Assembly: GCA_028715175.1 (NCBI GenBank)
Contig: JAQUSJ010000001.1
Coordinates: forward strand, 7,760 to 71,759
Direction of reading: 5' to 3'
Source: Candidatus Daviesbacteria bacterium
GTDB lineage: Bacteria; Patescibacteriota; Microgenomatia; Daviesbacterales; UBA10151
Length of the DNA: 64,000 nucleotides
The notes under the pieces are model-generated. The model did no database searches, was not told the origin of the DNA, and was given only the letters and a program-made list of their open reading frames with translations. Both the position numbers and the translations under genes were made by a program. Positions 1 through 64,000 of the stretch are shown here, piece by piece. Numbering within the stretch: position 1 is the first letter of the stretch; every line of letters begins with the position of its first letter.

Positions 1-88
1 AATGATCCTCACAGTCCACGTGACATATCACCCAAATAGCCACACATTTGCTTGACTTTTATCCCATGAATAGTTAGCATTAAGTCAA

Positions 89-598
89 ATGAATATCCCA
101 AAAAGTAAGTTCCTAATAATTGGAATTGTGGCTGTACTTTTAGTTGGCGGGTGGTTAGTTTACAAAAATTTCCCTAAAAGCCAAGTAGTTCAACAAACTA
201 AACAGGTTGTTCAGGAAAAGGTTTTATCTAAAGATGATTTATTAAAGCAACGGTCTACTGATTATTCTGTTGCATTTCAATATAAAGATTTCAGCAAGGT
301 ATATGATTTTTTAACTCCTGAAGACAAAAAGCTAATTTCCAAAGATGAATATATAAAGATCCAAAAGGAGGCTTCCCAATCCTCCATAAAAGATTTTACC
401 ATTGATTTAGTTGAAGTTAATGGTGACGAAGGTATTGTAAGGACTTCACTGACTTATTGCTTATTTGGTATATGCACTGGTGCGGGACAAAATAATAACA
501 TTCAAACTCAAAAGACAACCTCTAGGTGGATTTTTATAGATGGGCAATGGTATAGACCTGCAATATCTGAAAATAAGGAATTATACGGAATCAAATAA
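89..598 (+). CDS. hypothetical membrane-anchored protein (N-terminal TM helix)
   Basis: ORF of 169 aa with a hydrophobic N-terminal segment (IIGIVAVLLVGGWLV); no recognisable catalytic motif. Confidence 0.4.
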   Translation: MNIPKSKFLIIGIVAVLLVGGWLVYKNFPKSQVVQQTKQVVQEKVLSKDDLLKQRSTDYSVAFQYKDFSKVYDFLTPEDKKLISKDEYIKIQKEASQSSIKDFTIDLVEVNGDEGIVRTSLTYCLFGICTGAGQNNNIQTQKTTSRWIFIDGQWYRPAISENKELYGIK

Positions 599-862
599 AT
601 GGCTAAATTAAAGTGTGATAATTGCGACCACTACAATTTTAGGCGATTTTCTGATTGGGCAATCCTTATGGGTGCTATGTTTGCCTTATTTGGTTTTCTA
701 ATAGGGGTATTATGGTCTCCTGCACTTTCACTCTTCGTAATTGGTATTGGTATCCTAATAGGTAGTTGGTTTTATAGGCGCTCCAAGAAAGATCAGTATC
801 AATGCTTAAATTGTAAAAAGACCTTCTCCATAATTGAAGCTAAAAAATTAAACTCCCTTTAA
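599..862 (+). CDS. small membrane protein with two CxxC pairs (zinc-ribbon-like) flanking TM helices
   Basis: CDNCDH...CLNCKK motifs around a hydrophobic core; start codon abuts the stop of the previous ORF. Confidence 0.4.
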   Translation: MAKLKCDNCDHYNFRRFSDWAILMGAMFALFGFLIGVLWSPALSLFVIGIGILIGSWFYRRSKKDQYQCLNCKKTFSIIEAKKLNSL

Positions 863-925
863 TCCCTATAGTTTAGCCTTGTAATGTATCCCCAATAGAT
901 GCTAAAATAAGGCTGCAAAATGTAG

Positions 926-1858
926 ATGGATATGACAAATTCCAATTTTTTAAGACAAGCAGCTATAAGGAGCTTAGCAGGAGGATTATTTAATGGAACT
1001 ACTGCTAAAGCGCGGATAGCTAATTTTATCCCACCAGACCTCCCTAAACCTACAATTCCTTTACCTACTAACTTTCAATCTTTTCTACCTCCAATTCCTC
1101 AAAAAGTCAGTTCACCCTTGCTACCATTTTTGAAACCTACTGTTAAACCTTTCATAAGGATTGTTAGTCCTGAAGTTGCTTTTATGAATGGGATAAGGAA
1201 GGAAATATCAGATATTGTGAATGATGGCATAGATCAAACTTTAGCCCGAGTGCTTCCCACAATTGATTCACTTGGTTTTGGGGAAGGGAAAATGATTAAA
1301 ACAGCAGTATTGTACATAGATATCCGAGACTCCTCATACATCAGGTTTAATCGTACTCCCAAAGCAGCAGCAAAAATTTATATGAGTTTTCATAGATCAA
1401 TGGTTAAAGCAGGAAAAAGGTATGGTGGGCAAATTGGTGGCTTTGCAGGAGATAGGATCATGGTAATATTCCCTCCAACATCTGTAAACAACAACCGCCA
1501 AAGATCTAATGCTGTAAAAACTGCTATTTTAATGCAGAATGTTTTAGATAAGATTGTTAATCCAATGTTAAACCAAAAATTTGATTATTCACTAACCTGT
1601 GGAATAGGAATAGATTTTGGGGAAATGTTGGTGGTTAAAGCTGGGGCTTACGGAACTGGGAATAATGATTTAATTTGGACTGGCGATCCAGCTAATTTAG
1701 CATCAAAATTAGCTGATGAGGAAAATGGCGGTATCTACATAAGTTCAGCCGTCTATGAATCTATGAGTCAAGATTTAAAGGATAAGCAAATTTGGCTTCA
1801 AAATGTTAACTCAAATGTAAGTAAAAATAGTTATATGTATTTAGACCTATCCAACTAA
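926..1858 (+). CDS. class III nucleotidyl (adenylate/guanylate-type) cyclase domain protein, PycC-like candidate
   Basis: Cyclase-homology-domain motifs: LYIDIRDSS (first metal-binding Asp), FAGDRIMVIF (second Asp), GIGIDFGEMLVV and DLIWTGDPANLASKLAD (matches the YDVWGDTVNxASR transition-state motif). Pro-rich N-terminal region. Confidence 0.6.
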   Translation: MDMTNSNFLRQAAIRSLAGGLFNGTTAKARIANFIPPDLPKPTIPLPTNFQSFLPPIPQKVSSPLLPFLKPTVKPFIRIVSPEVAFMNGIRKEISDIVNDGIDQTLARVLPTIDSLGFGEGKMIKTAVLYIDIRDSSYIRFNRTPKAAAKIYMSFHRSMVKAGKRYGGQIGGFAGDRIMVIFPPTSVNNNRQRSNAVKTAILMQNVLDKIVNPMLNQKFDYSLTCGIGIDFGEMLVVKAGAYGTGNNDLIWTGDPANLASKLADEENGGIYISSAVYESMSQDLKDKQIWLQNVNSNVSKNSYMYLDLSN

Positions 1859-1861
1859 AAT

Positions 1862-2398
1862 ATGAACAGCAATAATAGATTGCTGCCCCAAAAGGATAGG
1901 ATAACAATTGAGGAGGAAAATCTTAAAAGAGTAACCAAGTGGATACAGGCAAGTGATGCCAAAATTGGTACTATACTTGCTTTTCAGGCAGGCCTCATAG
2001 CTTTTTTAGCAACCAAAGGGAATGAAATTGGACAAATATTGACTTTAAACCAAATCAATAACACTTCAGCTCCTCTAGTTTTAGCACTTTTAGTTTTTTT
2101 ATTATCCTCACTGTATTCATTAAAGGAGGCATTCAGTGGACTTTTCCCAGACACTAAAACAAGGACAATCTCCTTGATATTTTTTGGTAGTATTCCAGCA
2201 TTTGGAGTAGATAAATTTAAAAGGAATTTTCAAAATCTTTCCTATAATGACTACGAGGATGAATTATTGTCTCAAATTTATGTAAACTCATCTATAGCCT
2301 CAAAAAAATTTAATCATGTAAAAAATAGCATCAAAGGTCTGTTTGTTGCAGGAATTGCATGGTTAGTTATTCTTATACTTGTTCCAATTTTACTTTAA
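1862..2398 (+). CDS. multi-pass transmembrane protein, candidate effector partner of the upstream cyclase (SLATT/PycTM-like)
   Basis: 178 aa with 3-4 predicted TM helices (IGTILAFQAGLIAFLA, LVLALLVFLLSSLYSL, GLFVAGIAWLVILILVPILL); starts 4 nt after the cyclase stop (operon). Confidence 0.5.
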   Translation: MNSNNRLLPQKDRITIEEENLKRVTKWIQASDAKIGTILAFQAGLIAFLATKGNEIGQILTLNQINNTSAPLVLALLVFLLSSLYSLKEAFSGLFPDTKTRTISLIFFGSIPAFGVDKFKRNFQNLSYNDYEDELLSQIYVNSSIASKKFNHVKNSIKGLFVAGIAWLVILILVPILL

Positions 2399-2403
2399 AT
2401 AAG

Positions 2404-2739
2404 TCAGTCTCTATCAAAAACATCCAACTTGGATTTATCATTTGCTTCCATCCAACATCTACTTAAGAACCCAATAGCTGTCGCAGGTTGACTACTCGGA
2501 ATTTTCCCTGTCCAAACTCCATTTATAGCCTCACCCAACAATTTTTTTAGATCTTTAGTCTTTGTGATCTCCACAGCTTCACCATAAGCCTTAAAAAACC
2601 TTCTATTTAGACCTCCTTTAATGACTGCCTCTCTTTTTTTATCCTGATAAGCTGGATCATGGGTAAAACATAAGCTACTACCCTTGATAGCATTAGCACC
2701 ACACTGTATTCCATTAGGTTTAATTTGACTACATTTCAT
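2404..2739 (-). CDS. hypothetical protein (Cys/His-containing, possible zinc-binding)
   Basis: ORF of 111 aa; no recognised family. Confidence 0.35.
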   Translation of the reverse strand: MKCSQIKPNGIQCGANAIKGSSLCFTHDPAYQDKKREAVIKGGLNRRFFKAYGEAVEITKTKDLKKLLGEAINGVWTGKIPSSQPATAIGFLSRCWMEANDKSKLDVFDRD

Positions 2740-2879
2740 AAGTTACTTATGGGGGGCATACCCCTGTTAGCCTCAAACCAAGTGCAAAAAGTCTCATTTC
2801 CTCCACCTATTTAAGCATAGATATAGGTTCTAACAGCCTCCCGCCCCCGCAACACACTTCGACAAGCTCAGTACAAGCT

Positions 2880-3230
2880 TTACTTAAAAAATACCTTCCA
2901 CCAACCCAACCAATTGGGAAGACGAACTTGAGCTGATTGACTGGCACCCAGTACTGCTTTTAACTTTTCCTCTGGAATAACCACCACAGTCTCCCCTTTT
3001 CTTGAAAAACCCAGCTTGTCTCTGATTTCCTCTTCTATAAATTCCTGTGACTGAATTTGGGCAAGTTCACTCTTTAACTGCTTATTTTTAACCTCCAGCT
3101 TATAAACAGCATCCGCGGCCTCTGATAATCTTTCCCCGGATCTGGTAACCTCAATTATCTGGTTCACAAGATTATAGACAATAAATAAAACTACTAAAAT
3201 AATCAAACCTGACGTGATTTTTCTAATCAT
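2880..3230 (-). CDS. septum formation initiator family protein (FtsB/DivIC-like)
   Basis: N-terminal TM helix followed by a coiled-coil (KNKQLKSELAQIQSQEFIEEEIR), typical of FtsB/DivIC. Confidence 0.55.
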   Translation of the reverse strand: MIRKITSGLIILVVLFIVYNLVNQIIEVTRSGERLSEAADAVYKLEVKNKQLKSELAQIQSQEFIEEEIRDKLGFSRKGETVVVIPEEKLKAVLGASQSAQVRLPNWLGWWKVFFK

Positions 3231-3304
3231 AGTTAATTAAATTTAATCATTCTGCGTATCCTCATCCTTGACAAAGTCAGCCTATAACATTAAAATGTAC
3301 TATT

Positions 3305-4168
3305 ATGGTTTCTTTGCATGATGCACACCAACAATTTATAGATCATCTTAAAGGTAGATCCAGAGCTTCAGCTACTATCTTAGCTTATGGCAAAGATATT
3401 GATCAACTGGTGAGTTTTTTGGAAAACATAGGCAAAACCGATCCCAACCAAGTTGAAACTACAGATTTACAGGCATTTATGCAAAAATTGGCTGATGAAC
3501 ATTATACTGCCAAATCAATCTCACGAAAAACCAATTCCACCAAAACATTTTTCAAGTTTTTAAAAAGTTCTAATTTAATAAATTCTGATCCAACAACAGC
3601 TTTAGAGCATCCCAAATTCGAAAATAAACCACCCAGGATTTTAACCAAATTGGAATATCGGAGCTTACGTGATGCGGCCAGATCCGATACCAGAATATCG
3701 GCAGTCGTAGAATTACTCCTTCAAACTGGTATCAGGATTGGCGAACTTGCCAAACTGCGGGTTGAAGATATTGATTTGAACAATTTAACTCTCCATGTTC
3801 CTCCGTTTGAAGATACCCGCGAAAGAGTGATACCGCTCAATAAATCAGCAGCAGAAGCAGTCAAAAACTATCTTCCGATAAGAGCAAAAACCCCAAATCA
3901 TGCCTTATTCGTTACTAAAACCGGCCGCCCCTTACTTATTAGAAATATCAGGACTGCGATCGACAGATACTTCAGAATTGCCGGTATCAAAGATGCCAAA
4001 CTCAACGATCTCCGGCATACTTGGGTAACATTTCAGCTTCAAGCAGGACTACCAATGACCATGGTATCAAAGTTAGCCGGCCACAAAAGACTTTCAACAA
4101 CCGAAAAATACCTCCAATTCATCCAAGGCCCAACTGCGGAGGGAAAAGTTAAGTTAGAAGAGCTGTAA
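3305..4168 (+). CDS. tyrosine site-specific recombinase (XerC/XerD-integrase family)
   Basis: C-terminal catalytic motifs LRHTWVTFQL...GHKRLSTTEKYLQ (R..HxxR...Y) and an N-terminal SAM-like core-binding domain; 287 aa. Confidence 0.75.
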   Translation: MVSLHDAHQQFIDHLKGRSRASATILAYGKDIDQLVSFLENIGKTDPNQVETTDLQAFMQKLADEHYTAKSISRKTNSTKTFFKFLKSSNLINSDPTTALEHPKFENKPPRILTKLEYRSLRDAARSDTRISAVVELLLQTGIRIGELAKLRVEDIDLNNLTLHVPPFEDTRERVIPLNKSAAEAVKNYLPIRAKTPNHALFVTKTGRPLLIRNIRTAIDRYFRIAGIKDAKLNDLRHTWVTFQLQAGLPMTMVSKLAGHKRLSTTEKYLQFIQGPTAEGKVKLEEL

Positions 4169-4180
4169 AGGAAAAGTTTT

Positions 4181-4603
4181 ATGGTGCAACGATCTCCGGA
4201 AATAACTCTATATCCAAATAGAGTAGTGAATGATCCCCAGATTCTGTATAGAGCAATCCGCTATGAGTTTATGACTCCGCCAAAAATTGGGGCGAGATCG
4301 TTATGCAGAATTTTATTGTGCACAATTACTGAGCGTCCAGACATGGTTGCTCTATATGTGGGTCATCCTTTTCCTTCAGTTGGAACTTTAACCGTCATGA
4401 CAAAGGCAGAAGAAAGAGCAAGAGTAGAAAAAGAAATTAGCGATGGATTAAACAATAAACGAATAGTACCAGCAACTCAAGAATTAATGTTTGCAACTAC
4501 AGGGCAGTTTGTAGAAACCGTCATCGCAGCAGTTAATGATTCTAACTGCCCTCCAGCAGAGAAAAATTCTCTGTTTTCTAGTCTCGCTAAACTACAACCA
4601 TAA
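4181..4603 (+). CDS. hypothetical protein
   Basis: ORF of 140 aa between the recombinase and a tRNA; no recognised motifs. Confidence 0.35.
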   Translation: MVQRSPEITLYPNRVVNDPQILYRAIRYEFMTPPKIGARSLCRILLCTITERPDMVALYVGHPFPSVGTLTVMTKAEERARVEKEISDGLNNKRIVPATQELMFATTGQFVETVIAAVNDSNCPPAEKNSLFSSLAKLQP

Positions 4604-4634
4604 TAGTTTTTTGGTAGCCGGACCAGAATTAAAG

Positions 4635-4705
4635 TAGGCCCGGAAGGAATCGAACCCTCGTCTTGACTGTATAAGAATCAGGTATTACCATTATACGACG
4701 GGCCT
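4635..4705 (-). tRNA. tRNA-Ile (anticodon UAU)
   Basis: Manual fold of the reverse complement: acceptor AGGCCCG/CGGGCCT, D-stem GTAT/ATAC, anticodon stem TGATT/AGTCA with loop CTTATAC (U33, anticodon TAT, A37), T-arm GAGGG-TTCGATT-CCTTC, discriminator A. Confidence 0.7.
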
Positions 4706-4736
4706 AGGCACTAATTGTACCAAAGATTATAATCAC

Positions 4737-4810
4737 TGTCATTCTGGAGGTCGAAGGCCGATAGAATCTTTAAAGATCCTGTCACTCGCTTCGCTCGTTC
4801 CAGGATGACT
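4737..4810. repeat. left flanking repeat block of the GIY-YIG gene (inverted/direct copies of a ~25-nt motif ...tcgctcgttccagGATGAC)
   Basis: gtcattctggaggtcgaaggccgatagaatct at 4737-4770 is the reverse complement of agattctatcg...ctccagaatgac at 5129-5165; a second direct copy tcactcgcttcgctcgttccaggatgac lies at 4782-4810. Confidence 0.4.
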
Positions 4811-4837
4811 ATAGAATAACTCATTCCAGTATGATAA

Positions 4838-5125
4838 TTACAAAATAGCTTGATAAAGATCTTTAAAATTTGGATTTTTGCTTTTAATTAATTCAATTTT
4901 CTTCCGCCTTAATAAATTCTTTATTGTCTTTTCTCTTTTAATAGCATTTTCTGGATCTTGGAATACTTCAAAATAAACTAGCTTGTCTATGTTGTATTTT
5001 TGAGTAAATCCAGCAACTGATTTTTGCTTATGCTCATAAACTCTTCTAATTAAATTATTGGTTATACCAGTATATAAAACAGTGTTTCTGAAGTTTGTCA
5101 GAATATAGATGTAGTATTGTTTCAC
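4838..5125 (-). CDS. GIY-YIG nuclease family protein (free-standing, homing-endonuclease-like)
   Basis: YIYILTN...LYTGITNNLIRRVYEHK GIY-YIG signature; 95 aa. Confidence 0.75.
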   Translation of the reverse strand: MKQYYIYILTNFRNTVLYTGITNNLIRRVYEHKQKSVAGFTQKYNIDKLVYFEVFQDPENAIKREKTIKNLLRRKKIELIKSKNPNFKDLYQAIL

Positions 5126-5128
5126 TAA

Positions 5129-5165
5129 CTAGATTCTATCGCTCCACTTCGTTTCGCTCCAGAAT
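5129..5165. repeat. right flanking repeat of the GIY-YIG gene (inverted copy of the 4737-4770 motif)
   Basis: agattctatcgctccacttcgtttcgctccagaatgac. Confidence 0.4.
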
Positions 5166-5176
5166 GACGCGGTCCC

Positions 5177-7519
5177 CTACAGTCTCGCTCTTGATGCTAT
5201 CTCTCCCTCGACTTGAGTCACATCCCGACCATATTTCAACCTAGATAACTCTCTGATGGCCTGGCCTATTTGGGGATTTAGCATAGCCTTCCATTTTTTC
5301 ATATCTTTAGTTGTATCCAGGGAAAAAGGCACCACCGGCTCACCATTAACAATGGTTTTAATATAAGTATGAGGAGCTTCAATATTTACCAGATCTGCCT
5401 CTGTAAAAGTGGGTGAAAATTCATGCTGCAGGTAATTGGCATCAGTTACACCCACTCTAAACCCGATAATTGTACCAACGTTTCCAAAAACAGCGTTTTT
5501 CAAATCCTCACCTATCTGACCAATAAATTGATTAGCCACAATCAAGTTTAATCTATATTTCCTGGCTTCAGAAAGAATATCCGCAAAAGTATCGGTAGCG
5601 AAATTTTGAAACTCATCAACATAAAGATAAAAATCCCGCCGCTCCTCCATCGGCACATCAGAACGGGACATGGCAGCAGCTAAAATTTTGGGGACTAAAA
5701 TTAATCCCAGGAAATTGGAGTTTTCCTCCCCTATCCGCCCTTTTGAAAGATTCATAATTAAAATCTTTCCTTCATCCATAACTTTCCGCAGGTCAAACGA
5801 GGATTTTGATTGGCCAATAATATTCCTCATCATTTTATTGGTAACAAACCGGCCGAATTTAGACACCGTATAATCCAAAACTTCCGATTTGTGGAAGTCC
5901 GTAGTTTGAGCAATCTGGTCTGTCCAATAACGCCTCACAACCGGATCAGTAACTTTCGGCAGGAGTTCTTTGACAAAGTTGGCATCAGTCATAATTCTGA
6001 CCACCTCCACAAAAGTAGCGCCCGGATCACTCATAGCAGTAAGCATCGCATTCCTAACACCATGTTCAAAACGGGGACCGATAATTCCTGTTTTATTAGG
6101 ATCAAAAAGTTTGTACATGAGTCCTATTATTGAAGCTACGACAAAATGTTTTTGTTCTTCGGCATAAGCTTCCAGCATGTTTAATCCAAATGGCCGGGTC
6201 ATATCAGAGGGATCAAAATAAATTACATCTTCCGCTCTCTGGGGCGGGATCAGTTGCAACATCTCCTCAGCCGCATCTCCGTGGGGATCAATAAAACAGA
6301 GTCCTTTGCCGGCCATAACGTCTTGCAACATTAAAGTTTTAAGTAATTCCGACTTTCCTGTACCGGTCCGGCCGATGATATACATATGCCTTCGCCTGTC
6401 GTCTTCCGAAAGATAGACCGGCCTGTCTACGCCGCGGAAAACAGACCTGCCTAAAAATAAACCGCTGACGGGAATCTTTTCCGGAGCCGGAGCCCGTTTT
6501 GATGAAAGCCAACTGATATAAGGCGTTTCAATGGACTTGTTCGGAAAATGAAAAATAGAGGCCAGTTCATCAGGTGCTAGAACCGAAAGCTTAGTAAATC
6601 TGGGCATATAACGATAAATAAAATCGGTTAAAAACCCTTTTTGGGAATACACTTTGGCGCTGGTGAATGAGTTATATGGTCCGCTAAATTGCTCAAAAGC
6701 TGTTTTGATATTGGCCAGATGAGCTTTGGCAGCTGCTTCGGAAGTGCTGGAAGTGACAATCCGCAAACTGATGTCAAATCCTGATTTGGAAAGCTTACCT
6801 TCAACTGCTTCCAGCTCCTTGGCGTCGGGAAGAGCTTTCGGATTTTTTTCATCTCCCGGCTCTTTTTGTTTTTTCAGCCATTTTTTACCTAAATCCTTCC
6901 AGGTATTACCCGAAGGCGAGATCATAAGCTGTATGGCTATTCCTTCGTTCATTTGCATCTTGGCAAAAGCCGAAGTCAGGGCTGAAAGAGGGTCTGTAGG
7001 CAGGTCGCGGAAAGTTTTAATCGGGAAATAATCCGCATTCTTCAGTTTCAACTGAGTATAAGCTACTTCCCCGGTCTCAGAAAAGATATTGTATTCTGGA
7101 ACCTCTTTAATTTCGGCATCAGGATAAGCGCCATGAATTTGTTTCTCAATTAAATCCTGGTGTGATTTATAACAAGCCACAAAAAATCTGATTGATTCGT
7201 GCAAAGCTACAACCTCAAAAGACAAATGTGGTTGCGGGTTCAAAACACCTAACATCCCTCCGGATTTCCGCAGAGACGAAAGGGTGGCAAAGAGCTGTTC
7301 AATGGCATCTATTTTAACTTCATTCCCTCTCGGGACTTTAATTTGTAAAAGCACAAACTGCAATGACAACTTTTCCCTACCCCTGTACTTAATCCAATCC
7401 ACCAGGTATTTACGCAAAAAAAGAAAAATACCCGCCAGCAAAAGCAGCAGTCCTAAAACTGCAATTGTAGCTATGATTAAACCTGTAAAATCTATTCCGC
7501 TTGCTTGAGTAACTTCCAT
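5177..7519 (-). CDS. type IV secretion coupling-protein-like P-loop ATPase (VirD4/TraG/TraD or DUF87 family)
   Basis: N-terminal TM helix. Walker A YIIGRTGTGKSELLKTL, FIDPHGD, and a Walker B-like LYVDEFQNF...LIVANQ. 780 aa. Confidence 0.5.
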   Translation of the reverse strand: MEVTQASGIDFTGLIIATIAVLGLLLLLAGIFLFLRKYLVDWIKYRGREKLSLQFVLLQIKVPRGNEVKIDAIEQLFATLSSLRKSGGMLGVLNPQPHLSFEVVALHESIRFFVACYKSHQDLIEKQIHGAYPDAEIKEVPEYNIFSETGEVAYTQLKLKNADYFPIKTFRDLPTDPLSALTSAFAKMQMNEGIAIQLMISPSGNTWKDLGKKWLKKQKEPGDEKNPKALPDAKELEAVEGKLSKSGFDISLRIVTSSTSEAAAKAHLANIKTAFEQFSGPYNSFTSAKVYSQKGFLTDFIYRYMPRFTKLSVLAPDELASIFHFPNKSIETPYISWLSSKRAPAPEKIPVSGLFLGRSVFRGVDRPVYLSEDDRRRHMYIIGRTGTGKSELLKTLMLQDVMAGKGLCFIDPHGDAAEEMLQLIPPQRAEDVIYFDPSDMTRPFGLNMLEAYAEEQKHFVVASIIGLMYKLFDPNKTGIIGPRFEHGVRNAMLTAMSDPGATFVEVVRIMTDANFVKELLPKVTDPVVRRYWTDQIAQTTDFHKSEVLDYTVSKFGRFVTNKMMRNIIGQSKSSFDLRKVMDEGKILIMNLSKGRIGEENSNFLGLILVPKILAAAMSRSDVPMEERRDFYLYVDEFQNFATDTFADILSEARKYRLNLIVANQFIGQIGEDLKNAVFGNVGTIIGFRVGVTDANYLQHEFSPTFTEADLVNIEAPHTYIKTIVNGEPVVPFSLDTTKDMKKWKAMLNPQIGQAIRELSRLKYGRDVTQVEGEIASRARL

Positions 7520-7520
7520 A

Positions 7521-7829
7521 TTATGCTGCTTTTTCCATTAACCTCCTCCTGATAAAGTCTATTGCTCTCGGAATTTTGCTTTGTGCAGTACGTATACGGG
7601 CATTATCGCCTGCACCTCCAATCTGTTCATCAACTATGCTTCCTACAACATGTACAGTATTCCCCCAAGCCTCTCCAATCGCTTCCAGTGGAGAGTTATC
7701 GTCCGGGTTCACATCAGCCGCAGTGGCCGGGTGACCAGCTTTAGTTAAATTACCGGCAACTTTTTCATGCAACATCTCTTCTTGATCTTTTGTATACTGT
7801 AAAACTTCTGTAGGAGCAGGTCCTGCCAT
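7521..7829 (-). CDS. hypothetical protein
   Basis: ORF of 102 aa immediately upstream of the T4CP-like gene on the same strand. Confidence 0.3.
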   Translation of the reverse strand: MAGPAPTEVLQYTKDQEEMLHEKVAGNLTKAGHPATAADVNPDDNSPLEAIGEAWGNTVHVVGSIVDEQIGGAGDNARIRTAQSKIPRAIDFIRRRLMEKAA

Positions 7830-7836
7830 AAATGTA

Positions 7837-8766
7837 TTATCTCATATTTGCCAGATATTCTTCGGCTTCAAATGCAGCTTTACAGCCGGCTCCTGCCGCT
7901 GTGATTGCCTGCCTGTATTTATAATCCGAAACATCACCTGCCGCAAAAACCCCAGGAATGCTCGTTTGGGTTTCATCTTTAACCACAATATAACCTTTTT
8001 GATCCAGATCCAATTGACCTTTCAGAAAATCAGTATTGGGCTTATGACCAATTGCAACAAACAATCCGTCTACTGCCAGCTCGCTAATCTCACCTATTTG
8101 GGTATTTTTTAACCTCAAACCAGTAACTTTATCGTTTCCCAATACTTCCTCTACTACTGAATTCCAGATAAAATTGATATTTGGCTTTAACTTAACTAAT
8201 TCCTGCAAGGCCACTTGGGCCCTTAAGCTTTCTCTCCTGTGTATGACAGTAACCTTTGAGCAGAGCTTGGATAAATAGTTTGCTTCACGCAAGGCGGTAT
8301 CTCCTCCACCCACAACTGCCACACTTTTCCCTTTAAAGAAAAAACCGTCGCAAACCGCACAGGCTGATACCCCTTTCCCTTTTAGTTTTTCCTCAGATGG
8401 CAATCCCAGCCATATTGCCGACGCTCCTGTGGCAATAATTAAACTATCAGTCGTCAAACACCGGTTGTCAATCTGAACTACAAATGGTTTTTCCTTAAGA
8501 TCCACAGAAACCACATCTTCGCCGATAAAACGGGTGCCGAACCGTTCGGCCTGCTTGCGCATTTTTGCCATTAATTCGGGACCTTGAATACCTGTTTCAA
8601 ATCCCGGATAATCATCTACATCTGTTGTCTTAATTAACTGTCCCCCTGCCTCCTTTCCAGCAATAACCAGCGGCTTTAAATTACCTCTGGCAGCATAGAT
8701 AGCAGCTGTTAACCCTGCGGGTCCGGAACCGATAATAATTACTTTCTCTACTGGAGACTGTTCCAT
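7837..8766 (-). CDS. trxB: thioredoxin-disulfide reductase
   Basis: FAD site IIIGSGPAGLTAA, redox-active CAVCDG, NADPH site VAVVGGGDTALREA; 309 aa. Confidence 0.9.
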   Translation of the reverse strand: MEQSPVEKVIIIGSGPAGLTAAIYAARGNLKPLVIAGKEAGGQLIKTTDVDDYPGFETGIQGPELMAKMRKQAERFGTRFIGEDVVSVDLKEKPFVVQIDNRCLTTDSLIIATGASAIWLGLPSEEKLKGKGVSACAVCDGFFFKGKSVAVVGGGDTALREANYLSKLCSKVTVIHRRESLRAQVALQELVKLKPNINFIWNSVVEEVLGNDKVTGLRLKNTQIGEISELAVDGLFVAIGHKPNTDFLKGQLDLDQKGYIVVKDETQTSIPGVFAAGDVSDYKYRQAITAAGAGCKAAFEAEEYLANMR

Positions 8767-8848
8767 ATAAAAGTATTAAGTAGCAGGTAGCATGTATTAT
8801 GGGGAAACAAACCACTTAATACTTAATACATGATACTAGATGCAAACC

Positions 8849-9088
8849 CTATCTTCCAGTTGAGCTGGAAGTAGCGCTTTTTGCCTTAGTTGACCCGGTT
8901 GCTTCTTCCGCCTTTGGTGTAGCAGACGGGCTGGCTACTGTAGAAGGTGTTGGCACAGGTGTAACTTCCTCTTGCTGATTTACCTGTGGGGAAACAATCG
9001 ATGTAGTCTTACTGCGAAGCCATACTAAATAACCTGCAATAACCACCAATACCAGTATAACTATGACTATTGAAGTGTTTCTGTTCAT
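8849..9088 (-). CDS. small membrane protein with Ser/Thr/Pro-rich tail
   Basis: N-terminal TM helix and a low-complexity STP-rich C-terminus. Confidence 0.35.
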   Translation of the reverse strand: MNRNTSIVIVILVLVVIAGYLVWLRSKTTSIVSPQVNQQEEVTPVPTPSTVASPSATPKAEEATGSTKAKSATSSSTGR

Positions 9089-9122
9089 GAACTCACCTCC
9101 CCCCGGGCAACTGTTCTTTATC

Positions 9123-9773
9123 TTAAACCTTTTGTTTGCGTAAAATCAATACTGAAGCAAAAAATCCTACTGCCATACCCAACAAAGTTCCCCCAATTAC
9201 ATCTGATAACCAGTGTTCACCTAAATATATTCTGGTTAATGCCATCAGAAATGCAAGTGCAGCAAGTGAGCAAAAAATAATAAATCTATAATGAAAATTT
9301 CTTGAGGAAAAGATCATCGCAGAAGCAAACACAGTAATAATAAAAATTGTTCTGGTCATATGGCCTGAAGGATAAGAAAAATTGGTATGTACATAAAAAC
9401 TTGGCAAACTGGTAGGTAAAATGCTTCTGTGAAACAGGACCGGCGGCCCCGGGTGAAAAACCACTAATTTGCCGAAGATTTCTCCGAGTGAAGCAGGGAC
9501 AATCATCAGCCAGCCGGCAATTGCCAGCCACCTTTTTCGCAAAAAAGCCAAAAAAGCAAACACCAAACAGAGGCCAATCGTCACTTCGACAGAGCCGAGC
9601 AAACTAAAGTAGGAAAAAGTTTCATCAAAACGACGCGAGATATGATCCTGCAACTTAACAGTCGTGTCAAAATCTGTTTTTTGCCAACGTTCCTTGGCTA
9701 CAGTATAGGAAAAATAAGTAAAAAGCAGCACAAATACCAATGAAAGAAGAAATAATTTAGTTTTCACACACAA
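9123..9773 (-). CDS. PAP2-family phosphatase (phosphatidic acid phosphatase/undecaprenyl-diphosphatase-like)
   Basis: PAP2 motifs PSGH (SYPSGHMT) and HWLSDV; multiple TM helices. Confidence 0.7.
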   Translation of the reverse strand: MCVKTKLFLLSLVFVLLFTYFSYTVAKERWQKTDFDTTVKLQDHISRRFDETFSYFSLLGSVEVTIGLCLVFAFLAFLRKRWLAIAGWLMIVPASLGEIFGKLVVFHPGPPVLFHRSILPTSLPSFYVHTNFSYPSGHMTRTIFIITVFASAMIFSSRNFHYRFIIFCSLAALAFLMALTRIYLGEHWLSDVIGGTLLGMAVGFFASVLILRKQKV

Positions 9774-9774
9774 A

Positions 9775-10257
9775 TTATTGTACAGTAATTGAGCCGATTA
9801 AAGAAGATGTGGAATAGCTGCCGATAGTTTTTGTCACAAATTTTAGTTTTGCCCCCACTAACTTGGTAGCTCTTTGGAAATGGTGGATATTGTCATTTTT
9901 GGCTGTTGTCGCAATAATATCAGGCTTGATTTTTTTTATAAGAGAATCGTATTCAAGATCATTCTTCATAAATGGCAGCAAAACTACATAATCTACTGGT
10001 CGCAGTGCAGATAAAATTTTGGCCCGCTCGGCTTGACTATGAACCGGGCGATTAACACCTTTTATAGTCTTAATTTTCTCATCGCTTTCCAGAAGCACTA
10101 TCAAGGCCTCACCTGCTTTTTTTGCTTTCTCCAAAAATATCACATGACCAGGATGCAAAACATCAAAACACCCTCCTGCCAGGACGACTACTTTGCCTTG
10201 TTTTTTCAACCAGTCACAAAGACTGCCGATTTTATTTATAGATATAATTTCTGCCAT
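9775..10257 (-). CDS. cytidylyltransferase-like nucleotidyltransferase (HxGH family; TagD/RfaE-II/RibL-like)
   Basis: GGCFDVLHPGH motif. Start chosen at the internal Met (MAEIISINK) because the longer ORF would overlap the divergent neighbour. Confidence 0.6.
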   Translation of the reverse strand: MAEIISINKIGSLCDWLKKQGKVVVLAGGCFDVLHPGHVIFLEKAKKAGEALIVLLESDEKIKTIKGVNRPVHSQAERAKILSALRPVDYVVLLPFMKNDLEYDSLIKKIKPDIIATTAKNDNIHHFQRATKLVGAKLKFVTKTIGSYSTSSLIGSITVQ

Positions 10258-10287
10258 ATTTTTGATAGTTATGTTACACTTTTGTTG

Positions 10288-10728
10288 ATGGATAATCCAG
10301 AAAATATTACAAGTGTAATCAAAAATATCAATGTTATTCACCAAAGCAGATTAAAACCTCTTGAAAAGCTAGCCTTATTCGTAACAGAAAAAATAGGCAC
10401 AATGGGCTTTTTCTTTTTTATTTTACTCTTTAATCTTGGATGGATAATATGGAATACCTTAGCTCCTAAAAATTTGGTGTTCGATCAAGCTTTTAGCTTT
10501 TTAATACTGCTGCTAATCAACAATATTTTGCAGATTTTGTTCATGCCTTTAATCATGGTCGGACAAAATCTACAGGGCCGTCATGCAGAACTTCGGGCCG
10601 AACAAGAATTCAGGACAGATGTAAAAGCGGCGAAAGAAATTGAAGTAATTTTGCTTCATTTAGAAAACCAACAAAAATTAATGCAAAAAATGTTGGAGAA
10701 AATTGAAGAATTAACTCGCCGCAAGTAA
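10288..10728 (+). CDS. DUF1003-family membrane protein
   Basis: Two TM helices followed by LQGRHAELRAEQEFRTDVKAAKEIE, typical of DUF1003. Start taken at the internal Met (MDNPEN); the upstream extension in the ORF track overlaps the divergent gene. Confidence 0.55.
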   Translation: MDNPENITSVIKNINVIHQSRLKPLEKLALFVTEKIGTMGFFFFILLFNLGWIIWNTLAPKNLVFDQAFSFLILLLINNILQILFMPLIMVGQNLQGRHAELRAEQEFRTDVKAAKEIEVILLHLENQQKLMQKMLEKIEELTRRK

Positions 10729-10983
10729 TTTTTCCCTGGCTAATTTGGCTTCTTCTTTTATCTTAAGCAAAGACGCGGTTTTAGCTTTCCTCTCGGCAAT
10801 GCCTTTATCAACAATCTTTTGACATTCCGGATCAGGACAAATTGTCATAGTATATGTTACGCTGGAAGCGCCAACCTTACCAACCCAAGTTTTACCATCT
10901 ATCCGTTCCTTACCGCATTTAACACAAGGGTTGCTCATTAGAGGTGCAGTATAACAGAATATAGTCTCTAAATCAACCTTCAC
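10711..10983 (-). CDS. zinc-ribbon small protein
   Basis: CVKCGK...CPDPEC pairs; 90 aa. Confidence 0.35.
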   Translation of the reverse strand: MKVDLETIFCYTAPLMSNPCVKCGKERIDGKTWVGKVGASSVTYTMTICPDPECQKIVDKGIAERKAKTASLLKIKEEAKLAREKLLAAS

Positions 10984-10989
10984 ATCAGG

Positions 10990-12276
10990 CTATTTTTTAA
11001 AAATATGTTTTTCCCTTGAAGTTTGACTTTGCCATTTAGGGTTTTGGCGGGTGGCGATTTCTATTTTATGAGCGGCAATTTCCGCTTTTTTCTTGGCTTT
11101 TTGCACATCTGGGTCTGTTGCTAAAACTATACCCATTCTTCTGTTGATATGTGCCTCATTTTTACCAAATAGCAAAATTGTCACGCCTTCCTCGTCTAAA
11201 GCATTTGTTAAATTGTTATAACCCGGATCAAAACCTGTAATAGGTGAAAGAATCACATGAGAGGCGGCTGGAGTAATTATTGGCACCACATCAAAACCTA
11301 AGCGTTTTTTGGTGGGAATTGGTAAACCAGTAATGGCCCGTACATGTAGTGCTGCCTCAGAAAAACCAAGCTGGTGAGAGACAAAAGTCACCATGCCAGT
11401 ATCATGCGGCCGGGGACTACACTCATTGGCCCAAACCATGTCTCCTTTGACAAACAGCTCGCAGCCAAATACCCCAACTCCGCCAAGAGCGTCTGTAACT
11501 TTTTTGGCAACTTCGTAAACTTTTTTCTCGGCTGACTCGCTTATTTCCGCCATCTGCCAACTCGAATGATAATCCCCTCCTCTAGTTTGGTATTGCCCCA
11601 CAGGCAGACAAAATGAAGTCTTGATCGCTCCGTTCTCCCGGTGCCTAATTACCAGCTCTGTCACTTCCAAATCAAAATCAATATTTTTCTCAACTATTAA
11701 CTTATCAGCCGACCCCCGGGCTTCTAAATGAGCTTTCTCGTATGCTTTCTCGATATCATTTTCGCTCATCACTTTACTTGAACCGCTGCCGGAAGAATCC
11801 TGAATGGCCTTAACCCAACAAGGGAATCCGGCCTTTTTGCAAGCTTTCCTTAACTCCTGCAAAGAAGCAGCATAAGCATATTCCGAAACCGGCACACCGG
11901 TTTTTACAATCATCTCGCGGATCCGCTCACGCTGCATTGCTGTATATGTAGCTTTGGCATTGGGGATGACATTAAATCCTTCTTTTTCCAGATCAAACAG
12001 GAGATCCAAATTGATAGCCTCAATTTCCGGCACAATATAATCCGGCCGCTCCCTTTCAATCACGCTTCGCAGGAAACCTGCATCTTTTAAGTTCCCTGTA
12101 TAAGCACGGTGTGCCACCTGTTGACCCGGGGCTCCTTCGTAACGGTCAACTGCAATGGTGAAAAAACCAAGGCGCATGGCTTCGATAATCACTTCTTTGC
12201 CAAGTTCTCCGGCGCCCAGCAACATGATTTTGGTGGATTTGGCAGATAAAGGTGAAAAAAGAATATTGCGCTTCAT
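10990..12276 (-). CDS. ATP-grasp enzyme, PurT/PurK-like (formate-dependent GAR transformylase family)
   Basis: N-terminal KIMLLGAGELGKEVIIEAMRLG resembles the PurT/PurK nucleotide-binding start; ATP-grasp core; 428 aa. Confidence 0.6.
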   Translation of the reverse strand: MKRNILFSPLSAKSTKIMLLGAGELGKEVIIEAMRLGFFTIAVDRYEGAPGQQVAHRAYTGNLKDAGFLRSVIERERPDYIVPEIEAINLDLLFDLEKEGFNVIPNAKATYTAMQRERIREMIVKTGVPVSEYAYAASLQELRKACKKAGFPCWVKAIQDSSGSGSSKVMSENDIEKAYEKAHLEARGSADKLIVEKNIDFDLEVTELVIRHRENGAIKTSFCLPVGQYQTRGGDYHSSWQMAEISESAEKKVYEVAKKVTDALGGVGVFGCELFVKGDMVWANECSPRPHDTGMVTFVSHQLGFSEAALHVRAITGLPIPTKKRLGFDVVPIITPAASHVILSPITGFDPGYNNLTNALDEEGVTILLFGKNEAHINRRMGIVLATDPDVQKAKKKAEIAAHKIEIATRQNPKWQSQTSREKHIFKK

Positions 12277-12352
12277 GAAATAATTAGGGCAAGTTATCTC
12301 AACATCATAAAGGCTACTCTCAAAATTCGCAAGTATATCTTTATAATGTAGC

Positions 12353-12523
12353 TTACATCTTTAGCAGTAGAAGAGCCTGATAAACCAATATGGCTGGCCA
12401 GACAATAGCTTTGAGTATGCCCAGAAACCCCATCCCAAAGGTGGTGGCGTGCTGGAGGAAATAGATTAGAGCTCCAATAAAACCTAAGCCGTATATAGCA
12501 CCTGATGTACCGTTACCTTTCAT
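12353..12523 (-). CDS. small membrane protein
   Basis: Two hydrophobic helices; start taken at the internal Met to avoid overlap with the upstream gene. Confidence 0.3.
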   Translation of the reverse strand: MKGNGTSGAIYGLGFIGALIYFLQHATTFGMGFLGILKAIVWPAILVYQALLLLKM

Positions 12524-13686
12524 CTTTGACCTCCTTTTAAAGCAGTTTTCCTCAGTTGTAGATAATATTCCTTTTTGGTTACAAGTAGAGCTCCCAATCC
12601 AATAAGGGCTGCCAATAATCCCGTAAGCCATCCTAGCACCGGAATAAGTGTAATTAGGTAATAAACCAAAAGCCCTAAGCTAAAAGTAAGATAAACATTC
12701 CATCTTTGTTTAAAATATTTCATCATCCACCTCCCTAAAGCCAGGGATATAAATATTTTAGCCAGCCACAAACCAAAACCTATAAAGAATATCCATAAAA
12801 CAGCCAGCGGCAGGCCGATGACTGTAATCAAAAGTAAAATTATCAGGATTGGCGTAACTGCTACTACCAGCAATCCAAGACCTAAATTTAATAACCAATG
12901 ATCCACCACTACCTCGCTCATCTGGTTAGTAAACCTCGGCACCAGTTTAAGTACTAAAAAACCAATCAGCAGAGCAGACAGAAAACTAAAAAACTTAAAA
13001 GCGGCTCCAAATCCAACCATAGCTTTTCCGGCTCCTGAATATTGCTGGATTTTGGGTGGGATATTTTGGGTTATTTTCCCGGATACGGAAGCTTCAGGGT
13101 TAATATTGGCTTTATTTTCGCTCCAGTAAATTAAATTACCTTGGAGCTTAGCTGTTGGCGCCAAGCTTAATTGATTCACCCCGGCATTAACATCACCACC
13201 CATCTCATTTCCAATGTTAACCATGCCTCCAGCCAAATTAGCCCCTTTGCCAATTGGGCTAAGCAGATTGATATTCCCTCCGGCTGAAGTTAAACTGCCG
13301 GCCACTTGGGCTTGTGGAGATAAAGTAAGACTACCTCCGGCAATAGTGACGTTACGGCCGACATTGCCGTTTAAATTGATATTACCTCCAACTGCACGGA
13401 TATTGCCAGAAACAGTACCATTAATATTTAAATTTCCTCCGACCACTAAAAGATCGCCGTTAACAGCACCATTTAAGATCACAGAACCGCCAGCAAGATA
13501 TGCATCGCCGTTAACCGTGCCATCAACCAAGACATTGCTTCCGGAGGCAAAATAATCTTGGTTAATAACTTCATTTGAAAATAGAGTAGAATTTTGACCT
13601 GAACGGAAATTATTTTGGGCAAAAGTGGTCCTGGGAGTAATAACGAGCAGGAACGCAATAATTAAAACTACGAACCAGCTTCTCAT
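12520..13686 (-). CDS. secreted/membrane protein with beta-helical Gly/Asn-rich repeats and C-terminal TM helices
   Basis: Signal peptide; repetitive GxVNGD/GGN motifs (bactofilin/polymer-forming-like beta-helix); 3-4 C-terminal TM helices. Confidence 0.45.
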   Translation of the reverse strand: MRSWFVVLIIAFLLVITPRTTFAQNNFRSGQNSTLFSNEVINQDYFASGSNVLVDGTVNGDAYLAGGSVILNGAVNGDLLVVGGNLNINGTVSGNIRAVGGNINLNGNVGRNVTIAGGSLTLSPQAQVAGSLTSAGGNINLLSPIGKGANLAGGMVNIGNEMGGDVNAGVNQLSLAPTAKLQGNLIYWSENKANINPEASVSGKITQNIPPKIQQYSGAGKAMVGFGAAFKFFSFLSALLIGFLVLKLVPRFTNQMSEVVVDHWLLNLGLGLLVVAVTPILIILLLITVIGLPLAVLWIFFIGFGLWLAKIFISLALGRWMMKYFKQRWNVYLTFSLGLLVYYLITLIPVLGWLTGLLAALIGLGALLVTKKEYYLQLRKTALKGGQR

Positions 13687-13792
13687 AGTTTTAATTTATA
13701 CCTCTTTAAGTATTTTTTCAATGATCTAGATCACTATCAGTTAAAAACAGCGGCTATCCAAACACCGACAAAATTAATGTTAAGATAAATAT

Positions 13793-14365
13793 ATGGAGGA
13801 GTTGATTGATTTAAATAGCCGATGGAAACATTGGCATTATAAGAATACTGTTTTACTCGTTCTTAGCTTGATTGTCTTCTTTCTGTTTGCTGAGCATCCT
13901 GCTGTGCGCAATGCAATCGATTTAATTGGCAGCTTTGGTTATATTGGAGCTTTTATTACAGGAATACTCTTTGTTTCTATCTTTACTGTAGCTCCGGCTG
14001 CAGTGGTACTCTATTTTCTTGCAGATAATCTTAATCCCCTATTGGTAGCTTTGTTTGCCGGAATAGGCGCGGTAGTTGGTGATTATCTAATCTTTAGATT
14101 TTTGAAAGATCGTGTATTTGATGAACTTACACCATTATTTATGAAAAGTGGCGGCAATAAGATAGTGAAACTCTTTAAAACACCGTATTTTGGATGGTTG
14201 CTCCCCTTGCTGGGAGCACTTATTATTGCTTCTCCTTTTCCGGATGAAGTAGGCATAGGATTGCTTGGAGCGTCTAAGTTACGAAACTGGCAGTTTCTTA
14301 TTTTATCCTTCATTTTAAACTCAATCGGGATATTTATAGTTATTATTGCAGCAAAATCTTTTTAG
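13793..14365 (+). CDS. polytopic membrane protein
   Basis: Several TM helices; 190 aa. Confidence 0.4.
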
Positions 14366-14966
14366 CTCGGATGAGTCTTTTGTCAACTTCTCCCCAGTTA
14401 ATGATATTCCAAAAAGCATCAATAAATTTAGATCTTTCGTTTTGGTAGTCAAGATAATAAGCGTGTTCCCAAACATCCAGAACTAACAAAATCTTAAAAC
14501 CTGGATAAAGATTAACATTATGCTTCTCAATTTGCATCACTAAAAGCCTTTTTGTTTGCTGACAATAGGCAAGCGCTCCCCAGCCTGAACCCTCTACCGT
14601 CGAGGCTGCTTGAGAGAACTCTTGCTTAAAGCGTTTGGTACTACCAAACTCTAATTTTATAATGTTTGCTAAAACATCTTTTGGTTCACCACCTCCACCT
14701 TTTTCAACCGGAGCCATATTTTCCCAAAAAAGTGAATGGAGAACATGTCCGCCAATGTTAAAAGACAACTCTTTTAAGATTGCTTTCATGTCCAAACTAC
14801 TGCCTTGTTTTCTTGATTTTTCTATTCTTTCTAAAATCGCATTTGTACCATTGACATATCCTTGATGGTGTTTTTGATGATGAATCATCAATTGCCTCTC
14901 TGAAATATAAGGCTCAAGATCATGATAGCCGTAGGGCAGTTTTGGTAATTGATAAAATTTAGCTAT
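14343..14966 (-). CDS. sodA: Fe/Mn superoxide dismutase (5' end uncertain; no canonical start codon for the conserved N-terminus)
   Basis: [19 protein letters not shown] motifs. The in-frame upstream extension encodes the canonical SOD N-terminus [22 protein letters not shown], but the only candidate start there is ATA at 14964-14966. Confidence 0.8.
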
Positions 14967-14982
14967 CCTCCTTCACCTCCTT

Positions 14983-17076
14983 TTAGTTTGTAATTAGTAA
15001 ATCTTTTTCTACTCTTTTCAATGACACAGCATTTACTGCCACAATAATTGAGGAAGCTGACATTAAAAGCGCAGAAACTTCAGGCCTTAGAGTGATTCCG
15101 TAACTGGGATAGAAAACTCCGGCAGCAACAGGAATAGCTAAAATATTATAAACACTTGCCCAGACAAGATTTTGTTTCATTTTTCTCACTGTAGCCTTAC
15201 TAAGACGTATGGCCCGCAATATATCGACTGGATCAGATTTCATGAGAACTATATCGGCAGTCTCAATTGCCACATCAGTTCCGGCTCCTATCGCTATTCC
15301 AATATCGGCTTGCGCCAAAGCCGGAGCATCATTCACCCCATCTCCCACCATTGCCACAAATTTACCCTCACTTTGAAGTTGTTTAATATACTCAGCCTTA
15401 TCCTCAGGTAAAACTTCGGCAAACACCCGATCGATGCCAAGTTTCTTACCAATCACCTCAGCTGTTTTTTTATTGTCTCCAGTAACCATAACCACCTCTA
15501 AGCCAAGTTCTTCCATCCGCTTTATGGCCACAAAAGCACTTTTTTTGACGGTATCGGCTGCTGCCGCAACCCCTCTTACTTTACCGTCAACCGCTAAAAT
15601 CATCAGTGTCTTACCCTCGCGCAGCAGACGTTCAACATCTTTTTGTACAGAATCAAGGTTAACTTTTCGATCCTGCATAAGTTTAATTGCGCCAACTAGA
15701 ATATGCTGACCTCCAACTACCGCTTCAACTCCGTGACCGGCAATTGAGGAAAATTTGTCTACACTTTGCAGGGTTAATTTTCTCCTTTTTGCTTCTTCTA
15801 AAACTGCTTTGCTCAAGGGATGAGCAGATTTAGCTTCAACCGCAGCAGTAAGGCGCAAAACTGTATTGGCACTAAATCCCTTCACTGCTACCACATCGGT
15901 AATTTTGGGTTTACCTTCTGTCAAAGTGCCGGTTTTATCCAATACCACTGTCTGGATCTTTGAGGTTTGTTCAAGAGTAGTCGCGTCCTTGATAAGGATA
16001 TTGTGTTTAGCGCCCAAGCCAGTACCAACTGCTACGGCCGTGGGAGTAGCCAAACCCAAGGCATCAGGACAGGCAATGACGATTGCAGAAACCGCAAAGG
16101 TTAACGCCAGCAGCAACCCTTCTCCGGCAATAAAAAACCAGACTATAAAAGTTAACAAACCTGCGCCAATTGCCAATATGACTAAATATTGTGCAGCACG
16201 ATCTGCAATCCTTTGCCCCGGTGCTTTGGAATTTTGGGCAGTCTCAACCATCTTCACGATCTGTGCAAGAACAGTATCCATACCTATTTTAGTTGCCTTA
16301 AATTTCACTGATCCTGATTGATTGATCGAGCCCCCAATCACCTGATCCCCTGCCTTCTTAAAAACAGGCAATGATTCGCCGGTGACCAAAGACTCATCAA
16401 CCGACGTTTTCCCTTCCAAAACTTGCCCATCAACCGGCACTTTATCGCCTGGTTTAAGCAGTAAAATGTCGTTGATTTTAACTTCAGACGTAGGTACGAT
16501 AATCTCTTTACCGTTCCTAATTACTCTGGCTTGAGGTGGTACAAGATCAAAAAGCGCCCGCAGCGCCTCAGAGGTACCTTTTCTTGACTTCATTTCCATC
16601 CAATGACCAAAAAGGACAAAGGTAACAAGAAGCGCTGCTGCTTCAAAAAAAGTTTCCCCACCCACAAAAACAGTGATAAAAACGCTAAAAAGATAGGCAG
16701 CAAACACACCTGTGGCAATTAAAACCATCATGTTAAGAGTTTTATTTTTTAAAGCCTGATAAGCACCGATTGAAAAAATAGAACCAAACTTAAATACAAC
16801 AGGGGTTGTTAACAAAAACAGCAACCAATTATGAGGAATAGGAGTTGGTAATTCAATTCCTAAAAACTCAGTAAAAACAGGCGAATAAAGAAAAACAGGA
16901 ATGGAAAATAGTAACGACCACAAAAAACGATTACGCATATCCTTTTCCATAAAAGCGGCCATTCGAGGGTCAACCATCGCTTGTTCATGATCACCATGGT
17001 TCATCTGACTCATATCATGCTCAGCCGGTCTATGCTTTGCATGGGAATGATTCATTGAATGGTGATTCATTTTCAT
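14983..17076 (-). CDS. heavy-metal-translocating P1B-type ATPase (copper-type), His-rich N-terminus
   Basis: DKTGTLT, GDGVNDAPAL, TGES motifs; TM6 motif is CPD (IACPDALGLATP) rather than CPC/CPH; N-terminal MNHHSMNHSHAKH... His-rich region. Confidence 0.85.
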   Translation of the reverse strand: MKMNHHSMNHSHAKHRPAEHDMSQMNHGDHEQAMVDPRMAAFMEKDMRNRFLWSLLFSIPVFLYSPVFTEFLGIELPTPIPHNWLLFLLTTPVVFKFGSIFSIGAYQALKNKTLNMMVLIATGVFAAYLFSVFITVFVGGETFFEAAALLVTFVLFGHWMEMKSRKGTSEALRALFDLVPPQARVIRNGKEIIVPTSEVKINDILLLKPGDKVPVDGQVLEGKTSVDESLVTGESLPVFKKAGDQVIGGSINQSGSVKFKATKIGMDTVLAQIVKMVETAQNSKAPGQRIADRAAQYLVILAIGAGLLTFIVWFFIAGEGLLLALTFAVSAIVIACPDALGLATPTAVAVGTGLGAKHNILIKDATTLEQTSKIQTVVLDKTGTLTEGKPKITDVVAVKGFSANTVLRLTAAVEAKSAHPLSKAVLEEAKRRKLTLQSVDKFSSIAGHGVEAVVGGQHILVGAIKLMQDRKVNLDSVQKDVERLLREGKTLMILAVDGKVRGVAAAADTVKKSAFVAIKRMEELGLEVVMVTGDNKKTAEVIGKKLGIDRVFAEVLPEDKAEYIKQLQSEGKFVAMVGDGVNDAPALAQADIGIAIGAGTDVAIETADIVLMKSDPVDILRAIRLSKATVRKMKQNLVWASVYNILAIPVAAGVFYPSYGITLRPEVSALLMSASSIIVAVNAVSLKRVEKDLLITN

Positions 17077-17085
17077 AAATTATTC

Positions 17086-17646
17086 CTAGCTCTTTTTTGA
17101 TGAAGCTAATTCAGAAGTCCAAGCAACCAAAGCCTCCAGTAACTCCTTTATTTTATTTCTCGTATAATCATCTATTAAGTTACCTTGTTTATCAAACTTC
17201 TCCGGGGCATTAGGTATCATTACTTCCGGCCGATTTAAGGGAAACATATTTAAGAAAACAAATATCTGTCTTAAATGATATTGAGCCCTGGAGGTTCCCA
17301 ACATCCCGGGAGATGCTCCCATAATACCTACAGGCTTGCCTTCCCAACTGTTATCTGCATACGGACGAGACGCCCAATCGATGGCATTTTTCAAAACCCC
17401 CGGAACGGAGTAATTATATTCGGGGGTTACAAACAAAATTGCATCTGCTGCTCTGATTGCCTTCTTTAGCTTTTTTACTACTTCGGGAGGGTTATTTTCC
17501 TGATCTTGATTAAATGGAGGAATTTTTCCCAAAGAGTCAAAAATCCCAAGGGTAGCATTTTTAGGTACCAAACCCTGAGCAGCTTTAAGCGCTGCTTTAT
17601 TAAATGAGTCTTTCCGTAAACTCCCTGCCATTGCTAAGATTTTGAT
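17086..17646 (-). CDS. NADPH-dependent FMN reductase (flavodoxin-like fold)
   Basis: MIKILAMAGSLRKDSFN start typical of NADPH-dependent FMN reductase/ChrR-like proteins; start taken at the internal Met. Confidence 0.75.
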   Translation of the reverse strand: MKILAMAGSLRKDSFNKAALKAAQGLVPKNATLGIFDSLGKIPPFNQDQENNPPEVVKKLKKAIRAADAILFVTPEYNYSVPGVLKNAIDWASRPYADNSWEGKPVGIMGASPGMLGTSRAQYHLRQIFVFLNMFPLNRPEVMIPNAPEKFDKQGNLIDDYTRNKIKELLEALVAWTSELASSKKS

Positions 17647-17846
17647 CATAGTCTTAGCTTCTCCAACGCGCTTGACGCGCAACTGCTTTATTATACTATT
17701 ATAGTGATTTAATTCCAATAAGTTTAAGTGCCGTTTTAATATACCTGAGACCCTTAATTCTCACTGAAAGGTGTATATAATCCGCTAGCTCACCTACAAA
17801 AAAGGATTGACATGAAGAATCTAAATAGCATAAGCTAAAAATAGAC

Positions 17847-18113
17847 ATGACCAAAGTAAAAAATGCTGGCGGAAGAAAAGTTTCCATCACTCACACACTA
17901 ATTATCTGGACAGGCATTCTTCTGGCCATTTTTGGTGCCCTGGTAGCAGCTCTGGGACTGGGAGGAGTAACTACTTTTACTTTCAAGTGGAAAGATATAA
18001 TAGAACTAAACAGCACAAGTGTAGGAATAGTTATTATGATTACGGGTGTAGTTTTAGCCTGGTATCAGGCAAATCATTTACCCAAAGGGGTCGGTGTTTT
18101 AATGAAGCATTAA
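17847..18113 (+). CDS. small membrane protein
   Basis: Two TM helices; 88 aa. Confidence 0.35.
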   Translation: MTKVKNAGGRKVSITHTLIIWTGILLAIFGALVAALGLGGVTTFTFKWKDIIELNSTSVGIVIMITGVVLAWYQANHLPKGVGVLMKH

Positions 18114-18114
18114 T

Positions 18115-18735
18115 TTGCCGCATCGGATGATTAAAAAGCATTCACAAGGTTTTATCAATCCAATAAGTTTGGTTTTAATTGCTTTCCTGGTAATCGGGGT
18201 AGGAATTTTTTTCTTCCTTAAAAATAAAGGCATTACCAATGCTCCTCCATCTCCCACAGAGTCTCCGGCCCCTACACAATCTCAGACAGAAAATAGCCAA
18301 ATTCCTGATGATTGGCTCACCTTTAAAAATACAACTTACCTTTACCAAATAAATTACCCTCCCCAGTTTCATGCTCAAGGCGATAAAGAACCACCCTATC
18401 CACCCCCACCAGTTAGTAAATCATTTACTCTCAAATATGACAATGGAGAATGGTGTGACTTTGCCATTGTTGCTTCAACCAACATAGAGGGGTTTAGGGG
18501 TGAAATAGCAAGTATCCGCGAACAAGGGAAGGACACCGAATCCCTAACTACTATCGCAGGAGTTGCTGCGTTTGTGTTTGATGCCCAGGGAGGAGACGCC
18601 ATCAATCGCACCTATTATCTAGATCAAAATAACCCTCGTCTTCGCATGGGATATAACTACCGCCCCGCCGGAAAATACAGCCAAGAATGTGCGGATATCG
18701 TCACCAAAATGGTCTCCTCGTTCAAATTTCTTTAA
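18115..18735 (+). CDS. hypothetical secreted/membrane-anchored protein
   Basis: N-terminal TM/signal anchor and a Pro/Ser-rich linker. Confidence 0.35.
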   Translation: MPHRMIKKHSQGFINPISLVLIAFLVIGVGIFFFLKNKGITNAPPSPTESPAPTQSQTENSQIPDDWLTFKNTTYLYQINYPPQFHAQGDKEPPYPPPPVSKSFTLKYDNGEWCDFAIVASTNIEGFRGEIASIREQGKDTESLTTIAGVAAFVFDAQGGDAINRTYYLDQNNPRLRMGYNYRPAGKYSQECADIVTKMVSSFKFL

Positions 18736-18816
18736 AAATAACTCTTCTCTTTACCAAGGTTCTTCAGAATCCGATATGAGTCGAAAAGTAGGATTATAAA
18801 TGTTATAATTAAGCTG

Positions 18817-19233
18817 ATGACTAAGAAAAAAATTTTAATAGCTTTCATTGTCATTATCATCCTAGTTTTTTTAGTTATCTTATTTATAAAAAATAGCAGC
18901 TATACTAGTACGCCAAGTTCCTCTCTTCCCCAACAAACAATTACCCCCCAACCAACAGCTTCTTCAGGACAAGAAACAGCTACTAAAAATCAGGTTATTA
19001 TTGAAAAAAATTCCTTTAACCCACAAGAAATTTCCATCAAAGCTGGAGATACAGTTACCTGGGTTAATAATGATTCCTATAATCATACAGTTACAGGTTC
19101 TAATGGAGCGTTTGATAGTGGAAACATGGCCAGCGGAACTAAATTTAGTTTTACTTTTCCCAAAGCTGGAACCTTCTCCTATGCCTGTAGCATCCACCCA
19201 TTTATGCAAGGGAGTGTTGTTGTTAGTGAATAG
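18817..19233 (+). CDS. cupredoxin (plastocyanin/azurin-like blue copper protein)
   Basis: Type-1 copper ligands in the HTVTG...YACSIHPFMQG pattern (His, Cys, His, Met); signal anchor. Confidence 0.75.
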   Translation: MTKKKILIAFIVIIILVFLVILFIKNSSYTSTPSSSLPQQTITPQPTASSGQETATKNQVIIEKNSFNPQEISIKAGDTVTWVNNDSYNHTVTGSNGAFDSGNMASGTKFSFTFPKAGTFSYACSIHPFMQGSVVVSE

Positions 19234-20831
19234 TGATTATGAATTATAAAGCTATTGCTTTAGTTGTCCTTTTTTTATTAGTTCTTTTTGGTGTCTATTA
19301 TTATAGTAATAGCAGTAAAAAAATATCATTACCGCAACCTGCAAATGTAAACTTAAGCGAATGGCCAAGCGCCAACCAGAATTTTTCCAACACCAGAAGT
19401 GCTTTAAATGCCACAATTGACTTGACAAATATTTCTAATTTAAAACCTTTTTGGTCATTTCCCATCAAGGGCATCAGCGAATGGGGTGCAGCCACCACCA
19501 ATCCTATTATTATTGATAATATTGTTTATTTCCAGGATCTAAAAAGCAATATTTATGCGGTGGATTTTGAATCAGGCAAACAAATTTGGGAAAAAGAATA
19601 TAACCTGGATATTGCTGGTCCAGCTGGGGTATCTATTGAAAATGGCATGATTTTTGGCATTAAGGGGCATTTTGAAATAGTTGGATTGGATTTACAAGGC
19701 AATGAGCTTTGGGCAACAAACTTATCAAAAAATCAAAATATTGGGATTGACATTCAAACTACTGCCCAGGGTGAAAAAGTTTATGTTTCCACTGTACCTG
19801 GAGTAAGTAATGAAAATTTTTATAAAGGAGGAGCCGTAGGCATTCTTTATGCTCTTGATCAAAAAACAGGTAAAATTTTGTGGAGTTTTAACACTGTTGA
19901 TTCAAAAGATATTTGGGGCAATAAAGATGTTAATAGTGGTGGTGGTGCCTGGTATCCGCCAGCCATAGATACCCAAAAAGGTATTTTATATTGGGGAATA
20001 GGCAACCCTGCTCCTTGGCCTGGCACAAAGGATTTTCCCAATGGCAGCAGCAGGTTAGGTCCCAACCTTTATACCAACAGCTTGATTGCTTTAAATCAAC
20101 AAGATGGAAAATTACTCTGGTACAATCAGGTTTTGCCGCACGATCTGTTTGATTATGATCTACAGGTATCCCCTATTCTTACCACTTTAGATATCAGTGG
20201 CAGTAAAAAAGAGGTAATTATTGGAGCAGGTAAAATGGGAAAAGTATATTTGTTTGATAGAGAAAACGGAAAAACTATCTGGGAAACAAGTGTTGGGCAA
20301 CACTTAAATGATAATTTAAAAACATTGCCAGAGGGGATAACTAAAGTTTCTCCCGGACCACTGGGCGGAGTAGAGACCAACATGGCTTATTCTGATAACA
20401 TGATTTTTGTACCCATTGTTAATATGGTGGTTGAATATACTCCTTCTGAATTTGTGGCTAAATCATTTGATCTGGGAGCTGGGAAAGGAGAACTGGTAGC
20501 TTTAGATGCCGTAAGCGGAAAAATTCTTTGGAGCAATCAATTCGATTCAATAAATGTTGGAGCAGCTACTGTGGTCAATGATTTGGTGTTTACTGCCACT
20601 TTTAATGGTAAAATTTATGCCTTCAATAAAAAAACAGGTGAGAAAGTTTGGGAATATCAAGCTCCGGGCGGAATAAATGGCTGGCCAGCAGTTAAAGATA
20701 ATACCATTATTTTTCCTGTAGGAATGGGCAAAAATCCAATACTTTTGGCTTTTAAAATAGGAGCAAATGGAATCATTCCTTCAAGTTCTCCACTACCCCC
20801 AGCAGGAGCTGGAAAAGATTTTGGACAATAA
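19233..20831 (+). CDS. PQQ-repeat beta-propeller protein (quinoprotein dehydrogenase-like)
   Basis: Repeated PQQ-like motifs (NIYAVDFESGKQIWE, ILYALDQKTGKILWS, KIYAFNKKTGEKVWE) and GGGAWYPPAIDTQKGILYWGIGNPAPW, which resembles the quinoprotein dehydrogenase signature. Confidence 0.65.
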   Translation: MIMNYKAIALVVLFLLVLFGVYYYSNSSKKISLPQPANVNLSEWPSANQNFSNTRSALNATIDLTNISNLKPFWSFPIKGISEWGAATTNPIIIDNIVYFQDLKSNIYAVDFESGKQIWEKEYNLDIAGPAGVSIENGMIFGIKGHFEIVGLDLQGNELWATNLSKNQNIGIDIQTTAQGEKVYVSTVPGVSNENFYKGGAVGILYALDQKTGKILWSFNTVDSKDIWGNKDVNSGGGAWYPPAIDTQKGILYWGIGNPAPWPGTKDFPNGSSRLGPNLYTNSLIALNQQDGKLLWYNQVLPHDLFDYDLQVSPILTTLDISGSKKEVIIGAGKMGKVYLFDRENGKTIWETSVGQHLNDNLKTLPEGITKVSPGPLGGVETNMAYSDNMIFVPIVNMVVEYTPSEFVAKSFDLGAGKGELVALDAVSGKILWSNQFDSINVGAATVVNDLVFTATFNGKIYAFNKKTGEKVWEYQAPGGINGWPAVKDNTIIFPVGMGKNPILLAFKIGANGIIPSSSPLPPAGAGKDFGQ

Positions 20832-20919
20832 AAAAGCAATTTTTCAATAAGTTCGAGAATCGTAACTCTAATATAACCACGCAATTGTCTTGTATTATCA
20901 AGGTTTTCTCTGATTATTA

Positions 20920-20980
20920 TCCTGAGCAACGCCGAAGGACTTTAGGCTTGCTATAGTCCTGAGTGAAGCCGAAGGATCGC
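20920..20980. repeat. two direct copies of a ~21-nt motif TCCTGAGYRAMGCCGAAGGA
   Basis: tcctgagcaacgccgaaggac at 20920-20940 and tcctgagtgaagccgaaggatcgc at 20957-20980. Confidence 0.35.
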
Positions 20981-21012
20981 TCAAATCAGAGAGGAAATAG
21001 AAAAAGCGCAGT

Positions 21013-21642
21013 TTATTTTATAGAAGGGTCGAGAGTTGTAGTATTCTTTATCGGACCAGGGTAACCACTAGCCCTGCTTGATGATGATGTATGTATATTA
21101 GTAGAAGCATATATCTGTCCTTCTCTTAAACCGTCTATCAGAGTTGTATGTTTTGTTTTGAATCTTTTTATTTCATCTAGTGCTTTACTCATTCTTTCCT
21201 TGTATTTCTCCTCAGTTAGCTGGGTCTTGAATTTGTCGAGTGAGTCTAAAAAATCCTTTACTAGAGTTTCAACATCTAATATTGCGCCAACCCCGCTTTG
21301 TTTATATACAGCAGGTCTCAAATTATTCCTACTAATTGCACCCCTTGCAAAATACTCATGTGCTAATCCATTTCTGAAGATATCTCGCAAAATATCAATA
21401 GGATATTCATCCTTATGAACAAAGCATTTATCAATGTATTCTTTAGAATTGTCGGTAAAATTTCCTTCTTCCCCCAGTAAGAATCCGCCAAGATACTCCA
21501 TATAAGCCAGAACACATAAAGCTAGAGGAAAGTTGATATTACCAACCGCACCGTCTAAAGCAGGAATTTCGGTTGTCATCCTTTCCAGATCATGTTTAAT
21601 CCAACCGAAGACTATTTTGTTAAGAAAAGTGTCCAAATTCAT
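21013..21642 (-). CDS. hypothetical protein with an Rx4H (HEPN-like) motif
   Basis: FRNGLAHEY fits the HEPN R-x4-6-H motif; otherwise unassigned; 209 aa. Confidence 0.3.
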   Translation of the reverse strand: MNLDTFLNKIVFGWIKHDLERMTTEIPALDGAVGNINFPLALCVLAYMEYLGGFLLGEEGNFTDNSKEYIDKCFVHKDEYPIDILRDIFRNGLAHEYFARGAISRNNLRPAVYKQSGVGAILDVETLVKDFLDSLDKFKTQLTEEKYKERMSKALDEIKRFKTKHTTLIDGLREGQIYASTNIHTSSSSRASGYPGPIKNTTTLDPSIK

Positions 21643-21729
21643 AAAATAATTGGTATATTAAGTGCCACTTGGCTCCATATTCCTAGTCTTAATCGAACTG
21701 ACAGTTTAGCCACATTAATAAAATGCTCT

Positions 21730-22416
21730 TTAGGCTAAATCCTTCTTCTTTTCTTCAAATTCTTTTTTATCTATTTCTCCTTTAGCATAACGTTCTTTAA
21801 GAATTTCTAAGGGTGCTTTGTCTTGATCTGTACTGCTTTGTTTAGTTCCTCCCAAATAACGGACTAAAGCAACAACACCAAGAATTATAAGAATCCAAAA
21901 TATAATCATAAAGATCCAACCGAACCCAAAGCCTCCCCAGCCCATCATGTTGCCCCAACCGCCGTTATAACCCATCATAGGATTTCCACCTCCTCCCGTC
22001 ATCCACCACATCATTGGGAAACCATATCCTGAAGGTAGTGGTGCGTTTGTATCGCAACCGCTTGATCTTTTACCAAGAGCTATATGCATTTGTTCTTCTC
22101 CGTTTTGACCCATCATATTCTGCATCATTTGGTTCATAACAGCATGTCTTTCAGTATTTCCGATTGATTGACCCATATAGTATTCGCCTAACACTTCATA
22201 ATCATCGTCTTTTACGCTGCTGCAAGTTATTTGCTTTGATTGCAGCTGCTCCCAAATTTGTTTTCCTTTGGCTTCGTCTTCGGCAGTTGCGGATACTTCG
22301 GAAGAGGACGTATTGGAATTATTGCCCCAGTTCATCATCCCTTGAGCTGAAGCAGAAGAAGAAAATACAGTTATTAAAATCGTAAACGCAGTTAAAACTA
22401 ACAATAGTTTTTTCAT
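21730..22416 (-). CDS. secreted Met/Gly-rich membrane protein with C-terminal SHOCT domain
   Basis: Signal peptide, Met-rich segments (MMQNMMGQ, PMMWWMTGGGGNPMMGYNGGWGNMMGWGG), TM helix, C-terminal LEILKERYAKGEIDKKEFEEKKKDL (SHOCT). Confidence 0.55.
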   Translation of the reverse strand: MKKLLLVLTAFTILITVFSSSASAQGMMNWGNNSNTSSSEVSATAEDEAKGKQIWEQLQSKQITCSSVKDDDYEVLGEYYMGQSIGNTERHAVMNQMMQNMMGQNGEEQMHIALGKRSSGCDTNAPLPSGYGFPMMWWMTGGGGNPMMGYNGGWGNMMGWGGFGFGWIFMIIFWILIILGVVALVRYLGGTKQSSTDQDKAPLEILKERYAKGEIDKKEFEEKKKDLA

Positions 22417-22420
22417 AGAT

Positions 22421-23092
22421 TTAAAAAGTAACTACTTTATCACTCTTCTTTATCAGATTATAGAGTTCTTTCATACCGCTTACCGGACAGGTTTTATCTG
22501 ATTTATCTCGATTGCAGTCATAACATGTCACCTGAATGTTGTTTTCCTCGGAACTTCCTCCTTTTGAAACAGGAATCATGTGATCAAATTCAATTTCATT
22601 ATCCTTTAAAACTTTTCCACATAATTGACATTGATTATTATCTCTCCTTACCACTCTCAACATTACATGGCGAGGGATGTTTCTTCCTACTCTCCTTAAT
22701 TTTTCAGTTTCTGTAAATGGTTCGTTTACAAAAAAAACCGGACATAGATGACCAAAAACAGAGCATGCTTTTTGTAAGTCGTCTTTTGAGTGTTTGATGG
22801 GGTAATTATCTGACTTAAATTCTTTTACTTCTTTTTCAAATATCTTTTTTCTTTCACCCGAATAAGCTTTCTTCTCTAGTTGTTGCCTAAGAAATTTATT
22901 ATGTTCTATTGCTTCTGCTCTAGTAGAACCTGGTAACGGAAACTCTTCAACCGATACACCATAAGGACAATATTTTAATTCCCAACAAGGTTTACATACA
23001 TTTTTTGTTCTCTTTTTCCATTCCTTGTCAACAACTTCATCACTGGTTTTTGGGTTAAACCCTAGAAGGGTTTTAATAAAGGGACTGATCAT
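22421..23092 (-). CDS. HNH endonuclease domain protein
   Basis: CQLCGK...EFDHMIPVSKGGSSEENNIQVTCYDCNRDK HNH motif; extra N-terminal Cys cluster. Confidence 0.7.
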   Translation of the reverse strand: MISPFIKTLLGFNPKTSDEVVDKEWKKRTKNVCKPCWELKYCPYGVSVEEFPLPGSTRAEAIEHNKFLRQQLEKKAYSGERKKIFEKEVKEFKSDNYPIKHSKDDLQKACSVFGHLCPVFFVNEPFTETEKLRRVGRNIPRHVMLRVVRRDNNQCQLCGKVLKDNEIEFDHMIPVSKGGSSEENNIQVTCYDCNRDKSDKTCPVSGMKELYNLIKKSDKVVTF

Positions 23093-23120
23093 TTTTATTG
23101 TCTTATTTGGGTCAGATTAA

Positions 23121-23382
23121 GAAAATTGAGCTCCCCCGCGTGGATTCGAACCACGAACCTTCTTCTTACAGAACTCCTTCTGTTACCAAAAGGTCTGGAC
23201 TATCTTATGTCGCCTGAGGCGACTCGGGTATATAGTCTCTACACATTTACCCCGCCATGGCGGGGATTTAGCTCGGGATTATCCTTCGATAAACTTAGGA
23301 CTTCCCCGAATTAGCCCGATTTTTCAATCCCGATTACTCGGGAAAGCTGCCTGATTAGACAGGAAGCCGCTCTACCATTGAG
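23121..23382 (-). tRNA. tRNA-Asn (GUU) interrupted by a group I intron; exons 23349-23382 and 23121-23158
   Basis: 5' exon TCCCCTGTAGCTCAATGGTAGAGCGGCTTCCTGT and 3' exon TAAGAAGAAGGTTCGTGGTTCGAATCCACGCGGGGGAG rejoin to give anticodon loop CTGTTAA (GUU). The 5' exon ends in U and the intron ends in G. Confidence 0.7.
23159..23348 (-). ncRNA. group I intron (190 nt, no ORF) within the tRNA-Asn anticodon loop
   Basis: Conserved core elements GTAGAGACTA (R) and AAGATAGTCC (S) forming P7; P/Q-like AATTCGGGGAAG and AATCCCGAGC; hairpins P2 (CCCGAGTAATCGGG), P6a (CCCCGCCATGGCGGGG), P8 (GTCGCCTCAGGCGAC); terminal G. Confidence 0.7.
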
Positions 23383-23460
23383 CTACAGGGGAATTAGGTT
23401 AATGTACAATTAAGAATGTACAATTAATAATTCAAAACATTTAAAAGTGCAATTTTACAA

Positions 23461-23844
23461 TTATCTTTTTGGACTATTCCCTTTAGTCCTCTTAATAATT
23501 GAAGTCAAAATTTTAATGATCTCTTGATTTTCTTCTAAAAGAACTTCTAACCTTGACTTGGAGATTATACCTACTTCTGCAATCATTCTCAACCAATATT
23601 CGGTTTCTCTGGCCTCCTTAAGTGCTACAGTCAAACCATAAATAAATTCTTTTCTCGAACCTGCATTTTGGGCTTCTTCTGTATTAGCTCCAATACTGGT
23701 ACCACACCTGATCAATTGATTCCCAATAGCAATTCCAGCAGAATTTCTAGGTAGGGACATAACCAATTTAACAACCCTCACTCCAAAATTAAATGTTCTC
23801 TCTCGGATGTCAAAAACTTTGTTTTCCGAGCCTGAATTGTACAT
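23461..23844 (-). CDS. four-helix-bundle protein (23S rRNA intervening-sequence protein family)
   Basis: AIGNQLIRCGTSIGANTEEAQNAGSRKEFIYGLTVALKEARETEYWLRM matches the family motif. Confidence 0.7.
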   Translation of the reverse strand: MYNSGSENKVFDIRERTFNFGVRVVKLVMSLPRNSAGIAIGNQLIRCGTSIGANTEEAQNAGSRKEFIYGLTVALKEARETEYWLRMIAEVGIISKSRLEVLLEENQEIIKILTSIIKRTKGNSPKR

Positions 23845-24103
23845 TTTACATTATACATTGTACATTATCTTTAGGGGTGAGAAATTTGTATAAACAAATC
23901 AGTCAGTATTTCAAAAATCATGTTTATTATAACTCTGCTATTCATATCCTGGTTGGGATAGGTGTAGGCATACTTTTAACTTATCCTTTGGCAGGAACTC
24001 ACCCTGTCCGTTGGGGACTTACGTTTTTGGCTTTGGGAATCTTAGGACACCTTTGTCCTTTGGTTAAAAAATAATCGGGAACATATTTAACTTAAGAAAG
24101 GAG

Positions 24104-24364
24104 GTGAAAAATATGAATCCTAATAAAACAGGCCTTGCCTTAGGTGGTCTTATGGGATTGTGGCATCTTGTCTGGGGACTGTTTGTTGCTTTTGGGATGG
24201 CCCAAATATTGCTGGATTGGATCTATTCTTTGCATTTTTTGAATAATCCATTCGCAGTCCAAAGCTTTAATGCAGTAGTGTGGCTTACTTTGGTAGTAGT
24301 AACAGCAGTAGTAGGTTATATCTTTGGCTATGTTTTTGCCGTAATTTGGAATAAGCTTCATTAA
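24104..24364 (+). CDS. small membrane protein
   Basis: Strong RBS AAGGAGGTG 8 nt upstream; three hydrophobic helices. Confidence 0.45.
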   Translation: MKNMNPNKTGLALGGLMGLWHLVWGLFVAFGMAQILLDWIYSLHFLNNPFAVQSFNAVVWLTLVVVTAVVGYIFGYVFAVIWNKLH

Positions 24365-24647
24365 TGAAGCTTGCGAGCTAATCGCTCTAAAAATCAATAA
24401 ATAGAGGTTTTATTCTAAATAGTCTCTTAACTTTTTAGCTAGAGAATCTGATACTTTATCTAAATGAACCTTTAAAAGTTCTGTTGTGGTTTTCAAACAC
24501 TTTCAAACATTTAAAAAATTTTTATCTTACAGTTGACGGATATTTGATTTAACAGTATAATACGCAAAGTAAGTAATGCTAGAACTCTTCTGAATGCGCC
24601 GCTAAAAATTCGGAGGGCTATGAAGGGAATTCTTCTTTATCGGCTGC

Positions 24648-25328
24648 TTGTCGTTTAAGTTTTCCCTTTTAATATTCATGGTAGAAAGAAGATTCAGATT
24701 AATAGTACCTGCTGCTTTGTTGGCGCTTTTGCTGCTGAGCAGTGGCGGTAAACCATCAGAAACTGATGCTGCTGAAACAGGAATTATCAGTGAAATTGCG
24801 CCAGCAAGTCTGGTTGAAGGTTATCATGAAGTTCTAGATTCAATACCTGAATTAACATCCAACCCCGAGCCAGATCCAACAGAAAAAAATCCAGCTATCT
24901 TGGATATTCCTGAACTAGGCAAGTTCTACCCAACAAATTTAGTTATGGAAGGTCCAGCTAGCACTTATTCAGTAGAAGGATGTCTTGGCTGCAGACCCGA
25001 TAGACTAATGGCTAACGGGGATCCCCTAGATAACAGTAAGCTTACTTTAGCTGCTCTGCCAGAATTTCTCCTCAATACATATGTTCTGGTAGAGAATATT
25101 ACTATAGATAATGATAATAAATTCCCTGATAATAGGGGCGGGGTAGTAGCTAAGGTGACTGACAGAGGCAGATTCCCAAAAGGGAGAATAGCAGATCTAA
25201 CATTAACCACAAATCATTTTGTACTTGGGGGCCAACCATTGCCTCAAGGAAAAACACTCATAGTAAGGCTGACTGGTTTAGAACCAATCGAATCTGTTCG
25301 AGATAATCTTATTCCAAATAATCCCTAA
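24648..25328 (+). CDS. secreted 3D-domain (MltA/RlpA-like barrel) protein
   Basis: Signal peptide; C-terminal [25 protein letters not shown] resembles the 3D domain. Confidence 0.5.
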
Positions 25329-26400
25329 GTTTTTTAGCCCGGGTGGGGTGCTTTAGTTTTCTAATGGCTTTTGCTTCTATTTGCCTAATACGCTCCCTGG
25401 TTACTCCAAACTCTTTCCCGACTTCTTCCAAAGTCCGCTGTTTCCCATCTTCCAATCCAAAACGAAGCTGTAGAACTCTTTTTTCCCTGGGAGAAAGACT
25501 ATTCAACACTTCATCAAGGTGAACCTTCAAAAGTTCCCGGGTGGCTTGCTCGTCCGGTTGCAATCCCTGATCGGCAATAAAATCCCCTAAATGAGAGTCT
25601 TCTTCGTCTCCCACGGGCGTTTCCAGAGAGGTTGGCTCCTGTGAAACCTTAATAATTTCCCGGGCCTTACTCTCGTCAATTCCCAGCGCTTTAGCAACTT
25701 CTTCCGGGGCCGGTTCCCTGCCCAACTCCTGCATGAGTCTCCTTTGAGTTCTATTAAATCTGTTTATTGTTTCAACCATATGTACGGGAATGCGAATAGT
25801 CCTGGCCTGGTCAGCGATTGCCCTGGTGATAGCTTGCCTGATCCACCAAGTGGCATAGGTTGAAAATTTATAGCCCCTTCTCCAGTCATACTTATCAACC
25901 GCCCTCATCAAACCGATATTACCCTCTTCTATTAAATCCAAAAGGCTCATTCCGCGCCCCACATATTTCTTGGCAATAGATACAACCAGTCTTAAGTTGG
26001 CGCTGATTAACTTATCCCGGGCTCTCTGCTCATTTTTTTCGGCTCTTTTTGCTAAATCTATCTCGTCTTGTGCTGTAAGAAGTGGAATCTTGCCTATGTC
26101 GCGTAGATACTGCCTGACAGGATCTGTAACCGAACCGCTTTCCAGAGTTGATAATACTTCCAGCTCTTTTTCCAGCTCTGTGGCAGTCTTAGTGTCGGTT
26201 TCAAGCTCTTCTGCTGTATTTTCAAACACATCAATATTTTCATTGATTAATTTGACATAAAATTCATCTAACTGCTCTATCGCTTCTTCAGGCTTAGGGA
26301 AAACTACCAGAATCTCTTCCTGGGTCACAAATCCCCGGTTTTTCCCTAGTTTAATAAGCTTCTTTATATCCAGCGGTGTTTGTTTTTTGATTTTAGCCAT
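25309..26400 (-). CDS. rpoD: RNA polymerase sigma-70 factor
   Basis: Regions 2-4: [51 protein letters not shown]-terminal HTH. Start taken at MAKIKKQ. Confidence 0.9.
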
Positions 26401-26457
26401 AATGGTTAGTAACAAGTACAGGAGTAACAAGGCACAAGTTAAATAACTTGTTACTTG

Positions 26458-28233
26458 TTACAAATTCTTCAATTTCACCGATAAATCTCTGGCTTTTTTG
26501 CTAAGAGATTCTACTACTTCCAGTTTACCAAACTCCTGCGCATTTTTAATTTCCAAAGATAGCTTCTCCAGAGATGCCTTGATTAAAGCTTTTTTAAGTT
26601 CCGATACAACCCCGTCAAGCTCTTTTCTCCAAAACCCCTCATCAACCAGTCTTCTGTCGAGCTCTACTAAGTATAATCTATCTACCTCTGATAGCAATTC
26701 TTTTGGCAAATTTATAACAAATTCATTAATATTAAAAGCCTTGCTTTTAAAAGATATCGAATCTAAATACAATACCAAAAGTACATAAAGTTGGCGCCAT
26801 TTCTCTGCCAGGAATAATGTCTCCGGAAAACTTGGGATAAAAACTAAATCTTTTGGCGGATGCAAAAGCAGAGCGATTAAATATTCTTCCAGCAGCTCTC
26901 TTCTTGATTTGGATGGTACGATATCATCCTCTACAGTTGTCTTTTGGAAAATTGCGGTATAGCTTTGTGAGGTTGATTTGCGGATTTTTTCAACGCCGTC
27001 TCGTATGATTTTCTCTTCTGTTTTTAGAAAAGCTGACAATCTTTGAATATAACGTTCCCTGACCAGATCATCAGTGATTTTAGCCCAAATAGGCATCAGC
27101 TCTTCTCCAATCTTTTTCAAATCGTTCGGATTTTTACTGTCATATCTTTTAGCAATAGACGTTAGATAATAATCATAAATTGGCACCGCCTCTGTTATAG
27201 CTTTCTGCCAGATAGCCGGATCGGCCTTGACTGCCTGCGCAGCATCTTTATCTCCTTCAAGCTGGATCACTTTGATATTTAATCCTGCCTTATCCGCCAT
27301 CTCAATCCCGCGCCGGCTGGCGCTATCCCCTGCCAGATCCATATCAAAACCCAACAGTAAGCTTTCCGTATACTTTTTAAGTAGATCAATTTGTCCTTCT
27401 GTCAACGCAGTACCTTTGGAAGCAACTATATTTTTGAATCCTGCCTGAAAAGATAAAATCATGTCCATTTCCCCTTCTACCAGAATCGCTTCTTTTTTGT
27501 TTCTGATTTCTCCTTTGGCCAAATTAAGGCCAAATAAAAAACTGCCTTTGTCAAAAATCGGGGTCTGAGGAGTATTTATGTATTTTGGTTCGGCATGATA
27601 CAGGACCCGACCCGAAAATCCTCTTAATTTATCTTTGCTATCAAACAGCGGATAGGTAATCCTGCCTCTAAACCGGTCATAACTGTCAGATTTTGAGGCA
27701 ACCCCGAGACCCGATATCACGATTTCCTGGGTGCTAAATCCTCTCTTGAGTAAAAATTTAGTCAGGGATTCCCAGGAATTAGGAGCATATCCTATGCCAA
27801 ATTGGGAAATTGTTTCAAGACTCACACCTCTGTCTTGCAAGTATTCCAAAGCCTTTTTGCCTAATGGGTGTTTAGTTAAAATATAGTGGAAAAATTCCTG
27901 GGCTTTAAGATTGACTTCAAATAGTCTTTCTTTAAAATCTTTTTTGTCAGGGGATTTTTTTAAGGTCACTCCGGCTTTATTAGCCAGTATTTCCAGTGCC
28001 TCCTTGAATTCCATACCTTCTTTTTCCATCAAGAAAGTAAAGACATCTCCGCTTTTTTGACAGCCAAAACATTTGAAGATTTGGCGCTCGGGTGAAACTA
28101 TAAATGAGGGTGTTTTCTCGTTATGGAAAGGGCAATTTGCTTTAAAATTAACACCGGCTTTTTTTAAAGGAAGATATTCCGAGATTAAATCTACAATATT
28201 AATTTTTTCTTTAATCAGTTCGGTGTCATCCAT
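26458..28233 (-). CDS. dnaG: DNA primase
   Basis: Zinc-binding CPFHNEKTPSF...CFGCQKSGDVFTF, Toprim domain; immediately upstream of rpoD (classical operon). Confidence 0.9.
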   Translation of the reverse strand: MDDTELIKEKINIVDLISEYLPLKKAGVNFKANCPFHNEKTPSFIVSPERQIFKCFGCQKSGDVFTFLMEKEGMEFKEALEILANKAGVTLKKSPDKKDFKERLFEVNLKAQEFFHYILTKHPLGKKALEYLQDRGVSLETISQFGIGYAPNSWESLTKFLLKRGFSTQEIVISGLGVASKSDSYDRFRGRITYPLFDSKDKLRGFSGRVLYHAEPKYINTPQTPIFDKGSFLFGLNLAKGEIRNKKEAILVEGEMDMILSFQAGFKNIVASKGTALTEGQIDLLKKYTESLLLGFDMDLAGDSASRRGIEMADKAGLNIKVIQLEGDKDAAQAVKADPAIWQKAITEAVPIYDYYLTSIAKRYDSKNPNDLKKIGEELMPIWAKITDDLVRERYIQRLSAFLKTEEKIIRDGVEKIRKSTSQSYTAIFQKTTVEDDIVPSKSRRELLEEYLIALLLHPPKDLVFIPSFPETLFLAEKWRQLYVLLVLYLDSISFKSKAFNINEFVINLPKELLSEVDRLYLVELDRRLVDEGFWRKELDGVVSELKKALIKASLEKLSLEIKNAQEFGKLEVVESLSKKARDLSVKLKNL

Positions 28234-28363
28234 AGGTTTGCAATAATCCCAAAGGCCCCACGTTAATGTAAACTGAACGGGGAAGACTTCCAGGTATTGT
28301 TTGGCGCAATTCTACTCCAAAAATATCCCGAAAACAAGGGGTAGGTAGTATAATACCTGTTAC

Positions 28364-28450
28364 GGAGGAGTCACATAGTGGCCCATTGTACGTACTTGGA
28401 AAGTACGCGAGCGAAAGCTCACGTGGGTTCGAATCCCACCTCCTCCGCCA
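28364..28450 (+). tRNA. tRNA-Ser (GGA), CCA encoded
   Basis: Acceptor GGAGGAG/CTCCTCC, anticodon arm CGTAC-TTGGAAA-GTACG, long variable arm GAGCGAAAGCTC, T-arm GTGGG-TTCGAAT-CCCAC, GCCA tail; TATAAT about 10 nt upstream. Confidence 0.85.
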
Positions 28451-28479
28451 AATTACACTTTTAGTAAAGAGCGGGTTTC

Positions 28480-29691
28480 ATGGATAGATTTAAAAATTAT
28501 TTTTCAGGAATTAACCGGAACGTTGTTATTTTAGGCGTAGTTAGCTTATTAACTGATTTAAGCGGCCAGATGGTTTTTCCGTTGTTACCTTTGTATATTA
28601 CTACGGTTTTAGGCGGTGGAGCTGTAGCGGTCGGTTTGGTTGAAGGCGCAGCAGAGGCAACTGCCTCTCTTTTGAAAGTCGTTTCTGGTTATTGGTCGGA
28701 TAAAATCAGAAAAAGAAAGCCATTTGTTTTTTTTGGCTACACGCTGTCGGCTATAATGAAGCCGGTGTTGGTCTTTGCTGGAAATTGGTTTACAATCTTA
28801 GTAATCCGCATTGGCGACCGAATTGGTAAAGGTTTACGGGACGCACCGCGCGATGCGATTATTGCGGAATCAAACGACCGAGCAACTATAGGCAAGGCCT
28901 ATGGTTTTAACAGGGCTTTAGATGGATTAGGTTCAGTGGGTGGCGCAGTATTGGCATTTTTATTATTACCTGTTTTCGGCTTTGCAAATCTATTTAAATT
29001 GGCAGTCATTCCTGGCCTTATTTCGGTGGCAGTTATTTTTTTAGTCAAAGAACCGGCCAGGGTTGAAAAAGTTAAGAAAAAAATTTCCCTGCGATTGGGA
29101 TTTTCCGAATTAACCCGTGAGTTAAAAATATTTATACTAATCGCTACAATTTTTACTTTAGGAAACTATAATTATGCTTTTTTGATGCTAAGGGCGCAGG
29201 CTAACGGTCTGGACAATGAAAAAACCATCATGCTTTATGCGCTTTTTTATTTAATTTATACACTGCTATCGATGCGGGCAGGAATGCTATCTGATAAATT
29301 CGGGCGCAGACCAGTAATTTTGGCTGGTTATATTATATTCACCATACTTTCCTTCGGCTTATATCTGTTTAATGGTTTAACCTTCACTATTATTTCATTT
29401 GTCTTGTTCGGTATATTTTTCGCCTTGATCGATGGTGCTCAACGAGCCTTAGTCTCTGATTTATCACCGGTTGAAATTAAAGGAACAGCCCTGGGCACTT
29501 TTCATACCTTTACCGGTTTAGCTGCCATGCCAGCGGGCTTTATTGCCGGTCAGCTTTGGACCGTAATTAATTCTGGTGCGACATTTTTGTTTGGAACTAT
29601 AATCGGGATTATTTCTGTATCTGTATTTTATTTGCTACTTTATAAAGGCTACGGGTCGAAAAGAGAAGTTTTAACACACTCAAACGAATAA
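28480..29691 (+). CDS. MFS transporter
   Basis: 12 TM helices, GDRIGKG and DKFGRRP MFS loop motifs. Confidence 0.8.
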   Translation: MDRFKNYFSGINRNVVILGVVSLLTDLSGQMVFPLLPLYITTVLGGGAVAVGLVEGAAEATASLLKVVSGYWSDKIRKRKPFVFFGYTLSAIMKPVLVFAGNWFTILVIRIGDRIGKGLRDAPRDAIIAESNDRATIGKAYGFNRALDGLGSVGGAVLAFLLLPVFGFANLFKLAVIPGLISVAVIFLVKEPARVEKVKKKISLRLGFSELTRELKIFILIATIFTLGNYNYAFLMLRAQANGLDNEKTIMLYALFYLIYTLLSMRAGMLSDKFGRRPVILAGYIIFTILSFGLYLFNGLTFTIISFVLFGIFFALIDGAQRALVSDLSPVEIKGTALGTFHTFTGLAAMPAGFIAGQLWTVINSGATFLFGTIIGIISVSVFYLLLYKGYGSKREVLTHSNE

Positions 29692-29706
29692 TGATATAAT
29701 AATTTT

Positions 29707-29952
29707 ATGTTTGATTGGAATATCGCCAATCCAAACTTAAGTATCTTCTTGCTGATAGTTTGGGAGGCTTCGTGGAAAGGAATTGCTCTTTGGAAATCTG
29801 CCAAAAGAGGAGACAGGCTTTGGTTTGTTGCCATGTTTTTAATCAACTTTTTTGGACTCATCCCCATCTTTTACCTTTGGAGAACTAAACAATTAGAAGA
29901 CGTTTTAAAAGATTTTCAGAATTTCTTTAAATTAAGATTTAAGAGGAAATAA
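29707..29952 (+). CDS. small membrane protein (PLD-nuclease N-terminal-like domain)
   Basis: Two TM helices with KSAKRGDRLWFVAMFLINFFGLIPIFYLW. Confidence 0.45.
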   Translation: MFDWNIANPNLSIFLLIVWEASWKGIALWKSAKRGDRLWFVAMFLINFFGLIPIFYLWRTKQLEDVLKDFQNFFKLRFKRK

Positions 29953-29961
29953 ACAAGTTTG

Positions 29962-30588
29962 TTACTTCGTAATAAGCAGCAGATATTCTTTGTTCCCTGC
30001 TCCGCCTAAAATTGGTGACTCCATGCAATCGTTTATTGCAAATTGCAAATCGTTAATTGTTTTAATTATCTGATCTTTTACTTTTTCAGCGATCTCAGGA
30101 GACAAAACACCCTTTACTAAATCTTTTTTCTCAGCTTCGTAATGTGGTTTAAGCAAAGCGATAATAAACCCACCTGGCTTAAGGAATTTTTTAATCACTG
30201 GCAAAACCAGTTCCAGCTTAGTCCAGCCGGCATCAATAGTGACTAGATCTACTTTTTCCACCTCGGAGGAGCCAGAACCCACCCCCGAGGTGTCTTTAGC
30301 TTTCCCACCTTCCAGGTGGGCTTTGACTCCTGGAAGGTGTGCCAAATACAGAACATTTGTCCGCTCCATTACCACTACTCTTGGATCATTGCGCAGCTTC
30401 CAGGCCAGTTCTCCGTAAGAAGTATCCAGGGCATATACTTTTCTAGCCCCATTTTGCAGTAAACAATCTACAAATCCTCCGGTTGAAGAACCTACATCTA
30501 AAACAACTTTATCTGTAACATCAACTTTAAATTGATCTAAGGCTGCTTGAAGTTTGATTCCTCCTCTGGAAACAAATTGTCTATCCAT
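29962..30588 (-). CDS. tlyA: TlyA-family rRNA 2'-O-methyltransferase (FtsJ-like)
   Basis: SAM-binding LDVGSSTGGFVDCLLQNGARKVYALD. Confidence 0.75.
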   Translation of the reverse strand: MDRQFVSRGGIKLQAALDQFKVDVTDKVVLDVGSSTGGFVDCLLQNGARKVYALDTSYGELAWKLRNDPRVVVMERTNVLYLAHLPGVKAHLEGGKAKDTSGVGSGSSEVEKVDLVTIDAGWTKLELVLPVIKKFLKPGGFIIALLKPHYEAEKKDLVKGVLSPEIAEKVKDQIIKTINDLQFAINDCMESPILGGAGNKEYLLLITK

Positions 30589-30985
30589 TTTTGATTTCTA
30601 AAGCCTTTTTTAAAAGTTCCTTATCCTGAGAAAAAGTTAACTGTTTTAAAGCGTCTTCCGGCTCGTACCAGCCGGATTCTTCCACCTCAAAGTCATGATC
30701 GGCAATATCACCTGAGACGTATTTCATTAAAAAATAAACCACCACTTTAAATATCCTCTCTCCTTTCAGGGTATAGACATATTTGGAATAACCTACTTTA
30801 CCGATAATTTCAGCCTCTATGCCCCCTTCTTCTTTAACTTCTCTTATGGCTGCTTCTTCACTGGTCTGCCCAGGATCAATCAAACCTTTGGGGAAGCTCC
30901 AGTGTTTATTTTGGGAATGCTTAGTCAAAAGCACCTGACCTTTTTCATTAAAAACTATTCCACCAGCACTAAATTCTCGTTTCAT
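30581..30985 (-). CDS. NUDIX hydrolase
   Basis: Nudix box GLIDPGQTSEEAAIREVKEEGGIEAEI; start taken at MKREFSAGG so as not to overlap tRNA-Arg. Confidence 0.75.
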   Translation of the reverse strand: MKREFSAGGIVFNEKGQVLLTKHSQNKHWSFPKGLIDPGQTSEEAAIREVKEEGGIEAEIIGKVGYSKYVYTLKGERIFKVVVYFLMKYVSGDIADHDFEVEESGWYEPEDALKQLTFSQDKELLKKALEIKNG

Positions 30986-30995
30986 GTTTTTAAGG

Positions 30996-31068
30996 CGTGC
31001 CCGAGAGGATTCGAACCTCCAATCCCGAGATCCGGAATCTCGTGCTTTGTCCATTGAGCCACGGGCAC
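30996..31068 (-). tRNA. tRNA-Arg (CCG)
   Basis: Acceptor GTGCCCG/CGGGCAC, anticodon arm CGAGA-TTCCGGA-TCTCG, T-arm GGAGG-TTCGAAT-CCTCT. Confidence 0.8.
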
Positions 31069-31078
31069 ATACTGTAAG

Positions 31079-31165
31079 CGGTGGGAGCAGGATTCGAACC
31101 TGCGGTCACCTTTCGGCAACAGATGTTTTCGAAACATCCGCTCTAGGCCACTAAGCGATCCCACC
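31079..31165 (-). tRNA. tRNA-Ser (CGA)
   Basis: Acceptor GGTGGGA/TCCCACC, anticodon arm GATGT-TTCGAAA-ACATC, long variable arm TGTTGCCGAAAGGTGACC. Confidence 0.85.
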
Positions 31166-31170
31166 CTCTG

Positions 31171-31244
31171 CACCCCTGAAAGGATTCGAACCTTCGACCT
31201 CAACGTCCGCAACGTTGCGCTCTAATCCGCTGAGCTACAGGGGT
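31171..31244 (-). tRNA. tRNA-Arg (anticodon GCG as read; A1-U72 acceptor)
   Basis: Acceptor ACCCCTG/CAGGGGT, D-arm GCTCAGCGGATTAGAGC, anticodon arm CAACG-TTGCGGA-CGTTG, T-arm GAAGG-TTCGAAT-CCTTT. Confidence 0.7.
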
Positions 31245-31308
31245 AGGCACATGGGTATTTTAGCATTATTAGATTGCCACGGCCACTACGTGGCCTCGCA
31301 ATGACAAT

Positions 31309-31338
31309 GTCTGAAAGCTGATAGCTGAAGACTGAAAG
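31309..31338. repeat. half-copy of the dispersed palindromic repeat family (tcagct/tcagac words)
   Basis: gtctgaaagctgatagctgaagactgaaag is the reverse complement of the left-arm words of the 37666, 50757 and 59027 elements; preceded by the small palindrome ggccactacgtggcc. Confidence 0.4.
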
Positions 31339-31920
31339 TTATCTATGTATATTTTCCAATGGAAAATGTTTTTGCAAGCCTTCTGACCATTTCTCCATCC
31401 ATGATTTATAAGGTACCTCCACAAAGGGTAAAAAGCGGGCAACAGTTTTTTTGACTTTCTCTTCATCTCCATCTTGCAGCACCAACATTAACTGAGCCGG
31501 AAAACGCAGTCTGGTTTGAATATGCAATATTTTTGATCCGTCTTTCTCTTTAAGCCAGAAGGCATCCAAAAAATGCCAGAAGTAGAAATCTTCGCCGATG
31601 GTAATCCCCTGGGTGGAAATCCGGTATTCTATATTATGCGGCGGTACAAAAGCCAATACATAAGCCACAAAGGCAAAAGATAAAATAGTGGCAATCAGTA
31701 AAAATTCTTTAGCTAAAAATAGTATTAAAACCAGCAAAATGACAATAATTGCTAAAGTGGTATAGTAAGACCTGTCTTTTTTTCTAAAAGGACGGGCCGG
31801 CGCCTTCCAGGAAAGTAAAGTTTTAATCTCTTCCGCCTCCATCATTTTAGGGGTAAAAAATTCTGGTCTGTTGGTTTCTATCGGGTCTTTCTTAGACTGC
31901 TTGGCGGTATCTTTGGGCAT
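31339..31920 (-). CDS. hypothetical membrane protein
   Basis: Two central TM helices; 193 aa. Confidence 0.4.
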   Translation of the reverse strand: MPKDTAKQSKKDPIETNRPEFFTPKMMEAEEIKTLLSWKAPARPFRKKDRSYYTTLAIIVILLVLILFLAKEFLLIATILSFAFVAYVLAFVPPHNIEYRISTQGITIGEDFYFWHFLDAFWLKEKDGSKILHIQTRLRFPAQLMLVLQDGDEEKVKKTVARFLPFVEVPYKSWMEKWSEGLQKHFPLENIHR

Positions 31921-32003
31921 TTGTCTTTAGTTTAACTTTAAAAGGGTTCTATGTAAAGCGACATGGATTATCAAGTACTAGTTTGCTACAATTAGCTCCT
32001 AAG

Positions 32004-32091
32004 GGTGGGGTGCTTGGAGTGGTTTATCAGGTTGGTCTTGAAAACCAATGGCCGAGCAATCGGCCCGTGAGTTCGAATCTCACCCCCACCG
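32004..32091 (+). tRNA. tRNA-Ser (UGA)
   Basis: Acceptor GGTGGGG/CCCCACC, anticodon arm TTGGT-CTTGAAA-ACCAA, long variable arm TGGCCGAGCAATCGGCCC. Confidence 0.85.
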
Positions 32092-32114
32092 CCCTTTGGT
32101 ATAATATCCCATAA

Positions 32115-32201
32115 GGAGAGGTCGCTTAGTGGCCTAGAGCGGCGCAGTGCTAATGCGTTGTCCCTGTAAGGGGACCGTGGGTTCGAATCCCACCCTCTCC
32201 G
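32115..32201 (+). tRNA. tRNA-Ser (GCU)
   Basis: Acceptor GGAGAGG/CCTCTCC, anticodon arm GCGCA-GTGCTAA-TGCGT, long variable arm TGTCCCTGTAAGGGGACC. Confidence 0.85.
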
Positions 32202-32241
32202 CAAATTTGATCTTCTCTCCAATATCCTATAAAATATTGCG

Positions 32242-32691
32242 ATGCGTTTAAAAGAATGTCTAGAGGGAACACCTATTTACCTTTGCGGAACTCCTGCTGT
32301 AGGATTTAGAGAGAGCTGGTACAATCGATTACGCGATGAAATATTTCTTCATCTTCAAGCTTTAAACGAGAAAACTCTTCTAAGAGGAAGTCATGCTGAA
32401 GATTTAAAGACGGTAGCCAGAACTGGTACTGACCAGCCATATTTATCGATGACATATGTGGTTCCTTGTATAGATATTTGTAGCATCGATTACCCCTTTG
32501 GAATAGCAACTACAATAATGCTTGTTTATCGATCTTCAGCGCTACGTGAAATGGCAGGAGATGCAGAAAACATGGGGGTGGACTTTAATAGATACGAGTT
32601 TATAACCGATCCAAAAGAAGCATTACTCGGAATAATTGACCTCCGGGAAGTTAAAAAACGACTTAAAACACTTCCGAGCATATGGGATTAA
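32242..32691 (+). CDS. hypothetical protein
   Basis: ORF of 149 aa; no recognised motifs. Confidence 0.35.
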   Translation: MRLKECLEGTPIYLCGTPAVGFRESWYNRLRDEIFLHLQALNEKTLLRGSHAEDLKTVARTGTDQPYLSMTYVVPCIDICSIDYPFGIATTIMLVYRSSALREMAGDAENMGVDFNRYEFITDPKEALLGIIDLREVKKRLKTLPSIWD

Positions 32692-33390
32692 CTATCTAGC
32701 CAAAGTAAGCGCCCAGACTTTTTTGGCTCCAGCTCTTTTCAGTTCGTAACAACATTCCCGAAGGGTTGAACCGGTAGTCCAGACATCATCAATTAAAAGT
32801 ATGTAGGGAGTAGTTGGTAGTTGGGAGTTGGGAGAAAGCGCAAAAGCATTACGGATATTTTTGTGCCGATCATAACCTTTTAACTTAACTTGGGACTTTG
32901 TATAGCGAATACGTTTTATGCCGTCGCAATAAGCTAAACCTAATTTTTTGGATAACATTTGTCCTATAAGAGAGGACTGATTAAAACCCCTGCTGTTTTC
33001 TCTCCAGAAATGCAGCGGCACCGGAATTACTACCCAATCCTCTCCTCTGTTTTTCTTAATCTGGTCAAAAACAAACGGCTGGAATTTTGCCCAATATTCA
33101 ATGGTAATATCTACAAGAGTCTCTGCAAATCCTTTGACTTTACCATATTTAAGCTGCTTGATAGCTTCCCGGAGAGAACCCTGGTAAATCCCCAGACTCC
33201 AAAGCCCATCCAGACCATATTTTCTTTTGCAAATCGGGTGAGTTTGTCCGCCAACAGCCAGTCTTTCACATTTCGGGCAGACAAGATCGGTTTGTAAAAT
33301 ATCTGAAATACAATTTTTACAAAAATATGTATCAAATTTTCCGCAACCGACACATTTTTTAGGAAAAAGCAAATCTAAAATTAAATTCAT
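32692..33390 (-). CDS. comF: ComF-family protein (phosphoribosyltransferase-domain competence protein)
   Basis: N-terminal Cys4 zinc finger (CVGCGK...CPKCER) and PRTase motif LIDDVWTTGSTL. Confidence 0.75.
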   Translation of the reverse strand: MNLILDLLFPKKCVGCGKFDTYFCKNCISDILQTDLVCPKCERLAVGGQTHPICKRKYGLDGLWSLGIYQGSLREAIKQLKYGKVKGFAETLVDITIEYWAKFQPFVFDQIKKNRGEDWVVIPVPLHFWRENSRGFNQSSLIGQMLSKKLGLAYCDGIKRIRYTKSQVKLKGYDRHKNIRNAFALSPNSQLPTTPYILLIDDVWTTGSTLRECCYELKRAGAKKVWALTLAR

Positions 33391-33432
33391 AATAGTTGAT
33401 TTTAGGCCTAATTTATGGTAATATAATGGCCT

Positions 33433-33851
33433 GGGGATGTATAGTCTCGACAGGATTGCTCTTTAAAAACTGCAAGCCGTTAAGGAAACATTAAACGTTA
33501 AATATTGTTTCAAAACACAAACGGCAATGATATTGCTCGTTACCTGAAGCAGTTCGCTGCTAAGATCGCAGGCGCTAACCCATTTATGGGTCAGCAACTC
33601 GCTTTCCGAATAGCTTATAGCTAAAGGTTACTTTAGAAATTGTTCTCTTTCTGACGGAACACTAAGGTACGTACAAAGTCAGGATGCTGTTAATACAATT
33701 TTGATCGATCAGTATTAACAAAAGAAAGTTTGGTCATTCAATAGTTTTCCTGCTAATTGGTTACAACTATTGAATAAAAATTAATTAGCTAAGCTTGTAG
33801 AAGTTTTTTTAGTTGCAATTTTGGACGGGGGTGCAAAACCCCCCATCTCCA
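33433..33851 (+). ncRNA. ssrA: tmRNA (ssrA)
   Basis: 5' end GGGGATGTATAGTCTCGACAGGA resembles the tmRNA tRNA-like 5' end (GGGGCUGAUUCUGGAUUCGACGGGA). 3' end GGACGGGGGTGCAAAACCCCCCATCTCCA parallels the E. coli tmRNA 3' GGACGGGGGTTCAAATCCCCCCAGCTCCACCA, with acceptor GGGGATG/CATCTCC. TTGATT-N19-ATATAAT promoter just upstream; smpB lies 0.6 kb away. Confidence 0.7.
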
Positions 33852-33891
33852 CACCATTGACTATTGCTCCACAGTAGTATACGCTGAGAGC

Positions 33892-34359
33892 ATGAAAAAG
33901 AAGTGCATTAAGTGCCATAGAATATTTGTGGCATCCAGCAGACACAAACTGTGTCCATCTTGTAGGGGACAAATATACAAAAAGCCGTGTCCTAATTGCG
34001 GAAAACTTATCCAACCAAAATCATTTCTTTGTGGCAAATGCGACGGTACACACAGAAGGAAAAAAGATGGGTCTATTTATAATGATAGGAAAGGTTACGC
34101 TCTTATTTTATCAAGAGATCATCCGAGAGCATCAAATCGTTATGTTTTTGAACATATTTTGGTAATGGAGAAAAAATTGGGAAGACATTTATTGCCTAAT
34201 GAAAACATTCACCATAAGAACGGAGTTAAAAACGATAATCGTATTGAAAATTTGGAATTATGGGTTAGACCACAACCAACTGGAGTTAGGGCTAAAGATG
34301 CCATAATGTGGGCAAAGGAAATATTAAAAACTTACGGAAACGACGAAAATCAGTATTAA
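33892..34359 (+). CDS. HNH endonuclease (homing-endonuclease-like)
   Basis: Zinc-ribbon Cys pairs at the N-terminus; HNH core ILVMEKKLGRHLLPNENIHHKNGVKNDNRIENLELW. Confidence 0.7.
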   Translation: MKKKCIKCHRIFVASSRHKLCPSCRGQIYKKPCPNCGKLIQPKSFLCGKCDGTHRRKKDGSIYNDRKGYALILSRDHPRASNRYVFEHILVMEKKLGRHLLPNENIHHKNGVKNDNRIENLELWVRPQPTGVRAKDAIMWAKEILKTYGNDENQY

Positions 34360-34412
34360 AAATACGTTTACAAGATTGCTTCGCTAATCGCTCGCAATGA
34401 CGTAAAAGCAAA

Positions 34413-34853
34413 TTATTCTTTTCCTCTTAGTTCCTGTTCTACTCTTCTTTGGTGATCCCGTTCTTTAAGTGCTTTTCTGTGATCAAATTCTTTTTTGCTT
34501 TTCGCCAAACCGATCTCCACTTTAAACCGGTTGTTTTTTTCATAAATGGAAACCGGCACCAGGGTTACGGATTTGCCGGAAGTTTTGCCTATCAAAGAAT
34601 TGATTTGATCCTTATGAAGCAGTAACTTCCTGCTTCTTCCCGCGTCATATTCCTTATCTGAAGCTTGAATATACAACGGGATATTGGCATTAATCAAAAA
34701 CGCCTCGCCGTTTAGAACCCTGACATGGCTTTCTCCTAAATCAATTCTCCCTGCTCTGATAGATTTAACCTCAGCGCCGGATAAAACAACCCCCGCTTCC
34801 AAATGCTCCAGAATGTGATAATTGTGAAGGGCTTTACGGTTGATAATTCTCAT
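34413..34853 (-). CDS. smpB: SsrA-binding protein
   Basis: MRIINRKALHNYHILEHLEAGVVLSGAEVKSIRAGRIDL... is the canonical SmpB sequence. Confidence 0.9.
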   Translation of the reverse strand: MRIINRKALHNYHILEHLEAGVVLSGAEVKSIRAGRIDLGESHVRVLNGEAFLINANIPLYIQASDKEYDAGRSRKLLLHKDQINSLIGKTSGKSVTLVPVSIYEKNNRFKVEIGLAKSKKEFDHRKALKERDHQRRVEQELRGKE

Positions 34854-34977
34854 AGCGACAATGGATTATAGAAAATGGAAGATAGTATTTTGAAAATAGA
34901 TTATCGAAGATAGAGAATAATCTAACCTCTACTTTCCACCTTCTACCACTATTTTCTACATTCTACCACCTATCGTC

Positions 34978-36861
34978 CTATTTTAAATCTGCAGTATATA
35001 TCTTACTCCCCTCAATTAAATAAACTTTTTTATTTTTCTCATCCACCACCAAATCCGTGGCTACGCCAAACTTAGCCCCGGTAATTTGTCCTTTGTAACT
35101 GCCTGTTTTAGTTAGAATCAAAAGCCGGGAATTGCCGGAATCCAAAAGATAAAGATTATCGGTATCGGATGAGGTAAATATGCTTTTCGGATCTTTAACC
35201 CCGGAGGGTAGCCCGGAATAGGAAAAATTATCTTTATTACCTTTGGTAAACCTCAAAATTTCTCCTCCGTTTTTAAGAACATAAACCGAGGATTCAATCT
35301 GCATCCTCAAAGTACCGCTTAAATCAACCTTGGTCTCTTTGCTTAGATATTCCCTTTTGTCCGAATATCCTTCAGCGGCGGGCAAGTATTTCCAGATTTG
35401 CCCTGAGCCTGCCGAAGGATTACCGGAGTCCAAAAGATAAACATTGCCGGCAAAACCGTAAATATCTTTAATATCTCCCCAATCACTATCTTTTTTGGCA
35501 ACAGTAGTTAGTTTTGAATTTGCTATATCTACCTTCAAAATGCCTTTATCCTGTGAATAGACAAACGAGAACCCTCCGTTGATCGAAGCAAAAGAAGCTT
35601 CGCCCAATTTTTCGCTCCCTGCCAGAATTTGATTGCTCTTTTTTGCCAAGTCTACCACCGCCAGTGTTTTGACTCCCTGATCCAGCAATAATAATTTACC
35701 TCCTGACAAACTCATTTGGGTAGCCTGAAAATTTTTCTTGACTAAATCCATATCCAGAAATACCGGAAAATCAAAAACGCTTGATTGTTGCAAAATTCCA
35801 GCAGAATCCTGCTCAATCTGATTCTTAAAACTCAAGGCTTCCTGGTCTTTCGGTTTAAGAACCAGCGCTTTATTGACTTTATCCTGAGCCGTATCCAGTT
35901 TATTTTTGGCGTCAGTTGGGTTTAAGCTGGCAATAGCTTTGGCAGAGTTAAAATCGTCTTTTGCCTGCTGCAAAAGCTCGCTAAACTGCGTTTGCCTTTC
36001 GCGGTCGCGACTCAACTTATATTTGTAGCCAATACCGGAAGCAATAATTAAAAGCAGCACGACTGCCAAAATTAACCTGCCTCTGCCGCTTTTTGGGAAA
36101 TATGTCTTTAACCATTTGGATAAACGGAAAGCGTAACTCGCAATAGCTTTAACTGGCAGCGATATTTTCTTCGCAGAGTCTTCGCTAATGTTTTGTTCTA
36201 CCAGATTCACTTCTTCTTCTCGGGGAGACAGAGGTGAAATTTCCGTATCTTCTTCCGTAATAGCTACTGCCAAAGCAGCCAATCCCTGGTTGTCTAACTC
36301 GGAGGCGCCAATTTTACTTTCAATTTCTTCTTCAAAACTTTCAATTGGCAAATCCAGAGATTTTTCCAACTCCGATCCCAAAAAAGTGATAAAACTTTTT
36401 GTGGAAATAAGCAATTTGTCGCCGTCTTCCAAAAATCCGGAAACGAGACAAGCTTCTTGCTTTGCAGCAGACTGCGAGGGAGTGCCGACCGATAAAAGTG
36501 ATAACAACTTATCTTTACGTTTTAAGTTAACTTCAACCTGACCTTTACCAATCAGATACAGTATCTTGCCGGAAATAACTGCTAAACCTAAACTAAAATC
36601 TTCTTCCCCTAAAAATTTTTCCTCAAACTCCTTAAAAGTAGCAGTTAATTTCTCTCCTGCTCCGCCTTCTGACTCAAAATAAAAATCTTCAATTTCGGAA
36701 AGCGCGGCTCTGCCTTTGGTAAAAGCATCGTCGGAAATCAATTCCAAAACTGCCAAAAAAGTACTATCCTCCCGTACCGCCGAAGCTGCTTGAGCAGCTT
36801 TTTGATCAGTATTTAATCCAATAACCTGCGCTATTTTTAATTTCATCAGAGTATCCCCCAA
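34978..36861 (-). CDS. membrane-anchored protein with N-terminal PP2C-like fold region and C-terminal NHL/beta-propeller-like repeats
   Basis: Central TM helix (LILAVVLLLIIASGIGY); C-terminal repeats of the LYLLDSGNSRLLIL type; weak PP2C-like N-terminal similarity. Confidence 0.4.
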   Translation of the reverse strand: MGDTLMKLKIAQVIGLNTDQKAAQAASAVREDSTFLAVLELISDDAFTKGRAALSEIEDFYFESEGGAGEKLTATFKEFEEKFLGEEDFSLGLAVISGKILYLIGKGQVEVNLKRKDKLLSLLSVGTPSQSAAKQEACLVSGFLEDGDKLLISTKSFITFLGSELEKSLDLPIESFEEEIESKIGASELDNQGLAALAVAITEEDTEISPLSPREEEVNLVEQNISEDSAKKISLPVKAIASYAFRLSKWLKTYFPKSGRGRLILAVVLLLIIASGIGYKYKLSRDRERQTQFSELLQQAKDDFNSAKAIASLNPTDAKNKLDTAQDKVNKALVLKPKDQEALSFKNQIEQDSAGILQQSSVFDFPVFLDMDLVKKNFQATQMSLSGGKLLLLDQGVKTLAVVDLAKKSNQILAGSEKLGEASFASINGGFSFVYSQDKGILKVDIANSKLTTVAKKDSDWGDIKDIYGFAGNVYLLDSGNPSAGSGQIWKYLPAAEGYSDKREYLSKETKVDLSGTLRMQIESSVYVLKNGGEILRFTKGNKDNFSYSGLPSGVKDPKSIFTSSDTDNLYLLDSGNSRLLILTKTGSYKGQITGAKFGVATDLVVDEKNKKVYLIEGSKIYTADLK

Positions 36862-37106
36862 GCCAAAATTATGAATCCGATAGCCAATCCAGCATGCACA
36901 ATAGCTATCGCTCTGAGTAAAGGCGAAATTCTTGTTATAAGAGTCTTGCTCATTAAATCAACTTGTCTAACAATAATCAAGGAAAATATAGCGTAAAATA
37001 TCAAAATTAGCAAAATTGCACCTTTGGTAAAGATCAAAATATAATCATTGCTTATTAAGCTTTGTGTTACAGTTGTAGGCATTGTTTCCCTATTCCGGAA
37101 CCACAC
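36846..37106 (-). CDS. small membrane protein
   Basis: Two TM helices; overlaps the upstream gene by 16 nt. Confidence 0.3.
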   Translation of the reverse strand: MWFRNRETMPTTVTQSLISNDYILIFTKGAILLILIFYAIFSLIIVRQVDLMSKTLITRISPLLRAIAIVHAGLAIGFIILAWGIL

Positions 37107-37647
37107 GAGTGTATGGTTTTCCGATTAAATCCAGGATTATATCTGCAACCGTCGCCGGATGTGGAATATTGTGCATCTCTATAGCGACAGTCGCGCCGGC
37201 TGTTTGAACTTTGACATTGCCGAAATTAAATAAAGTCCCGAGTATGCCGGCAGTGACAGAATCGGTTTCTTCTATTTTTGGTAGCGGCGCCAAATCAACC
37301 GCTTTATAAAGCAGATATTCAAACTCCATATCAATAATTTTTTCATTAGTGACAATAGAGACATTAAAATACCAATTCAAAAATCCTTCAAAAACAACTA
37401 TCAGGACAAAAAGGTAATTGATGATTATCCCTGCCAACTGATAGGTTTCCGGAAACAAGGCCAGATCAAAACCTATCAGAGGAACTATCTTAAACACTGC
37501 AAAAGGAATAAAAAAAATAAATATCGAAAGAGCGATCCAGGACAAATTGGTAATCGGGTGAGCGCGTAACAAAAGCAGTATCTTCTCATTAGGGTCCTGC
37601 CCTTCGAAACGGCAATTGCTGGGCCGCTCAATATATGCGGAAAACAT
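37090..37647 (-). CDS. membrane protein with bacterial PH (bPH_2/YdbS-like) domain
   Basis: Two N-terminal TM helices followed by a roughly 90-aa soluble domain. Confidence 0.4.
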   Translation of the reverse strand: MFSAYIERPSNCRFEGQDPNEKILLLLRAHPITNLSWIALSIFIFFIPFAVFKIVPLIGFDLALFPETYQLAGIIINYLFVLIVVFEGFLNWYFNVSIVTNEKIIDMEFEYLLYKAVDLAPLPKIEETDSVTAGILGTLFNFGNVKVQTAGATVAIEMHNIPHPATVADIILDLIGKPYTRVVPE

Positions 37648-37665
37648 TAAGCCAAGTATAACATA

Positions 37666-37745
37666 GTAGTCGTCAGCTATCAGTCTTCAGCTTTCAGACT
37701 TTTTTGAATCTGTCTGACGACTGACGTCTGATAACTGATAGCTAT
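37666..37745. repeat. dispersed imperfect-palindrome repeat element (about 80 bp), copy A
   Basis: agtcgtcagctatcagtcttcagctttcagac-ttttttgaatct-gtctgacgactgacgtctgataactgatagct; right arm is about 97 percent identical to the 59027-59105 copy. Confidence 0.5.
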
Positions 37746-39529
37746 TTCTGTTCAATATTAAACAGCGGTCCGACAATTTGAATATTGGCAGGCGCTCTCA
37801 GGTTAAAGAAGTTCTTAAAATCTGTCGCATTGATGCTTTGCGTGCCTCCATCACCTGATACACTAACTTGAGTGGAACGTCCGCTGCCGGTATCCCATCC
37901 TACGCTGACCGAGGAAATCGAATTAAACGACTTAATACCCCTATTTTGTAACTCCTGCCGAACTCTGCCGGCATCCCAAGTGTCTGTACCGTCTGGATTA
38001 GATTTGTCCGTTTGCGACAAATGAGTCTGAGTAGAAGAATCTGCTTTAGCAAGGAGCAGAACATTAACAATGTCAGCCAACTCATCTGACTTTAACCAGG
38101 CTGTTTTATTATAACCGGCTCTTGAGCCCCAATCACAGTAAAACCACGGGCTGCCTTTATCATAGGCGTTATTTTGTAAATCGGAAAAATTGCCAACCGG
38201 GCTGCTTGTATCAATAGCGTTTTTTGTCCAACTGGTATTATTCCAACCGATCGAACCTGAGGAAAAAACATAACCTCCGTGGGTAGAAGAAAACCAGGCT
38301 TTGGCCGGTGAGCCGCCGTTTGTCAGAACAATACCGGAAGTAGCAGCAACTGCAGCTTGCCAATTACCGTCATTTGTTTCTTTTTTAACAACCTGGCATT
38401 GCTGGGAAGGACAAATGGGGCCGGATCCATTGTTTGTATAAGCAAGCGCATAAGACCTGGCAGCAATCGCTTGGGCTTTCAAGGCTTCAAAAGGCCATCC
38501 TGCCGGCATTTCATATAAGTGCTTAAGATATTCTTCGATATTATAATTTTCATCAAAAGATTGACCGTATTCGTTTCTGCCGGAAACATGGATATTAATA
38601 CCGGTTGAGTAACCTGTTGTATAGTCGGCATTGAAATAGGCAGACAAAATTGTCTGCGCGCTCTGTCCGGCTTCTGCCCGACCTTTGGCGCCGTATTGGT
38701 TTAACCCAACCCGGTTTGGCACACCATAAGTAAAAGCTGCAAAACGGGGAGAAAACCCGGGGTCAATACCGCGATCGTCAACACAACCTCCCTGCATAGT
38801 ATAAGCACTGCGGGGGATATTCAAACTGGCCAGTTTGGCGGCAATTAATTCCTGCTGTCTGGCTGATAAAGAAGCGATTTGTTTACCCAGATCTGCCTGA
38901 TAAGCTTTGGCTTTTTTAATTTCGCCTCCTAAAAATTTAGCGTTTTTGTCAACGTCTGCTTGAATCAAAGCTAATCTGGCTTTATCTTTTTCCAGTTTTT
39001 CTTTTTCAGTCAGGAGACTTACAACTTCAGCCGTAATAGAACTAATGATCTGACGGTCTTCTTTGGTAACAGACTGGCGGTATGAGAGCTCTCTGAATAA
39101 ATCCCCTGCTTGAATAGATGAAAGAATAACCAGCAGAGGATCTGTCAGATATGAACGGATGTAGTAAGCTTTTATTCTTTGCTCCAAAAGGGCTTGCTGC
39201 AGAGCTAATTTATCTTCCCTTGTATCCAGATCTTTTTGTTTTTGGGCAATTCCTGCCACCAAATTATCAATAGTAGCTTGGATTTGGGCCAGTTGCCGCT
39301 GCAACGATTCAAGTTGACCTTCCAAGGGCTTGGTAGCATTGACAGATAGCTCCCGGGCGTGATTTAGAGAATCAATCTGTTTTTGCAGGTCTTCTATCTC
39401 ATCAGCAAAGACAGCTGGTAGTAAGTAGTAAGTAGTAAGTAGTAAGGATAAGACAGCCAAAATGGCTACCAAAAATTTCTTGGCAGATAACATGTTTCTA
39501 ATTTTACCATCCTGGCTACAAACTACCAA
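37742..39529 (-). CDS. SpoIID/LytB-domain protein with N-terminal coiled coil (peptidoglycan remodelling)
   Basis: LKHLYEMPAGWPFEALKAQAIAARSYALAY is the SpoIID/LytB signature; long N-terminal coiled coil; signal anchor. Confidence 0.7.
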   Translation of the reverse strand: MVVCSQDGKIRNMLSAKKFLVAILAVLSLLLTTYYLLPAVFADEIEDLQKQIDSLNHARELSVNATKPLEGQLESLQRQLAQIQATIDNLVAGIAQKQKDLDTREDKLALQQALLEQRIKAYYIRSYLTDPLLVILSSIQAGDLFRELSYRQSVTKEDRQIISSITAEVVSLLTEKEKLEKDKARLALIQADVDKNAKFLGGEIKKAKAYQADLGKQIASLSARQQELIAAKLASLNIPRSAYTMQGGCVDDRGIDPGFSPRFAAFTYGVPNRVGLNQYGAKGRAEAGQSAQTILSAYFNADYTTGYSTGINIHVSGRNEYGQSFDENYNIEEYLKHLYEMPAGWPFEALKAQAIAARSYALAYTNNGSGPICPSQQCQVVKKETNDGNWQAAVAATSGIVLTNGGSPAKAWFSSTHGGYVFSSGSIGWNNTSWTKNAIDTSSPVGNFSDLQNNAYDKGSPWFYCDWGSRAGYNKTAWLKSDELADIVNVLLLAKADSSTQTHLSQTDKSNPDGTDTWDAGRVRQELQNRGIKSFNSISSVSVGWDTGSGRSTQVSVSGDGGTQSINATDFKNFFNLRAPANIQIVGPLFNIEQK

Positions 39530-39566
39530 CTACTAACTACCCACTAATTATGGTAAGTTAAATCTA

Positions 39567-40673
39567 ATGTCCAAAGTTTTTGCAAATACTCTTTTTGTCT
39601 TAATTTTATTTTTCCTTCTCTTTTTTATTGGTTTACCTGAAACAGTGTGGGCAGGCGCAATCTATTGTACTCCACAAAATGTAGAGGTTGAAACAAACAA
39701 TGATTTTAATACTAAAGTAACCATAAGCACACAAGGCACTGCTATTAGAGATGGCGATAAACTTGCAATGGATATTTTTAATAACAAAGAGAGGGTTAAA
39801 CAATCAGAAGAGGTTACAGTAGAAAATCAAACTGTAGTTTTTAACTTAGGAAAATTAATTCCCGGAACATATTCTTATAATTTATTTCGAGTCGAAACAC
39901 CTCGTTCGCAAACATTATGTCTTGGTCGACAAGATGGAGCTATCTTTAGTGTCGATGAAAAAGGCCAGGGAGGAGAAATAACTGCAAGCAATAATATTGA
40001 ATTCATACCTAGCTCTCCCACCCCAAGAGACATTATTTTTGTTCGTGTAAAAAATCTACCAGAGGATACGGCATATTTGGTAGCCTTTTCGCGCGGCAAA
40101 GAACAAATTAGCCAAACCAGACCTAGCCGATGTTTTATTTCAGATAACCAAGAATTTGCTTTTTATATCGAACCTCTTGAAGCAGGTTACTGGAATGTAG
40201 TCGTCTCTAAAAAAGCCGGACAACCAAATGACGATCAATGCCAGTTCGCTACCGGATCTCCATTAGCTAGTGGAACAATTAGAATTTCTGAAACTGATAT
40301 TGTTATTCCCACTAAACCACCTCAAAAGGCCTCAGCAAAAGGAGATCCTTGTGATGATAAAGAAAGAGGGCCGGCATTTAAGACTGCCATTGGCTGTATT
40401 CATACCAACCCAACAGAACTTATTAAAGATATCCTCACCTTTGTTATTGGTATCTCCGGAGGACTAGCATTTTTAATGATGCTTTTGGGGGCATTTCAGA
40501 TGTTAACCTCTGCTGGAAATCCTGAAACTTTGAATGCAGGTAAAGATAGATTAACCAGTGCAATCATTGGACTTTTGTTTATTGTTTTTGCAATACTACT
40601 ACTACAAATTATTGGAGTTGGTATACTAAGCATACCAGGATTTGGCAAAGGTTTACCAAATAAATTTATATGA
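39567..40673 (+). CDS. secreted protein with C-terminal VirB2/TrbC-like 2-TM pilin-like module
   Basis: C-terminus GAFQMLTSAGNPETLNAGKDRLTSAIIGLLFIVFA is homologous to the five downstream small paralogs. Confidence 0.45.
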   Translation: MSKVFANTLFVLILFFLLFFIGLPETVWAGAIYCTPQNVEVETNNDFNTKVTISTQGTAIRDGDKLAMDIFNNKERVKQSEEVTVENQTVVFNLGKLIPGTYSYNLFRVETPRSQTLCLGRQDGAIFSVDEKGQGGEITASNNIEFIPSSPTPRDIIFVRVKNLPEDTAYLVAFSRGKEQISQTRPSRCFISDNQEFAFYIEPLEAGYWNVVVSKKAGQPNDDQCQFATGSPLASGTIRISETDIVIPTKPPQKASAKGDPCDDKERGPAFKTAIGCIHTNPTELIKDILTFVIGISGGLAFLMMLLGAFQMLTSAGNPETLNAGKDRLTSAIIGLLFIVFAILLLQIIGVGILSIPGFGKGLPNKFI

Positions 40674-40993
40674 ATAAGTTGGCATTAACATTACCCGGAA
40701 CCGGAAATATTATAGACAGCCCTGTTCAAGACAGGTTTCCCGATCTTGGGAGTGTTCTTTCAGGTCTTCTAAATATTACCTTCTATATTGCCGTATTCAT
40801 AACTTTCTACTTTTTCATTTGGGGAGCTTTTGCTTATATTGTGGCTCAAGGCAAAAAAGAAGATTTAGCCAAAGCCAGAAATAGAATTACCTGGTCACTA
40901 ATTGGGCTAATAATAATATTTCTGTCGTATTTTATAGCCAGATTTGTTGCCGAAATTCTCAAGACTAACATCAAAGGAGGGCTACCGTTCTGA
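40670..40993 (+). CDS. VirB2/TrbC-like 2-TM pilin-like protein (paralog 2)
   Basis: WGAFAYIVAQGKKEDLAKARNRITWSLIGL core between two TM helices; ATGA start/stop overlap with the upstream gene. Confidence 0.45.
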   Translation: MNKLALTLPGTGNIIDSPVQDRFPDLGSVLSGLLNITFYIAVFITFYFFIWGAFAYIVAQGKKEDLAKARNRITWSLIGLIIIFLSYFIARFVAEILKTNIKGGLPF

Positions 40994-41061
40994 AAAAATT
41001 TCCGATTCTACTTGCCCGGGTTAACATTGATGAAAAATTTGGCTTTGGAGGAATCACTTCA

Positions 41062-41310
41062 TTGGGGAAAGCAACCAGTGATTTGGTACCCCCTATATTT
41101 TCTATTGCAACAGCACTGGTAGTTATGTATTTCCTGTGGGGGGCTTTAAAATTTTTAATGTCCGGAGCAAACAAAGAAGAAACAGCCGAGGCAAGACAAA
41201 TGATTACCCATGCCATAATAGGGTTTATAATATTAATATTCGCATTTTTTATTTTGCAGTTCTTATTGAACGGTTTATTCAATATAAAGGATTTTCAAAT
41301 AATCAAATGA
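41062..41310 (+). CDS. VirB2/TrbC-like 2-TM pilin-like protein (paralog 3)
   Basis: WGALKFLMSGANKEETAEARQMITHAIIGF core; TTG start. Confidence 0.45.
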   Translation: MGKATSDLVPPIFSIATALVVMYFLWGALKFLMSGANKEETAEARQMITHAIIGFIILIFAFFILQFLLNGLFNIKDFQIIK

Positions 41311-41762
41311 AAATTTTATCTTTACTCATAATATTTTTTACATTTTTGCTTTTAACAAATAACGTTTATGCTCTTGACTGTTCTGGAGCAGATAAAGATA
41401 GAGTTGAGTGTAGATTCGGCACGATTACTCCTCCTTCACCCATAGCGGGTTTTATTGGTGGTGACCAAACAGGCACGGCAGGAATCAGTAAATTTTTATC
41501 AAATGGTGTGGCCCTCATTTACTCTATTGCGGTGGTAATTTTAGTTTTTATGCTCCTTTGGGGATCATTTGAATGGATAATCTCCGAAGGAGATAAAGAA
41601 AAAATCGCTGCCGCCCAAAAAAGAATCCTTAATGCCATTATTGGCATAATTCTTTTTGCCGTTGCTTTTGCCGTTATAAAACTTTTGGGCCAATTTACCG
41701 GTTTTGAATTTTTTGTAGGACAAAATCCACCATCTCTCTTGCCATATGAAAGAACTATATAA
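41307..41762 (+). CDS. VirB2/TrbC-like 2-TM pilin-like protein (paralog 4) with signal peptide
   Basis: WGSFEWIISEGDKEKIAAAQKRILNAIIGI core; ATGA overlap with the upstream gene (start taken at MKILSLL). Confidence 0.45.
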   Translation: MKILSLLIIFFTFLLLTNNVYALDCSGADKDRVECRFGTITPPSPIAGFIGGDQTGTAGISKFLSNGVALIYSIAVVILVFMLLWGSFEWIISEGDKEKIAAAQKRILNAIIGIILFAVAFAVIKLLGQFTGFEFFVGQNPPSLLPYERTI

Positions 41763-41808
41763 CCGCCGCTTGACAAATAAATTTTTGTGTGACTAAAATA
41801 AATTGTAG

Positions 41809-42192
41809 ATGAAAAAATTATTAGCTTTGCCCTCTGCTATTACTGCTTTATCAATACCTGTACTAACATTTGCTGCAGACGAAAAGATAAATATCAGTCC
41901 TCCCCCGTACGGCTATAAAAGCCTTGGCGGCTTTGTTACTAACCTAATCACTATTGCTTTTAGCGTTGCTATCCTGACAGTTTTGGTTATGCTTATCTGG
42001 GGAGCATTTGAATGGATTGTATCCGGAGGTGACAAAGAAGCTGTAGGTAAGGCCAGAAACAGAATTCTCAATGCTCTCATAGGTTTAGCTGTTTTGGCAA
42101 TAGCCTTTGCTCTGGCAACTGTTGGCGCTCAAATTTTAGGTTTCCCAGATATCACAAGCGGCCTCCCTATCCCGACACCGCCTCCACAATAA
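41809..42192 (+). CDS. VirB2/TrbC-like 2-TM pilin-like protein (paralog 5) with signal peptide
   Basis: WGAFEWIVSGGDKEAVGKARNRILNALIGL core. Confidence 0.45.
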   Translation: MKKLLALPSAITALSIPVLTFAADEKINISPPPYGYKSLGGFVTNLITIAFSVAILTVLVMLIWGAFEWIVSGGDKEAVGKARNRILNALIGLAVLAIAFALATVGAQILGFPDITSGLPIPTPPPQ

Positions 42193-42222
42193 ACTTCGTA
42201 AGATTGATCTGCAACGATATTC

Positions 42223-42576
42223 GTGGTAAGTTTAAAGTATATGGGCCCAGACGCTGCAGGTTTAACAGAAATTGAAAGAGTTATCGGTAATGTTATTTCC
42301 GTTATTGTAGGTCTTGGACTTATTGCCATGCTGGTGATGTTAATTTGGTCTGGATTTAAGTTCCTTTTTTCCGGCGGAGACCCCAAAGCTGTGGAGGTTG
42401 CCCGTCTGACATTTGCCTGGGCAATTTTAGGAATTATTTTTATGGCTATTGCCTGGTTAATTTTGCAGCTTATTGCAAGCTTTACCGGATTACCAGTAAC
42501 AGTATTTAATATAAAAAGTCTATGCGGTGACCCGCAAGCAAATTTTCCGTTTTGCAGCCCATCACCTGCCCCTTAA
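42223..42576 (+). CDS. VirB2/TrbC-like 2-TM pilin-like protein (paralog 6)
   Basis: WSGFKFLFSGGDPKAVEVARLTFAWAILGI core. Confidence 0.45.
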   Translation: MVSLKYMGPDAAGLTEIERVIGNVISVIVGLGLIAMLVMLIWSGFKFLFSGGDPKAVEVARLTFAWAILGIIFMAIAWLILQLIASFTGLPVTVFNIKSLCGDPQANFPFCSPSPAP

Positions 42577-42615
42577 AACTTGCAAAACAGGGATGATTTG
42601 TTTTACTGTTAAAGT

Positions 42616-44406
42616 ATGACTGCCTGGAAGTTAGTTGTTAGTTGTTCGTTATTAGTTATTAGTTTATTTTTAGCACCTCTCTCTGCACTGGCTGTATCTT
42701 CTCTCCCTAGCTCAAGCACCTCTGCAACTACAACCTACAACCTACAACCTACAACCTCTTTACCTCCTACCATTCCCCCTACCTCTCCTCTTTATACTGA
42801 TCTTTTGGTCAATAATATGTTCCATACTTTCAGCTGTCTGGCTGTGGGACAATCTGTAATTGGCCAACCATGCTTAACTTATCAGATTACCAAAAACGCC
42901 CAGGGGGCAATCCAAAGCGTGCCTGTTCTTTCTTCGGTAAATTTATCCGGAGGAACTTTAGGCGCTGTTACTTCTGTAATTGGGGCTTTATACATGAATC
43001 CGCCTGTTCGAACTGCTGATTATCTAGCCTCTGTAGGAGAGGGTTTGGGAATAGTTAAACAGGCTCATGCTCAGGGAGTAACCGGATCCGGGGCCAATGT
43101 GCTAAAACCCATTATCAGCTTATGGCAAGTGTCAAGAAATATTTCATATGTCATCATGATCATTATTTTTGTGATCATAGGCTTGATGATTATGTTTAGA
43201 AATAGAATAAATCCACAAACCGTCATTACCGCCCAAACTGCATTACCCGGATTAGTGATTGGTTTAATCTTAATTACTTTCTCTTACTTTTTGGCAGGAC
43301 TGATTTCTGACATGGCCTTTATAGGAACAAACATCGTCGGCTATTACTTTTCTGCTGCCCAAAATTCGCCGTCTGGTTCAACTATACATTGTCCCGATTC
43401 GTCCAGCCTGGTGGATTGCACAGAAAAGGCAAATGTTTTAAGTATCTTCAGCCCGCTGACAGGAATTATTGACAAAAATAATGCTGCTACTATGTTAAGC
43501 AATGTATGGAGTTCGCTGAGCGTAGAAGCCCAACGTTTACTAACAATGCTGGCAATGTTTATAACAGCCCAAACAACCTTACAAAGCACAGAATTTTTAA
43601 AGATGATTCCTAAATTTGGAGAAGCTGTTCAAGCGCTTCTTGTTGGCATTACAGTAGGTGCTACCCTAACAAATCCTACTGCTCTTATTGGACTTGCTCT
43701 AGCCTTTATAGCAACCGCTATATTACTATATTCCATGTTTAAACTATTGCTACGTCTTATAAATAACTATATAACCATTATCTTTTTAACCATCACTGCC
43801 CCTTTCCAATTTTTAGCAGCATCTTTGCCCGGCAGACAGGGAATCGCTACTGGTTGGATTTTAAATATGTTAGCCAATATTTTGGCATTTCCGGCAGTCC
43901 TGGCTGTATTCTATTTTGTGGCTTTTCTTTTGGGACCAAATGTTGAAGCTGTAAAAAAATTACCATTTCAAGTTTCTGATAAAACTGCGGTAACCGGCAT
44001 CTCGGCTTTTCCTCTGCTCGGAGGCTTAGATCTTAACTTTATCAATCTTCTCTTAGCTTTTGGAGCTTTGGTGGCGCTACCTTCTATTCCAGATATTATT
44101 GGTAAAACAGTTGGTAGAGCTTCTCAAGCTGAACAACTGATTGGTCAGGGGATTGGGGCTGGAATTGCCCAAGGTAGAGGCTATGCCGGCCAATTCCAGC
44201 AAGGAGTAGGAGCAGCCAGTAGCCAATTTGCTAGAGCCAGAGGTTTGTTCAATACTCCTGGATATAAAATGCAGTTAGTCCCTGGGACTACGGATCAATA
44301 CCAAATCGTAGAAACATATGAAGCAGGAAGAGGCGCTACTTTTGGAACTCTAAGCAGAAGAGGAATTACCAAGCCACCAAAATTAGAACCAGGTGTCGAA
44401 GAGTAA
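42616..44406 (+). CDS. polytopic membrane protein, VirB6/TrbL-like candidate
   Basis: 596 aa with signal peptide, Ser/Thr/Pro-rich N-terminal region and at least 6 TM helices; positioned after the pilin array as in T4SS loci. Confidence 0.4.
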   Translation: MTAWKLVVSCSLLVISLFLAPLSALAVSSLPSSSTSATTTYNLQPTTSLPPTIPPTSPLYTDLLVNNMFHTFSCLAVGQSVIGQPCLTYQITKNAQGAIQSVPVLSSVNLSGGTLGAVTSVIGALYMNPPVRTADYLASVGEGLGIVKQAHAQGVTGSGANVLKPIISLWQVSRNISYVIMIIIFVIIGLMIMFRNRINPQTVITAQTALPGLVIGLILITFSYFLAGLISDMAFIGTNIVGYYFSAAQNSPSGSTIHCPDSSSLVDCTEKANVLSIFSPLTGIIDKNNAATMLSNVWSSLSVEAQRLLTMLAMFITAQTTLQSTEFLKMIPKFGEAVQALLVGITVGATLTNPTALIGLALAFIATAILLYSMFKLLLRLINNYITIIFLTITAPFQFLAASLPGRQGIATGWILNMLANILAFPAVLAVFYFVAFLLGPNVEAVKKLPFQVSDKTAVTGISAFPLLGGLDLNFINLLLAFGALVALPSIPDIIGKTVGRASQAEQLIGQGIGAGIAQGRGYAGQFQQGVGAASSQFARARGLFNTPGYKMQLVPGTTDQYQIVETYEAGRGATFGTLSRRGITKPPKLEPGVEE

Positions 44407-44433
44407 GAAGACACAAAATAAAGCTCCGGTTTA

Positions 44434-47400
44434 TTAAAGAGCCATCTTATCAAATAACCAACCAGCCCAATCGCGGCCATCATACTTTCTAACCCATTGA
44501 CCATTTTCAGCTACAAACCAGTAATAAGGCTTCCTAAGGAATGAGTAGACTTCTGCTTCAGCCGGATATGCCTGCGCTCCGCCTCCGGGCCCCTTATCCA
44601 GCAACCAATCTACGTAAGCGTTCCAAAACATTCTTGCAATATGCCTGGAAGTCCCGGTATTCTTTTCCTTCTCCAGGGCTATAGCCGGATTAAACCTACC
44701 ATTGGGTAAAAAGACATCTGTTTTTCTTAAATCTAAAGCTCCACCTGCATTTCTCTGATCCGAATACATTGTCCTAACTTTTCTTAATGTATCCCATACT
44801 CTACCAAAATTTTCCAGTAGTATATGAAATACTTCCACTTCTCCCTCAGGCTTCTGAAGAGCTTCAACTAGTTTCTCTCTGATCTTTAACACATCTTCAG
44901 AATTATTGGTTGGCTTCATTAATAAACCTTCATGATGATCCCCTGTCTTAGGATCAGTACCACCAATCAAAGCAAACCATAATATAGTACTGCTATCCAT
45001 CAGATTAATAAATTTAGTGATAGCAAATTGACTGGCTATTCTTTGGTTTGTTAATTCATGAATCTTATCATCCATCATTGAAACCGCTCCCATTACCCCA
45101 TGACGCCCTAAATTACCAGCCATGGTATCTGCGTGCATAGGAGCTACAGAGAGTGCTGCCTTAAGTCTTCTAGCCCATCTGTCAGGCATTTTGGCAGTCA
45201 AAGCTTCAATTTGCAAAGAAAATCTAAAATCACCCCCAAGATCTTCAGTATAATAACCAGTACCCATATGTTCCTTATTACCATCATTAGGCAAAGATCG
45301 CTCCTTGAAAACATTTCTTACCCCAACCCAACCTAAAAGCGACTCTTCAACCGCAGCATCAAAAACAATCCCTTCCAAAGTCATTTGTTCCCCAGCAAAC
45401 TCTTTGACCCGGCACAAAGTGGGATCCAACGTCAGAAGTAAACCAGCAAAAATATCAGCATCTTCTGGCCGTAACTTTCCATCCCTGATTTGTCTGGCTT
45501 GGTCAATTACATAATCAGGCAACAAAGTATGCGTATTGTTGCTTTGATAAGCCCAATAAGTGTGAGCTGTATGCAGGGCTAACCAACTGTCTGCGGCAGT
45601 CGGGACATCCAAATCAACTTCTTCAACAAAAACAAATGTTCCGTCACCCCGTTCTGTTAAAATATATTTAGGATTGTCTTCAAGACCATAATGCAGGATA
45701 AGGTTACCAAGATCTATAAGTTTACGATCCTTTCCTCCGGGTTTATCATAAATAATGAGCTTACCGCTTGTTGCATCAAAATCGCTCTCGCCTAAACCAA
45801 CAGGTTTACCACTTTTATCGTAACCAAAGATAGGCTGACTGTTTTCATCAAAAGCAATAATAGGTAGCCCATTTTGGCTGTAGCCGAAAACATGCGGCCT
45901 TTTTAACTTCATCTGGCTAAGAGCAATTGGCTGAAGTTCAATCATACCGGACTTTAATTCACCATTCTCATCAAAATAATCTAAGTAATTAGCTGCATAA
46001 TCAGCATCAGAAAATTTTGCCGCAAATCCTTTTTCATAAATGGCATCTACCGCCCTTTCAAGTGCTTTCTGTACCATGGCTTCTCTGTATCTAGCTCTAA
46101 AATTAGGGTACCTATACTGATCATTTTCATCCTTACCCTCTACTCTTTCCTTAAACCCTTCTGTTTGCCAAATAGGTGAGTCGTCTCTATATTTCATCCG
46201 TATCCAATTTACAACAGCCATACCGGCTTTTTGAGCCAGATGGGCTGGGATATGATCAAATGTAAGATTTTCTCTGTCCGCAGGATTCAGGCTGTTATAT
46301 AGAGCTTGTTCTGTAGGAGGAAAAGAATCCAGTCGCCTACCTTTAGCTATCTCATCCAAAATCCATCCTTTATGCTGATTCTCGGTAAAACCTTTTCTTC
46401 TCTGCGCAGGCGACCATTGGCTGATATCAGGATCTGAAGCTTTTTGCTCCTTATGATTGTCCTGCCGGAATTTCAAATACTCCCGGACATATTGATTTTT
46501 ACCAACGAAATAAACTGCTCCACCTCTGATAGTTGTTTCGTGAGTTACGCCCTGCATTTGCATAGCTACATCAAAGCTAGTTTCTGAATCGGCATAATAT
46601 TTATCGTAAAACCTCTTATCTTGTCTTTTAATCCGTTTTAACTTCACTAATTTATCAATCAATTTTTCTTTTCTCCCTAAAACTACCGTCCCTGTCCTAA
46701 CTTCCTGCCTAAGTTCATCCATTAGGGTTTGGATTCTGCCTAACTTAACAGAATCCCGTAATTTTCTGGGGAAATTCTCGGGGAGTTTATCAATATCCAA
46801 ACCTTTGTTGCGAACATATTCCTGATAGTTATTTCTGTGAGCATCGCTATTATCAAACCCATCAAACAGGGCCTTCAAAGCCTCGGCAGATTGATGAATA
46901 CCTATCCGCTCCTGATTAGTCTTCGGGTGTACTCTTTGCGCTAAATAAAATTCCCTGTCATCGTCTTCCGCAAAGCTGTCTAAATCATCATCATTCTCTT
47001 TCAGATGTTTATCAAGCTGTTCCAAGCGTACTGCCCTTTTGTAACGCAATTCTGGATCCGAAACAAGATCTACATCACGCCAGTCATAGTCTTTTAAGAC
47101 AATGCCCATGCCTCTTTCTTTTTGTATTCCATAAATTATTGCCCTGATATACTCCTGCACCTGAGTGCGATCTCCAAATTGTCCTCTTGACCCTTGGGCG
47201 TTTAAGGCAAATTCAATCATAGCCAAATTATCAAAACAAAAGGTATGAAATCCAACTCCGCATTCCTCGCCTGAGCGCAGAGCTCTAACCCATCTTTGAG
47301 GTCCTTCGTGCATAGCCATTGCCATTGCACCCTGCTTAGCCCCTTCTTTGTTATAATGCTCGCTATTGTAAAAAGTGTGCCAGAGAAAAGCCCGTCCTTC

Positions 47401-48804
47401 AAATTCCTGCCTCAGCTCTTCCACAAATCCAGAGGTCATCTGATCTGACCCAAGATCCTTATTCGCTTGCTCTAAAGCCAACTCTTCTCCCCTTGCGACC
47501 AACACTTGTTTGAAATTCATTAGGTTTTGCATTAGCTCATTTGGGTCATACCCCAAAGCTTTATTTTTGAGCATTTGCAGAAAAGATTCTTTGGCAACAC
47601 GGAATTGGGCAGGAGTCCTAGCCTTTATCGTATAATAATTCGGATAACCGCCGTATGGCTCCCAATAAAGTTCTGTTATCTCGCCTTCCTCTTCTTCGCC
47701 TGGGATATGCCATTCGCCTTCTTGATAAGAACCTGGATCTTCACCATTAATTATTTTCCTAAGTTTTCCCCGCGTCCACAGAATATATGCTGTTTCAAGA
47801 TCCATTAACGGGGGATTAACTTCAGGATCTTTTGCTTTACCAAGCAGAGCATCCTCAATGGCCTGCCGGGCTTCTGGTTCCCTCTGCATCAATAAAGCCA
47901 AAGCCTGCTGCTTCGAATAGGTTCTATTCCTAAAACCTAAAAATATTGCATTATAAACCTCATCAACCCCCTTTAGTAACCCTTTTCTATGCGCTTCTTT
48001 AAAATATTTTAGTAAATCATTTTCTACTTGTTCTCTTTCGGGAATTGAAAGATGCAAATTTAGATACTTGGCAGTTAAAGATCCTAAATCCTCGCCTCTT
48101 TTTTCAATATCAGTAAAATCTTCAGGTTCAGGTTCATCTTGCTTTTTTGCCTTTTCAACACCTTTGGCAATTCTTTCTTCATAGGCCTTTTTTATTGCAT
48201 CATGCAGCGTCTGACCGGGCTCACGCTTGACCTTGTGCTCTTCCTCAGAATCAAAATGGTCCTGCAAATATCTGTCTTTTTGTTCGGTTTTCTCAACAAA
48301 AGCAGTTAATCTTCTACACAATTCATAGAGCTTTGGACCATTTTCAGCATCCCATCTAACTTCATAAGGCAACTCCGTTTCCATGTAGGTAATCTGTTCC
48401 ACTAGCCATCTGCCTCTTTCCGGACTAGTCTCCCACTCTGGCCCACTAGTTGGCTCTGGAACTATGGGTCCCTCATCTTCTGCACCTCCTGCTACTTCTA
48501 ACATCCTTGCCATCTCTTCACCTGTTCCTGGATCGATAAAAATCCTATAACCACCCTTTTGTTTTACCGAGTATTCTTCTACTCTTTTAGAGTCAAACGC
48601 CGGTGAGATATGCCAAGATCTTTGAAGATCTTGCTTACCAGATGGCTGAGGTAAAGTTTGTCCCTCAGCTTCGGCTGATCCTGCGCCCTGCAAGGGAACG
48701 GCACCTTCTATATTCTGTGGAGGCCCAGGAGGAATACTCGCTCCTGAGGAGCCTCCCCCCTCTACTGGTGTTCCTTCTGCCATATTTCTTTCTATATTTG
48801 CCAT
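44434..48804 (-). CDS. giant hypothetical protein (1456 aa), no recognised domains
   Basis: Uninterrupted 4.4 kb ORF on the opposite strand, embedded in the T4SS-like locus; Gly/Pro-rich N-terminus; acidic. Confidence 0.5.
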   Translation of the reverse strand: MANIERNMAEGTPVEGGGSSGASIPPGPPQNIEGAVPLQGAGSAEAEGQTLPQPSGKQDLQRSWHISPAFDSKRVEEYSVKQKGGYRIFIDPGTGEEMARMLEVAGGAEDEGPIVPEPTSGPEWETSPERGRWLVEQITYMETELPYEVRWDAENGPKLYELCRRLTAFVEKTEQKDRYLQDHFDSEEEHKVKREPGQTLHDAIKKAYEERIAKGVEKAKKQDEPEPEDFTDIEKRGEDLGSLTAKYLNLHLSIPEREQVENDLLKYFKEAHRKGLLKGVDEVYNAIFLGFRNRTYSKQQALALLMQREPEARQAIEDALLGKAKDPEVNPPLMDLETAYILWTRGKLRKIINGEDPGSYQEGEWHIPGEEEEGEITELYWEPYGGYPNYYTIKARTPAQFRVAKESFLQMLKNKALGYDPNELMQNLMNFKQVLVARGEELALEQANKDLGSDQMTSGFVEELRQEFEGRAFLWHTFYNSEHYNKEGAKQGAMAMAMHEGPQRWVRALRSGEECGVGFHTFCFDNLAMIEFALNAQGSRGQFGDRTQVQEYIRAIIYGIQKERGMGIVLKDYDWRDVDLVSDPELRYKRAVRLEQLDKHLKENDDDLDSFAEDDDREFYLAQRVHPKTNQERIGIHQSAEALKALFDGFDNSDAHRNNYQEYVRNKGLDIDKLPENFPRKLRDSVKLGRIQTLMDELRQEVRTGTVVLGRKEKLIDKLVKLKRIKRQDKRFYDKYYADSETSFDVAMQMQGVTHETTIRGGAVYFVGKNQYVREYLKFRQDNHKEQKASDPDISQWSPAQRRKGFTENQHKGWILDEIAKGRRLDSFPPTEQALYNSLNPADRENLTFDHIPAHLAQKAGMAVVNWIRMKYRDDSPIWQTEGFKERVEGKDENDQYRYPNFRARYREAMVQKALERAVDAIYEKGFAAKFSDADYAANYLDYFDENGELKSGMIELQPIALSQMKLKRPHVFGYSQNGLPIIAFDENSQPIFGYDKSGKPVGLGESDFDATSGKLIIYDKPGGKDRKLIDLGNLILHYGLEDNPKYILTERGDGTFVFVEEVDLDVPTAADSWLALHTAHTYWAYQSNNTHTLLPDYVIDQARQIRDGKLRPEDADIFAGLLLTLDPTLCRVKEFAGEQMTLEGIVFDAAVEESLLGWVGVRNVFKERSLPNDGNKEHMGTGYYTEDLGGDFRFSLQIEALTAKMPDRWARRLKAALSVAPMHADTMAGNLGRHGVMGAVSMMDDKIHELTNQRIASQFAITKFINLMDSSTILWFALIGGTDPKTGDHHEGLLMKPTNNSEDVLKIREKLVEALQKPEGEVEVFHILLENFGRVWDTLRKVRTMYSDQRNAGGALDLRKTDVFLPNGRFNPAIALEKEKNTGTSRHIARMFWNAYVDWLLDKGPGGGAQAYPAEAEVYSFLRKPYYWFVAENGQWVRKYDGRDWAGWLFDKMAL

Positions 48805-49019
48805 AAATTCCTCTCCTTGGGAAATCCATGGCCTATCTCAAGCATAGAACTTCCCAAATCTAACTGTCAAATCTTCTTTTTAGATTTGTTTATCGCTTAT
48901 CGTTAATCGGAAATTTAATATTCGATATACGAAGAGCGATTAGTGTTACAATAAACCATCAACCAATTCTGTGCTTGATTAAATTCTTACAAAATCCTGA
49001 CGGGGTTCAGTTCAAAGGT

Positions 49020-49466
49020 TCAGGACAATCTCTTATTTAAATCTATACTTCTTAGATATTGCAAAAAGTTTGCAGGAGCCATCACCATTATATTAAAATC
49101 CTCTTTTATTTTATCTATCTTAAAATGTTTGGTGTTATAAGAAATTAGATAATTCGCTTTAGCTTTTTTTGCTCCCGCTATAATGTGGGCATCGTCTTGA
49201 TCAACAATATATTCTGAATATTTTACTTTAATTTCTTTTAACTGTTGCTTTAGATATACCTTTTTGAAGCTTCTTTTAAGAAGATTTTTAAGCTCAGTCT
49301 GATCAAGCCCTAATCTATCAGCTACTTCTATTAATTCTTTCTGAGATACATTTGAAATATATAATTTAAGATTAGTTATGCTACTGAGCAAAAGATTAGC
49401 TGCCCCTGATGAAGAAATTAACGAAGAGATGACCACATCTGAGTCAATGAATACCTTTTTAAACAT
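49020..49466 (-). CDS. PIN-domain protein (VapC-like toxin)
   Basis: VFIDSDVVISSL...YLISYNTKHF; acidic residues in PIN positions. Confidence 0.65.
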   Translation of the reverse strand: MFKKVFIDSDVVISSLISSSGAANLLLSSITNLKLYISNVSQKELIEVADRLGLDQTELKNLLKRSFKKVYLKQQLKEIKVKYSEYIVDQDDAHIIAGAKKAKANYLISYNTKHFKIDKIKEDFNIMVMAPANFLQYLRSIDLNKRLS

Positions 49467-49730
49467 TTAACTACTGTTAATCTTAGACCTGATTTTTTTA
49501 ATCTCTGCTTGTATGGTGGGGAGTTGTTTCAGATCTTCCTTTTCAGCCAAATAAAGGTCATAATCCAGTCCGGTGAAAACAAAGGAGATGGAGCTTGCCG
49601 GGACACGATAAACCTTACCGATCTTTTTAGCTATTATCTCGCCCCTTTGAATTAAATCATAAATTGTATTTTTGCTCAGTTGTAGAATATTAGCTACTTG
49701 CTCGGGAGTATATGCTTTAGTGCTAATCAT
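49467..49730 (-). CDS. helix-turn-helix DNA-binding protein (excisionase/MerR-type; antitoxin-like partner of the PIN gene)
   Basis: YTPEQVANILQLSKNTIYDLIQRGEI HTH_17-like; stop abuts the PIN start. Confidence 0.6.
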   Translation of the reverse strand: MISTKAYTPEQVANILQLSKNTIYDLIQRGEIIAKKIGKVYRVPASSISFVFTGLDYDLYLAEKEDLKQLPTIQAEIKKIRSKINSS

Positions 49731-49787
49731 GATTATTTTATACCAAACATTACTAAATTTGTCAATAGGTAATTAAAACCTACAATA

Positions 49788-50696
49788 CTATCCGCATCTT
49801 TTAACTGTCCTACAGCTAGGACAGCTCTGGCCGGCCCTGACAATACAATTTATTGCTTCACCACAAACAGGACAATTCCTACAAAAATCAGGATCTTTAG
49901 TATTTACCCCATCACCCACTACTAAAGAATTCTCTGAAAATACCTGAAAAGCAGTCTTAGGGGGGCAGCTACCAGAGTATGACCCCAACACTTGCTTAAT
50001 AGCCATTTGCGCTTCATCTGTAGAATATAGCCCTGGAATAGAGAAAAACTCTTTTTGGACCATTGTAGCCTGTCTAAGAACCTCTTCTTTCAGTCTTCTA
50101 TCTTCTCCAATTCTGACCATTTCCCATACAGCAGGCGCATCAATTAACTCTTCTAAGGCATGGATCCAAAAATTGCCATGGGTCTTTAAAATCAGCGGGG
50201 TTGCCCTGACCTGATCAAAATTGAAAAAATTTGGCTGGTTCTGGCTAAACTGCGCCAAACCACGGGCAAATTCCAGAGACTGATTCTCATCAAAATCAAA
50301 TAAAATAGCCCGGTTAAATAATCTTTTGAGACCATTCTTATACTCTATCTCGCTGACAATTATTTTTAAGACAGAATATGCTCCAAGATAGGGAGGGCTA
50401 ACCCAGACAATTACTCCCTCATTACGACTGACTGCCCACTCTTCCATAGCAACTACCGCTCTATATTCCAACTGACCCAGGTGACTAGTTTTATCTTCAA
50501 TTGTATCTTTGACCCTGCAATGAGCGGTAGGAGAAAATAACTCTCCGTTTGATCTAACTTCAAAATAATAAGGGTCAGGAACTCTGTGAGTTTCGAGGCT
50601 GTAAGAAGCTATCTCTTCAACAACTTGCTTTTCAGGTTTACCTTGCCAATTTTTGATAAAAGAAGTTATTTCTGGTCGTTCTAGTGATACTGACAT
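49788..50696 (-). CDS. hypothetical protein with C-terminal Cys-rich zinc ribbon
   Basis: CRNCPVCGEAINCIVRAGQSCPSCRTVKRCG at the C-terminus. Confidence 0.35.
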   Translation of the reverse strand: MSVSLERPEITSFIKNWQGKPEKQVVEEIASYSLETHRVPDPYYFEVRSNGELFSPTAHCRVKDTIEDKTSHLGQLEYRAVVAMEEWAVSRNEGVIVWVSPPYLGAYSVLKIIVSEIEYKNGLKRLFNRAILFDFDENQSLEFARGLAQFSQNQPNFFNFDQVRATPLILKTHGNFWIHALEELIDAPAVWEMVRIGEDRRLKEEVLRQATMVQKEFFSIPGLYSTDEAQMAIKQVLGSYSGSCPPKTAFQVFSENSLVVGDGVNTKDPDFCRNCPVCGEAINCIVRAGQSCPSCRTVKRCG

Positions 50697-50756
50697 ATTG
50701 CTCCTGCTCGGGATAGAATCTCGCCGTTAGGCGAAGTGGTCGGTCTCCTGACTTAA

Positions 50757-50838
50757 TCAGCTCTCAGCTTTCAGTCTTCAGCTATCAGACTAAAAATTCT
50801 TGTCTGACAACTGATGACCGACGACTGATGACTGAAAT
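50757..50838. repeat. dispersed imperfect-palindrome repeat element, divergent copy C
   Basis: tcagctctcagctttcagtcttcagctatcagac-taaaaattcttg-gtctgacaactgatgaccgacgactgatgactgaaatc. Confidence 0.45.
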
Positions 50839-51145
50839 CACAGTTGCGGCACAGTCCAGGATTCTCACCTGATTCCCTTTTTAAGAGCGAAGCTCGCAAG
50901 CTCCGCTTATTTCTTCTCCCGCCAGAGGCGGGATGAAATACCACAACGTTAGAATAACAACTCAAAACTCAAATGTCAAAACTCAAAACTAAAACTTAAA
51001 ATCTTAAAATTTTAAAACCTTTGAGATTTAAGATGCAGATTTGCGATTTGAGATCTAAGATTTGAGATTAATATGGATTGCCCCATAATGATCTGTTTTG
51101 TGACTCTTGCCATCATTTTTTTCACGATGTATATAGATAGTATCT

Positions 51146-52165
51146 ATGGAAGAAGTACATCCAATCCCGCAAAATGTGACAAGTTTCCAGTTCAAGCTGG
51201 TTGGGGATATGACCCTAAAGCAATTCGGCTATCTGGCTGCCGGCGCAGGTTTTGCTTATCTGGTTTTTGTCCTTTTCTCGCACGATTATCCAATCATAGC
51301 CTGGCCGATTGTTTTTTCTTCAACCATTTTAGGCATTGCTTTTGCTTTTGTGCCGATTGGATCACGGGCGCTGGACCACTGGTTAGCAGCATTTTTGAAA
51401 GCTGTTTATTCTCCTACTAAAAGAGCCTGGGCGAAAAACGGAAAAACTTACAAAGAAGACCCGTTGTTTGACAGCCGTCTGGTGATGTATCTTGCCGGTA
51501 CTCAAAATGCTCCTCCGGCCAAACCATCTGCTGCAACCATCACTCAAATTGCACGCCCCGCACCTTTACCAACACAAGAGAAGCTGCAAAAAACAGTAGA
51601 CCTGGCTCAAGAGGCACAACAACTGCAAATGAAGATCATCCAGTCGGAGCGGACTTTATCGCAAATTAAGGAACAGGCAACGCAACCCACACCTATACCC
51701 GTTGACTATAGCCAACAAGCCAGTAAGATCTTAACGGATTTAAAAAACCTGGTTAATCAAGCTTCCGAAGTAAAACAGCAAATTAAATCTATCCAGGAAC
51801 CAACAGTTCAACCTCAGGTTCCTATTTCCGAACCTGTCTTCAGAGAAAAAGTCAAAGTAATAGTGCCTGTGAAACCCAAACAAGCACAGATTGCGCTAAC
51901 TACATTTCCAAATGTCATAAACGGTATTGTCAAAGACAGGAACAATAATTATCTGGAAGGCGTAGTGGCAGTTATCTACGACAAAGAGGGCCTGCCTGTC
52001 CGGGCCCTAAAAACAAATAAACTCGGTCAATTTACCGGTTCAACACCGCTGCCTAATAAAACTTATACTTTGGAGCTTGAAAAAGACAATTATACTTTTG
52101 ATGTATTGCAGATTGAATTAACCGGAGAAGTTTTACCGCCTTTAGTGATTACAGCAAAATCATGA
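51146..52165 (+). CDS. PrgI-family (VirB3-like) membrane protein with extended C-terminal region
   Basis: N-terminus IPQNVTSFQFKLVGDMTLKQFGYLAAGAGFAYLVF with two TM helices is typical of the PrgI family preceding VirB4 in Gram-positive T4SS. Confidence 0.5.
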   Translation: MEEVHPIPQNVTSFQFKLVGDMTLKQFGYLAAGAGFAYLVFVLFSHDYPIIAWPIVFSSTILGIAFAFVPIGSRALDHWLAAFLKAVYSPTKRAWAKNGKTYKEDPLFDSRLVMYLAGTQNAPPAKPSAATITQIARPAPLPTQEKLQKTVDLAQEAQQLQMKIIQSERTLSQIKEQATQPTPIPVDYSQQASKILTDLKNLVNQASEVKQQIKSIQEPTVQPQVPISEPVFREKVKVIVPVKPKQAQIALTTFPNVINGIVKDRNNNYLEGVVAVIYDKEGLPVRALKTNKLGQFTGSTPLPNKTYTLELEKDNYTFDVLQIELTGEVLPPLVITAKS

Positions 52166-52932
52166 ATACAACACAGGAACATTTATCTATTTCAGATATT
52201 CGGGACGATATTCTTTTGCTGAAAGACGGGGGCGGGGCGCTTGTTCTGCAAGTCAGCGCTGTTAATTTTGGCTTACTTTCAGACAGGGAACAGGTGGCTA
52301 TCATTTCCGCATTCGCCCAAATGCTTAATTCCTTATCATTCAGCATCCAAATTGTCATCCATTCGGAAAGGCTCAACATCAGCTCTTATCTGAAAATATT
52401 GGATGACGCCAAAAAAGCCCAAAACAACCCGCTGCTTTCACAAATGATTACGGGATATAGACAATTTATCCAAACTACAATCAAAGAAAATGAGGTATTG
52501 GATAAAAGGTTTTATATTGTCATTCCGCTTTTCGCGCTAGAGCTGGGGCTAACTCCATCCAGAGAAAGTTTGGAGGGAAAAATTAAAACAATACTCATAC
52601 CAAGACGGGATCAAATTGTCAGACAGCTAGGCAGAGTCAATCTGAAAGCGATGCATCTGACCAAACAAAAATTGATTGAAGTTTTTTATTATATCTATAA
52701 TGGTCAAGTTGAGGAAAAACCGCCGGGACAAATCGTCAATCCGCAAGAATTAGCAGTTAAATTAAAACAACCCGTTCGACTCGCTGACGCTCGCTCAGGG
52801 CCTTCGGCCGCACAACCAACTTTTAATCCCGCAGCACAACAGCCAACATCACCAATCCCACCTGTGACAGAACCAATAACCACTCAAGGCACAAAAACAC
52901 ATCCTTTTGTAGTGGAGGAGTTAGGAGAATGA
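52162..52932 (+). CDS. VirB4/TcpF/PrgJ-type ATPase, N-terminal domain (separately encoded)
   Basis: LSISDIRDDILLLKDGGGALVLQVSAVNFGLLSDREQVAIISAFAQMLNSLSFSIQIVIHSERL matches the N-terminus of Gram-positive VirB4 homologs; ATGA overlap with the next ORF. Confidence 0.55.
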   Translation: MNTTQEHLSISDIRDDILLLKDGGGALVLQVSAVNFGLLSDREQVAIISAFAQMLNSLSFSIQIVIHSERLNISSYLKILDDAKKAQNNPLLSQMITGYRQFIQTTIKENEVLDKRFYIVIPLFALELGLTPSRESLEGKIKTILIPRRDQIVRQLGRVNLKAMHLTKQKLIEVFYYIYNGQVEEKPPGQIVNPQELAVKLKQPVRLADARSGPSAAQPTFNPAAQQPTSPIPPVTEPITTQGTKTHPFVVEELGE

Positions 52933-54698
52933 AGCTACCAAATTTATTTAGAAAAACAAAAACTCAGGAACAACTGCAACCCCAATTAACCGTTGAGGAT
53001 GTGATTGCTCCGGGCGAAATAGAAGTGGAGTTTAGTCATCTGAAGATAGACAGCCGTTTTTTCCGGACTTATTTTGTATCGGCTTACCCCAGATTTGTTG
53101 AGCCTAACTGGCTTGAACCGCTAATTTCTTTTGACCATTCGCTCCTTGTTTCGATGTTTATTTACCCGTCGCAATCGCAAGGAGTACTGGATGAACTAAA
53201 GCGCAAAGTAGCTGAAATGGAAGCCACGATCCAGACCGATCTTGAACGGGGCAGAGCAGTGGATCCTGCGGTCGAAGTAGCCTTGGAAGATGCACGGAGC
53301 TTACAAGACCAGCTTGTCAGGGGGGTTGAACGATTCTTTCAATTTACCCTCTATATTACTGTGCCGGCAGAGAGCCTGGAAGAGCTGCAAAGCACTTCAA
53401 AACTGGTTGAATCAACACTTGCTTCCCTTTCTATAACCGCCAGACAGGTAACACTGCAAATGGAGGACGGCTTCAAATCCACCTTGCCGCAAGGAAAAGA
53501 TCTTCTAAATCTCGCCCATAACATGGATACCACGTCGCTAGCTACAACTTTCCCGTTTGCCTCGTCTGAACTGACTGCCAACGAGGGAATCATGTACGGC
53601 ATTAACGAGCATAATGGTTCCCTGATTTTATTTGACAGATTCAGTTTAGAAAATGCAAACTCGGTTATTTTCGCCAAAAGCGGAGCCGGCAAATCGTATT
53701 TAGTTAAACTTGAAGCCCTCAGATCTTTAATGTTTGGGACAGAAATAATTGTCATTGACCCGGAGCAGGAATACAAAATTTTGGCTCAGGCTGTTGGCGG
53801 AGAATATATTAATTTCTCCCCTTCGTCTCCGGTAAAAATCAATCCGTTTGATATGTCAGCCGAAGTAACTCCGGGTGAAAATGAACTGGGCCGTAAAATT
53901 CTGTCTTTAACCGGTTTTTTAAAATTGGTTTTGGGAACGCTAAATGCCCAAGAAGCCGCCATACTGGATAGAGCCTTAAAACAAACATACCAGCTCAAAG
54001 GAATCACAGATGATCCTAAAACCCAAACCAATCCGCCAGCTGGCGGACCTCCTTTAATGGAAGATTTATACAAAGTTTTAATCGGCATGGAAGAAGCTGT
54101 AGCTATGGAACTGGCAGCCCGCTTGGAGCGATTTATTAAAGGATCGCTCGCCGGTATTTTCTCCACCCAATCCAATGTTGATATTTCCAACTCGTTTACA
54201 GTATTTTCGGTCCGCGATTTGCCGGACCAGCTAAGACCGCTATCCATCCATATGATCTTAGACTATATATGGACCAAGATCAGAGGCAAACTCAAGAAAA
54301 GACTTTTGATTGTTGATGAAGCATGGTATTTGATGCGGAATCAGGATTCGGCGGATTTTTTGGTAGATATGGCCAAACGTGCCAGGAAATATTATTTAGG
54401 CTTAACTACCATTACGCAAGACGTGGAGGATTTCTTGAGTAACGAGCGGGGCAAAGAAATTATTTCCAATTCATCAATCCAAATTCTCCTGAAACAAGCT
54501 CCTGCTTCAATCGACCTTTTGGCCCATGTTTTTAACCTGTCAGAAGGGGAACAGAGACTTTTGATGTCAGAAGGAATTGGTGAAGGGATATTTTTTGCCG
54601 GCAATACCCATGTGGCAATGAGGGTGGTGGCTTCTCCGGAGGAACATCAATTGATTACCTCAAATCCTGCTGAAATACTGGCAAGACAGAAGATTTAG
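52929..54698 (+). CDS. VirB4/TcpF/PrgJ-type ATPase, C-terminal P-loop domain
   Basis: Walker A IFAKSGAGKSYLV, Walker B LLIVDEAWYLM, typical CagE/TrbE/VirB4 C-terminal region. Confidence 0.75.
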   Translation: MKLPNLFRKTKTQEQLQPQLTVEDVIAPGEIEVEFSHLKIDSRFFRTYFVSAYPRFVEPNWLEPLISFDHSLLVSMFIYPSQSQGVLDELKRKVAEMEATIQTDLERGRAVDPAVEVALEDARSLQDQLVRGVERFFQFTLYITVPAESLEELQSTSKLVESTLASLSITARQVTLQMEDGFKSTLPQGKDLLNLAHNMDTTSLATTFPFASSELTANEGIMYGINEHNGSLILFDRFSLENANSVIFAKSGAGKSYLVKLEALRSLMFGTEIIVIDPEQEYKILAQAVGGEYINFSPSSPVKINPFDMSAEVTPGENELGRKILSLTGFLKLVLGTLNAQEAAILDRALKQTYQLKGITDDPKTQTNPPAGGPPLMEDLYKVLIGMEEAVAMELAARLERFIKGSLAGIFSTQSNVDISNSFTVFSVRDLPDQLRPLSIHMILDYIWTKIRGKLKKRLLIVDEAWYLMRNQDSADFLVDMAKRARKYYLGLTTITQDVEDFLSNERGKEIISNSSIQILLKQAPASIDLLAHVFNLSEGEQRLLMSEGIGEGIFFAGNTHVAMRVVASPEEHQLITSNPAEILARQKI

Positions 54699-54713
54699 TG
54701 ATACCTTAATCTT

Positions 54714-56729
54714 ATGGCCCAATTCTTAAAAGCAAAGTTTTTAAGCGATGCTTTAAAGTGGAAAGCTGATTCGAGGCATGCAGCTGACAAATACTTTGCA
54801 GGTTTAAAGTATGATCCTTTCATCTTTCAACAAGCAAGATTAACTTTCCCCTCATATGATAAACGCTACCCTGTTCCGGCTAATAAAGAATTTGCTGAAA
54901 ACTTTGCCAGAGATTTAGCAAATCCAACCAGAAATAAAGAACTACTGAGAATAATCAACCCAGAGATTCTTACCCCAGAGTTGGAGGCGGCAAATCAACA
55001 GTTTGAGACAGCAGCGCGCCTGGAACAGCAGCAAGTAGCCCAGGCAACCGGCCAACCACCTGTCCAACCATTTTCCTTATCTGCACCACCCAGACCAATG
55101 CAACCGCGCATCATTCCTACTGTGGTAACCCCACCAGTAACCAAGGAAGAAGCAGCTGCCAAAACGCCGACAGAGGTACCTGCTGCCCAACCTCCCCCAG
55201 CCTCAACCCAACTTCCCCCACTGCCACAACAAATATTCAATGCTAATAGAAGCGGAATAGTCGCAAGAATGCGTAACATACAACCTCCCAACTGGCTGAA
55301 AAATCTTGGATCTAGTACGCGAATATTTGCCAGAAAGAATTTGGGCAGGATATTTGACGGCCTTAGAGGGATTATTGGAGGAATAGGCAGAGGAGTAGGA
55401 GGAGCTGTCAGCACAGGATTGGGCGCTACCGCTCCATCCTTAGGTCGAGCATTTCACGGGGGCTTAAATGCTGTTGGAAGAATTACCCAACCAGGAGGAG
55501 TTGATGGAATACCTTCGGGAGGATTAGTCAAATCACCTGTTGGGAAAAGAGGTGCTATAGCTCTACTTTTAGCAATGTTCCTGTTTGTCTTTATATCAGG
55601 TTTTCTGGGAGGATTAACAGAACCCACTTCGTCCCTTAAAGCTGCATCATTACCATCAGGCGGTGGAGATATCAGTAGTTGTAAATTCACCAGATCAGGC
55701 AACTCTCAACTCATCAAAAGCTCTATTCTCTCGGGTTGGATTAGCGGCGTAGCAGCTTCAGCGGGAATCCCACCAGCAGCTTTAGCCAGCATAGCTATGC
55801 ATGAAAATCCGAATTTTACAACCAACGCTGACAATAACCATGACGCTATAACATCTAACCAGTTTTGTAATAAAGGTGTAATGTTTTGCGAGGATGGACA
55901 GGGGCATGTTTTACATACCAAAGCAGACGATGGCATAAACGACCCTTGTACGCCAGCTGAAATTGCGACCGGGAATAGAACCGCTCAAGCAGTTGGATTA
56001 ATGCAAATTCTTGATATCTATAACCCAGGAAAAGATTTATGCAGTATCACGGAAAATTTAGCTATCGCAGCGGCAAAACTCAAAGCAAGCGGGATGACAG
56101 TACAACCCACTCAGGACCAAGTTAACGCTTCTATCAGTGGTTATTACAATGGCTGTACATATGGAAACTACAATTACTGTAATGAGGTCTGGCAAGATCT
56201 ACAAAACTGCCAAGTACAACCCGGAATTCCTCCTGTAGGCGGAGATTTTGCCAGCCAGTTAGTTGATAAAATCAAAAAATCATTGGCTTGCAATGGCTTT
56301 GTGACAATTTTTAATCATGATGCCTGCATAGCTTCAATCCAACCCATTCCACAGCTGTCTGCCCAGGCAATCCATAATTCAGTATTTAATGTAACGGGTA
56401 ATGTTTTACAATGTGTTGGCTTTGCACAAGCAATTGCTACAGATTTAATTGGAACAACCGGAAATGCGATTAACTATATATCAAATAATATCCCAGGTTA
56501 TCGTTTTATTATCCGAGAAAATAATCAAATTCAAGTAGGTGATTTACCTGTTTGGAGTGCGACTACTGATAGACGATACGGGCATATCGCTTATGTAACG
56601 AGTGTTCAAAATAACGGTACATTTCAAGTGGCAGAAGCAAATTTTTGCCCACAAGATTGTGGTAAAGTAGATTTACGAATTGATTCAGTTAATGACGATC
56701 AAATAGTTGGCTGGCTAAGGAAGAGATGA
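54714..56729 (+). CDS. T4SS-associated peptidoglycan hydrolase (PrgK/TcpG-like) with C-terminal CHAP domain
   Basis: CHAP Cys/His (LQCVGFAQA...RYGHIAYV); central region with transglycosylase-like IAMHENPNF; TM helix; Pro-rich linker. Confidence 0.65.
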   Translation: MAQFLKAKFLSDALKWKADSRHAADKYFAGLKYDPFIFQQARLTFPSYDKRYPVPANKEFAENFARDLANPTRNKELLRIINPEILTPELEAANQQFETAARLEQQQVAQATGQPPVQPFSLSAPPRPMQPRIIPTVVTPPVTKEEAAAKTPTEVPAAQPPPASTQLPPLPQQIFNANRSGIVARMRNIQPPNWLKNLGSSTRIFARKNLGRIFDGLRGIIGGIGRGVGGAVSTGLGATAPSLGRAFHGGLNAVGRITQPGGVDGIPSGGLVKSPVGKRGAIALLLAMFLFVFISGFLGGLTEPTSSLKAASLPSGGGDISSCKFTRSGNSQLIKSSILSGWISGVAASAGIPPAALASIAMHENPNFTTNADNNHDAITSNQFCNKGVMFCEDGQGHVLHTKADDGINDPCTPAEIATGNRTAQAVGLMQILDIYNPGKDLCSITENLAIAAAKLKASGMTVQPTQDQVNASISGYYNGCTYGNYNYCNEVWQDLQNCQVQPGIPPVGGDFASQLVDKIKKSLACNGFVTIFNHDACIASIQPIPQLSAQAIHNSVFNVTGNVLQCVGFAQAIATDLIGTTGNAINYISNNIPGYRFIIRENNQIQVGDLPVWSATTDRRYGHIAYVTSVQNNGTFQVAEANFCPQDCGKVDLRIDSVNDDQIVGWLRKR

Positions 56730-57442
56730 TTAATAAATTTATTGTCTTAATTATTGGCGTGTTAGTAATAGCAATTATCTTCAGCTTTCTAGTGCTCACT
56801 TTTCCCAATAAAAAACCAACCCAGATTCCACCAATCCTAACCATGCCAACCCCACAACCAACAATGGATTCTCAAACATCTGTTCCAGCTCAACCCTTAG
56901 CAATTATCTCATCTTATCCGGAAAATAATACTCAAAATATCCCTCCAAATACCACTTTGAGCTTTACATTTAACAATGATATTAATGTTGATCTAATATC
57001 AGTTAAATTTAACCCTGAAGCACAATTTAATCAAACTGTTGTCACAAAATTATTATTAATAAAACCAAAAACAGAACTTAAACCCAGTACTAAATATATT
57101 GTTGAGGTCTTCGGTAAAGGTATGCCTACATCTTACTCAATTCAGTTCCAAACGGCCGCTCAGAATCCAACAGGAACTTCTCCAAACGCAGAAGGAATAA
57201 AACAAATAGACGATACCTTAAGACGAGTACAGCCTGATGCATATCTGGCTAATAAACTTCCCTTTTCAACAAGTGATTTCAGCGCCAGTTCGGCCATCAA
57301 ATCTTCAACTAATAATTTATATTTTGTAATTGTATTACAAGGACCTGATAAAACCAGTTCTAAAAACGCATTTTTAGACTGGTTAAGATCGCTTCAGTTA
57401 ACAGAAGCCCAAATCCAGGGATTGGATATTGAATACCAATGA
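56726..57442 (+). CDS. secreted Ig-like (SbsA_Ig-type) domain protein
   Basis: Signal anchor; beta-rich domain with TLSFTFNNDINVD pattern. Confidence 0.4.
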   Translation: MINKFIVLIIGVLVIAIIFSFLVLTFPNKKPTQIPPILTMPTPQPTMDSQTSVPAQPLAIISSYPENNTQNIPPNTTLSFTFNNDINVDLISVKFNPEAQFNQTVVTKLLLIKPKTELKPSTKYIVEVFGKGMPTSYSIQFQTAAQNPTGTSPNAEGIKQIDDTLRRVQPDAYLANKLPFSTSDFSASSAIKSSTNNLYFVIVLQGPDKTSSKNAFLDWLRSLQLTEAQIQGLDIEYQ

Positions 57443-57903
57443 AAAGAAAAATTCTTATAGTGGTGGCTATTACTGGAGCTGTCTTGATCCTAATTTCTCA
57501 AAAAGATTTATATTCTAAATTTATCCCTGCTGCAAGTAATGATTCTCCTCAACCGGAGCCTGTCGAACAAACTGTGTCTGTAAACGACAAGCCAACCATT
57601 GTTTCTACTAAACCGGATCCGCTGGAAGAAACTATTGTGGCTGCTACAGATACCATAGAGATTACTTTTAACAGGCCCTTGGAAAACGTGGGAGAGTTTA
57701 AAGTCAGGATCGAACCAGAAATAGACTATAAAGTTGAACTCTCAAACGATAGAAGAACAGCCAAAATAATACCCATAAAACCATACCAGCTGGGCACTAC
57801 TTATACATTATTCATCGGCACTGAAACTAAATTTGACGGAATAGGCAGATGGGGGGAAGAGAAAATCTATCATTTTAGGACCATCAAATACACTGGTGTG
57901 TAA
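57439..57903 (+). CDS. secreted Ig-like domain protein
   Basis: Signal anchor; IEITFNRPLENVGEFKVRIEP Ig-like motif; 4-nt overlap with the upstream gene. Confidence 0.4.
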   Translation: MKRKILIVVAITGAVLILISQKDLYSKFIPAASNDSPQPEPVEQTVSVNDKPTIVSTKPDPLEETIVAATDTIEITFNRPLENVGEFKVRIEPEIDYKVELSNDRRTAKIIPIKPYQLGTTYTLFIGTETKFDGIGRWGEEKIYHFRTIKYTGV

Positions 57904-57919
57904 AACAGCTCTAGAATTG

Positions 57920-59023
57920 TCAATTTAATCTTACCGGCATTACTATATATTCCAATCCCTCTACTCCTATTGGTTTAATCAAAGCAGCAGACAAAGGCCC
58001 TGAAAATTCCATCAAAACTTGAGTTGAAGGAGAGTTTGAAATGGCATCCATTAAGAATTTAGTATTAAAGGCGATCGTAAGTTCGTCCCCCTCCACATCG
58101 CCCTCAATCTCATTTTCCTGACTGCCGACTTCTTTAGTGTGAGATTCCAATTTAAGAAAACCTTTCTTTGTGGTCAAAATAACTATATTGGCCTCGTTTT
58201 TGGCAAAAATCGCCGCCAGCTTGATCGCTTTCAAGAATTCCTCTTTTGTAACCGCAGCTCTGGCAATAATTTTTTGAGGAATAATCTTGCTCCAGGCAGG
58301 AAACTGACCTTCAATCAATCTTGATGAGACCTGGGTGGAGCCTAAACTAAACACGATCTGATTCTGATTCTCGCTGGTGGCAATACCTACTTCTTCCAGA
58401 TCTTGCTCCTCTGCCATCAACCTCAATACCTCTTCAAAAGTTTTTCTCGGTATTAAACTTTTAAATTGAACGTTTCCTTTGGGTAATTCCAGCCGGCGGT
58501 GAGCAAGCCTAAAACCGTCTGTTGCCACAAAATCCAATTTATTGGCAGAGATATCTGTTAAGATACCGGTTAAAACCGGCCTACCTTCATCAACAGCCGA
58601 AGCAAACAGAATCTGGGAAGAAGTTAAAAATGCTTCTTTAGGTAAACTGATGCCTGAGGAAGAAGATAATGGAATAGCCGGAAACTCCGCCGCAGCAATA
58701 CCATTAATTGTTGCTTTGAATTTGCCTGATTCTACAGTTAAAATTTCACCTTTTAGCTCTAAGCTGATTTTGTTTTGACCAAGACCGGAAACAAGTTCAA
58801 CCAGGGTTTTGGCAGGAACTGTAATGCTGCCCGGAATTTCCACCTCAACATTTAGATACTTGATCACTCCTATCTCCAGGTTGGTAGCAGCGATCTTGAG
58901 CTTTTGCCCTTCGGCTGATAATAAAATATTGTCCAGCACAGGAAGAGTTGATCTGATCCCTATTGATCTTGCAACCGATTGCAAAAAGGGTAAAAGGTCT
59001 TGTTGTAAAACTGATAATCTCAT
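57920..59023 (-). CDS. dnaN: DNA polymerase III beta sliding clamp
   Basis: 367 aa, MRLSVLQQDLLPFLQSVARSI start and three-domain clamp architecture; downstream of dnaA on the same strand. Confidence 0.9.
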   Translation of the reverse strand: MRLSVLQQDLLPFLQSVARSIGIRSTLPVLDNILLSAEGQKLKIAATNLEIGVIKYLNVEVEIPGSITVPAKTLVELVSGLGQNKISLELKGEILTVESGKFKATINGIAAAEFPAIPLSSSSGISLPKEAFLTSSQILFASAVDEGRPVLTGILTDISANKLDFVATDGFRLAHRRLELPKGNVQFKSLIPRKTFEEVLRLMAEEQDLEEVGIATSENQNQIVFSLGSTQVSSRLIEGQFPAWSKIIPQKIIARAAVTKEEFLKAIKLAAIFAKNEANIVILTTKKGFLKLESHTKEVGSQENEIEGDVEGDELTIAFNTKFLMDAISNSPSTQVLMEFSGPLSAALIKPIGVEGLEYIVMPVRLN

Positions 59024-59026
59024 AAT

Positions 59027-59105
59027 AGTCGTCGGCTTTCGGTCTTCAGCTATCAGACTTCAAAAATTTTGTCTGACGGCTGACGTCTGATAACTGATAG
59101 CTACT
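59027..59105. repeat. dispersed imperfect-palindrome repeat element, copy B (between dnaN start and upstream gene)
   Basis: agtcgtcggctttcggtcttcagctatcagac-ttcaaaaattttg-gtctgacggctgacgtctgataactgatagct. Confidence 0.5.
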
Positions 59106-59556
59106 CGTTTCCTTTCCCGGCAGTAGTGAACTTTTGAATTTCTTCTTCTGTAACCTTAATTAAACGGAAATTAACCCGTCCGGCAGCAATTAGGTTTTTA
59201 ATGTGTTTTTCTTCGTCTGTCAAGAGGTGAGTTGTACCGGATTTAACTTCAATAAAATCGATGCGCATATTATTTTTAATACCAATAAAGTCAATTGGCC
59301 AGCCAAGAGGAATAATCCGATCATAATCGTAGCGCAGTTCGGCATAAGCCAAAAGCTCTGCCATTTTCCCTTTTTGGGGATTAATTGACCCCTGGATAGT
59401 CTGTAAAACTCGTGCAGGTAATTCCTGAACTCCTTTATACAAATCTATCAGGTCTGTTGGAATATCTGTTTTCCTACCGTGAAGCCTACCGATTAAATAA
59501 GCTATTGCTAAAAGAAGAACTAATGCGCCAATTAAGTTCCAGTTAAGGTTATCCAC
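59101..59556 (-). CDS. membrane-anchored PD-(D/E)xK-type nuclease-like protein (Hjc/NERD/Mrr-like)
   Basis: N-terminal TM helix; core PIDFIGIKNNMRIDFIEVKSG (D...ExK) followed by LTDEEKHIKNLIAAGRVNFRLIKV; 151 aa; located between dnaA and dnaN. Confidence 0.45.
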   Translation of the reverse strand: MDNLNWNLIGALVLLLAIAYLIGRLHGRKTDIPTDLIDLYKGVQELPARVLQTIQGSINPQKGKMAELLAYAELRYDYDRIIPLGWPIDFIGIKNNMRIDFIEVKSGTTHLLTDEEKHIKNLIAAGRVNFRLIKVTEEEIQKFTTAGKGNE

Positions 59557-59733
59557 AGGTATGTTCGATTATACTACATAATTTAATAAACATTAGTAGT
59601 ATTAATATGTTTGGTGGATATGTTGGTAACTAAGAAAATTGAGGCTGATTTTTGGTAAATTTTCGTGTTGGCAGGTTGTTTAGAATTAGTGGATAAGTTG
59701 TGGATAACAAAACTTTTTTGTGGAAAAGTCCTA
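59557..59733. promoter_or_regulatory. oriC candidate segment: DnaA-box cluster plus AT-rich unwinding region, 3' of dnaA
   Basis: Perfect box TGTGGATAA at 59699-59707, 8/9 box AGTGGATAA at 59688-59696 and weaker boxes (TGTGGAAAA, TGGTGGATA); AT-rich tract around 59560-59660. Confidence 0.55.
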
Positions 59734-61068
59734 TCAGGCGCTTAAGGCCTGCAACTTTTGTTTGACCTCAATCAGTATCCGTTGTATTTCTCTGTCATGG
59801 CTCACCAATTTTTTAATTTTATCCCTGCCGTGCATGACAGTGGTGTGATCTCTTTTACCCAGCAGCAATCCTATTTTTTCCACAGTTAAATTTAACTGCT
59901 CGCTTAAGATAAACATGGCGAGATGTCTTGGCAAAACCAGCTCCTTTTGTCTTTTTGCTCCAATCAAGTCCTTATGGTTTAAATTGAAATACTGACAGAC
60001 GACTTCCAGGACTTTTTTAGGCTCAATTTTAATATTTTGCCTGGAGGTGATCCTGGTTTGTAGGTGCTTACTAATGTTTTCGTTAGTGAGAGGCAGATTT
60101 TGAGCTTGAAGCAGTTGCAGTATACCGACCAACTGTCCTTCCAGCTCTCTAATGTTGGTTTCAAAAGAGGCTGCCAAAAGTTTCAGGGTTTCCTCTGTCA
60201 GGATAACTTCGTGCTCCAGACACTTTGATCTAAGGATTGCTACCCTGGTATCAAAGTCAGGCGCCTGAATATCAATCATTAATCCTCCGGCGAACCGGGA
60301 CTTAAGCCTGTCTTCAAGTTTGGCAATTTCGTGAGGGGGTCTGTCTGAGGTAAGGACTATTTGGGAGTTTTTGCCGACTAATTCGTTAAATGTATGAAAA
60401 AATTCTTCCTGTGTTCCTTCCCTGCCTGAGAAAAATTGGATATCATCAACCAGTAATACATCCGGCGAGCGGTATTTGATCCGCAAGTCCCCCATTTTGT
60501 GGGTTTGGATCGCTCCAACATAGTCGTTCATGAACCTTTCGGAAGAAGAGTAGATGATTTTGGCGTGTGCTTTTTTATCCAAAATAGCATTGCCAATACC
60601 CAGCATTAAGTGAGTTTTGCCCACACCAGTCCCTCCATAAATGAATAAAGGATTATAAGAGGTGCCCGGATTTTGGACAATGGCCTGGGCGGCGGCGTAA
60701 GCCACATTATTTGAAGGGCCGACCACATAATTTGATAAGGTATATTTGGGGTTAAGGATGCTTGTTGGAGACTGAATTGGTTTGAAAAAATCCTCCTCTG
60801 TCTGACTTTTATCCTCTATGGCAGCTTCTTTGACAATGAATTCAATATACACTTTTTTGTCCAGCAGTTTCTCAAAGGTATCCTCGATTAAAGGTAAATG
60901 TCTTTGGTTGAGCGTTTCTTTAATAAAAGCAGACGGCGCGGCTAGCGTGATCTTATTGTTGTCAATTGATTTAAGAAAGGTTTGAGAAAAAAATGTCCTG
61001 AAGTTTGCAGAACTGGTATTTGGTTTGATGATGCTTAAAAATCGATGCCACAGTCTTAAATTATCCAT
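59734..61068 (-). CDS. dnaA: chromosomal replication initiator protein DnaA
   Basis: AAA+ Walker [11 protein letters not shown], box VII, C-terminal DnaA-box-binding HTH ([13 protein letters not shown]). Start taken at [10 protein letters not shown] (ATG) rather than the upstream GTG, which lies inside a DnaA box. Confidence 0.9.
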
Positions 61069-61179
61069 AGGAATTTTGAGGGCAGTGGAAAACTTATCCA
61101 CAATCTAATCCACAAGGTAAGTCTTGGCAATATAGAGAAACTATTAAAAAGTGTATCAAGTTATGATATACTTTCTTTT
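61069..61179. promoter_or_regulatory. dnaA-rpmH intergenic region with DnaA boxes and rpmH promoter
   Basis: Perfect TTATCCACA at 61094-61102 and 8/9 TAATCCACA at 61106-61114; -10-like GATATACT before rpmH. Confidence 0.55.
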
Positions 61180-61317
61180 ATGCCAAAGCGCACATACCAA
61201 CCTAAAAAATTGAAAAGACTCAGAAAGCACGGCTACAGAGCTAGAATTGCAACCAGTGGAGGCAGGAAAGTGCTAAAGCGAAGAAGAGCAGCCGGTAGAG
61301 CTAAACTCTCAATCTAA
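61180..61317 (+). CDS. rpmH: 50S ribosomal protein L34
   Basis: [45 protein letters not shown] (45 aa); not in the supplied ORF track because it is short. Confidence 0.9.
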
Positions 61318-61653
61318 ATGCTCCCCAAACTCAAAAGATTGAATTTAAAAAAAGATTTCAAATGGGTGGCTGCCGGGAAAAAACTGGAAACAAAATATGC
61401 GAAACTCTTTGTGAAACCAGGAGATAATCAAACCCCTAAAGTTGGGATAGCGGTTTCTTCTAAAACATTCGCAAAAGCTACCCGGCGGAACAGAGTCAGA
61501 AGACTGGTGTCTGCTGCCATAGAATCTTTGTATCCAAGTCTTCCAAATGACATAAATATAATAGCTCTTCCCAAAGCGGGGGCAATTGAGGTAAAATCAG
61601 GGGATATTCTTTTGGACCTGGAAGAAGGACTAAAGAAAGAAAGGATACTTTGA
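61318..61653 (+). CDS. rnpA: ribonuclease P protein component
   Basis: Basic 111-aa protein directly after rpmH; FAKATRRNRVRRLV motif. Confidence 0.85.
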   Translation: MLPKLKRLNLKKDFKWVAAGKKLETKYAKLFVKPGDNQTPKVGIAVSSKTFAKATRRNRVRRLVSAAIESLYPSLPNDINIIALPKAGAIEVKSGDILLDLEEGLKKERIL

Positions 61654-61672
61654 TCGGTACTATTTTAATTAT

Positions 61673-61873
61673 ATGAAGAATTTAGCAATTAACGTAATAA
61701 ATTTCTATCAAGTTTTTTTCTCTTTTGATAAAGGAATGTTAGCTGTATTTGCTCCAGGTGGAGCTTGTAAGCACGACCTCAGTTGTTCTGAATATACCAA
61801 GCAAAAAATTAAAGAATATGGGGTATTTAGGGGGAGCTGGTTTGGTTTGAAAAGAATTTGGAGGTGCAGGTGA
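61673..61873 (+). CDS. yidD: membrane protein insertion efficiency factor YidD
   Basis: Conserved Cys pattern CKHDLSCSEY in a 66-aa protein between rnpA and yidC. Confidence 0.8.
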   Translation: MKNLAINVINFYQVFFSFDKGMLAVFAPGGACKHDLSCSEYTKQKIKEYGVFRGSWFGLKRIWRCR

Positions 61874-62682
61874 ATATTGGTGATATTTTTAATTTAATTT
61901 TCTTCGGACCAATCATTAATATTTTGGTTTTGATTTTTCAGGGTCTTTCAGCCATCCATGTGCCGGGAGCATTGGGTTTTTCCATACTGATTTTGACAAT
62001 TTTGATTAGGTTATTGGTTTGGCCGTTTATGTCCTCTCAGATCAAGGCTACCAAAAAAATGGCTGATTTAAAGCCACACCTGGACGAGCTAAAACGAAAA
62101 CACAAGGAGAATAAGAAAGCTTTTGCCGAAGCGCAGATGGCGCTTTATAAAGAACACGGGATTAATCCTGCCGGCGGCTGCTTGCCTGCTTTGATACAAA
62201 TCCCGGTATTCATTGCGCTGTATCAAGCAATAATTAATATTTTACCCGGAGCAGGCGGACAAATTGATAAGATAAATTCTCTTTTATACTTTCCTCAATT
62301 GAAACTTCCAGCAGCGCTGGACCCAAATTTTCTGGGGCTTAATTTAGGCGTAAAACCTTCAGAGTTTGGCAGCCAGGGAATTTTCCTGCTTTTAATACCG
62401 GTTGTGACAGCCGGTCTAACTTTTATCCAATCTAAAATGACTTTGCCAAAACCGATTAAAAGTTACCCGTCGGATTCTCCGAAAGAATCGAAGGAAAAAG
62501 AAGGTCTGGAAGAAAGCATGGGTCAAGTACAATCCCAGATGGTTTATCTTATGCCAATTATGATTGGCTATTTTGCTTTCTCGTTCCCGGTCGGGCTTGC
62601 AATTTATTGGAATACATATACAATACTAGGGATCGTTCAGCAGCATAAGATTTCCGGCTGGGGAGGATTGAGTAAAAAATAA
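61858..62682 (+). CDS. yidC: membrane protein insertase YidC (short form)
   Basis: Five TM helices, PFMSSQIKATKKM...LYKEHGINP core typical of YidC/Oxa1. Confidence 0.85.
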   Translation: MEVQVNIGDIFNLIFFGPIINILVLIFQGLSAIHVPGALGFSILILTILIRLLVWPFMSSQIKATKKMADLKPHLDELKRKHKENKKAFAEAQMALYKEHGINPAGGCLPALIQIPVFIALYQAIINILPGAGGQIDKINSLLYFPQLKLPAALDPNFLGLNLGVKPSEFGSQGIFLLLIPVVTAGLTFIQSKMTLPKPIKSYPSDSPKESKEKEGLEESMGQVQSQMVYLMPIMIGYFAFSFPVGLAIYWNTYTILGIVQQHKISGWGGLSKK

Positions 62683-62685
62683 TTT

Positions 62686-63153
62686 ATGGAAGAACAACTA
62701 GGTGAAGTACTGGATAATTTATTAGGGATGCTTCTTTTGGAAGGGAGTTATGAGATAGAGGAAATGGATGAAAATTTTTTGGTAAGCATTGAAACAAAAG
62801 ACGCAGGAAGACTTATCGGTGCAAGAGGAGAATCTTTAGATGCTTTGCAGCTGCTGGTTAACCAGATGGTTGCCAGAAGAGTCGGGGAAGGTTCGCCGGC
62901 CGGCGAATTTAAGAGAGTTGTTACAGATGTTATGGGTTGGAGGAAACAAAGAGAGAGCGAGCTGAAGGTAAGTGCAGAAAGCTGGGGTAAGCAGGTTTTG
63001 GAAAGTAAGAAACCCCTGGATCTTGAACCGATGGTTCCCTGGCAGCGCAGAATTGTACATATGGCAATTTCAGAAATGAAGGGTCTTTCCTCCGAGAGTA
63101 TCGGCGAGGGCCGCGATAGACATATTGTGATAAAGCCTGTTGTTAAGAGCTAG
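62686..63153 (+). CDS. khpB: Jag/KhpB-family RNA-binding protein (KH plus R3H domains)
   Basis: C-terminal R3H RRIVHMAISEMKGLSSESIGEG; position after yidC. Confidence 0.75.
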   Translation: MEEQLGEVLDNLLGMLLLEGSYEIEEMDENFLVSIETKDAGRLIGARGESLDALQLLVNQMVARRVGEGSPAGEFKRVVTDVMGWRKQRESELKVSAESWGKQVLESKKPLDLEPMVPWQRRIVHMAISEMKGLSSESIGEGRDRHIVIKPVVKS

Positions 63154-63188
63154 CTACTGCCTTCGCTATCTTTAAATGTTATTCAAGC

Positions 63189-64000
63189 TTGAAAAGATCT
63201 TATTTTTTTTAACTGTACTTTTTCTTCCAACCCAACTTGGTTTACATTTCTGGCCGGAATTTAGTTATGTTTATTCCTTAAAAATTGATTATCTGTCCCC
63301 AACACTGTATTTCTGGGATATTTTAGCAACAGGACTTTTGATAGTTTGGGCGCTGCGCAAACCTATATTTAACAAAATTGCCCTAAATTTATTCCTGCTC
63401 TTTTTGTTTAGTCAAGCGCTGTCCCTTTTTGGCGCATCAAATATCGGAGCCGGTTTAGTTAGGCTTGAACAATATACGATAGCCGGTTTTTTTGGGGTTT
63501 ATTTGGCAAGTTACAAATTACAAGTTATAAGTAACAAGTTGTATTGGCCACTGATCCTGGCAGTTTTATTTGAAGCAATTTTGGCTACTTTGCAGTTTGT
63601 CAAAGGAGGAACTTTGGGGCTTTGGATTTTAGGGGAAAGGACATTTTCTATCTCCACTCCCGCAATTGCCAAATTTGATTTTTATGGCAGACAGTTTTTG
63701 CGGCCTTATGCCACTTTTCCCCACCCGAATGTTTTGGCGGGGTTTATGTTGATTGTTATTGCTATTTTGTCATTCCGCCGAAAGGTGGTTAATTGGATTC
63801 CTGCATTCGCAGGAATGACAATCCTCCTAGCAGTTTCGCGGGCAGCTATTCTGGCAGGTTTTGGGCTTGGGCTTATACTCCTAAATAGAAAGTGGAAAAT
63901 TATACTAATTTTGGTTGGACTATTTTTATCCCCGATTCTTTTTACAAGATTTTCCAGTATTTTTAATTTTGATAATTTAACGCTGCTTAGGCGTGAGGAA
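63189..64000 (+). CDS. polytopic membrane protein, O-antigen ligase/Wzy_C-like (partial, runs off the window)
   Basis: Open frame from TTG at 63189 to the window end with at least 8 TM helices and an LLAVSRAAILAG-type motif. Confidence 0.4.

Follow-up and report, generated by a model that had tools for sequence, protein, structure and literature searches.

We analysed a window of 64,000 nucleotides from Candidatus Daviesbacteria (Microgenomatia, CPR), the whole stretch of DNA considered here within a contig of ~744 kb, and the segment at 39567–57903 is very probably a chromosomal type IV secretion system (T4SS) of the Patescibacteria type that lies beside the replication origin and is not a mobile element. 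The locus is composed of three transcription blocks: (i) a polytopic membrane protein preceded by five Sec-type VirB2-like pilins; (ii) on the opposite strand, a Zn-ribbon protein, a PIN/HTH toxin-antitoxin (TA) insertion and a giant cytoplasmic protein; and (iii) a PrgI/VirB3-like protein, a TrsD/TraC-like protein, a VirB4 ATPase, a CHAP hydrolase and two Ig-like anchored proteins, this last block stopping at dnaN. A sequence-only reading had proposed a Gram-positive-type apparatus fixed in the chromosome rather than an intact integrated conjugative element (ICE), and the open reading frames are present where it had placed them. Component profiles, synteny and composition agree in supporting that proposal, pointing to a Gram-positive-type (MPF_FATA-like) T4SS that appears chromosomally fixed at oriC and arguing against an intact ICE. 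The T4SS identification is correct but such systems have already been published, between 2023 and 2025 (PMC12102498, PMC10633639, PMC12857230), and the only unreported part of the locus is the giant protein family, with its C-terminal domain of unrecognised fold. The locus contains nothing categorically new, and provides a clean Microgenomatia example of the Patescibacteria T4SS together with four practical leads. Few machines have been shown to be essential to the epibiotic lifestyle of CPR bacteria, and the Patescibacteria T4SS is one of them.

The features of the window discussed below are as follows.

5177–7519, minus strand: VirD4-like coupling-protein homolog, 780 aa (TrwB_AAD_bind, 22.4 bits; cut-off 20.5)
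39567–40673, plus strand: long pilin, 368 aa, with signal peptide, ~250-aa Cys-containing extracellular N-domain and C-terminal VirB2-like hairpin (PF18895, 4.8e-11, residues 281–349; TM spans)
40670–40993, plus strand: VirB2-like pilin paralog 2, 107 aa (PF18895, 1.3e-8; two TM spans)
41307–41762, plus strand: VirB2-like pilin paralog 3 (PF18895, 1.4e-9; sequence inspection)
41809–42192, plus strand: VirB2-like pilin paralog 4, 127 aa (PF18895, 1.1e-6, 29.1 bits; cut-off 26.6)
42223–42576, plus strand: VirB2-like pilin paralog 5, 117 aa (PF18895, 3.9e-10; weak TrbC/VirB2 match)
42616–44406, plus strand: polytopic membrane protein in the VirB6 position, 596 aa (signal-like N-terminus and at least six hydrophobic TM spans)
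44434–48804, minus strand: giant cytoplasmic protein, 1456 aa, convergent with the VirB6-position gene (locus-specific family)
49020–49466, minus strand: PIN-domain toxin, 148 aa (PIN_3, 9.4e-9)
49467–49730, minus strand: HTH_17 antitoxin-like protein, 87 aa (HTH_17, 1.3e-12)
49788–50696, minus strand: Cys-rich cytoplasmic protein, 302 aa, with zinc-ribbon-like C-terminal tail, divergent from PrgI (9 Cys; tail CxxCxxC...CxxC)
51146–52165, plus strand: PrgI/VirB3-like membrane protein, 339 aa, with β-sandwich-like C-terminal extension (PF12666, 3.5e-8, residues 6–94, 34.3 bits; cut-off 27)
52162–52932, plus strand: TrsD/TraC-like protein, 256 aa (NCBIfam VirB4_plasma, 4.7e-8, and TrsD, 2e-7, both under curated cut-offs)
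52929–54698, plus strand: VirB4 ATPase, 589 aa, CD1110/MPF_FATA type (NF045971, 393.5 bits; cut-off 325)
54714–56729, plus strand: bitopic cell-wall hydrolase, 671 aa, with cytoplasmic N-part, TM 280–298, Cys-rich middle and C-terminal CHAP domain (CHAP, 2.6e-12, 47.5 bits; cut-off 26)
56726–57442, plus strand: TM-anchored Big_5 Ig-like surface protein, 238 aa, in the pCF10 PrgL position (Big_5, 1e-7; N-terminal TM span)
57439–57903, plus strand: TM-anchored Big_5 Ig-like surface protein, 154 aa, last gene before dnaN (Big_5, 1.8e-8)
57920–61114, minus strand: origin region with dnaN, a TM-anchored Hjc-like endonuclease, dnaA and DnaA-box clusters (Pfam, DnaA boxes, GC-skew minimum)
57920–59023, minus strand: dnaN (Pfam)
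59734–61101, minus strand: dnaA (Pfam)

Components of the secretion apparatus

Pfam matches were judged against curated cut-offs, with NCBIfam profiles, PDB searches and hhalign as additional tests, and synteny was compared across 80 related loci (labelled L001 onwards), of which 56 or 68 enter the counts given. The T4SS profiles PF18895, PF12666 and that of the CD1110 VirB4 family are all matched above their cut-offs. The expected pilin-like array is formed by five consecutive genes that match PF18895 (T4SS_pilin) at 29–43 bits (cut-off 26.6) and whose products are 23–38% identical pairwise. In L081, L083 and L085 the same position is occupied by long pilins of 382, 310 and 548 aa, respectively. 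For paralog 3 the mechanical open reading frame begins at GTG 41136, and ATG 41307, which yields a signal peptide, is the likely start.

The family of the 596-aa polytopic protein directly follows the pilin array in 21 loci. The protein has no Pfam, NCBIfam or PDB match, shows no similarity to plasmids by tblastn and aligns with pCF10 PrgH at an hhalign probability of 0.06%; a marginal Pfam match to TrbL was found in one of 13 family members, at 0.0015. Its earlier description as VirB6/TrbL-like is based on topology and position, which fit, and sequence homology to VirB6 could not be demonstrated. PMC12102498 reports VirB6 as scarce in this class; here the VirB6 slot is occupied by a conserved polytopic protein. 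A VirB8-like component was not identified.

The PrgI/VirB3-like protein, likewise proposed earlier, carries a weak CarboxypepD_reg match besides PF12666, and its gene lies upstream of that for VirB4 in 66 of the 68 loci. Between the two in the window is the TrsD/TraC-like gene, which adjoins VirB4 in 65/68 loci and is fused to it in L025 and L046. The 256-aa protein aligns with positions 132–292 of the 894 in the VirB4_plasma (Mbov_0397-family) profile and VirB4 covers positions 281–893, so that together they tile a full-length VirB4 and point to a split gene. We therefore read the 256-aa gene, which had gone unnamed, as the split-off N-terminal part of VirB4, and this locus offers direct evidence that TrsD plus a short VirB4 corresponds to a split VirB4. 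TraC_F_IV (PF11130) is matched by 17 of 39 members of the TrsD-like family, and orthologs carry a precomputed PF26593 TraC-like annotation; an hhalign comparison of this family with that of the 589-aa VirB4 was not significant.

VirB4 itself matches the TraG P-loop (PF19044) and CagE_TrbE_VirB (PF03135) families in Pfam, at 90 bits, and its best PDB match is 4AG5, the Thermoanaerobacter VirB4 (9e-65), with TrwK reaching just 5e-7. By profile and PDB scores the nearest curated family is CD1110 (C. difficile CTn2/pCF10 PrgJ type); the protein is a VirB4 as proposed, but not of the TcpF type (393 bits for CD1110 vs 24 bits). Its relatives comprise more than 100 clusters at 82–90% identity, and an exact-match look-up found no identical sequence on record.

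The hydrolase encoded directly downstream has PDB matches to CHAP proteins and PcsB and is PrgK-like by position and architecture; in a BLASTP comparison with pCF10 PrgK only the CHAP His motif aligns. Of the CHAP-plus-transglycosylase enzyme proposed earlier, the CHAP half is well supported by its profile score, whereas the transglycosylase half is not: relaxed Pfam searches of residues 301–560 gave no SLT profile match, BLASTP against PrgK was negative, and a GLMQI-like motif is the only visible trace. Both predicted Ig-like surface proteins contain Big_5 domains, and the 154-aa protein is kept beside dnaN in L001, L003–L006, L008 and L083.

The opposite-strand block and its giant protein family

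The 1456-aa protein had been described as an orphan embedded in the locus, and proves instead to be a positionally conserved component belonging to a family of at least 67 clusters. All members with an examined contig or a named source are from Daviesbacteria, and in every contig context examined they lie between the VirB6-position gene and PrgI. Identity within the family is 24–48%, compared with 69–84% for VirB4, indicating much faster evolution than that of the machine. The C-terminal domain of ~400 aa is conserved, with invariant Tyr, Gln, Lys and Arg residues, and was modelled confidently by AF2 (pLDDT 91) from a 70-sequence alignment, which remedied an initial model from 21 sequences that was too poor (pLDDT 61); the resulting model matches no solved fold. 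Nothing further came from Pfam searches with 20 members, from searching the PDB with a profile or from a word-indexed search with the family alignment.

An iterative HMM run against the large open reading frames of the 80 related loci recruited only L002, and hhalign joined the giants of L004 and L005 at a probability of 96.7%. The corresponding slot of other Microgenomatia is taken by a giant open reading frame that looks unrelated and lies immediately downstream of an in-locus VirD4. Since hhalign gave no link from the family to the giants found at this position in Curtiss-, Gottesman- and Woesebacteria, homology with these is not claimed. Among the proteins of the locus, the giant protein, locus-specific and fast-evolving, is the best candidate substrate or cytoplasmic partner, and its family, with the unrecognised fold, is a lead toward either. 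We put forward only tentatively, as a possibility of rather low probability, that it is a dedicated Microgenomatia T4SS partner and not a passenger, either an effector that is translocated or a cytoplasmic factor that processes substrates in place of the missing relaxosome. Its fixed position, cytoplasmic location, fast evolution and modelled domain without a known fold, together with the giant open reading frame beside VirD4 elsewhere, are the observations on the side of a partner.

The PIN/HTH pair is embedded in the block as had been proposed, with PIN_3 and HTH_17 matches. The toxin gene, with a GC content of 0.295 against 0.41 for the locus and no homolog in the 80 related loci, is probably a local insertion, and the pair looks like the sole genuine insertion in the block. 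In L081 the corresponding gap is filled by three or more PIN/Phd-type modules, and the stretch between the giant gene and PrgI is a hotspot for TA insertion. The neighbouring 302-aa protein is Cys-rich, as described earlier, but is not a mere insert: it is positionally conserved, with a zinc-ribbon-like tail common to its counterparts. Its L001 ortholog is 51% identical; the same-position proteins of L002, L005 and L008 show short C-terminal Cys-rich matches in pairs (L001–L002, L005–L008), and inspection of the L081 protein shows a Cys-rich tail at its end.

Origin adjacency, mobility and possible function

Placement beside the chromosomal origin is borne out by the cumulative GC skew, which has its minimum at 58–60 kb of the window, and by DnaA-box clusters at 59549–59727 and 61061–61114, within which lie all three perfect TTATCCACA boxes of the window (59549, 59699 and 61094). 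The locus ends ~1.6 kb from the DnaA-box cluster and is separated from dnaN by 16 nt (57904–57919), one fewer than the 17 nt given previously; rnpA and yidC are located downstream. A promoter and terminator scan was not used, as it showed no enrichment over shuffled sequences.

The locus is flanked by SpoIID and dnaN, both conserved, and occupies the same site in related genomes. With PrgI, TrsD and VirB4 kept together, dnaN/dnaA lies no more than 6 kb from VirB4 in 53 of 56 related loci with enough flank, and the origin gene order is common to several Microgenomatia lineages. Origin adjacency is an ancestral, conserved arrangement, for which gene dosage, an idea from the literature, may speculatively be a benefit. 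Composition is native, with a GC content of 0.411 for the locus and 0.409 for core genes and a codon-usage correlation (RSCU) of r = 0.85 between them, and VirB4 is 79–84% identical to its relatives, a higher figure than the 64–76% of DnaA and DnaN from those genomes.

The VirD4-like gene lies ~32 kb before the first pilin gene and ~44 kb from PrgI. Its product matches SXT_TraD (1e-13) and CD1115 (7e-9), both under cut-offs, weakly TraG-D_C and, in the PDB, TrwB (9e-6) and DotL; it is a separate T4CP-like P-loop protein as proposed, and nothing more specific in the VirD4/TraG-like label was borne out. VirD4 homologs are found within the locus, between the giant open reading frame and PrgI, in five other lineages (L031, L035, L041, L042 and L045). 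A 403-aa open reading frame after a tRNA-Ser gene, tried as a candidate integrase, is an MFS transporter.

Could the locus be an ICE, intact or decaying, that lies beside dnaN by chance and moves DNA by conjugation? A VirB4 of the CD1110 family, typical of Firmicutes ICEs and plasmids, a T4CP homolog, embedded TA modules and a tyrosine recombinase at 3305–4168, beside a tRNA-Ile gene and VirD4, would all suit such an element, but the recombinase has XerC/D-type architecture and is 35 kb distant, the gene order at the origin is shared across several lineages, the composition equals that of core genes, and VirB4 is more conserved than DnaA. In keeping with the earlier reading, Pfam searches of every open reading frame of 100 aa or longer across the 64-kb window gave no match to relaxase (MOB) families, nor was an oriT found there, and relaxases occur in just 103 of 3,035 Patescibacteria genomes (PMC12102498). 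The hypothesis, largely refuted by synteny, composition, VirB4 conservation and relaxase absence in the window, is extremely improbable and was rejected.

For a fixed T4SS, analogy with pCF10-type systems and Southlakia genetics suggests a membrane translocon in which VirB4 and its split N-domain protein would dock on PrgI/VirB3 and the polytopic protein, with the CHAP enzyme opening the peptidoglycan. The divergent pilins may assemble into a pilus or conduit touching the host cell, the long pilin and Ig-like proteins could be adhesin or stalk parts, and the remote VirD4-like ATPase would feed substrates into the channel. Because no relaxase is present, the cargo is most likely protein and not conjugative DNA. 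We know of no Daviesbacteria in culture, and host dependence at this locus is therefore itself something that we infer. A role in host interaction, as the sequence-only reading suspected, is probable by analogy, agreeing with the published description of Patescibacteria T4SSs; these are reviewed in PMC12857230 (2025) and PMC11665869, the latter calling their function, established for none, 'completely unknown'. The need for a T4SS in host-dependent growth comes from Tn-seq in Southlakia epibionticum only (PMC10633639).

An uptake machine is an unlikely alternative to an exporter: in the manner of H. pylori ComB or archaeal Ced, the T4SS would bring in host molecules (DNA, nucleotides or others) to feed a cell unable to make its building blocks. 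Import has been raised in PMC11665869 and sits well with the lack of a relaxase, and VirB4 (8e-15) and VirD4 (6e-7) match the archaeal DNA-import CedB profile; these matches are weak, far under cut-off and of a generic P-loop kind, with the CD1110 match vastly stronger, and neither a DNA-binding nor a nuclease component could be identified among the locus products. In Southlakia, deletion of comEC ended competence and left viability intact, whereas the T4SS is essential (PMC12857230), and DNA uptake for transformation therefore goes via ComEC. Quite improbable is a primarily adhesive pilus, in which the VirB4 machine only assembles variable pilins and translocates nothing. Five divergent pilins, one of them long with an extracellular domain, the Ig-like surface proteins and a T4CP that is unlinked here and non-essential in Southlakia (PMC12102498) are what such a pilus might show; however, a T4CP homolog is retained, and is in-locus in other Microgenomatia, the conserved giant and Zn-ribbon proteins have no obvious role in pilus assembly, and type IV pili already give adhesion in studied Saccharibacteria (PMC12857230).

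Comparison with known systems

Like the locus described here, the Bartonella and Anaplasma VirB systems, an analogy drawn in PMC12102498, carry tandem divergent VirB2 paralogs in a host-interaction T4SS, but they are diderm MPF_T systems with VirB7–B11 and known effectors, homologous only in the VirB2 and VirB4 folds. Mycoplasma ICE T4SSs are represented by the Mbov_0397 VirB4 profile, tiled by the 256-aa protein and VirB4 at scores far under curated cut-offs, and by the Mbov_0395 pilin-like profile, weakly matched by the long pilin (8.5e-4, far under cut-off); unlike the locus, these systems are mobile ICEs that encode integration functions of their own. The Prg/Pcf system of Enterococcus faecalis pCF10, the MPF_FATA prototype, is collinear with the locus through PrgI, PrgJ (VirB4, CD1110 family), PrgK (bitopic CHAP hydrolase) and PrgL (small TM-anchored protein), and both have a monoderm architecture without VirB7/9/10. 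The relaxase PcfG, MobC, the linked T4CP PcfC and LPXTG adhesins are found in pCF10 only, which lacks pilins; its VirB4 is a single protein of 796 aa (256 aa plus 589 aa here), PrgH is unlike the 596-aa protein, and PrgK has only the CHAP motif in common with the hydrolase.

The closest system is the Patescibacteria T4SS clade (Quinonero-Coronel et al. 2025, PMC12102498), including Southlakia epibionticum SEML1_0006–0019 (Wang et al. 2023, PMC10633639), for which the accounts consulted make no mention of the giant protein family or the Zn-ribbon protein. Common to both are an MPF_FATA-type VirB4, PrgI/VirB3, a TrsD-like gene beside VirB4, a hydrolase directly downstream of VirB4, no relaxase, a distant T4CP and proximity to dnaA/dnaN, and the five VirB2-like pilins at 23–38% identity compare with a reported 2–11 at a mean of 25%. 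For Microgenomatia, PMC12102498 describes VirB6 homologs as 'scarce' and only 22.6% of detected VirB3 homologs as encoded near virB4; the loci compared here differ in that the pilin array is followed by a conserved polytopic protein and 66/68 have PrgI upstream of VirB4.

Gene content and origin-proximal position of the locus

The secretion genes proposed by the sequence-only reading were all found among the window ORFs between 39567 and 57903 at their claimed places, with Pfam matches counted where they exceeded the curated cut-offs. The locus opens with five successive proteins of the T4SS_pilin family (PF18895), the third of which probably starts at the ATG at 41307, the mechanical ORF opening at a GTG at 41136. 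The genes beyond the pilin array are as follows.

42616–44406, plus strand, 596-aa polytopic protein in the VirB6 position
44434–48804, minus strand, 1456-aa giant protein
49020–49730, minus strand, PIN/HTH_17 pair (Pfam)
49788–50696, minus strand, 302-aa Cys-rich protein
51146–52165, PrgI-family protein (Pfam)
52162–52932, plus strand, 256-aa TrsD-like protein
52929–54698, VirB4-type ATPase (Pfam, NCBIfam)
54714–56729, CHAP-domain protein (Pfam)
56726–57442, Big_5 Ig-like protein (Pfam)
57439–57903, second Big_5 Ig-like protein (Pfam)

The ATPase belongs to the NCBIfam CD1110 family, scoring 393.5 bits where the cut-off is 325, and its family profile matches the Thermoanaerobacter VirB4 structure 4AG5 at 9e-65. 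Its nearest homologs form more than 100 clusters at 82–90% identity; those with a named source are mostly Daviesbacteria, with a few from Microgenomates, Woesebacteria and the Patescibacteria group.

The placement of the locus beside the chromosomal origin is well supported: dnaN starts 16 nt past the last gene of the locus; the cumulative GC skew reaches its minimum at 58–60 kb; the 64 kb contain just three perfect DnaA boxes (59549, 59699 and 61094), which flank dnaA on both sides; and rnpA and yidC follow. Between dnaN and dnaA, at 59101–59556, lies a gene abutting the DnaA box at 59549 and encoding a 151-aa protein that carries a TM span at its N-terminus plus a nuclease domain like that of archaeal Holliday junction resolvases (PF10107, 1.1e-8). 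This protein is 70–83% identical across other Daviesbacteria loci, exceeding the conservation of DnaA.

Long-term fixation on the chromosome

Every window protein was mapped onto 80 related loci from species-representative genomes. Gene order at dnaN/dnaA is kept across these loci: dnaN/dnaA lies within 6 kb of VirB4 in 53 of the 56 loci whose downstream flank extends for 7 kb or more, the 256-aa gene is immediately upstream of VirB4 in 65/68, PrgI is upstream of VirB4 in 66/68, and the pilin array and polytopic protein gene are found 4–7 kb farther upstream where the flank is long enough. Many of the MAG records carrying a Microgenomatia-type locus (including L001, L007, L012, L013 and L021) are titled "uncultured Gammaproteobacteria" or "Pseudomonadales", with one "Methanoperedens" and one "Nevskiaceae"; these are evidently wrong or placeholder labels.

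In composition, the locus is not distinguishable from the flanking housekeeping genes in either GC (0.411 versus 0.409) or codon usage (RSCU r = 0.85). VirB4 is 79–84% identical between Daviesbacteria (L001, L003, L004 and L005), compared with 64–76% for DnaA and DnaN, which suggests that the secretion ATPase is under unusually strong constraint. No window ORF of at least 100 aa matches a relaxase family, and the locus is flanked by the core genes for SpoIID, sigma-70, DnaG and SmpB. Given the conserved synteny at the origin, the native composition, the conservation of VirB4, the lack of a relaxase in the window and the core flanks, we reject an integrative conjugative element and, like the sequence-only reading, see a chromosomally fixed system, one whose fixation is ancient.

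Elsewhere in the window, a 178-aa protein (1862–2398) has a PycTM match (the TM domain of Pycsar effectors, 4.1e-10) and is possibly a relic or a component of an anti-phage system; a XerC/D-like recombinase (3305–4168) and a tRNA-Ile(TAT) (4634–4705) lie near its gene. A SHOCT-domain protein, an HNH endonuclease and a 23S-rRNA-intervening-sequence/bAvd-like protein are clustered at 21730–23844, and six tRNA genes (four Ser, two Arg) fall within 4 kb (28364–32202) amid NUDIX, FtsJ-like and MFS genes.

Components of the proposed translocon

The 256-aa protein matches the TrsD profile at 2e-7, and its orthologs carry the precomputed label PF26593 "TraC-like"; the TraC N-terminal domain is weakly matched in 17 of 39 family members. 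Against the 894-position profile of the Mycoplasma-ICE VirB4, the 256-aa protein covers positions 132–292 and the 589-aa VirB4 covers 281–893. In two related loci the TrsD-like and VirB4 regions are a single ORF (814 aa in L025, 390–2834; 834 aa in L046, 1877–4381). An hhalign comparison of the TrsD-like and 589-aa VirB4 families was not significant. The profile tiling, the TrsD and TraC matches and the fused ORFs argue that the TrsD-like protein and the short VirB4 are a split VirB4. VirB4 ORFs with long C-terminal extensions (921–1073 aa) were observed in L022, L068 and L077.

The 596-aa protein combines a signal-like N-terminus with six or more hydrophobic spans, and its gene invariably follows the pilin array in the contexts examined. 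It matched no profile, only 1 of 13 relatives matched TrbL (at 0.0015), and comparisons with the PDB, plasmids and PrgH found nothing. Its description as VirB6/TrbL-like therefore holds for its polytopic topology and its position after the pilins, and not for VirB6 homology by sequence. Residues 147–223, spanning the first two TM spans, show a weak likeness to the TrbC/VirB2 hairpin (E = 0.027; 0.0023 in a relative), which hints that the protein may open with a pilin-like module.

The hydrolase has a cytoplasmic N-terminal part, crosses the membrane once and ends in a CHAP domain; it shares with PrgK of pCF10 its architecture and its place behind VirB4, although the CHAP motif alone aligns between the two. 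The claimed PrgK likeness is thus borne out for CHAP, position and architecture; the claimed transglycosylase was matched by no profile. The proposed VirD4/TraG-like coupling ATPase (5177–7519) is present apart from the locus, and its T4CP signature is weak. VirD4 homologs of about 730 aa are found within the T4SS locus itself, on the minus strand and divergent from the adjoining PrgI, in five loci of Gottesman- or Woesebacteria type (1.0–3.2 kb in L042; about 5.5–7.8 kb in L031, L035, L041 and L045), and their presence inside the locus in five lineages ties the VirD4-like family to the secretion system. In L031, L035, L041 and L045, a giant ORF of 1209–1365 aa, not detectably like the window giant, follows VirD4 on the same strand.

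The opposite-strand block, proposed activity and described systems

The 1456-aa protein, identical (100%) to PHE48_00375 of Candidatus Daviesbacteria (NCBI), had been taken for an orphan. Scanning all 1.84 billion representatives instead returned a family of 67 clusters at E ≤ 1e-3 (46 at ≤ 1e-30), mostly 1.2–1.9 kaa long with a few fragments; conservation is concentrated in a core of ~400 residues at the C-terminus, and all named members are Daviesbacteria hypothetical proteins. The gene lies between the convergent VirB6-position gene and PrgI in every context examined (the window, L002, L081, L083/84 and L085), a position kept even at 24–28% identity; the context of L082 holds only the convergent ~620-aa neighbour. 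The protein lacks both a signal peptide and TM spans and has no sequence match in Pfam or the PDB, and the confident AF2 model of its C-terminal domain (pLDDT 91.2, pTM 0.89, from a 70-sequence alignment) points to a fold that is unrecognised. In L004 and L005 this position is taken by giants that are remotely homologous over the middle region (hhalign probability 96.7%). For the giants that fill the position in other Microgenomatia families no similarity was detectable, and they are therefore treated as positional analogues only.

The position of the 302-aa protein is conserved: L001, L002, L005 and L008 also encode proteins divergent from PrgI, which share short Cys-rich C-terminal matches with one another pair by pair, and the counterpart in L081 (Daviesbacteria GCA_964547465.1) ends in a Cys-rich tail. 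The PIN/HTH pair was found in none of the 80 related loci, and its PIN gene has a low GC (0.295). In L081 the same gap (3809–9804) holds at least three PIN/Phd-type modules, with four PIN-domain genes, two of them beside PhdYeFM antitoxins, and AAA_14/DUF4143 genes. Because the pair is absent from relatives and low in GC, and several modules occupy the L081 gap, the interval between the giant gene and PrgI is a toxin-antitoxin insertion hotspot. L081 additionally has a bAvd-like gene inserted inside its pilin array (19551–19937) and, between the array and the VirB6-position gene, a 351-aa Fic-domain protein (16127–17182) with no equivalent in the window. Fic proteins are classical T4SS effectors in other systems.

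The component identities, their order and conservation, the native composition and the lack of a relaxase in the window are the established basis of the mechanism proposed here. The membrane translocon would consist of PrgI, the polytopic protein and VirB4 together with the N-domain split off from it, and the CHAP enzyme would breach the cell wall. The divergent pilins, exported by Sec, are predicted to build a pilus or conduit toward the host, for which the anchored Ig-like proteins and the long pilin may provide a scaffold or adhesin, while VirD4 would bring in cargo. With no relaxase found in the window, the system most likely exports proteins; uptake of host molecules and a purely adhesive role are live alternatives. 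Among the proteins encoded within the locus, the giant is the most plausible candidate for a substrate or partner.

Set beside published work, what the locus still offers is the giant family with its unrecognised fold, evidence that VirB4 is split, a Microgenomatia protein in the VirB6 slot and the toxin-antitoxin hotspot. In Patescibacteria, VirB4 has been reported in 2,417 of 3,035 genomes as a monophyletic clade nested in MPF_FATA, accompanied by PrgI/VirB3, TrsD, VirB6, VirB1-like enzymes and arrays of 2–11 VirB2 pilins (mean identity 25%) that are particularly frequent in Microgenomatia and Saccharimonadia; relaxases are almost absent, T4CPs are mostly unlinked, and in Microgenomatia and Paceibacteria the T4SS lies close to dnaA/dnaN, rnpA and rpmH (Quinonero-Coronel et al. 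2025, PMC12102498). The homologous cluster SEML1_0006-0019 of Southlakia epibionticum is essential to epibiotic growth by Tn-seq (Wang et al. 2023, PMC10633639), and the Patescibacteria T4SS is summarised in a 2025 review (PMC12857230) and in a perspective that calls its role completely unknown (PMC11665869). Because these publications describe exactly such a system, the first interpretation of the locus is right and not new: it is a system of a kind already described.

Follow-up and report, generated by a model that had tools for sequence, protein, structure and literature searches.

Published T4SS loci of Patescibacteria/CPR are MPF-FATA-like, origin-proximal and endowed with arrays of VirB2-like pilin genes (Wang et al. 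2023, PMC10633639; Quinonero-Coronel et al. 2025, PMC12102498). This class of T4SS is essential for epibiotic growth and lacks a relaxase, and protein export has been proposed for it, with no substrate known (PMC10633639; PMC12102498). In Microgenomatia, VirB6 homologues have been reported to be scarce. In S. epibionticum, the only member of the Patescibacteria whose T4SS has been studied genetically, the locus holds two VirB6-like membrane proteins of ~1000 aa with ARM-like domains, one of them weakly supported, together with an NTF2-like protein.

The locus analyzed here belongs to a stretch of 64,000 nucleotides (hereafter the window) from Candidatus Daviesbacteria bacterium (GCA_028715175.1, JAQUSJ010000001.1:7760-71759). 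It resembles the published systems by its PrgI, TrsD/TraC-like, VirB4 and hydrolase genes, its pilin array, its divergent VirB6-like gene, its location beside dnaN and dnaA and the absence of a relaxase nearby. It differs from them by a very large gene, hereafter the giant, which is mentioned in neither of the two studies, whose neighbourhood analyses were built on HMM families, none of which the giant matches, and which has no homologue in the studied locus of S. epibionticum, where the two VirB6-like proteins and the NTF2-like protein occupy its slot.

A giant gene between the T4SS operons

The ORF of the giant is unbroken, with an ATG start and 1456 codons before its stop, and is by far the longest of the window, the runner-up having 786 codons. 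From the base composition of the window, the probability of 1456 stop-free codons is ~5e-44, and the product is 100% identical to the NCBI MAG protein PHE48_00375 (Candidatus Daviesbacteria); this ORF is a genuine gene, with the same GC content as its surroundings. The protein (166 kDa) is acidic, with a pI of 5.38, and Gly and Pro together make up 19 of its 60 N-terminal residues. Sec/Tat signals and membrane anchors were sought by a hydropathy scan: the Kyte-Doolittle mean over 19 residues peaks at 1.26, below the threshold of 1.6, and the giant therefore has neither a TM helix nor a hydrophobic signal peptide, no segment of at least 1.6 being found in any of the 34 family members scanned either. 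A single uninterrupted frame of 4.4 kb, acidity, a Gly/Pro-rich N-terminus and the lack of signal peptide and TM helices were all part of the original prediction, and each of them holds. The gene is preceded by expression signals of its own (Table 1), among which the TTGACA site is suggestive by its position alone, sites being overall no commoner in the promoter scan than in shuffled sequence.

The same prediction had placed the giant in a T4SS-like locus, convergent with a VirB6-like gene. Both points agree with the gene content, which comprises pilins, PrgI, TraC-like/TrsD, VirB4, a CHAP hydrolase and SpoIID, and with the tail-to-tail arrangement of the giant and its 596-aa neighbour, whose stop codons are 27 bp apart. 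The topology of this neighbour is VirB6-like because it combines a signal-like segment with six hydrophobic segments; it has no Pfam or NCBIfam match, and every locus keeps it adjacent to the giant, with 41-78% identity between loci. On the other side of the giant, the toxin-antitoxin-like pair is replaced by different pairs or cassettes in other loci, and the gene for the 302-aa protein, which has no match in Pfam, PHROG or PADLOC, is kept in Daviesbacteria-type loci and missing from more distant ones.

Table 1. Features of the giant and of its surroundings in the window
Feature	Position	Strand	Basis
VirD4-like ATPase ORF, two N-terminal TM segments, distant from the giant	5177-7519		
Array of five VirB2-like T4SS_pilin genes (PF18895)	39567..42576	+	Pfam
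Polytopic 596-aa membrane protein, called VirB6-like on topology and position alone	42616..44406	+	hydropathy, synteny
Giant, 1456 aa and stop	44434..48804	-	
Residues 1446-1456, C-terminal end motif W-A-G-W-L-F-D-K-M-A-L	44437..44469	-	tails of relatives
Residues 1061-1456, C-terminal ~400-aa domain	44437..45624	-	conservation; core of all distant matches
Residues 941-1060, variable linker with YD-like beta-hairpin repeats	45625..45984	-	conservation, modelled beta strands
Residues 110-940, conserved all-alpha block	45985..48477	-	conservation profile, AlphaFold
Residues ~370-460, ~90-aa module (beta hairpin and two helices)	47425..47697	-	AlphaFold secondary structure
Residues 1-105, variable Gly/Pro/Ala/Ser-rich N-terminal region	48490..48804	-	conservation profile, composition
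Expression signals of the giant	48810..48870	-	promoter scan and Shine-Dalgarno
Shine-Dalgarno AAGGAGAGG	48818-48810	-	ATG at 48804 follows after 5 nt
Promoter-like TTGACA-18 nt-TATGCT, upstream of the giant	48870-48841	-	
PIN / HTH_17 toxin-antitoxin-like pair, between the giant and the 302-aa gene	49020..49730	-	
302-aa protein, C-terminal Cys4 zinc ribbon, on the strand of the giant	49788..50696	-	
Divergent operon: PrgI (VirB3-like), TraC-like/TrsD, VirB4 ATPase, CHAP cell-wall hydrolase	51146..56729	+	

Family and domain layout

The giant had been described as an orphan, which is wrong: it has 21 close homologues in a 90%-clustered database, and an exhaustive HMM search gathers 74 representative clusters, with members almost all of 1200-2140 aa. 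The giants are an undescribed, fast-evolving family of large soluble proteins, to which the protein of the window is related over its full length, including the C-terminal domain and seven invariant residues. No family match was obtained in Pfam, NCBIfam, PADLOC or PDB, nor any meaningful one in PHROG; AlphaFold models of the giant gave no fold match, no housekeeping homology was found for it, and no full-length member showed clear homology to a housekeeping multidomain enzyme. A motif scan of 34 members found no conserved Walker A, 3H or HExxH. The expectation of a protein devoid of recognisable catalytic motif and domain thus stands as regards known motifs and Pfam, but not as regards the seven polar or aromatic residues kept invariant and a C-terminal domain strongly conserved across the family.

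The members share a layout of a probably disordered N-terminus, an all-alpha block, a YD-like linker and a C-terminal domain ending in an amphipathic W..WLF.K helix. In the alignment of the N-terminal 105 residues, gaps are frequent and column conservation ranges from 0.19 to 0.40; G, P, A and S account for 42% of the residues, and the N-terminal AlphaFold model (residues 101 onward) starts with a pLDDT <50. The all-alpha block is modelled as nearly entirely helical (mean pLDDT 74.6, pTM 0.59), and Foldseek returned nothing significant for it from PDB or BFVD; the best, non-significant fold matches of the giant are of the alpha-solenoid type, for instance importin-beta (E 0.019, TM ~0.1). The ~90-aa module within it follows the pattern E-x-YW...YY-x-V-x-A-x-T-x-EQF..A..F, with W381, A404, P421 and F431 near-invariant. 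The linker is the least conserved and gappiest stretch and contains only 3-4 YD-like hairpins (residues ~960-1060; FGY..G.P / YDKSGKP / IIYDKP). Pfam detects no RHS_repeat in the family, and an assignment to Rhs/YD-repeat toxins, in which a long array of YD repeats builds a shell, was rejected given these few hairpins and the undetected PF05593.

The C-terminal domain is the best conserved of the superfamily and is common to all distant matches of the exhaustive search. Its invariant residues (Y1083, Q1087, D1127, R1213, K1297, R1335 and Y1413) are kept among sequences just ~17% identical, and its motifs are TYxxYQxE, LxxDPTLxR, RFARR, EGLxxKPTNxxD, GRLE, RNAxGALxLE, TGxSRH and GGGxxxY. The AlphaFold model of this domain is poor (pLDDT 57) and gave no Foldseek match. 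The tails of 21 close and 34 distant members define an end motif W-x-x-W-L-F-x-K with a near-invariant K1453 and an internal copy, YVDWLLDK, at residues 1397-1404. Its strict pattern is found in 17 of the 34 giants versus none of 447 background ORFs, and no carrier other than the giants occurs among 1010 ORFs of the first 96 related loci. The end motif is modelled as a helix packed behind a beta hairpin (pLDDT ~78-85), and may have a structural role instead of being displayed as a signal.

Parts of the giant also occur in small proteins. A local hmmsearch retrieved the ~90-aa module in the 'mini' proteins P0086, P0088 and P0090 of 323-485 aa (E 1e-17 to 1e-27), and the motifs KPTN[DE]xDxL and W[DE]W[LFM]xxK recur, in 2-3 copies each, in small G/P-rich proteins whose genes lie outside T4SS loci, one of them amid housekeeping genes. 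Such a recurrence would be the expected look of a recognition code shared by several substrates.

A fixed slot and a diverging sequence

In all 14 distinct loci considered (the window and 13 others, representing every full-length homologue with a readable context), a single giant lies in the same slot, divergent from the PrgI-TraC-like-VirB4-hydrolase operon, tail-to-tail with the VirB6-like gene and the VirB2-like pilin array, and on the strand opposite to both machine operons. The slot is fixed even for members at ~17-26% identity, and the giant is neither absent nor moved in any of these loci, across which VirB4 is 69-85% identical. Conversely, among loci with a VirB4 of at least 80% identity and sufficient upstream sequence, eight out of eight carry the giant. 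No full-length homologue was found in a T4SS-less context among the 14 loci, all of which have VirB4, PrgI, VirB6-like and pilin genes, bearing out the proposed link with the T4SS. The slot belongs to the monoderm-type T4SS locus that Daviesbacteria-like Patescibacteria carry near the origin, and we read the giant as a true partner, specific to its lineage, of this Microgenomatia/Daviesbacteria-type T4SS. In more distant or sister lineages, the same slot is filled by unrelated Pfam-less proteins of 700-1480 aa, some of which end in a single hydrophobic tail resembling that of tail-anchored cytoplasmic proteins. Pairs of toxin-antitoxin genes, Avd-like cassettes and AAA_14/DUF4143 genes accumulate in an intergenic hotspot upstream of the giant.

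Among the large genes of the locus, the giant also evolves fastest. Between the window and locus L015, identity is 85% for VirB4, 64% for DnaN, 60% for PrgI, 54% for the VirB6-like protein and 24.5% for the giant. The giant is ~32% identical to those of L011/L012 (VirB4, 82-84%) and 48-52% to those of L001/L002 (VirB4, 84-85%; pilins, 37-67%), and the hydrolase is 41% identical to that of L002. From these figures, the giant keeps pace with the pilins and the hydrolase, components at the surface or facing the host, and outpaces a housekeeping gene; rapid divergence by itself is no proof of extracellular exposure.

Possible roles and comparison with known systems

Owing to its fixed slot in the T4SS locus, the giant is a candidate for what the machine exports or docks, and offers such a candidate for the essential and mysterious T4SS of ultrasmall bacteria. 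The best reading, which we hold tentatively and with a confidence short of even, is that of a dedicated T4SS-dependent exported or host-interface protein, for which we infer recognition by the T4SS, translocation and action on the host. The giant would be made in the cytoplasm without Sec signal and recognised, through its conserved C-terminal domain and short motifs, by the T4SS inner-membrane complex, made up of VirB4, the VirB6-like protein and PrgI and perhaps joined by the VirD4-like ATPase, which is encoded at a distance. It would then be exported to the cell surface, the pilus or the host bacterium, where its fast-diverging N-terminal two-thirds could act on host-specific targets. As it has neither Sec signal nor TM helix, any export would need a dedicated route. 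The association with T4SS genes and the absence of Sec/Tat signal and membrane anchor are general traits of T4SS substrates, and the VirD4-like coupling ATPase encoded elsewhere in the window supports a cargo. Known T4SS substrates carry a conserved C-terminal recognition module, a logic that the variable N-terminal part and the conserved C-terminal domain and end motif of the giant match by analogy, and we know of no C-terminal translocation signal defined for a monoderm or CPR T4SS. The initial idea of a secreted cargo is therefore plausible, but single-copy, clade-universal and position-fixed genes are typical of machine components rather than of an effector repertoire, the conserved tail is predicted as a folded helix and not a floppy signal, and the seven invariant polar residues could be the mark of an intracellular enzyme.

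The main alternative, somewhat doubtful although serious, is that the giant stays in the cell, as an accessory or structural component of the machine on its cytoplasmic side. It could dock on the VirB6-like/VirB4/PrgI complex from the cytoplasm, possibly as the equivalent of a detached alpha-solenoid domain of an 'extended VirB6', as a scaffold or gate, or as a substrate adaptor. The strict presence of one giant in every locus of the clade, always against the VirB6-like gene, its all-alpha predicted fold with alpha-solenoids as best, non-significant matches, and its modelled folded end motif are in line with this role, as are the hydrophobic tails of some slot analogues. The equivalent region of S. 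epibionticum encodes two essential VirB6-like proteins with ARM-repeat-like hydrophilic domains, and the VirB6 scarcity of Microgenomatia suggests a remodelled inner-membrane complex. However, the giant diverges far faster than its would-be partners VirB4 and VirB6-like protein, has no detectable homology to VirB6, VirB8, VirB11, VirD4 or any T4SS family, and is transcribed opposite to both machine operons behind its own promoter-like site, and the replacement of slot fillers by unrelated proteins in sister lineages is easier to accept for cargo than for a core component.

A role in nucleic-acid processing is improbable. In that reading, the giant would be an unconventional enzyme, such as an analogue of relaxases or recombinases, that the T4SS employs to transfer or take up DNA or RNA, and its C-terminal domain would use the invariant Tyr, Arg and Lys for phosphoryl transfer. 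The persistence of these residues at ~17% identity, the large, soluble and acidic nature shared with conjugative relaxases such as TraI, the missing known relaxase in these loci, for which the literature leaves room for 'very different relaxases', and a 2026 preprint proposing host-RNA feeding by related bacteria are compatible with it. Against it, the 34 members have no HUH/3H motif, N-terminal catalytic-Tyr domain, helicase P-loop or Pfam match to relaxases, recombinases or topoisomerases, the N-terminus, where a relaxase domain usually lies, is the least conserved and disordered part, and DNA-processing enzymes rarely fall to 25% identity while DnaN keeps 64%. More improbable still is an unrelated passenger (a housekeeping protein, or an element of selfish or defence-like nature) settled in the recombination hotspot between the T4SS operons, since the cargo of this hotspot differs between loci whereas the giant is constant, never missing or moved, equal in GC content to its surroundings and without PADLOC or meaningful PHROG match.

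Several assignments to known classes were rejected: VirD4/T4CP (no conserved Walker A, Pfam P-loop match or TM segment), VirB6/TrbL, including extended VirB6 with at least five TM helices (zero TM segments, these being in the 596-aa neighbour), and MOB relaxases (no 3H motif in 34 members, no relaxase Pfam match). For a CagA homologue, there was no Pfam or PDB sequence match and no Foldseek match with the N-terminal model, the C-terminal model being too poor.

Conjugative relaxases of the TraI/TrwC type are large, soluble, T4SS-associated and themselves translocated, but the giant differs from them by lacking an HUH/3H motif, a helicase P-loop and a Pfam relaxase match. Extended VirB6 proteins (Rickettsia RvhB6 paralogues, F-plasmid TraG, S. 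epibionticum SEML1_0011/0013) place large hydrophilic, mostly helical domains beside the channel subunit, which recalls the constant proximity of the giant and VirB6-like genes; the giant is, however, a TM-less separate polypeptide encoded on the opposite strand, with no VirB6/TrbL homology detected. The X-Tfes of Xanthomonas carry a C-terminal XVIPCD domain bound by the coupling protein VirD4 and, like the giant, combine a variable N-terminal part with a conserved C-terminal domain. XVIPCD is nevertheless ~120 aa long and present on many effectors per genome, whereas the domain of the giant is ~400 aa long, unrelated in sequence and found on one protein per locus.

CagA, encoded inside the T4SS island of Helicobacter pylori (cag pathogenicity island), is a fast-evolving, Sec-independent protein of ~1200 aa, largely alpha-helical with a disordered region, whose delivery depends on C-terminal information. 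The disordered part is C-terminal in CagA and N-terminal in the giant, translocation is proven for CagA whereas the giant is known from sequence and models, and the host is a eukaryotic cell in one case and, in the other, a bacterium on which another bacterium lives. The likeness is one of outline, a single very large, fast-evolving and Sec-independent protein in a T4SS locus, and with the giant as an exported or host-interface protein, the arrangement would be CagA-like, 'one island, one dedicated giant substrate', in the service of an epibiotic lifestyle.

The giant protein and its family

The 1456-aa giant protein of the T4SS locus is encoded by an ORF about twice as long as the next-longest in the window, and a stop-free run of this length has a chance probability of ~5e-44 calculated from base composition. 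The protein has a mass of 166 kDa, a pI of 5.4, 19 Gly or Pro among its first 60 residues and a highest 19-residue hydropathy of 1.26, with no segment able to cross a membrane. Its ATG is preceded at 5 nt by a Shine-Dalgarno sequence, AAGGAGAGG, and ~35 nt further upstream by a TTGACA-18-TATGCT site; the promoter scan overall showed no enrichment over shuffled sequence. Its stop codon lies 27 bp from that of the convergent 596-aa gene, VirB6-like by topology and position, whose product has a signal-like segment, six hydrophobic segments and no Pfam match. These measurements confirm the physical description in the original prediction (ORF, acidity, G/P-rich start, absence of TM segments and convergent VirB6-like neighbour). 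Many family members start with M-P-[DEN]-G or are extended upstream by a stretch patterned MAxxExxMAEG, and the window giant has both M1, with its strong Shine-Dalgarno sequence, and M8 (MAEGTP); conservation at the very N-terminus may be of importance, or different members may use different start sites.

The accompanying claim that the giant is an orphan has to be abandoned, with 20 further full-length homologues and 74 clusters recovered in an exhaustive HMM search. A hypothetical protein from a Candidatus Daviesbacteria MAG matches the giant at 100% identity, Daviesbacteria being members of the Patescibacteria, alias Candidate Phyla Radiation (CPR). The 20 homologues, retrieved by word-indexed search, share 32-73% identity and all named ones belong to Daviesbacteria; word-indexed profile searches with the giant gave nothing beyond the same 21 proteins. 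The exhaustive search, run with a profile of residues 270-1456 against 1.84 billion representatives, returned its clusters at E <=1e-3, including 54 at E <=1e-30, and the relatives were nearly all of 1200-2140 aa. Scanning the GTDB species representatives gave six loci, four titled Daviesbacteria and two with a Gammaproteobacteria record title. These two (L009, CAZJNI010000001.1, and L011, CAZCNP010000003.1, both titled “uncultured Gammaproteobacteria bacterium”) carry a Daviesbacteria-type T4SS locus with a VirB4 83-84% identical to that of the window, so that the taxonomy in their titles looks wrong.

In alignments of 29-34 diverse members, column identity averaged 14-17%, but homology extended over most of their length. 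Y1083, Q1087, D1127, R1213, K1297, R1335 and Y1413 (window giant numbering) are invariant, apart from a T at R1335 in two of the 34 aligned giants, and fall inside recognisable local motifs. The layout given in the table is based on column conservation and two AlphaFold2 models, both of which were built on shallow alignments of 20-21 sequences predating the wider family. The model of the C-terminal domain comprises a beta hairpin followed by a terminal helix with W-x-x-W-L-F-D-K-M-A-L. This terminal motif is retained in some form across the superfamily and was found in none of 447 background ORFs; a second, internal W-motif is present in the giant itself.

No Pfam family was matched by the giant or any of 34 aligned members, and NCBIfam, PHROG and PADLOC scans of the window giant gave nothing above noise. 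Sequence searches of the PDB, with the single protein or a superfamily profile, returned low-complexity matches only, and Foldseek searches of the models against PDB and BFVD gave no match at E <0.01, the best TM-scores (~0.1) being to generic alpha-solenoids. Neither internal repeats in the giant nor a paralogue elsewhere in the window were found. The family is undescribed and without match to anything known.

Coordinates of the giant, of its surroundings in the window and of related features at compared loci
Feature	Sequence	Coordinates	Strand	Remarks
VirD4-like ORF	window	5177-7519	-	780 aa; two N-terminal hydrophobic segments
Three-gene block after SpoIID	window	34978-37647	-	185 aa (weak bPH_2 match), 86 aa, 627 aa (one hydrophobic segment)
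SpoIID and five VirB2-like T4SS_pilin genes	window			near giant
VirB6-like gene	window	42616-44406	+	near giant
Giant ORF	window	44434-48804	-	1456 codons, uninterrupted
PIN/HTH_17 toxin-antitoxin pair	window	49020-49730	-	upstream of giant
Zinc-ribbon protein	window	49788-50696	-	302 aa; giant's strand; no family match
PrgI (VirB3-like), TraC-like/TrsD gene, VirB4 (52929-54698), CHAP hydrolase	window			near giant
Two Big_5 proteins, then dnaN and dnaA	window			near giant
N-terminal region	giant	residues 1-105		variable, disordered
Helical block	giant	residues 110-940		conserved, almost purely helical; AlphaFold pLDDT 74.6 (moderate)
Linker	giant	residues 941-1060		variable; YD-like beta hairpins
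C-terminal domain	giant	residues 1061-1456		most conserved; poor model, pLDDT 57
bAvd-like gene	L016	1454-1828
bAvd-like gene	L005	3463-3855
bAvd-like gene	L006	123-515
Small motif-sharing protein	L099	10001-11458
Small motif-sharing protein	L097	406-1761
Other slot ORF	L022	2861-6167
Other slot ORF	L024	5414-7573
Other slot ORF	L040	1515-4931
Other slot ORF	L050	2538-6092
Other slot ORF	L052	2648-7081
Other slot ORF	L063	515-4072
Other slot ORF	L071	1311-4937		and others

Position of the giant in the T4SS locus

Gene neighbourhoods were read for close as well as distant members, at 14 distinct loci, window included. At every one of them the T4SS genes form two parts with the giant between them; it is divergent from PrgI-TraC-like-VirB4-hydrolase and tail-to-tail with a VirB6-like gene of ~600-690 aa, beyond which, on contigs that are long enough, come 3-10 pilin genes. 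The same slot is occupied even by members aligning to the window giant over the C-terminal domain only. The association of homologues with VirB4, put forward earlier as a point to verify, was thus recovered at 14 of 14 loci, and in the reverse direction all eight loci whose VirB4 reached 80% identity or more and whose upstream DNA was long enough had the giant. Very probably, the giant is a genuine partner dedicated to this T4SS.

The giant stays constant; immediately before its start, a hotspot holds changing toxin-antitoxin pairs, AAA_14/DUF4143 genes and Avd-like cassettes. Its content is PIN/HTH_17 in the window and PIN/PhdYeFM, MazE/PIN, RelB/YafQ or AAA_14-DUF4143 among the loci L001, L002, L004 and L015. 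At L016, L005 and L006 a 23S_rRNA_IVP/bAvd-like four-helix gene stands directly upstream of the giant, that of L016 being flanked by 46-nt direct repeats and resembling a small cassette. A search for template/variable repeats of DGR type was negative at these genes; likewise, the idea of the giant as a DGR target, prompted by neighbouring Avd-like genes, was rejected for lack of template/variable repeat pairs.

The window locus fits the origin-proximal, monoderm-type (MPF-FATA-like) T4SS of Patescibacteria, with a pilin array and no relaxase. The 302-aa protein has a Cys4 zinc ribbon (CRNCPVCG...CPSCR) at its C-terminus; Daviesbacteria-type loci conserve such a protein, of 300-480 aa, between the giant and PrgI, it also adjoins PrgI in L089, and a role as adaptor or chaperone is conceivable. 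Genes matching in size (184, 76 and 620 aa) and order the three-gene block after SpoIID are found in L015, so the conserved locus may reach past the recognised T4SS genes. The 780-aa ORF at 5177-7519, ~37 kb from the giant and ~45 kb from virB4, has weak matches to DUF87/HerA, TrwB_AAD_bind, TraG-D_C and FtsK (E 2.6e-6 to 9e-4) and looks like a VirD4-like coupling ATPase. Encoding of the coupling ATPase apart from the T4SS locus has been reported for many Patescibacteria.

Divergence, shared motifs and other occupants of the slot

Percent identities to the window proteins were compared locus by locus. In L015 they amount to 85% for VirB4, 64% for DnaN, 60% for PrgI, 54% for the VirB6-like protein and 24.5% for the giant, and in L013 to 69% for VirB4, 53% for DnaN, 48% for the VirB6-like protein and 26% (over 593 aa) for the giant. 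VirB4, the VirB6-like protein and the giant share 82-84%, 55-59% and ~32% in L011 and L012, while in L001 and L002 VirB4 reaches 84-85%, the giant 48-52% and the pilins 37-67%, with the hydrolase of L002 at 41%. The giant evolves several-fold faster than the T4SS machine. Judged from these identities, no other large gene at the locus evolves as fast, and its rate is above that of a housekeeping gene and within the range of the surface-exposed parts.

Weak matches of the exhaustive search include P0086, P0088 and P0090, three complete small proteins of 323-485 aa that share a ~90-aa module with residues ~370-460 of the giant (local E 1e-17 to 1e-27). Each carries two or three copies of KPTN[DE]xDxL and W[DE]W[LFM]xxK between G/P-rich linkers; these are the K1297 motif and the terminal motif of the giant, in permuted order. 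The gene for one of the three has housekeeping genes as neighbours, and no T4SS gene lies within 10 kb of it. Shared, repeated and permuted in the small proteins, and considered with the internal W-motif of the giant, these motifs suggest modular binding peptides.

A metagenome scan with VirB4 yielded 80 loci at 58-88% identity, none with a detectable member of the giant family, the 81-88% loci being on contigs too short to include the slot. Where VirB4 identity was 59-72% and enough sequence was available, the slot was held by other large ORFs (669-1478 aa), on the opposite strand between the VirB6-like gene and PrgI. Their products either lack TM segments or have nothing more than one hydrophobic tail at the C-terminus, and no Pfam match was obtained among those scanned. 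That they are divergent homologues of the giant was ruled out (hmmsearch --max E >0.1, hhalign probability <1%), as was sharing of its terminal motif (0/12 by strict pattern). The equivalent region of S. epibionticum encodes two ~1000-aa VirB6-like membrane proteins with ARM-like domains, one of them weakly supported. From this species and the slot proteins of other lineages, these T4SS loci seem in general to have a large, fast-changing partner beside VirB6, and the window giant belongs to one well-defined family of such partners. The unrelated large slot proteins suggest that CPR T4SS loci follow a general principle, that of a “variable giant partner”.

Possible roles and precedents

The T4SS of Patescibacteria, the first shown to be essential for its carrier bacterium, lacks a relaxase and any known substrate, and epibiotic growth depends on it in the only species tested (PMC10633639, PMC12857230, PMC12102498). 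The original prediction proposed the giant as T4SS cargo, and we tentatively retain a related and plausible reading, that of a T4SS-dependent exported or host-interface protein. This function is inferred from the absence of a Sec signal, the host-facing evolutionary rate, the pairing of a variable N-terminal part and a conserved C-terminal domain, the motifs common to outside proteins, the VirD4-like ATPase encoded in the window and the lack of a known substrate for this T4SS class. The main rival, only somewhat less likely, is a cytoplasmic scaffold or detached extended-VirB6 domain; the single-copy, fixed-position and clade-universal nature of the giant argues for it, as do the predicted helical fold with its folded terminal helix and the Saccharibacteria comparison. 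A relaxase-like enzyme is very unlikely, and none of the Walker A, relaxase 3H and HExxH motifs is conserved in the family. That a gene keeping the same slot at 14 loci should be an unrelated passenger is very unlikely as well.

The exported or host-interface reading can be carried further, to a proposal we regard as rather unlikely: the giant would be the universal translocated host-interface protein of Microgenomatia-type T4SS, and its motifs and module a recognition code. This code would consist of [IG]xKPTN[DE]xDxL, W[DE]W[LFM]xxK, EGPxR and the ~90-aa YW..YY..EQF module, and small multivalent substrates with genes at other places in the genome would have it too. If true, it would offer a first handle on the cargo of the essential Patescibacteria T4SS, and the unrelated slot giants of other lineages would represent host-specific cargo swapped under an arms race.

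Patescibacteria represent a large share of bacterial diversity, and in one of their major lineages a Pfam-less giant with a conserved C-terminal domain is tied to the T4SS locus, without mention in published HMM-based surveys of these loci. It constitutes a testable candidate for a substrate or lineage-specific gate of the Patescibacteria T4SS, and would still define a new class of T4SS component if it were a cytoplasmic scaffold. The family is new, but the concept has precedents in CagA, also a giant protein of a T4SS island, and in extended VirB6, with its large hydrophilic VirB6 partners.

Follow-up and report, generated by a model that had tools for sequence, protein, structure and literature searches.

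The region between rpmH and dnaN is the DnaA-dependent chromosomal origin of replication (oriC) of this Candidatus Daviesbacteria genome, an origin of ordinary type, and within it a 151-aa gene, here called hj, is fixed between the unwinding element and dnaN across the whole lineage, where it has been vertically inherited. The best explanation of the whole, i.e., a Firmicutes-type oriC, an hj-dnaN transcription unit and a replication-linked membrane nuclease, is given a probability of about 0.7. As regards hj itself, the most likely reading of the sequence is that of a putative DNA-processing nuclease, which would be gated by DnaA and coupled to dnaN. The window, namely the whole stretch of DNA analysed, is 64 kb long, and the related loci compared with it are 10-kb pieces. 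On rechecking, all the coordinates that an earlier sequence-only reading had given for the origin region proved correct. The genes and the repeat concerned are the following:

57920-59023, minus strand: dnaN, sliding clamp of 367 aa, with three DNA_pol3_beta Pfam domains
59021-59103: hairpin repeat with arms made of TCAGnnn heptamers, filling the hj-dnaN gap, variable among lineages
59101-59556, minus strand: hj, open reading frame for a 151-aa PF10107/COG4741 protein, GTG start at 59554-59556
59734-61068, minus strand: dnaA, 444 aa from the ATG at 61068, with the Pfam domains Bac_DnaA, Bac_DnaA_C and DnaA_N
61180-61317, plus strand: rpmH (ribosomal protein L34), open reading frame divergent from dnaA

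The gene neighbourhood in the window is the canonical rnpA-rpmH<>dnaA-dnaN, rpmH being the mark of the classical rpmH<>dnaA origin neighbourhood; in the related loci, tblastn located rpmH upstream of dnaA wherever the contig extends that far, and dnaN lies directly downstream of hj in all sufficiently long loci. Beyond dnaN, a PrgI/VirB4/CHAP type IV secretion cluster (51146-57903) converges on it from the strand opposite to hj and dnaN; such a cluster next to dnaN would fit a DNA-import role for hj instead.

The cumulative GC skew, computed at the level of the 64-kb window, reaches its minimum at 59,490, with a skew of -0.086 on the left and of +0.117 on the right, where the arm of the V spans 4.5 kb only. 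Skew likewise rises across the origin site in 61 of 62 related loci, the median minimum falling 42 nt upstream of the hj start. Of the DnaA boxes of the window, all three perfect ones and 9 of the 22 with at most one mismatch are found around dnaA within 59549-61114, i.e., within 1,566 bp or 2.4% of the window (binomial P = 1e-9 for at least 9 of 22). The least stable 40-mer duplex of the entire 64 kb is located at 59568-59607 (top 0.003%), in the tract 59560-59660 that had been described as very AT-rich and which indeed contains 75% A+T (87% for 59568-59612) versus 60% for the window. The identity of the oriC is supported by the local skew minimum, the clustering of boxes and the least stable duplex all falling at one place, which backs the original claim of an origin. 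Between dnaA and hj, the sequence elements are organised as follows:

59549-59557, plus strand: perfect DnaA box, inverted, beyond the unwinding element and containing the hj GTG start
59568-59573, minus strand: conserved TATAAT in TAGTATAATCGAAC (59563-59576), putative -10 element for hj-dnaN transcription, 11 nt ahead of the GTG
59568-59612: AT-rich DNA-unwinding element, 87% A+T, holding the trios and the -10-like hexamer
59594-59608, minus strand: five DnaA-trios ATA TTA ATA CTA CTA as read on the gene strand (3'-NAT-5' on the opposite one), 4 nt past the trio-proximal box
59613-59621, minus strand: trio-proximal DnaA box ATATCCACC, with 2 mismatches
59654-59669, minus strand: conserved 16-mer AACACGAAAATTTACC, about 47 nt upstream of the trio-proximal box
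59688-59727, minus strand: three DnaA boxes of the same orientation (TTTTCCACA, TTATCCACA, TTATCCACT) just past the dnaA stop
59688-59696, within this downstream cluster: DnaA box AGTGGATAA
59699-59707, within this downstream cluster: perfect DnaA box TGTGGATAA
59719-59727, within this downstream cluster: DnaA box TGTGGAAAA

These elements compose a DnaA-box/DnaA-trio unwinding module, which is thereby extended, with exact coordinates, to a lineage of the CPR. The basal unwinding system is reportedly due to Richardson (in 2016 and 2019) and Pelliciari (in 2021). Published criteria for such a module comprise a box with at most 2 mismatches, a spacer of 0-16 bp and at least three trios with a central adenine on the trio strand (PMC8287927); here, ATATCCACC (2 mismatches) is separated by 4 nt from five trios, the orientation and sequence type of which are those of the Clostridioides difficile trio 5'-CACCTACTACTATTACTACTATGA (PMC7561715). 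The module, taken as a box, a spacer and at least two perfect NTA trios, is kept in 63 of the 79 species loci, with the same spacer in 58 of these, and the trio-proximal box forms the most conserved columns of the intergenic stack, 72/79 loci carrying CATATCCAC with at most one mismatch at its position. The consensus of the 16-mer, AACACGAAA, recurs with at most one mismatch and at fixed spacing in 62/79 species loci, and the three-box arrangement after dnaA is the same in loci L001, L003, L088 and L089. Across the unwinding element, the inverted position holds a box with no more than one mismatch in 56/79 loci (our own chance estimate is about 0.6%), the GTG of which serves as the start codon of hj in 29 of the 79. 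A symmetric double unwinding module, with mirror trios next to the inverted box, was considered but is not supported, as just two in-phase trios are present there. Past the trio-proximal box, TATAAT is found in 60/79 loci, typically 14-17 nt before the start; this hexamer might simply belong to the unwinding element.

On the other side of dnaA, a second group of boxes is present, so that Bacillus-type clusters flank the gene upstream (61061-61114, 3 boxes) and downstream (59549-59727, 5 boxes):

61061-61114, plus strand: upstream group of three DnaA boxes
61061-61069, plus strand: box-like 9-mer TATGGATAA (listed also as TTATCCATA), overlapping the dnaA ATG
61094-61102, plus strand: perfect DnaA box TTATCCACA
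61106-61114, plus strand: DnaA box TAATCCACA

The boxes of the sequence-only reading, at 61094-61102 and 61106-61114 upstream and at 59688-59727 3' of dnaA, were all recovered, while the 9-mer overlapping the ATG, the 16-mer, the trio-proximal box and the inverted box had been absent from it. In 76 of 77 related loci, one to three boxes with at most one mismatch occur within 200 nt upstream of dnaA and concentrate at -10 to -50. With just 1-3 boxes, right at the dnaA start, this upstream half might be due to autoregulation of dnaA alone. As such, the description of the origin as bipartite like that of Bacillus stands for its downstream half, which exhibits the box, spacer and trios of the published module, while the upstream half fits autoregulation equally well. 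The same group of boxes bears on the start of dnaA, for which ORF finders choose GTG codons within DnaA boxes, in the window the GTG at 61101 inside the box 61094-61102. The sequence-only reading had preferred the ATG at 61068, and comparison of sequences supports this correction of the start, since the corresponding codon is ATG in 64 of 66 aligned loci, 35 of the 66 having no in-frame start upstream of it; the N-terminus MDNLRLWH is conserved in related loci.

Compared with the Firmicutes-type origin of Bacillus subtilis and C. difficile, the likeness extends to the order rpmH<>dnaA-dnaN, the boxes on both sides of dnaA and, after the gene, to about three boxes followed by a proximal box, a short spacer, CTA/TTA/ATA trios in the same orientation and an AT-rich stretch. 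Daviesbacteria differ in that no more than 11 nt separate the AT-rich element from the hj start, which places dnaN, the gene that starts there in Bacillus and Clostridioides, about 530 nt further away. They also differ by the inverted, often perfect box closing the far side of the unwinding element, by an upstream cluster of 1-3 boxes only and by the extra 16-mer at 59654-59669.

The proximity of hj and dnaN suggests an operon. In 54 of 77 loci, no more than 25 nt separate the two genes, and in 29 they overlap or abut; the frequent overlap points to possible translational coupling. The two genes would form one transcription unit starting at the -10-like element inside the unwinding element, a promoter role that TATAAT (59568-59573) may have as judged from its position and conservation. 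A sigma-70 -35/-10 scan found no good -35 element for this hexamer and, for that reason, left it out. The inverted box would lie at +5 to +13 of the hj-dnaN unit, and here the start codon falls inside it; expression of hj and dnaN would therefore be gated by DnaA bound at the origin.

The position of hj is fixed in the lineage. Wherever the contig reaches, the order rpmH<>dnaA-hj-dnaN is retained in about 80 Daviesbacteria species genomes, and dnaA-hj-dnaN is kept even in the deep outgroup L088, the DnaA, DnaN and hj of which are 36%, 40% and 53% identical, respectively, to those of the window. Over the related loci, median identity amounts to 77.7% for hj, 64.0% for DnaA and 64.2% for DnaN, and in 72/77 hj exceeds both others in conservation. 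A genome scan with a closer hj alignment returned Daviesbacteria-type loci only, and our searches gave no hj-type relatives beyond the Daviesbacteria-like lineage. The sequence-only reading had spoken of a nuclease gene and a repeat inserted between dnaA and dnaN; both do lie there, but a recent insertion of hj can be dismissed given its fixed position in about 80 species and the outgroup, and the dnaA-dnaN spacing of relatives agrees, hj being present in every locus long enough.

Respective to the protein, hj matches PF10107 with 35.6 bits (Pfam gathering cut-off 23.8), and all its homologues have a precomputed match to the same family. It is laid out as a predicted membrane anchor at about residues 8-23, a linker P-T-D-L-I-D-L-Y-K at 33-41 and a minimal PD-(D/E)xK domain at about 60-136. 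E67, D89, E103 and K105 are invariant in 79 loci and also kept across the wider family, and E67 with the invariant I88-D89 and E103-V104-K105 matches E-(V/I)D-E(V/I)K. Net charges of -0.7 on the N-terminal side of the hydrophobic helix and of +2.0 on its C-terminal side predict a cytoplasmic location of the nuclease domain; the same was predicted for the domain of COG4741 by Feder and Bujnicki (PMC1189080). A pure replication role does not explain the anchor. The AlphaFold2 models are poor, with a pLDDT of 55.5 from an 18-sequence alignment and of 64, still low confidence, from a 66-sequence alignment; the predicted secondary structure follows the order alpha-beta-beta-beta-alpha-beta. Searched against the PDB with Foldseek, the top matches are nearly all PD-(D/E)xK nucleases including Hjc, all of them weak (best E about 0.03), with for the Hjc-type resolvase ST1444 an rmsd of 3.1 over 75 columns. 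Sequence searches of the PDB with hj and a 66-sequence profile yielded only coiled-coil noise; the Pfam models of Hjc (PF01870; none at E <= 1), RecU and PF02021 did not match hj, nor did any entry of NCBIfam, PHROGs or PADLOC, and the only match to a defence model, SduA_C, is sub-threshold (17.2 versus 27 bits). Taken together, the family match above cut-off and the invariant E...D...ExK support hj as a predicted membrane-anchored minimal PD-(D/E)xK nuclease with an intact catalytic motif, in keeping with the nuclease-like protein first proposed for 59101-59556. To our knowledge, PF10107/COG4741 has been without an assigned function since 2000-2005. Our literature search found nothing on an intervening gene between dnaA and dnaN in CPR, nor on the function of PF10107.

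Several known systems help in placing this protein. Within PF10107/COG4741, the score, the N-terminal hydrophobic helix, the four-strand two-helix core and E-(V/I)D-E(V/I)K correspond to the description of Feder and Bujnicki 2005 (PMC1189080); that family, however, was described mostly from archaea, whereas the hj clade is a short form lacking the FP-x-TD insertion, has its own linker, is vertically inherited at the origin and has a domain predicted to be cytoplasmic rather than secreted. With archaeal Hjc, hj would share, as modelled, the minimal PD-(D/E)xK fold and the E...D...ExK pattern, and Hjc offers a precedent for a partnership of sliding clamp and resolvase, archaeal PCNA being reported to stimulate it (Dorazi 2006, as cited in PMC2588518); it differs by the lack of a sequence-level match and in being soluble, hj being predicted to be membrane-anchored. 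COG4741 has also been linked by profile comparison to the YraN subfamily (YraN/UPF0102, PF02021; PMC1189080), and in Escherichia coli yraN adjoins diaA, which encodes the DnaA-associating protein, and so provides another case of a small nuclease-fold gene beside an initiation-factor gene; unlike hj, YraN is soluble and not at oriC, and PF02021 is absent from hj. The dnaA-dnaN-recF-gyrB cluster likewise has a DNA-repair or recombination gene next to the origin and with dnaN, co-transcription with dnaN being presumed for hj; recF, though, comes after dnaN and encodes a soluble ATPase, whereas hj comes before dnaN at the unwinding element and would encode a membrane nuclease.

As for what hj does, it may act, alongside the clamp, on branched DNA at the cytoplasmic face of the membrane, in a replication- or recombination-linked manner. 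Its origin probably lies in a phage-type ancestor that the lineage captured early on and that then became indispensable. The more distant homologues are viral and adjoin a T7-like primase-helicase and a Cas4-like exonuclease, i.e., viral replication modules. The clade-specific linker motif, which bears some resemblance to the clamp-binding consensus QL[SD]LF but in most genomes without its leading Q, and the stimulation of Hjc by archaeal PCNA also favour such a link. Since at least one of the viral contigs encoding a homologue has T7 endonuclease I as well, junction resolution is not necessarily what the family does. A replication or recombination nuclease for branched DNA, working at the membrane with the clamp and derived from an early captured phage-type ancestor, is thus offered as a tentative proposal, with a chance of being right somewhat below even. 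On either a replication-coupled or an imported-DNA role, the hj clade provides a testable setting for the function of PF10107/COG4741, and hj is a candidate clade-specific essential gene in organisms so far beyond genetic manipulation.

An alternative would be that hj is a membrane-proximal nuclease cutting incoming DNA, for nucleotide salvage or for the destruction of foreign DNA, which would enter via the adjacent type IV secretion system or a ComEC-type channel, the oriC/dnaN location providing high origin-proximal expression only. The membrane anchor followed by a predicted cytoplasmic nuclease domain and the secretion cluster converging on dnaN (51146-57903) agree with it; salvage and foreign-DNA roles were proposed for COG4741 by Feder and Bujnicki (PMC1189080), type IV clusters near dnaA/dnaN are known in Patescibacteria with DNA import being suggested (PMC12102498), and the phage homologues, including the one accompanied by T7 endonuclease I, could serve to break down host DNA or exclude superinfection. 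Yet hj shares the strand of dnaN, which it often overlaps, while the secretion genes are on the opposite one; other classes of Patescibacteria have the origin-near secretion cluster, yet searches gave no hj-type relative there; defence or salvage nucleases are seldom more conserved than DnaA; and PADLOC gave no match. Such a role is considered unlikely, albeit with an appreciable chance.

A repair gene in a dnaA-dnaN-recF-gyrB cluster is classical, and hj could in the same way be a general Holliday-junction resolvase replacing RuvC/RecU, riding the dnaA-dnaN operon like recF, with no special relation to origin or clamp. The relationship of the family to Hjc and YraN (Pfam description; PMC1189080) and the very high conservation of hj would suit a resolvase. 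This is nonetheless rather improbable, as a membrane anchor would be unexpected, as a conserved DnaA box overlying the start codon and a site between unwinding element and dnaN exceed mere operon membership, and as neither Hjc (PF01870) nor RecU models match.

A more specific version of the preferred reading would make hj a lineage-specific replication factor, namely a membrane-tethered, clamp-binding nuclease switched by DnaA occupancy of the origin. With a promoter within the unwinding element and a start codon within a DnaA box, synthesis of hj would be switched by DnaA, and, by means of the D-L-I-D-L-Y linker, DNA that is clamp-loaded, newly initiated or branched would be held or processed by it at the membrane. 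The linker motif is clade-specific, D-[LFIM]-I-D-L-Y with [LV]-L-S-L-Y in the outgroup; set against the clamp-binding consensus QL[SD]LF, its positions 2-5 fit but position 1 is not Q in most genomes, Q34 in 21/79 loci giving Q-x-x-I-x-x-Y. If true, ultra-small CPR bacteria would have in hj a physical link of origin firing to both the sliding clamp and the cell envelope; this is a long shot.

As autoregulatory DnaA boxes are common in dnaA promoters, and as the window has just 4.5 kb to the right of the skew minimum, the box clusters might merely regulate the expression of dnaA, hj and dnaN, the true origin being elsewhere on the chromosome. The box, spacer, trios and AT-rich stretch in fixed geometry, the least stable duplex of 64 kb at the very site, the skew change at the same spot in 61/62 independent loci and the canonical rnpA-rpmH<>dnaA-dnaN neighbourhood make this highly improbable. 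Finally, the idea of hj as a mobile, defence or toxin passenger that arrived recently deserves next to no credence in spite of its viral distant relatives and the mobile-looking hairpin repeat adjoining it, being refuted by synteny (about 80 species and a deep outgroup) and opposed by a conservation above that of DnaA and DnaN, by the absence of short-type copies from IMG/VR and of matches in PADLOC and PHROG, and by the lack of the repeat in most relatives.

The hairpin repeat itself is a recent, species-variable insertion, found in the hj-dnaN gap of about 10 of 77 loci. Reported at first as a palindromic repeat at 59027-59105, it is real, spans 59021-59103 and is multi-copy in the window, with two further copies (37662-37744; 50764-50830) and half a copy at 31306-31338. 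Rfam has no family for the repeat itself, the sole overlapping match being a cobalamin riboswitch (50721-50916) around one copy, and no transposase associated with it was identified. An intrinsic terminator was considered as well, but the stem has no T-run behind it on the transcribed strand, hence the repeat is not a canonical one, and the terminator scan did not report it. The arm motif occurs 11 times versus 1.4 expected and the repeat folds stably (z = -3 to -5). Like REP/BIME repeats, it is a short, multi-copy intergenic palindrome variable among relatives; it differs from REP/BIME repeats by its arms of tandem TCAGnnn heptamers and by the copy inside the riboswitch match.

The segment separating dnaA from dnaN, together with dnaA itself, constitutes a DnaA-type chromosomal origin, i.e., a type of origin already known, in which a 151-aa gene (hj, 59101-59556) occupies a fixed place. 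The window derives from a CPR/Patescibacteria (Microgenomates) genome, the hj protein being 100% identical to one from a Candidatus Daviesbacteria MAG. The elements concerned are the following.

61180 onward, plus strand: rnpA/yidD/yidC/jag and rpmH
61061-61069, 61094-61102 and 61106-61114: three DnaA boxes upstream of dnaA
Minus strand: dnaA, then hj, then dnaN
59557-59733, minus strand: dnaA-hj spacer, its elements listed in order from the dnaA stop
59719-27, 59699-707 and 59688-96: three DnaA boxes in the same orientation, first after the dnaA stop
59654-59669, minus strand: conserved 16-mer AACACGAAAATTTACC, after the three-box group
59613-59621: weaker DnaA box ATATCCACC, then a 4-nt spacer
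59594-59608: five in-phase trinucleotides (DnaA-trios), ATA TTA ATA CTA CTA
59563-59576: TAGTATAATCGAAC, the end of an AT-rich stretch following the trios
59549-59557: inverted perfect DnaA box TGTGGATAA, the GTG within it being the hj start
59021-59103, 50764-50830, 37662-37744 and 31306-31338: the four copies of a hairpin repeat
51146-57903, plus strand: type IV secretion cluster, converging on dnaN

All DnaA boxes quoted in the sequence-only reading were found at their positions. Perfect TTATCCACA 9-mers occur only three times in the whole window (59549-59557, 59699-59707 and 61094-61102), and, of the 22 sites differing from it at one position at most, 9 fall within 59549-61114, i.e., 2.4% of the window (binomial P = 1e-9). 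The cumulative G-C curve descends for 59 kb to a minimum at 59,490 and ascends thereafter, with a GC skew of -0.086 on the left and +0.117 on the right. Since only 4.5 kb of the window lie to the right of this minimum, the skew was re-examined in the 62 related loci that extend 3 kb or more to either side; it increases across the same spot in 61 of them, and the median distance of the minimum from the hj start is 42 nt, on the upstream side. No other 40-mer in the window forms a less stable duplex than 59568-59607.

The box/spacer/trio module of the window follows the published rule for the basal unwinding system, in which a box with no more than two mismatches is separated by 0-16 bp from three or more trios whose central base is adenine on the trio strand (PMC8287927). 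In orientation and flavour, the trios resemble the C. difficile trio 5'-CACCTACTACTATTACTACTATGA, which also sits downstream of dnaA (PMC7561715). Over 79 non-redundant species-level loci, conservation extends to (i) CATATCCAC with at most one mismatch (72/79), (ii) a box, spacer and at least two perfect NTA trios (63/79, the spacer being identical in 58 of these 63), (iii) a TATAAT following the trios (60/79), and (iv) the inverted DnaA box with at most one mismatch (56/79), the GTG of which serves as start codon in 29/79. Boxes, trios and a -10-like hexamer are retained even in the deep outgroup lineage L088. The 16-mer AACACGAAAATTTACC, kept in 62/79 species loci, always lies about 47 nt upstream of the trio-proximal box and is not itself a DnaA box.

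Relatives carry one to three boxes upstream of dnaA, mostly 10-50 nt before its start, and the proposed Bacillus-like flanking of dnaA by boxes therefore holds; the upstream group of the window (61061-61114) is small, however, and may just reflect dnaA autoregulation, so that the origin is only possibly bipartite in function. The dnaA start is ATG 61068, as the sequence-only reading had preferred, and not the GTG (61101) of the ORF finder, which falls within the box 61094-61102: the ATG aligns with an ATG in 64/66 related loci, the protein has a conserved N-terminus (MDNLRLWH), and in 35 loci no in-frame start exists further upstream. The starts of dnaA and hj both lie within box-like 9-mers, namely TATGGATAA (61061-61069) and TGTGGATAA, and both proteins therefore open with M-D-N-L.

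When GTDB was scanned with one genome per species, 80 loci were obtained, without exception of the Daviesbacteria type, with the order rpmH<>dnaA-hj-dnaN in every sufficiently long locus. The view of hj as recently inserted between dnaA and dnaN must consequently be abandoned, the gene being fixed in these 80 loci as well as in L089 and L088, which share the dnaA-hj-dnaN order; in L088, identity to the window is only 36% for DnaA, 40% for DnaN and 53% for hj. Median identity to the window reaches 77.7% for hj, 73.3% for L34, 64.2% for DnaN and 64.0% for DnaA, and hj exceeds both DnaA and DnaN in 72/77 loci. With a hj-dnaN gap of at most 25 nt in 54/77 loci, and overlap or abutment in 29/77, hj and dnaN very probably form one operon. 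Our literature search retrieved no report of a fixed PF10107 gene between unwinding element and dnaN, nor of its extreme conservation or DnaA-box-embedded start. In L088, a gene for the helicase loader DciA (5604-5894) directly follows dnaN, giving dnaA-hj-dnaN-dciA. Two different hj loci (L005 and L083) come from a single MAG (JAUSHE01), a bin that is probably a mix of two Daviesbacteria strains.

The palindromic repeat described between hj and dnaN is real (59021-59103). Arms in this family consist of tandem TCAGnnn/CTGAnnn heptamers, the copy 31306-31338 being a single arm. The hj-dnaN copy forms a stable fold on either strand (z = -3.2 for the gene strand, -5.2 for the plus strand) and lacks a T-run. 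Only about 10 of the 77 related gaps between hj and dnaN contain it, different palindromes or none being present in other species; it is a recent REP-like insertion outside the conserved system. The hj-dnaN gaps of L006, L008, L023, L035, L050, L065, L077, L079, L081 and L082 hold low-complexity palindromic or periodic elements differing between Daviesbacteria species, as if each genome possessed an intergenic repeat family of its own. The copy 50764-50830 falls within an Rfam cobalamin riboswitch match (50721-50916, minus strand).

The protein family of hj is already known: hj scores above the curated cut-off for PF10107 (Endonuc_Holl; COG4741), the name also used in NCBI records. Feder and Bujnicki described COG4741, an uncharacterised family, as a transmembrane helix followed by a minimal PD-(D/E)xK core with the motif E-(V/I)D-E(V/I)K, and predicted a cytosolic orientation (PMC1189080). 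E67, D89, E103 and K105 are invariant in 79/79 loci and in the wider family, which together with the PF10107 match bears out the nuclease-type identity proposed earlier; within the clade, conservation over residues 46-106 is 90% or higher. Charges of -0.7 before the helix and +2.0 after it predict an N-out/C-in topology. AlphaFold2 modelling, though of low confidence (pLDDT 55-64), yields the alpha-beta-beta-beta-alpha-beta order, and the Foldseek matches are weak, the top-ranked being nearly all PD-(D/E)xK nucleases (including SfsA, VRR-NUC, tRNA-splicing endonuclease, NucS and Hjc-type resolvase). The unwinding element is thus bordered by hj, a gene for a predicted membrane nuclease with its catalytic motif intact.

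With 207 clusters at 50% identity among 1.8 billion representatives, the PF10107-type family is a small one. Members 25-45% identical to hj have an extra insertion and lie on 49-170-kb contigs listed as viral by IMG/VR, adjoining a T7-like primase-helicase and a Cas4-like exonuclease, with T7 endonuclease I on one contig and a T7-lysozyme-like amidase on another; other members stand among giant ORFs of unknown nature. No short hj-type copy was found in IMG/VR. The simplest history would be early capture of a phage-type gene, then strict vertical inheritance. In L084-L087 and L092-L102, the gene before the viral homologue invariably encodes a conserved protein of 305-332 aa that matches neither Pfam nor PHROG, and the one after it a Cas4-like exonuclease, the whole lying downstream of a T7-like primase-helicase; one of these contigs is labelled Pacearchaeota by NCBI, yet is a UViG in IMG/VR.

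The gene hj is tightly linked to dnaN, and a conserved DnaA box overlaps or closely precedes the hj start. Transcription of hj-dnaN would start from TATAAT, a conserved hexamer that precedes the GTG by about 11 nt, yielding a nearly leaderless mRNA; DnaA bound at 59549-59557 would block it, and synthesis of clamp and nuclease would thereby be tied to origin occupancy. We favour, with a probability of about 0.4, a role for hj linked to replication or recombination, as a nuclease acting on branched DNA with the clamp. In support of this role are the operon with dnaN, the setting of the phage homologues in replication modules, the archaeal precedent of Hjc stimulated by PCNA (Dorazi 2006, as cited in PMC2588518) and a clade-specific linker motif. 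This motif, P-[TQ]-D-[LF]-I-D-L-Y-[KR] ([LV]-L-S-L-Y in the outgroup; D35 and Y40 invariant), resembles the clamp-binding consensus QL[SD]LF and is present in 180/240 close, 5/35 intermediate and 1/160 distant homologues. It occurs twice in hj of L089 (4001-4498, P0382; DLIDLY ... NIISLY), a doubling that suggests a short linear interaction motif rather than a structural helix. The main rival, in which hj would cut incoming DNA at the membrane, either to salvage or to exclude it, is less probable; it draws on the membrane anchor and on the secretion cluster converging on dnaN, which encodes a PrgI-like protein, an unknown protein, a VirB4/TraG-like ATPase, a CHAP-domain hydrolase and two Big_5 proteins, and matches the origin-proximal T4SS reported for Patescibacteria (PMC12102498).

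Elsewhere, the window holds a 148-aa PIN-domain ORF (49020-49466, minus strand) near the cobalamin riboswitch region, gathering-level Rfam matches to a group I intron (23176-23373, minus strand) and tmRNA (33433-33854, plus strand), and, in a tRNA cluster, a borderline Rfam match to tRNA-Sec (32004-32090, plus strand; 48.7 vs 47 bits).
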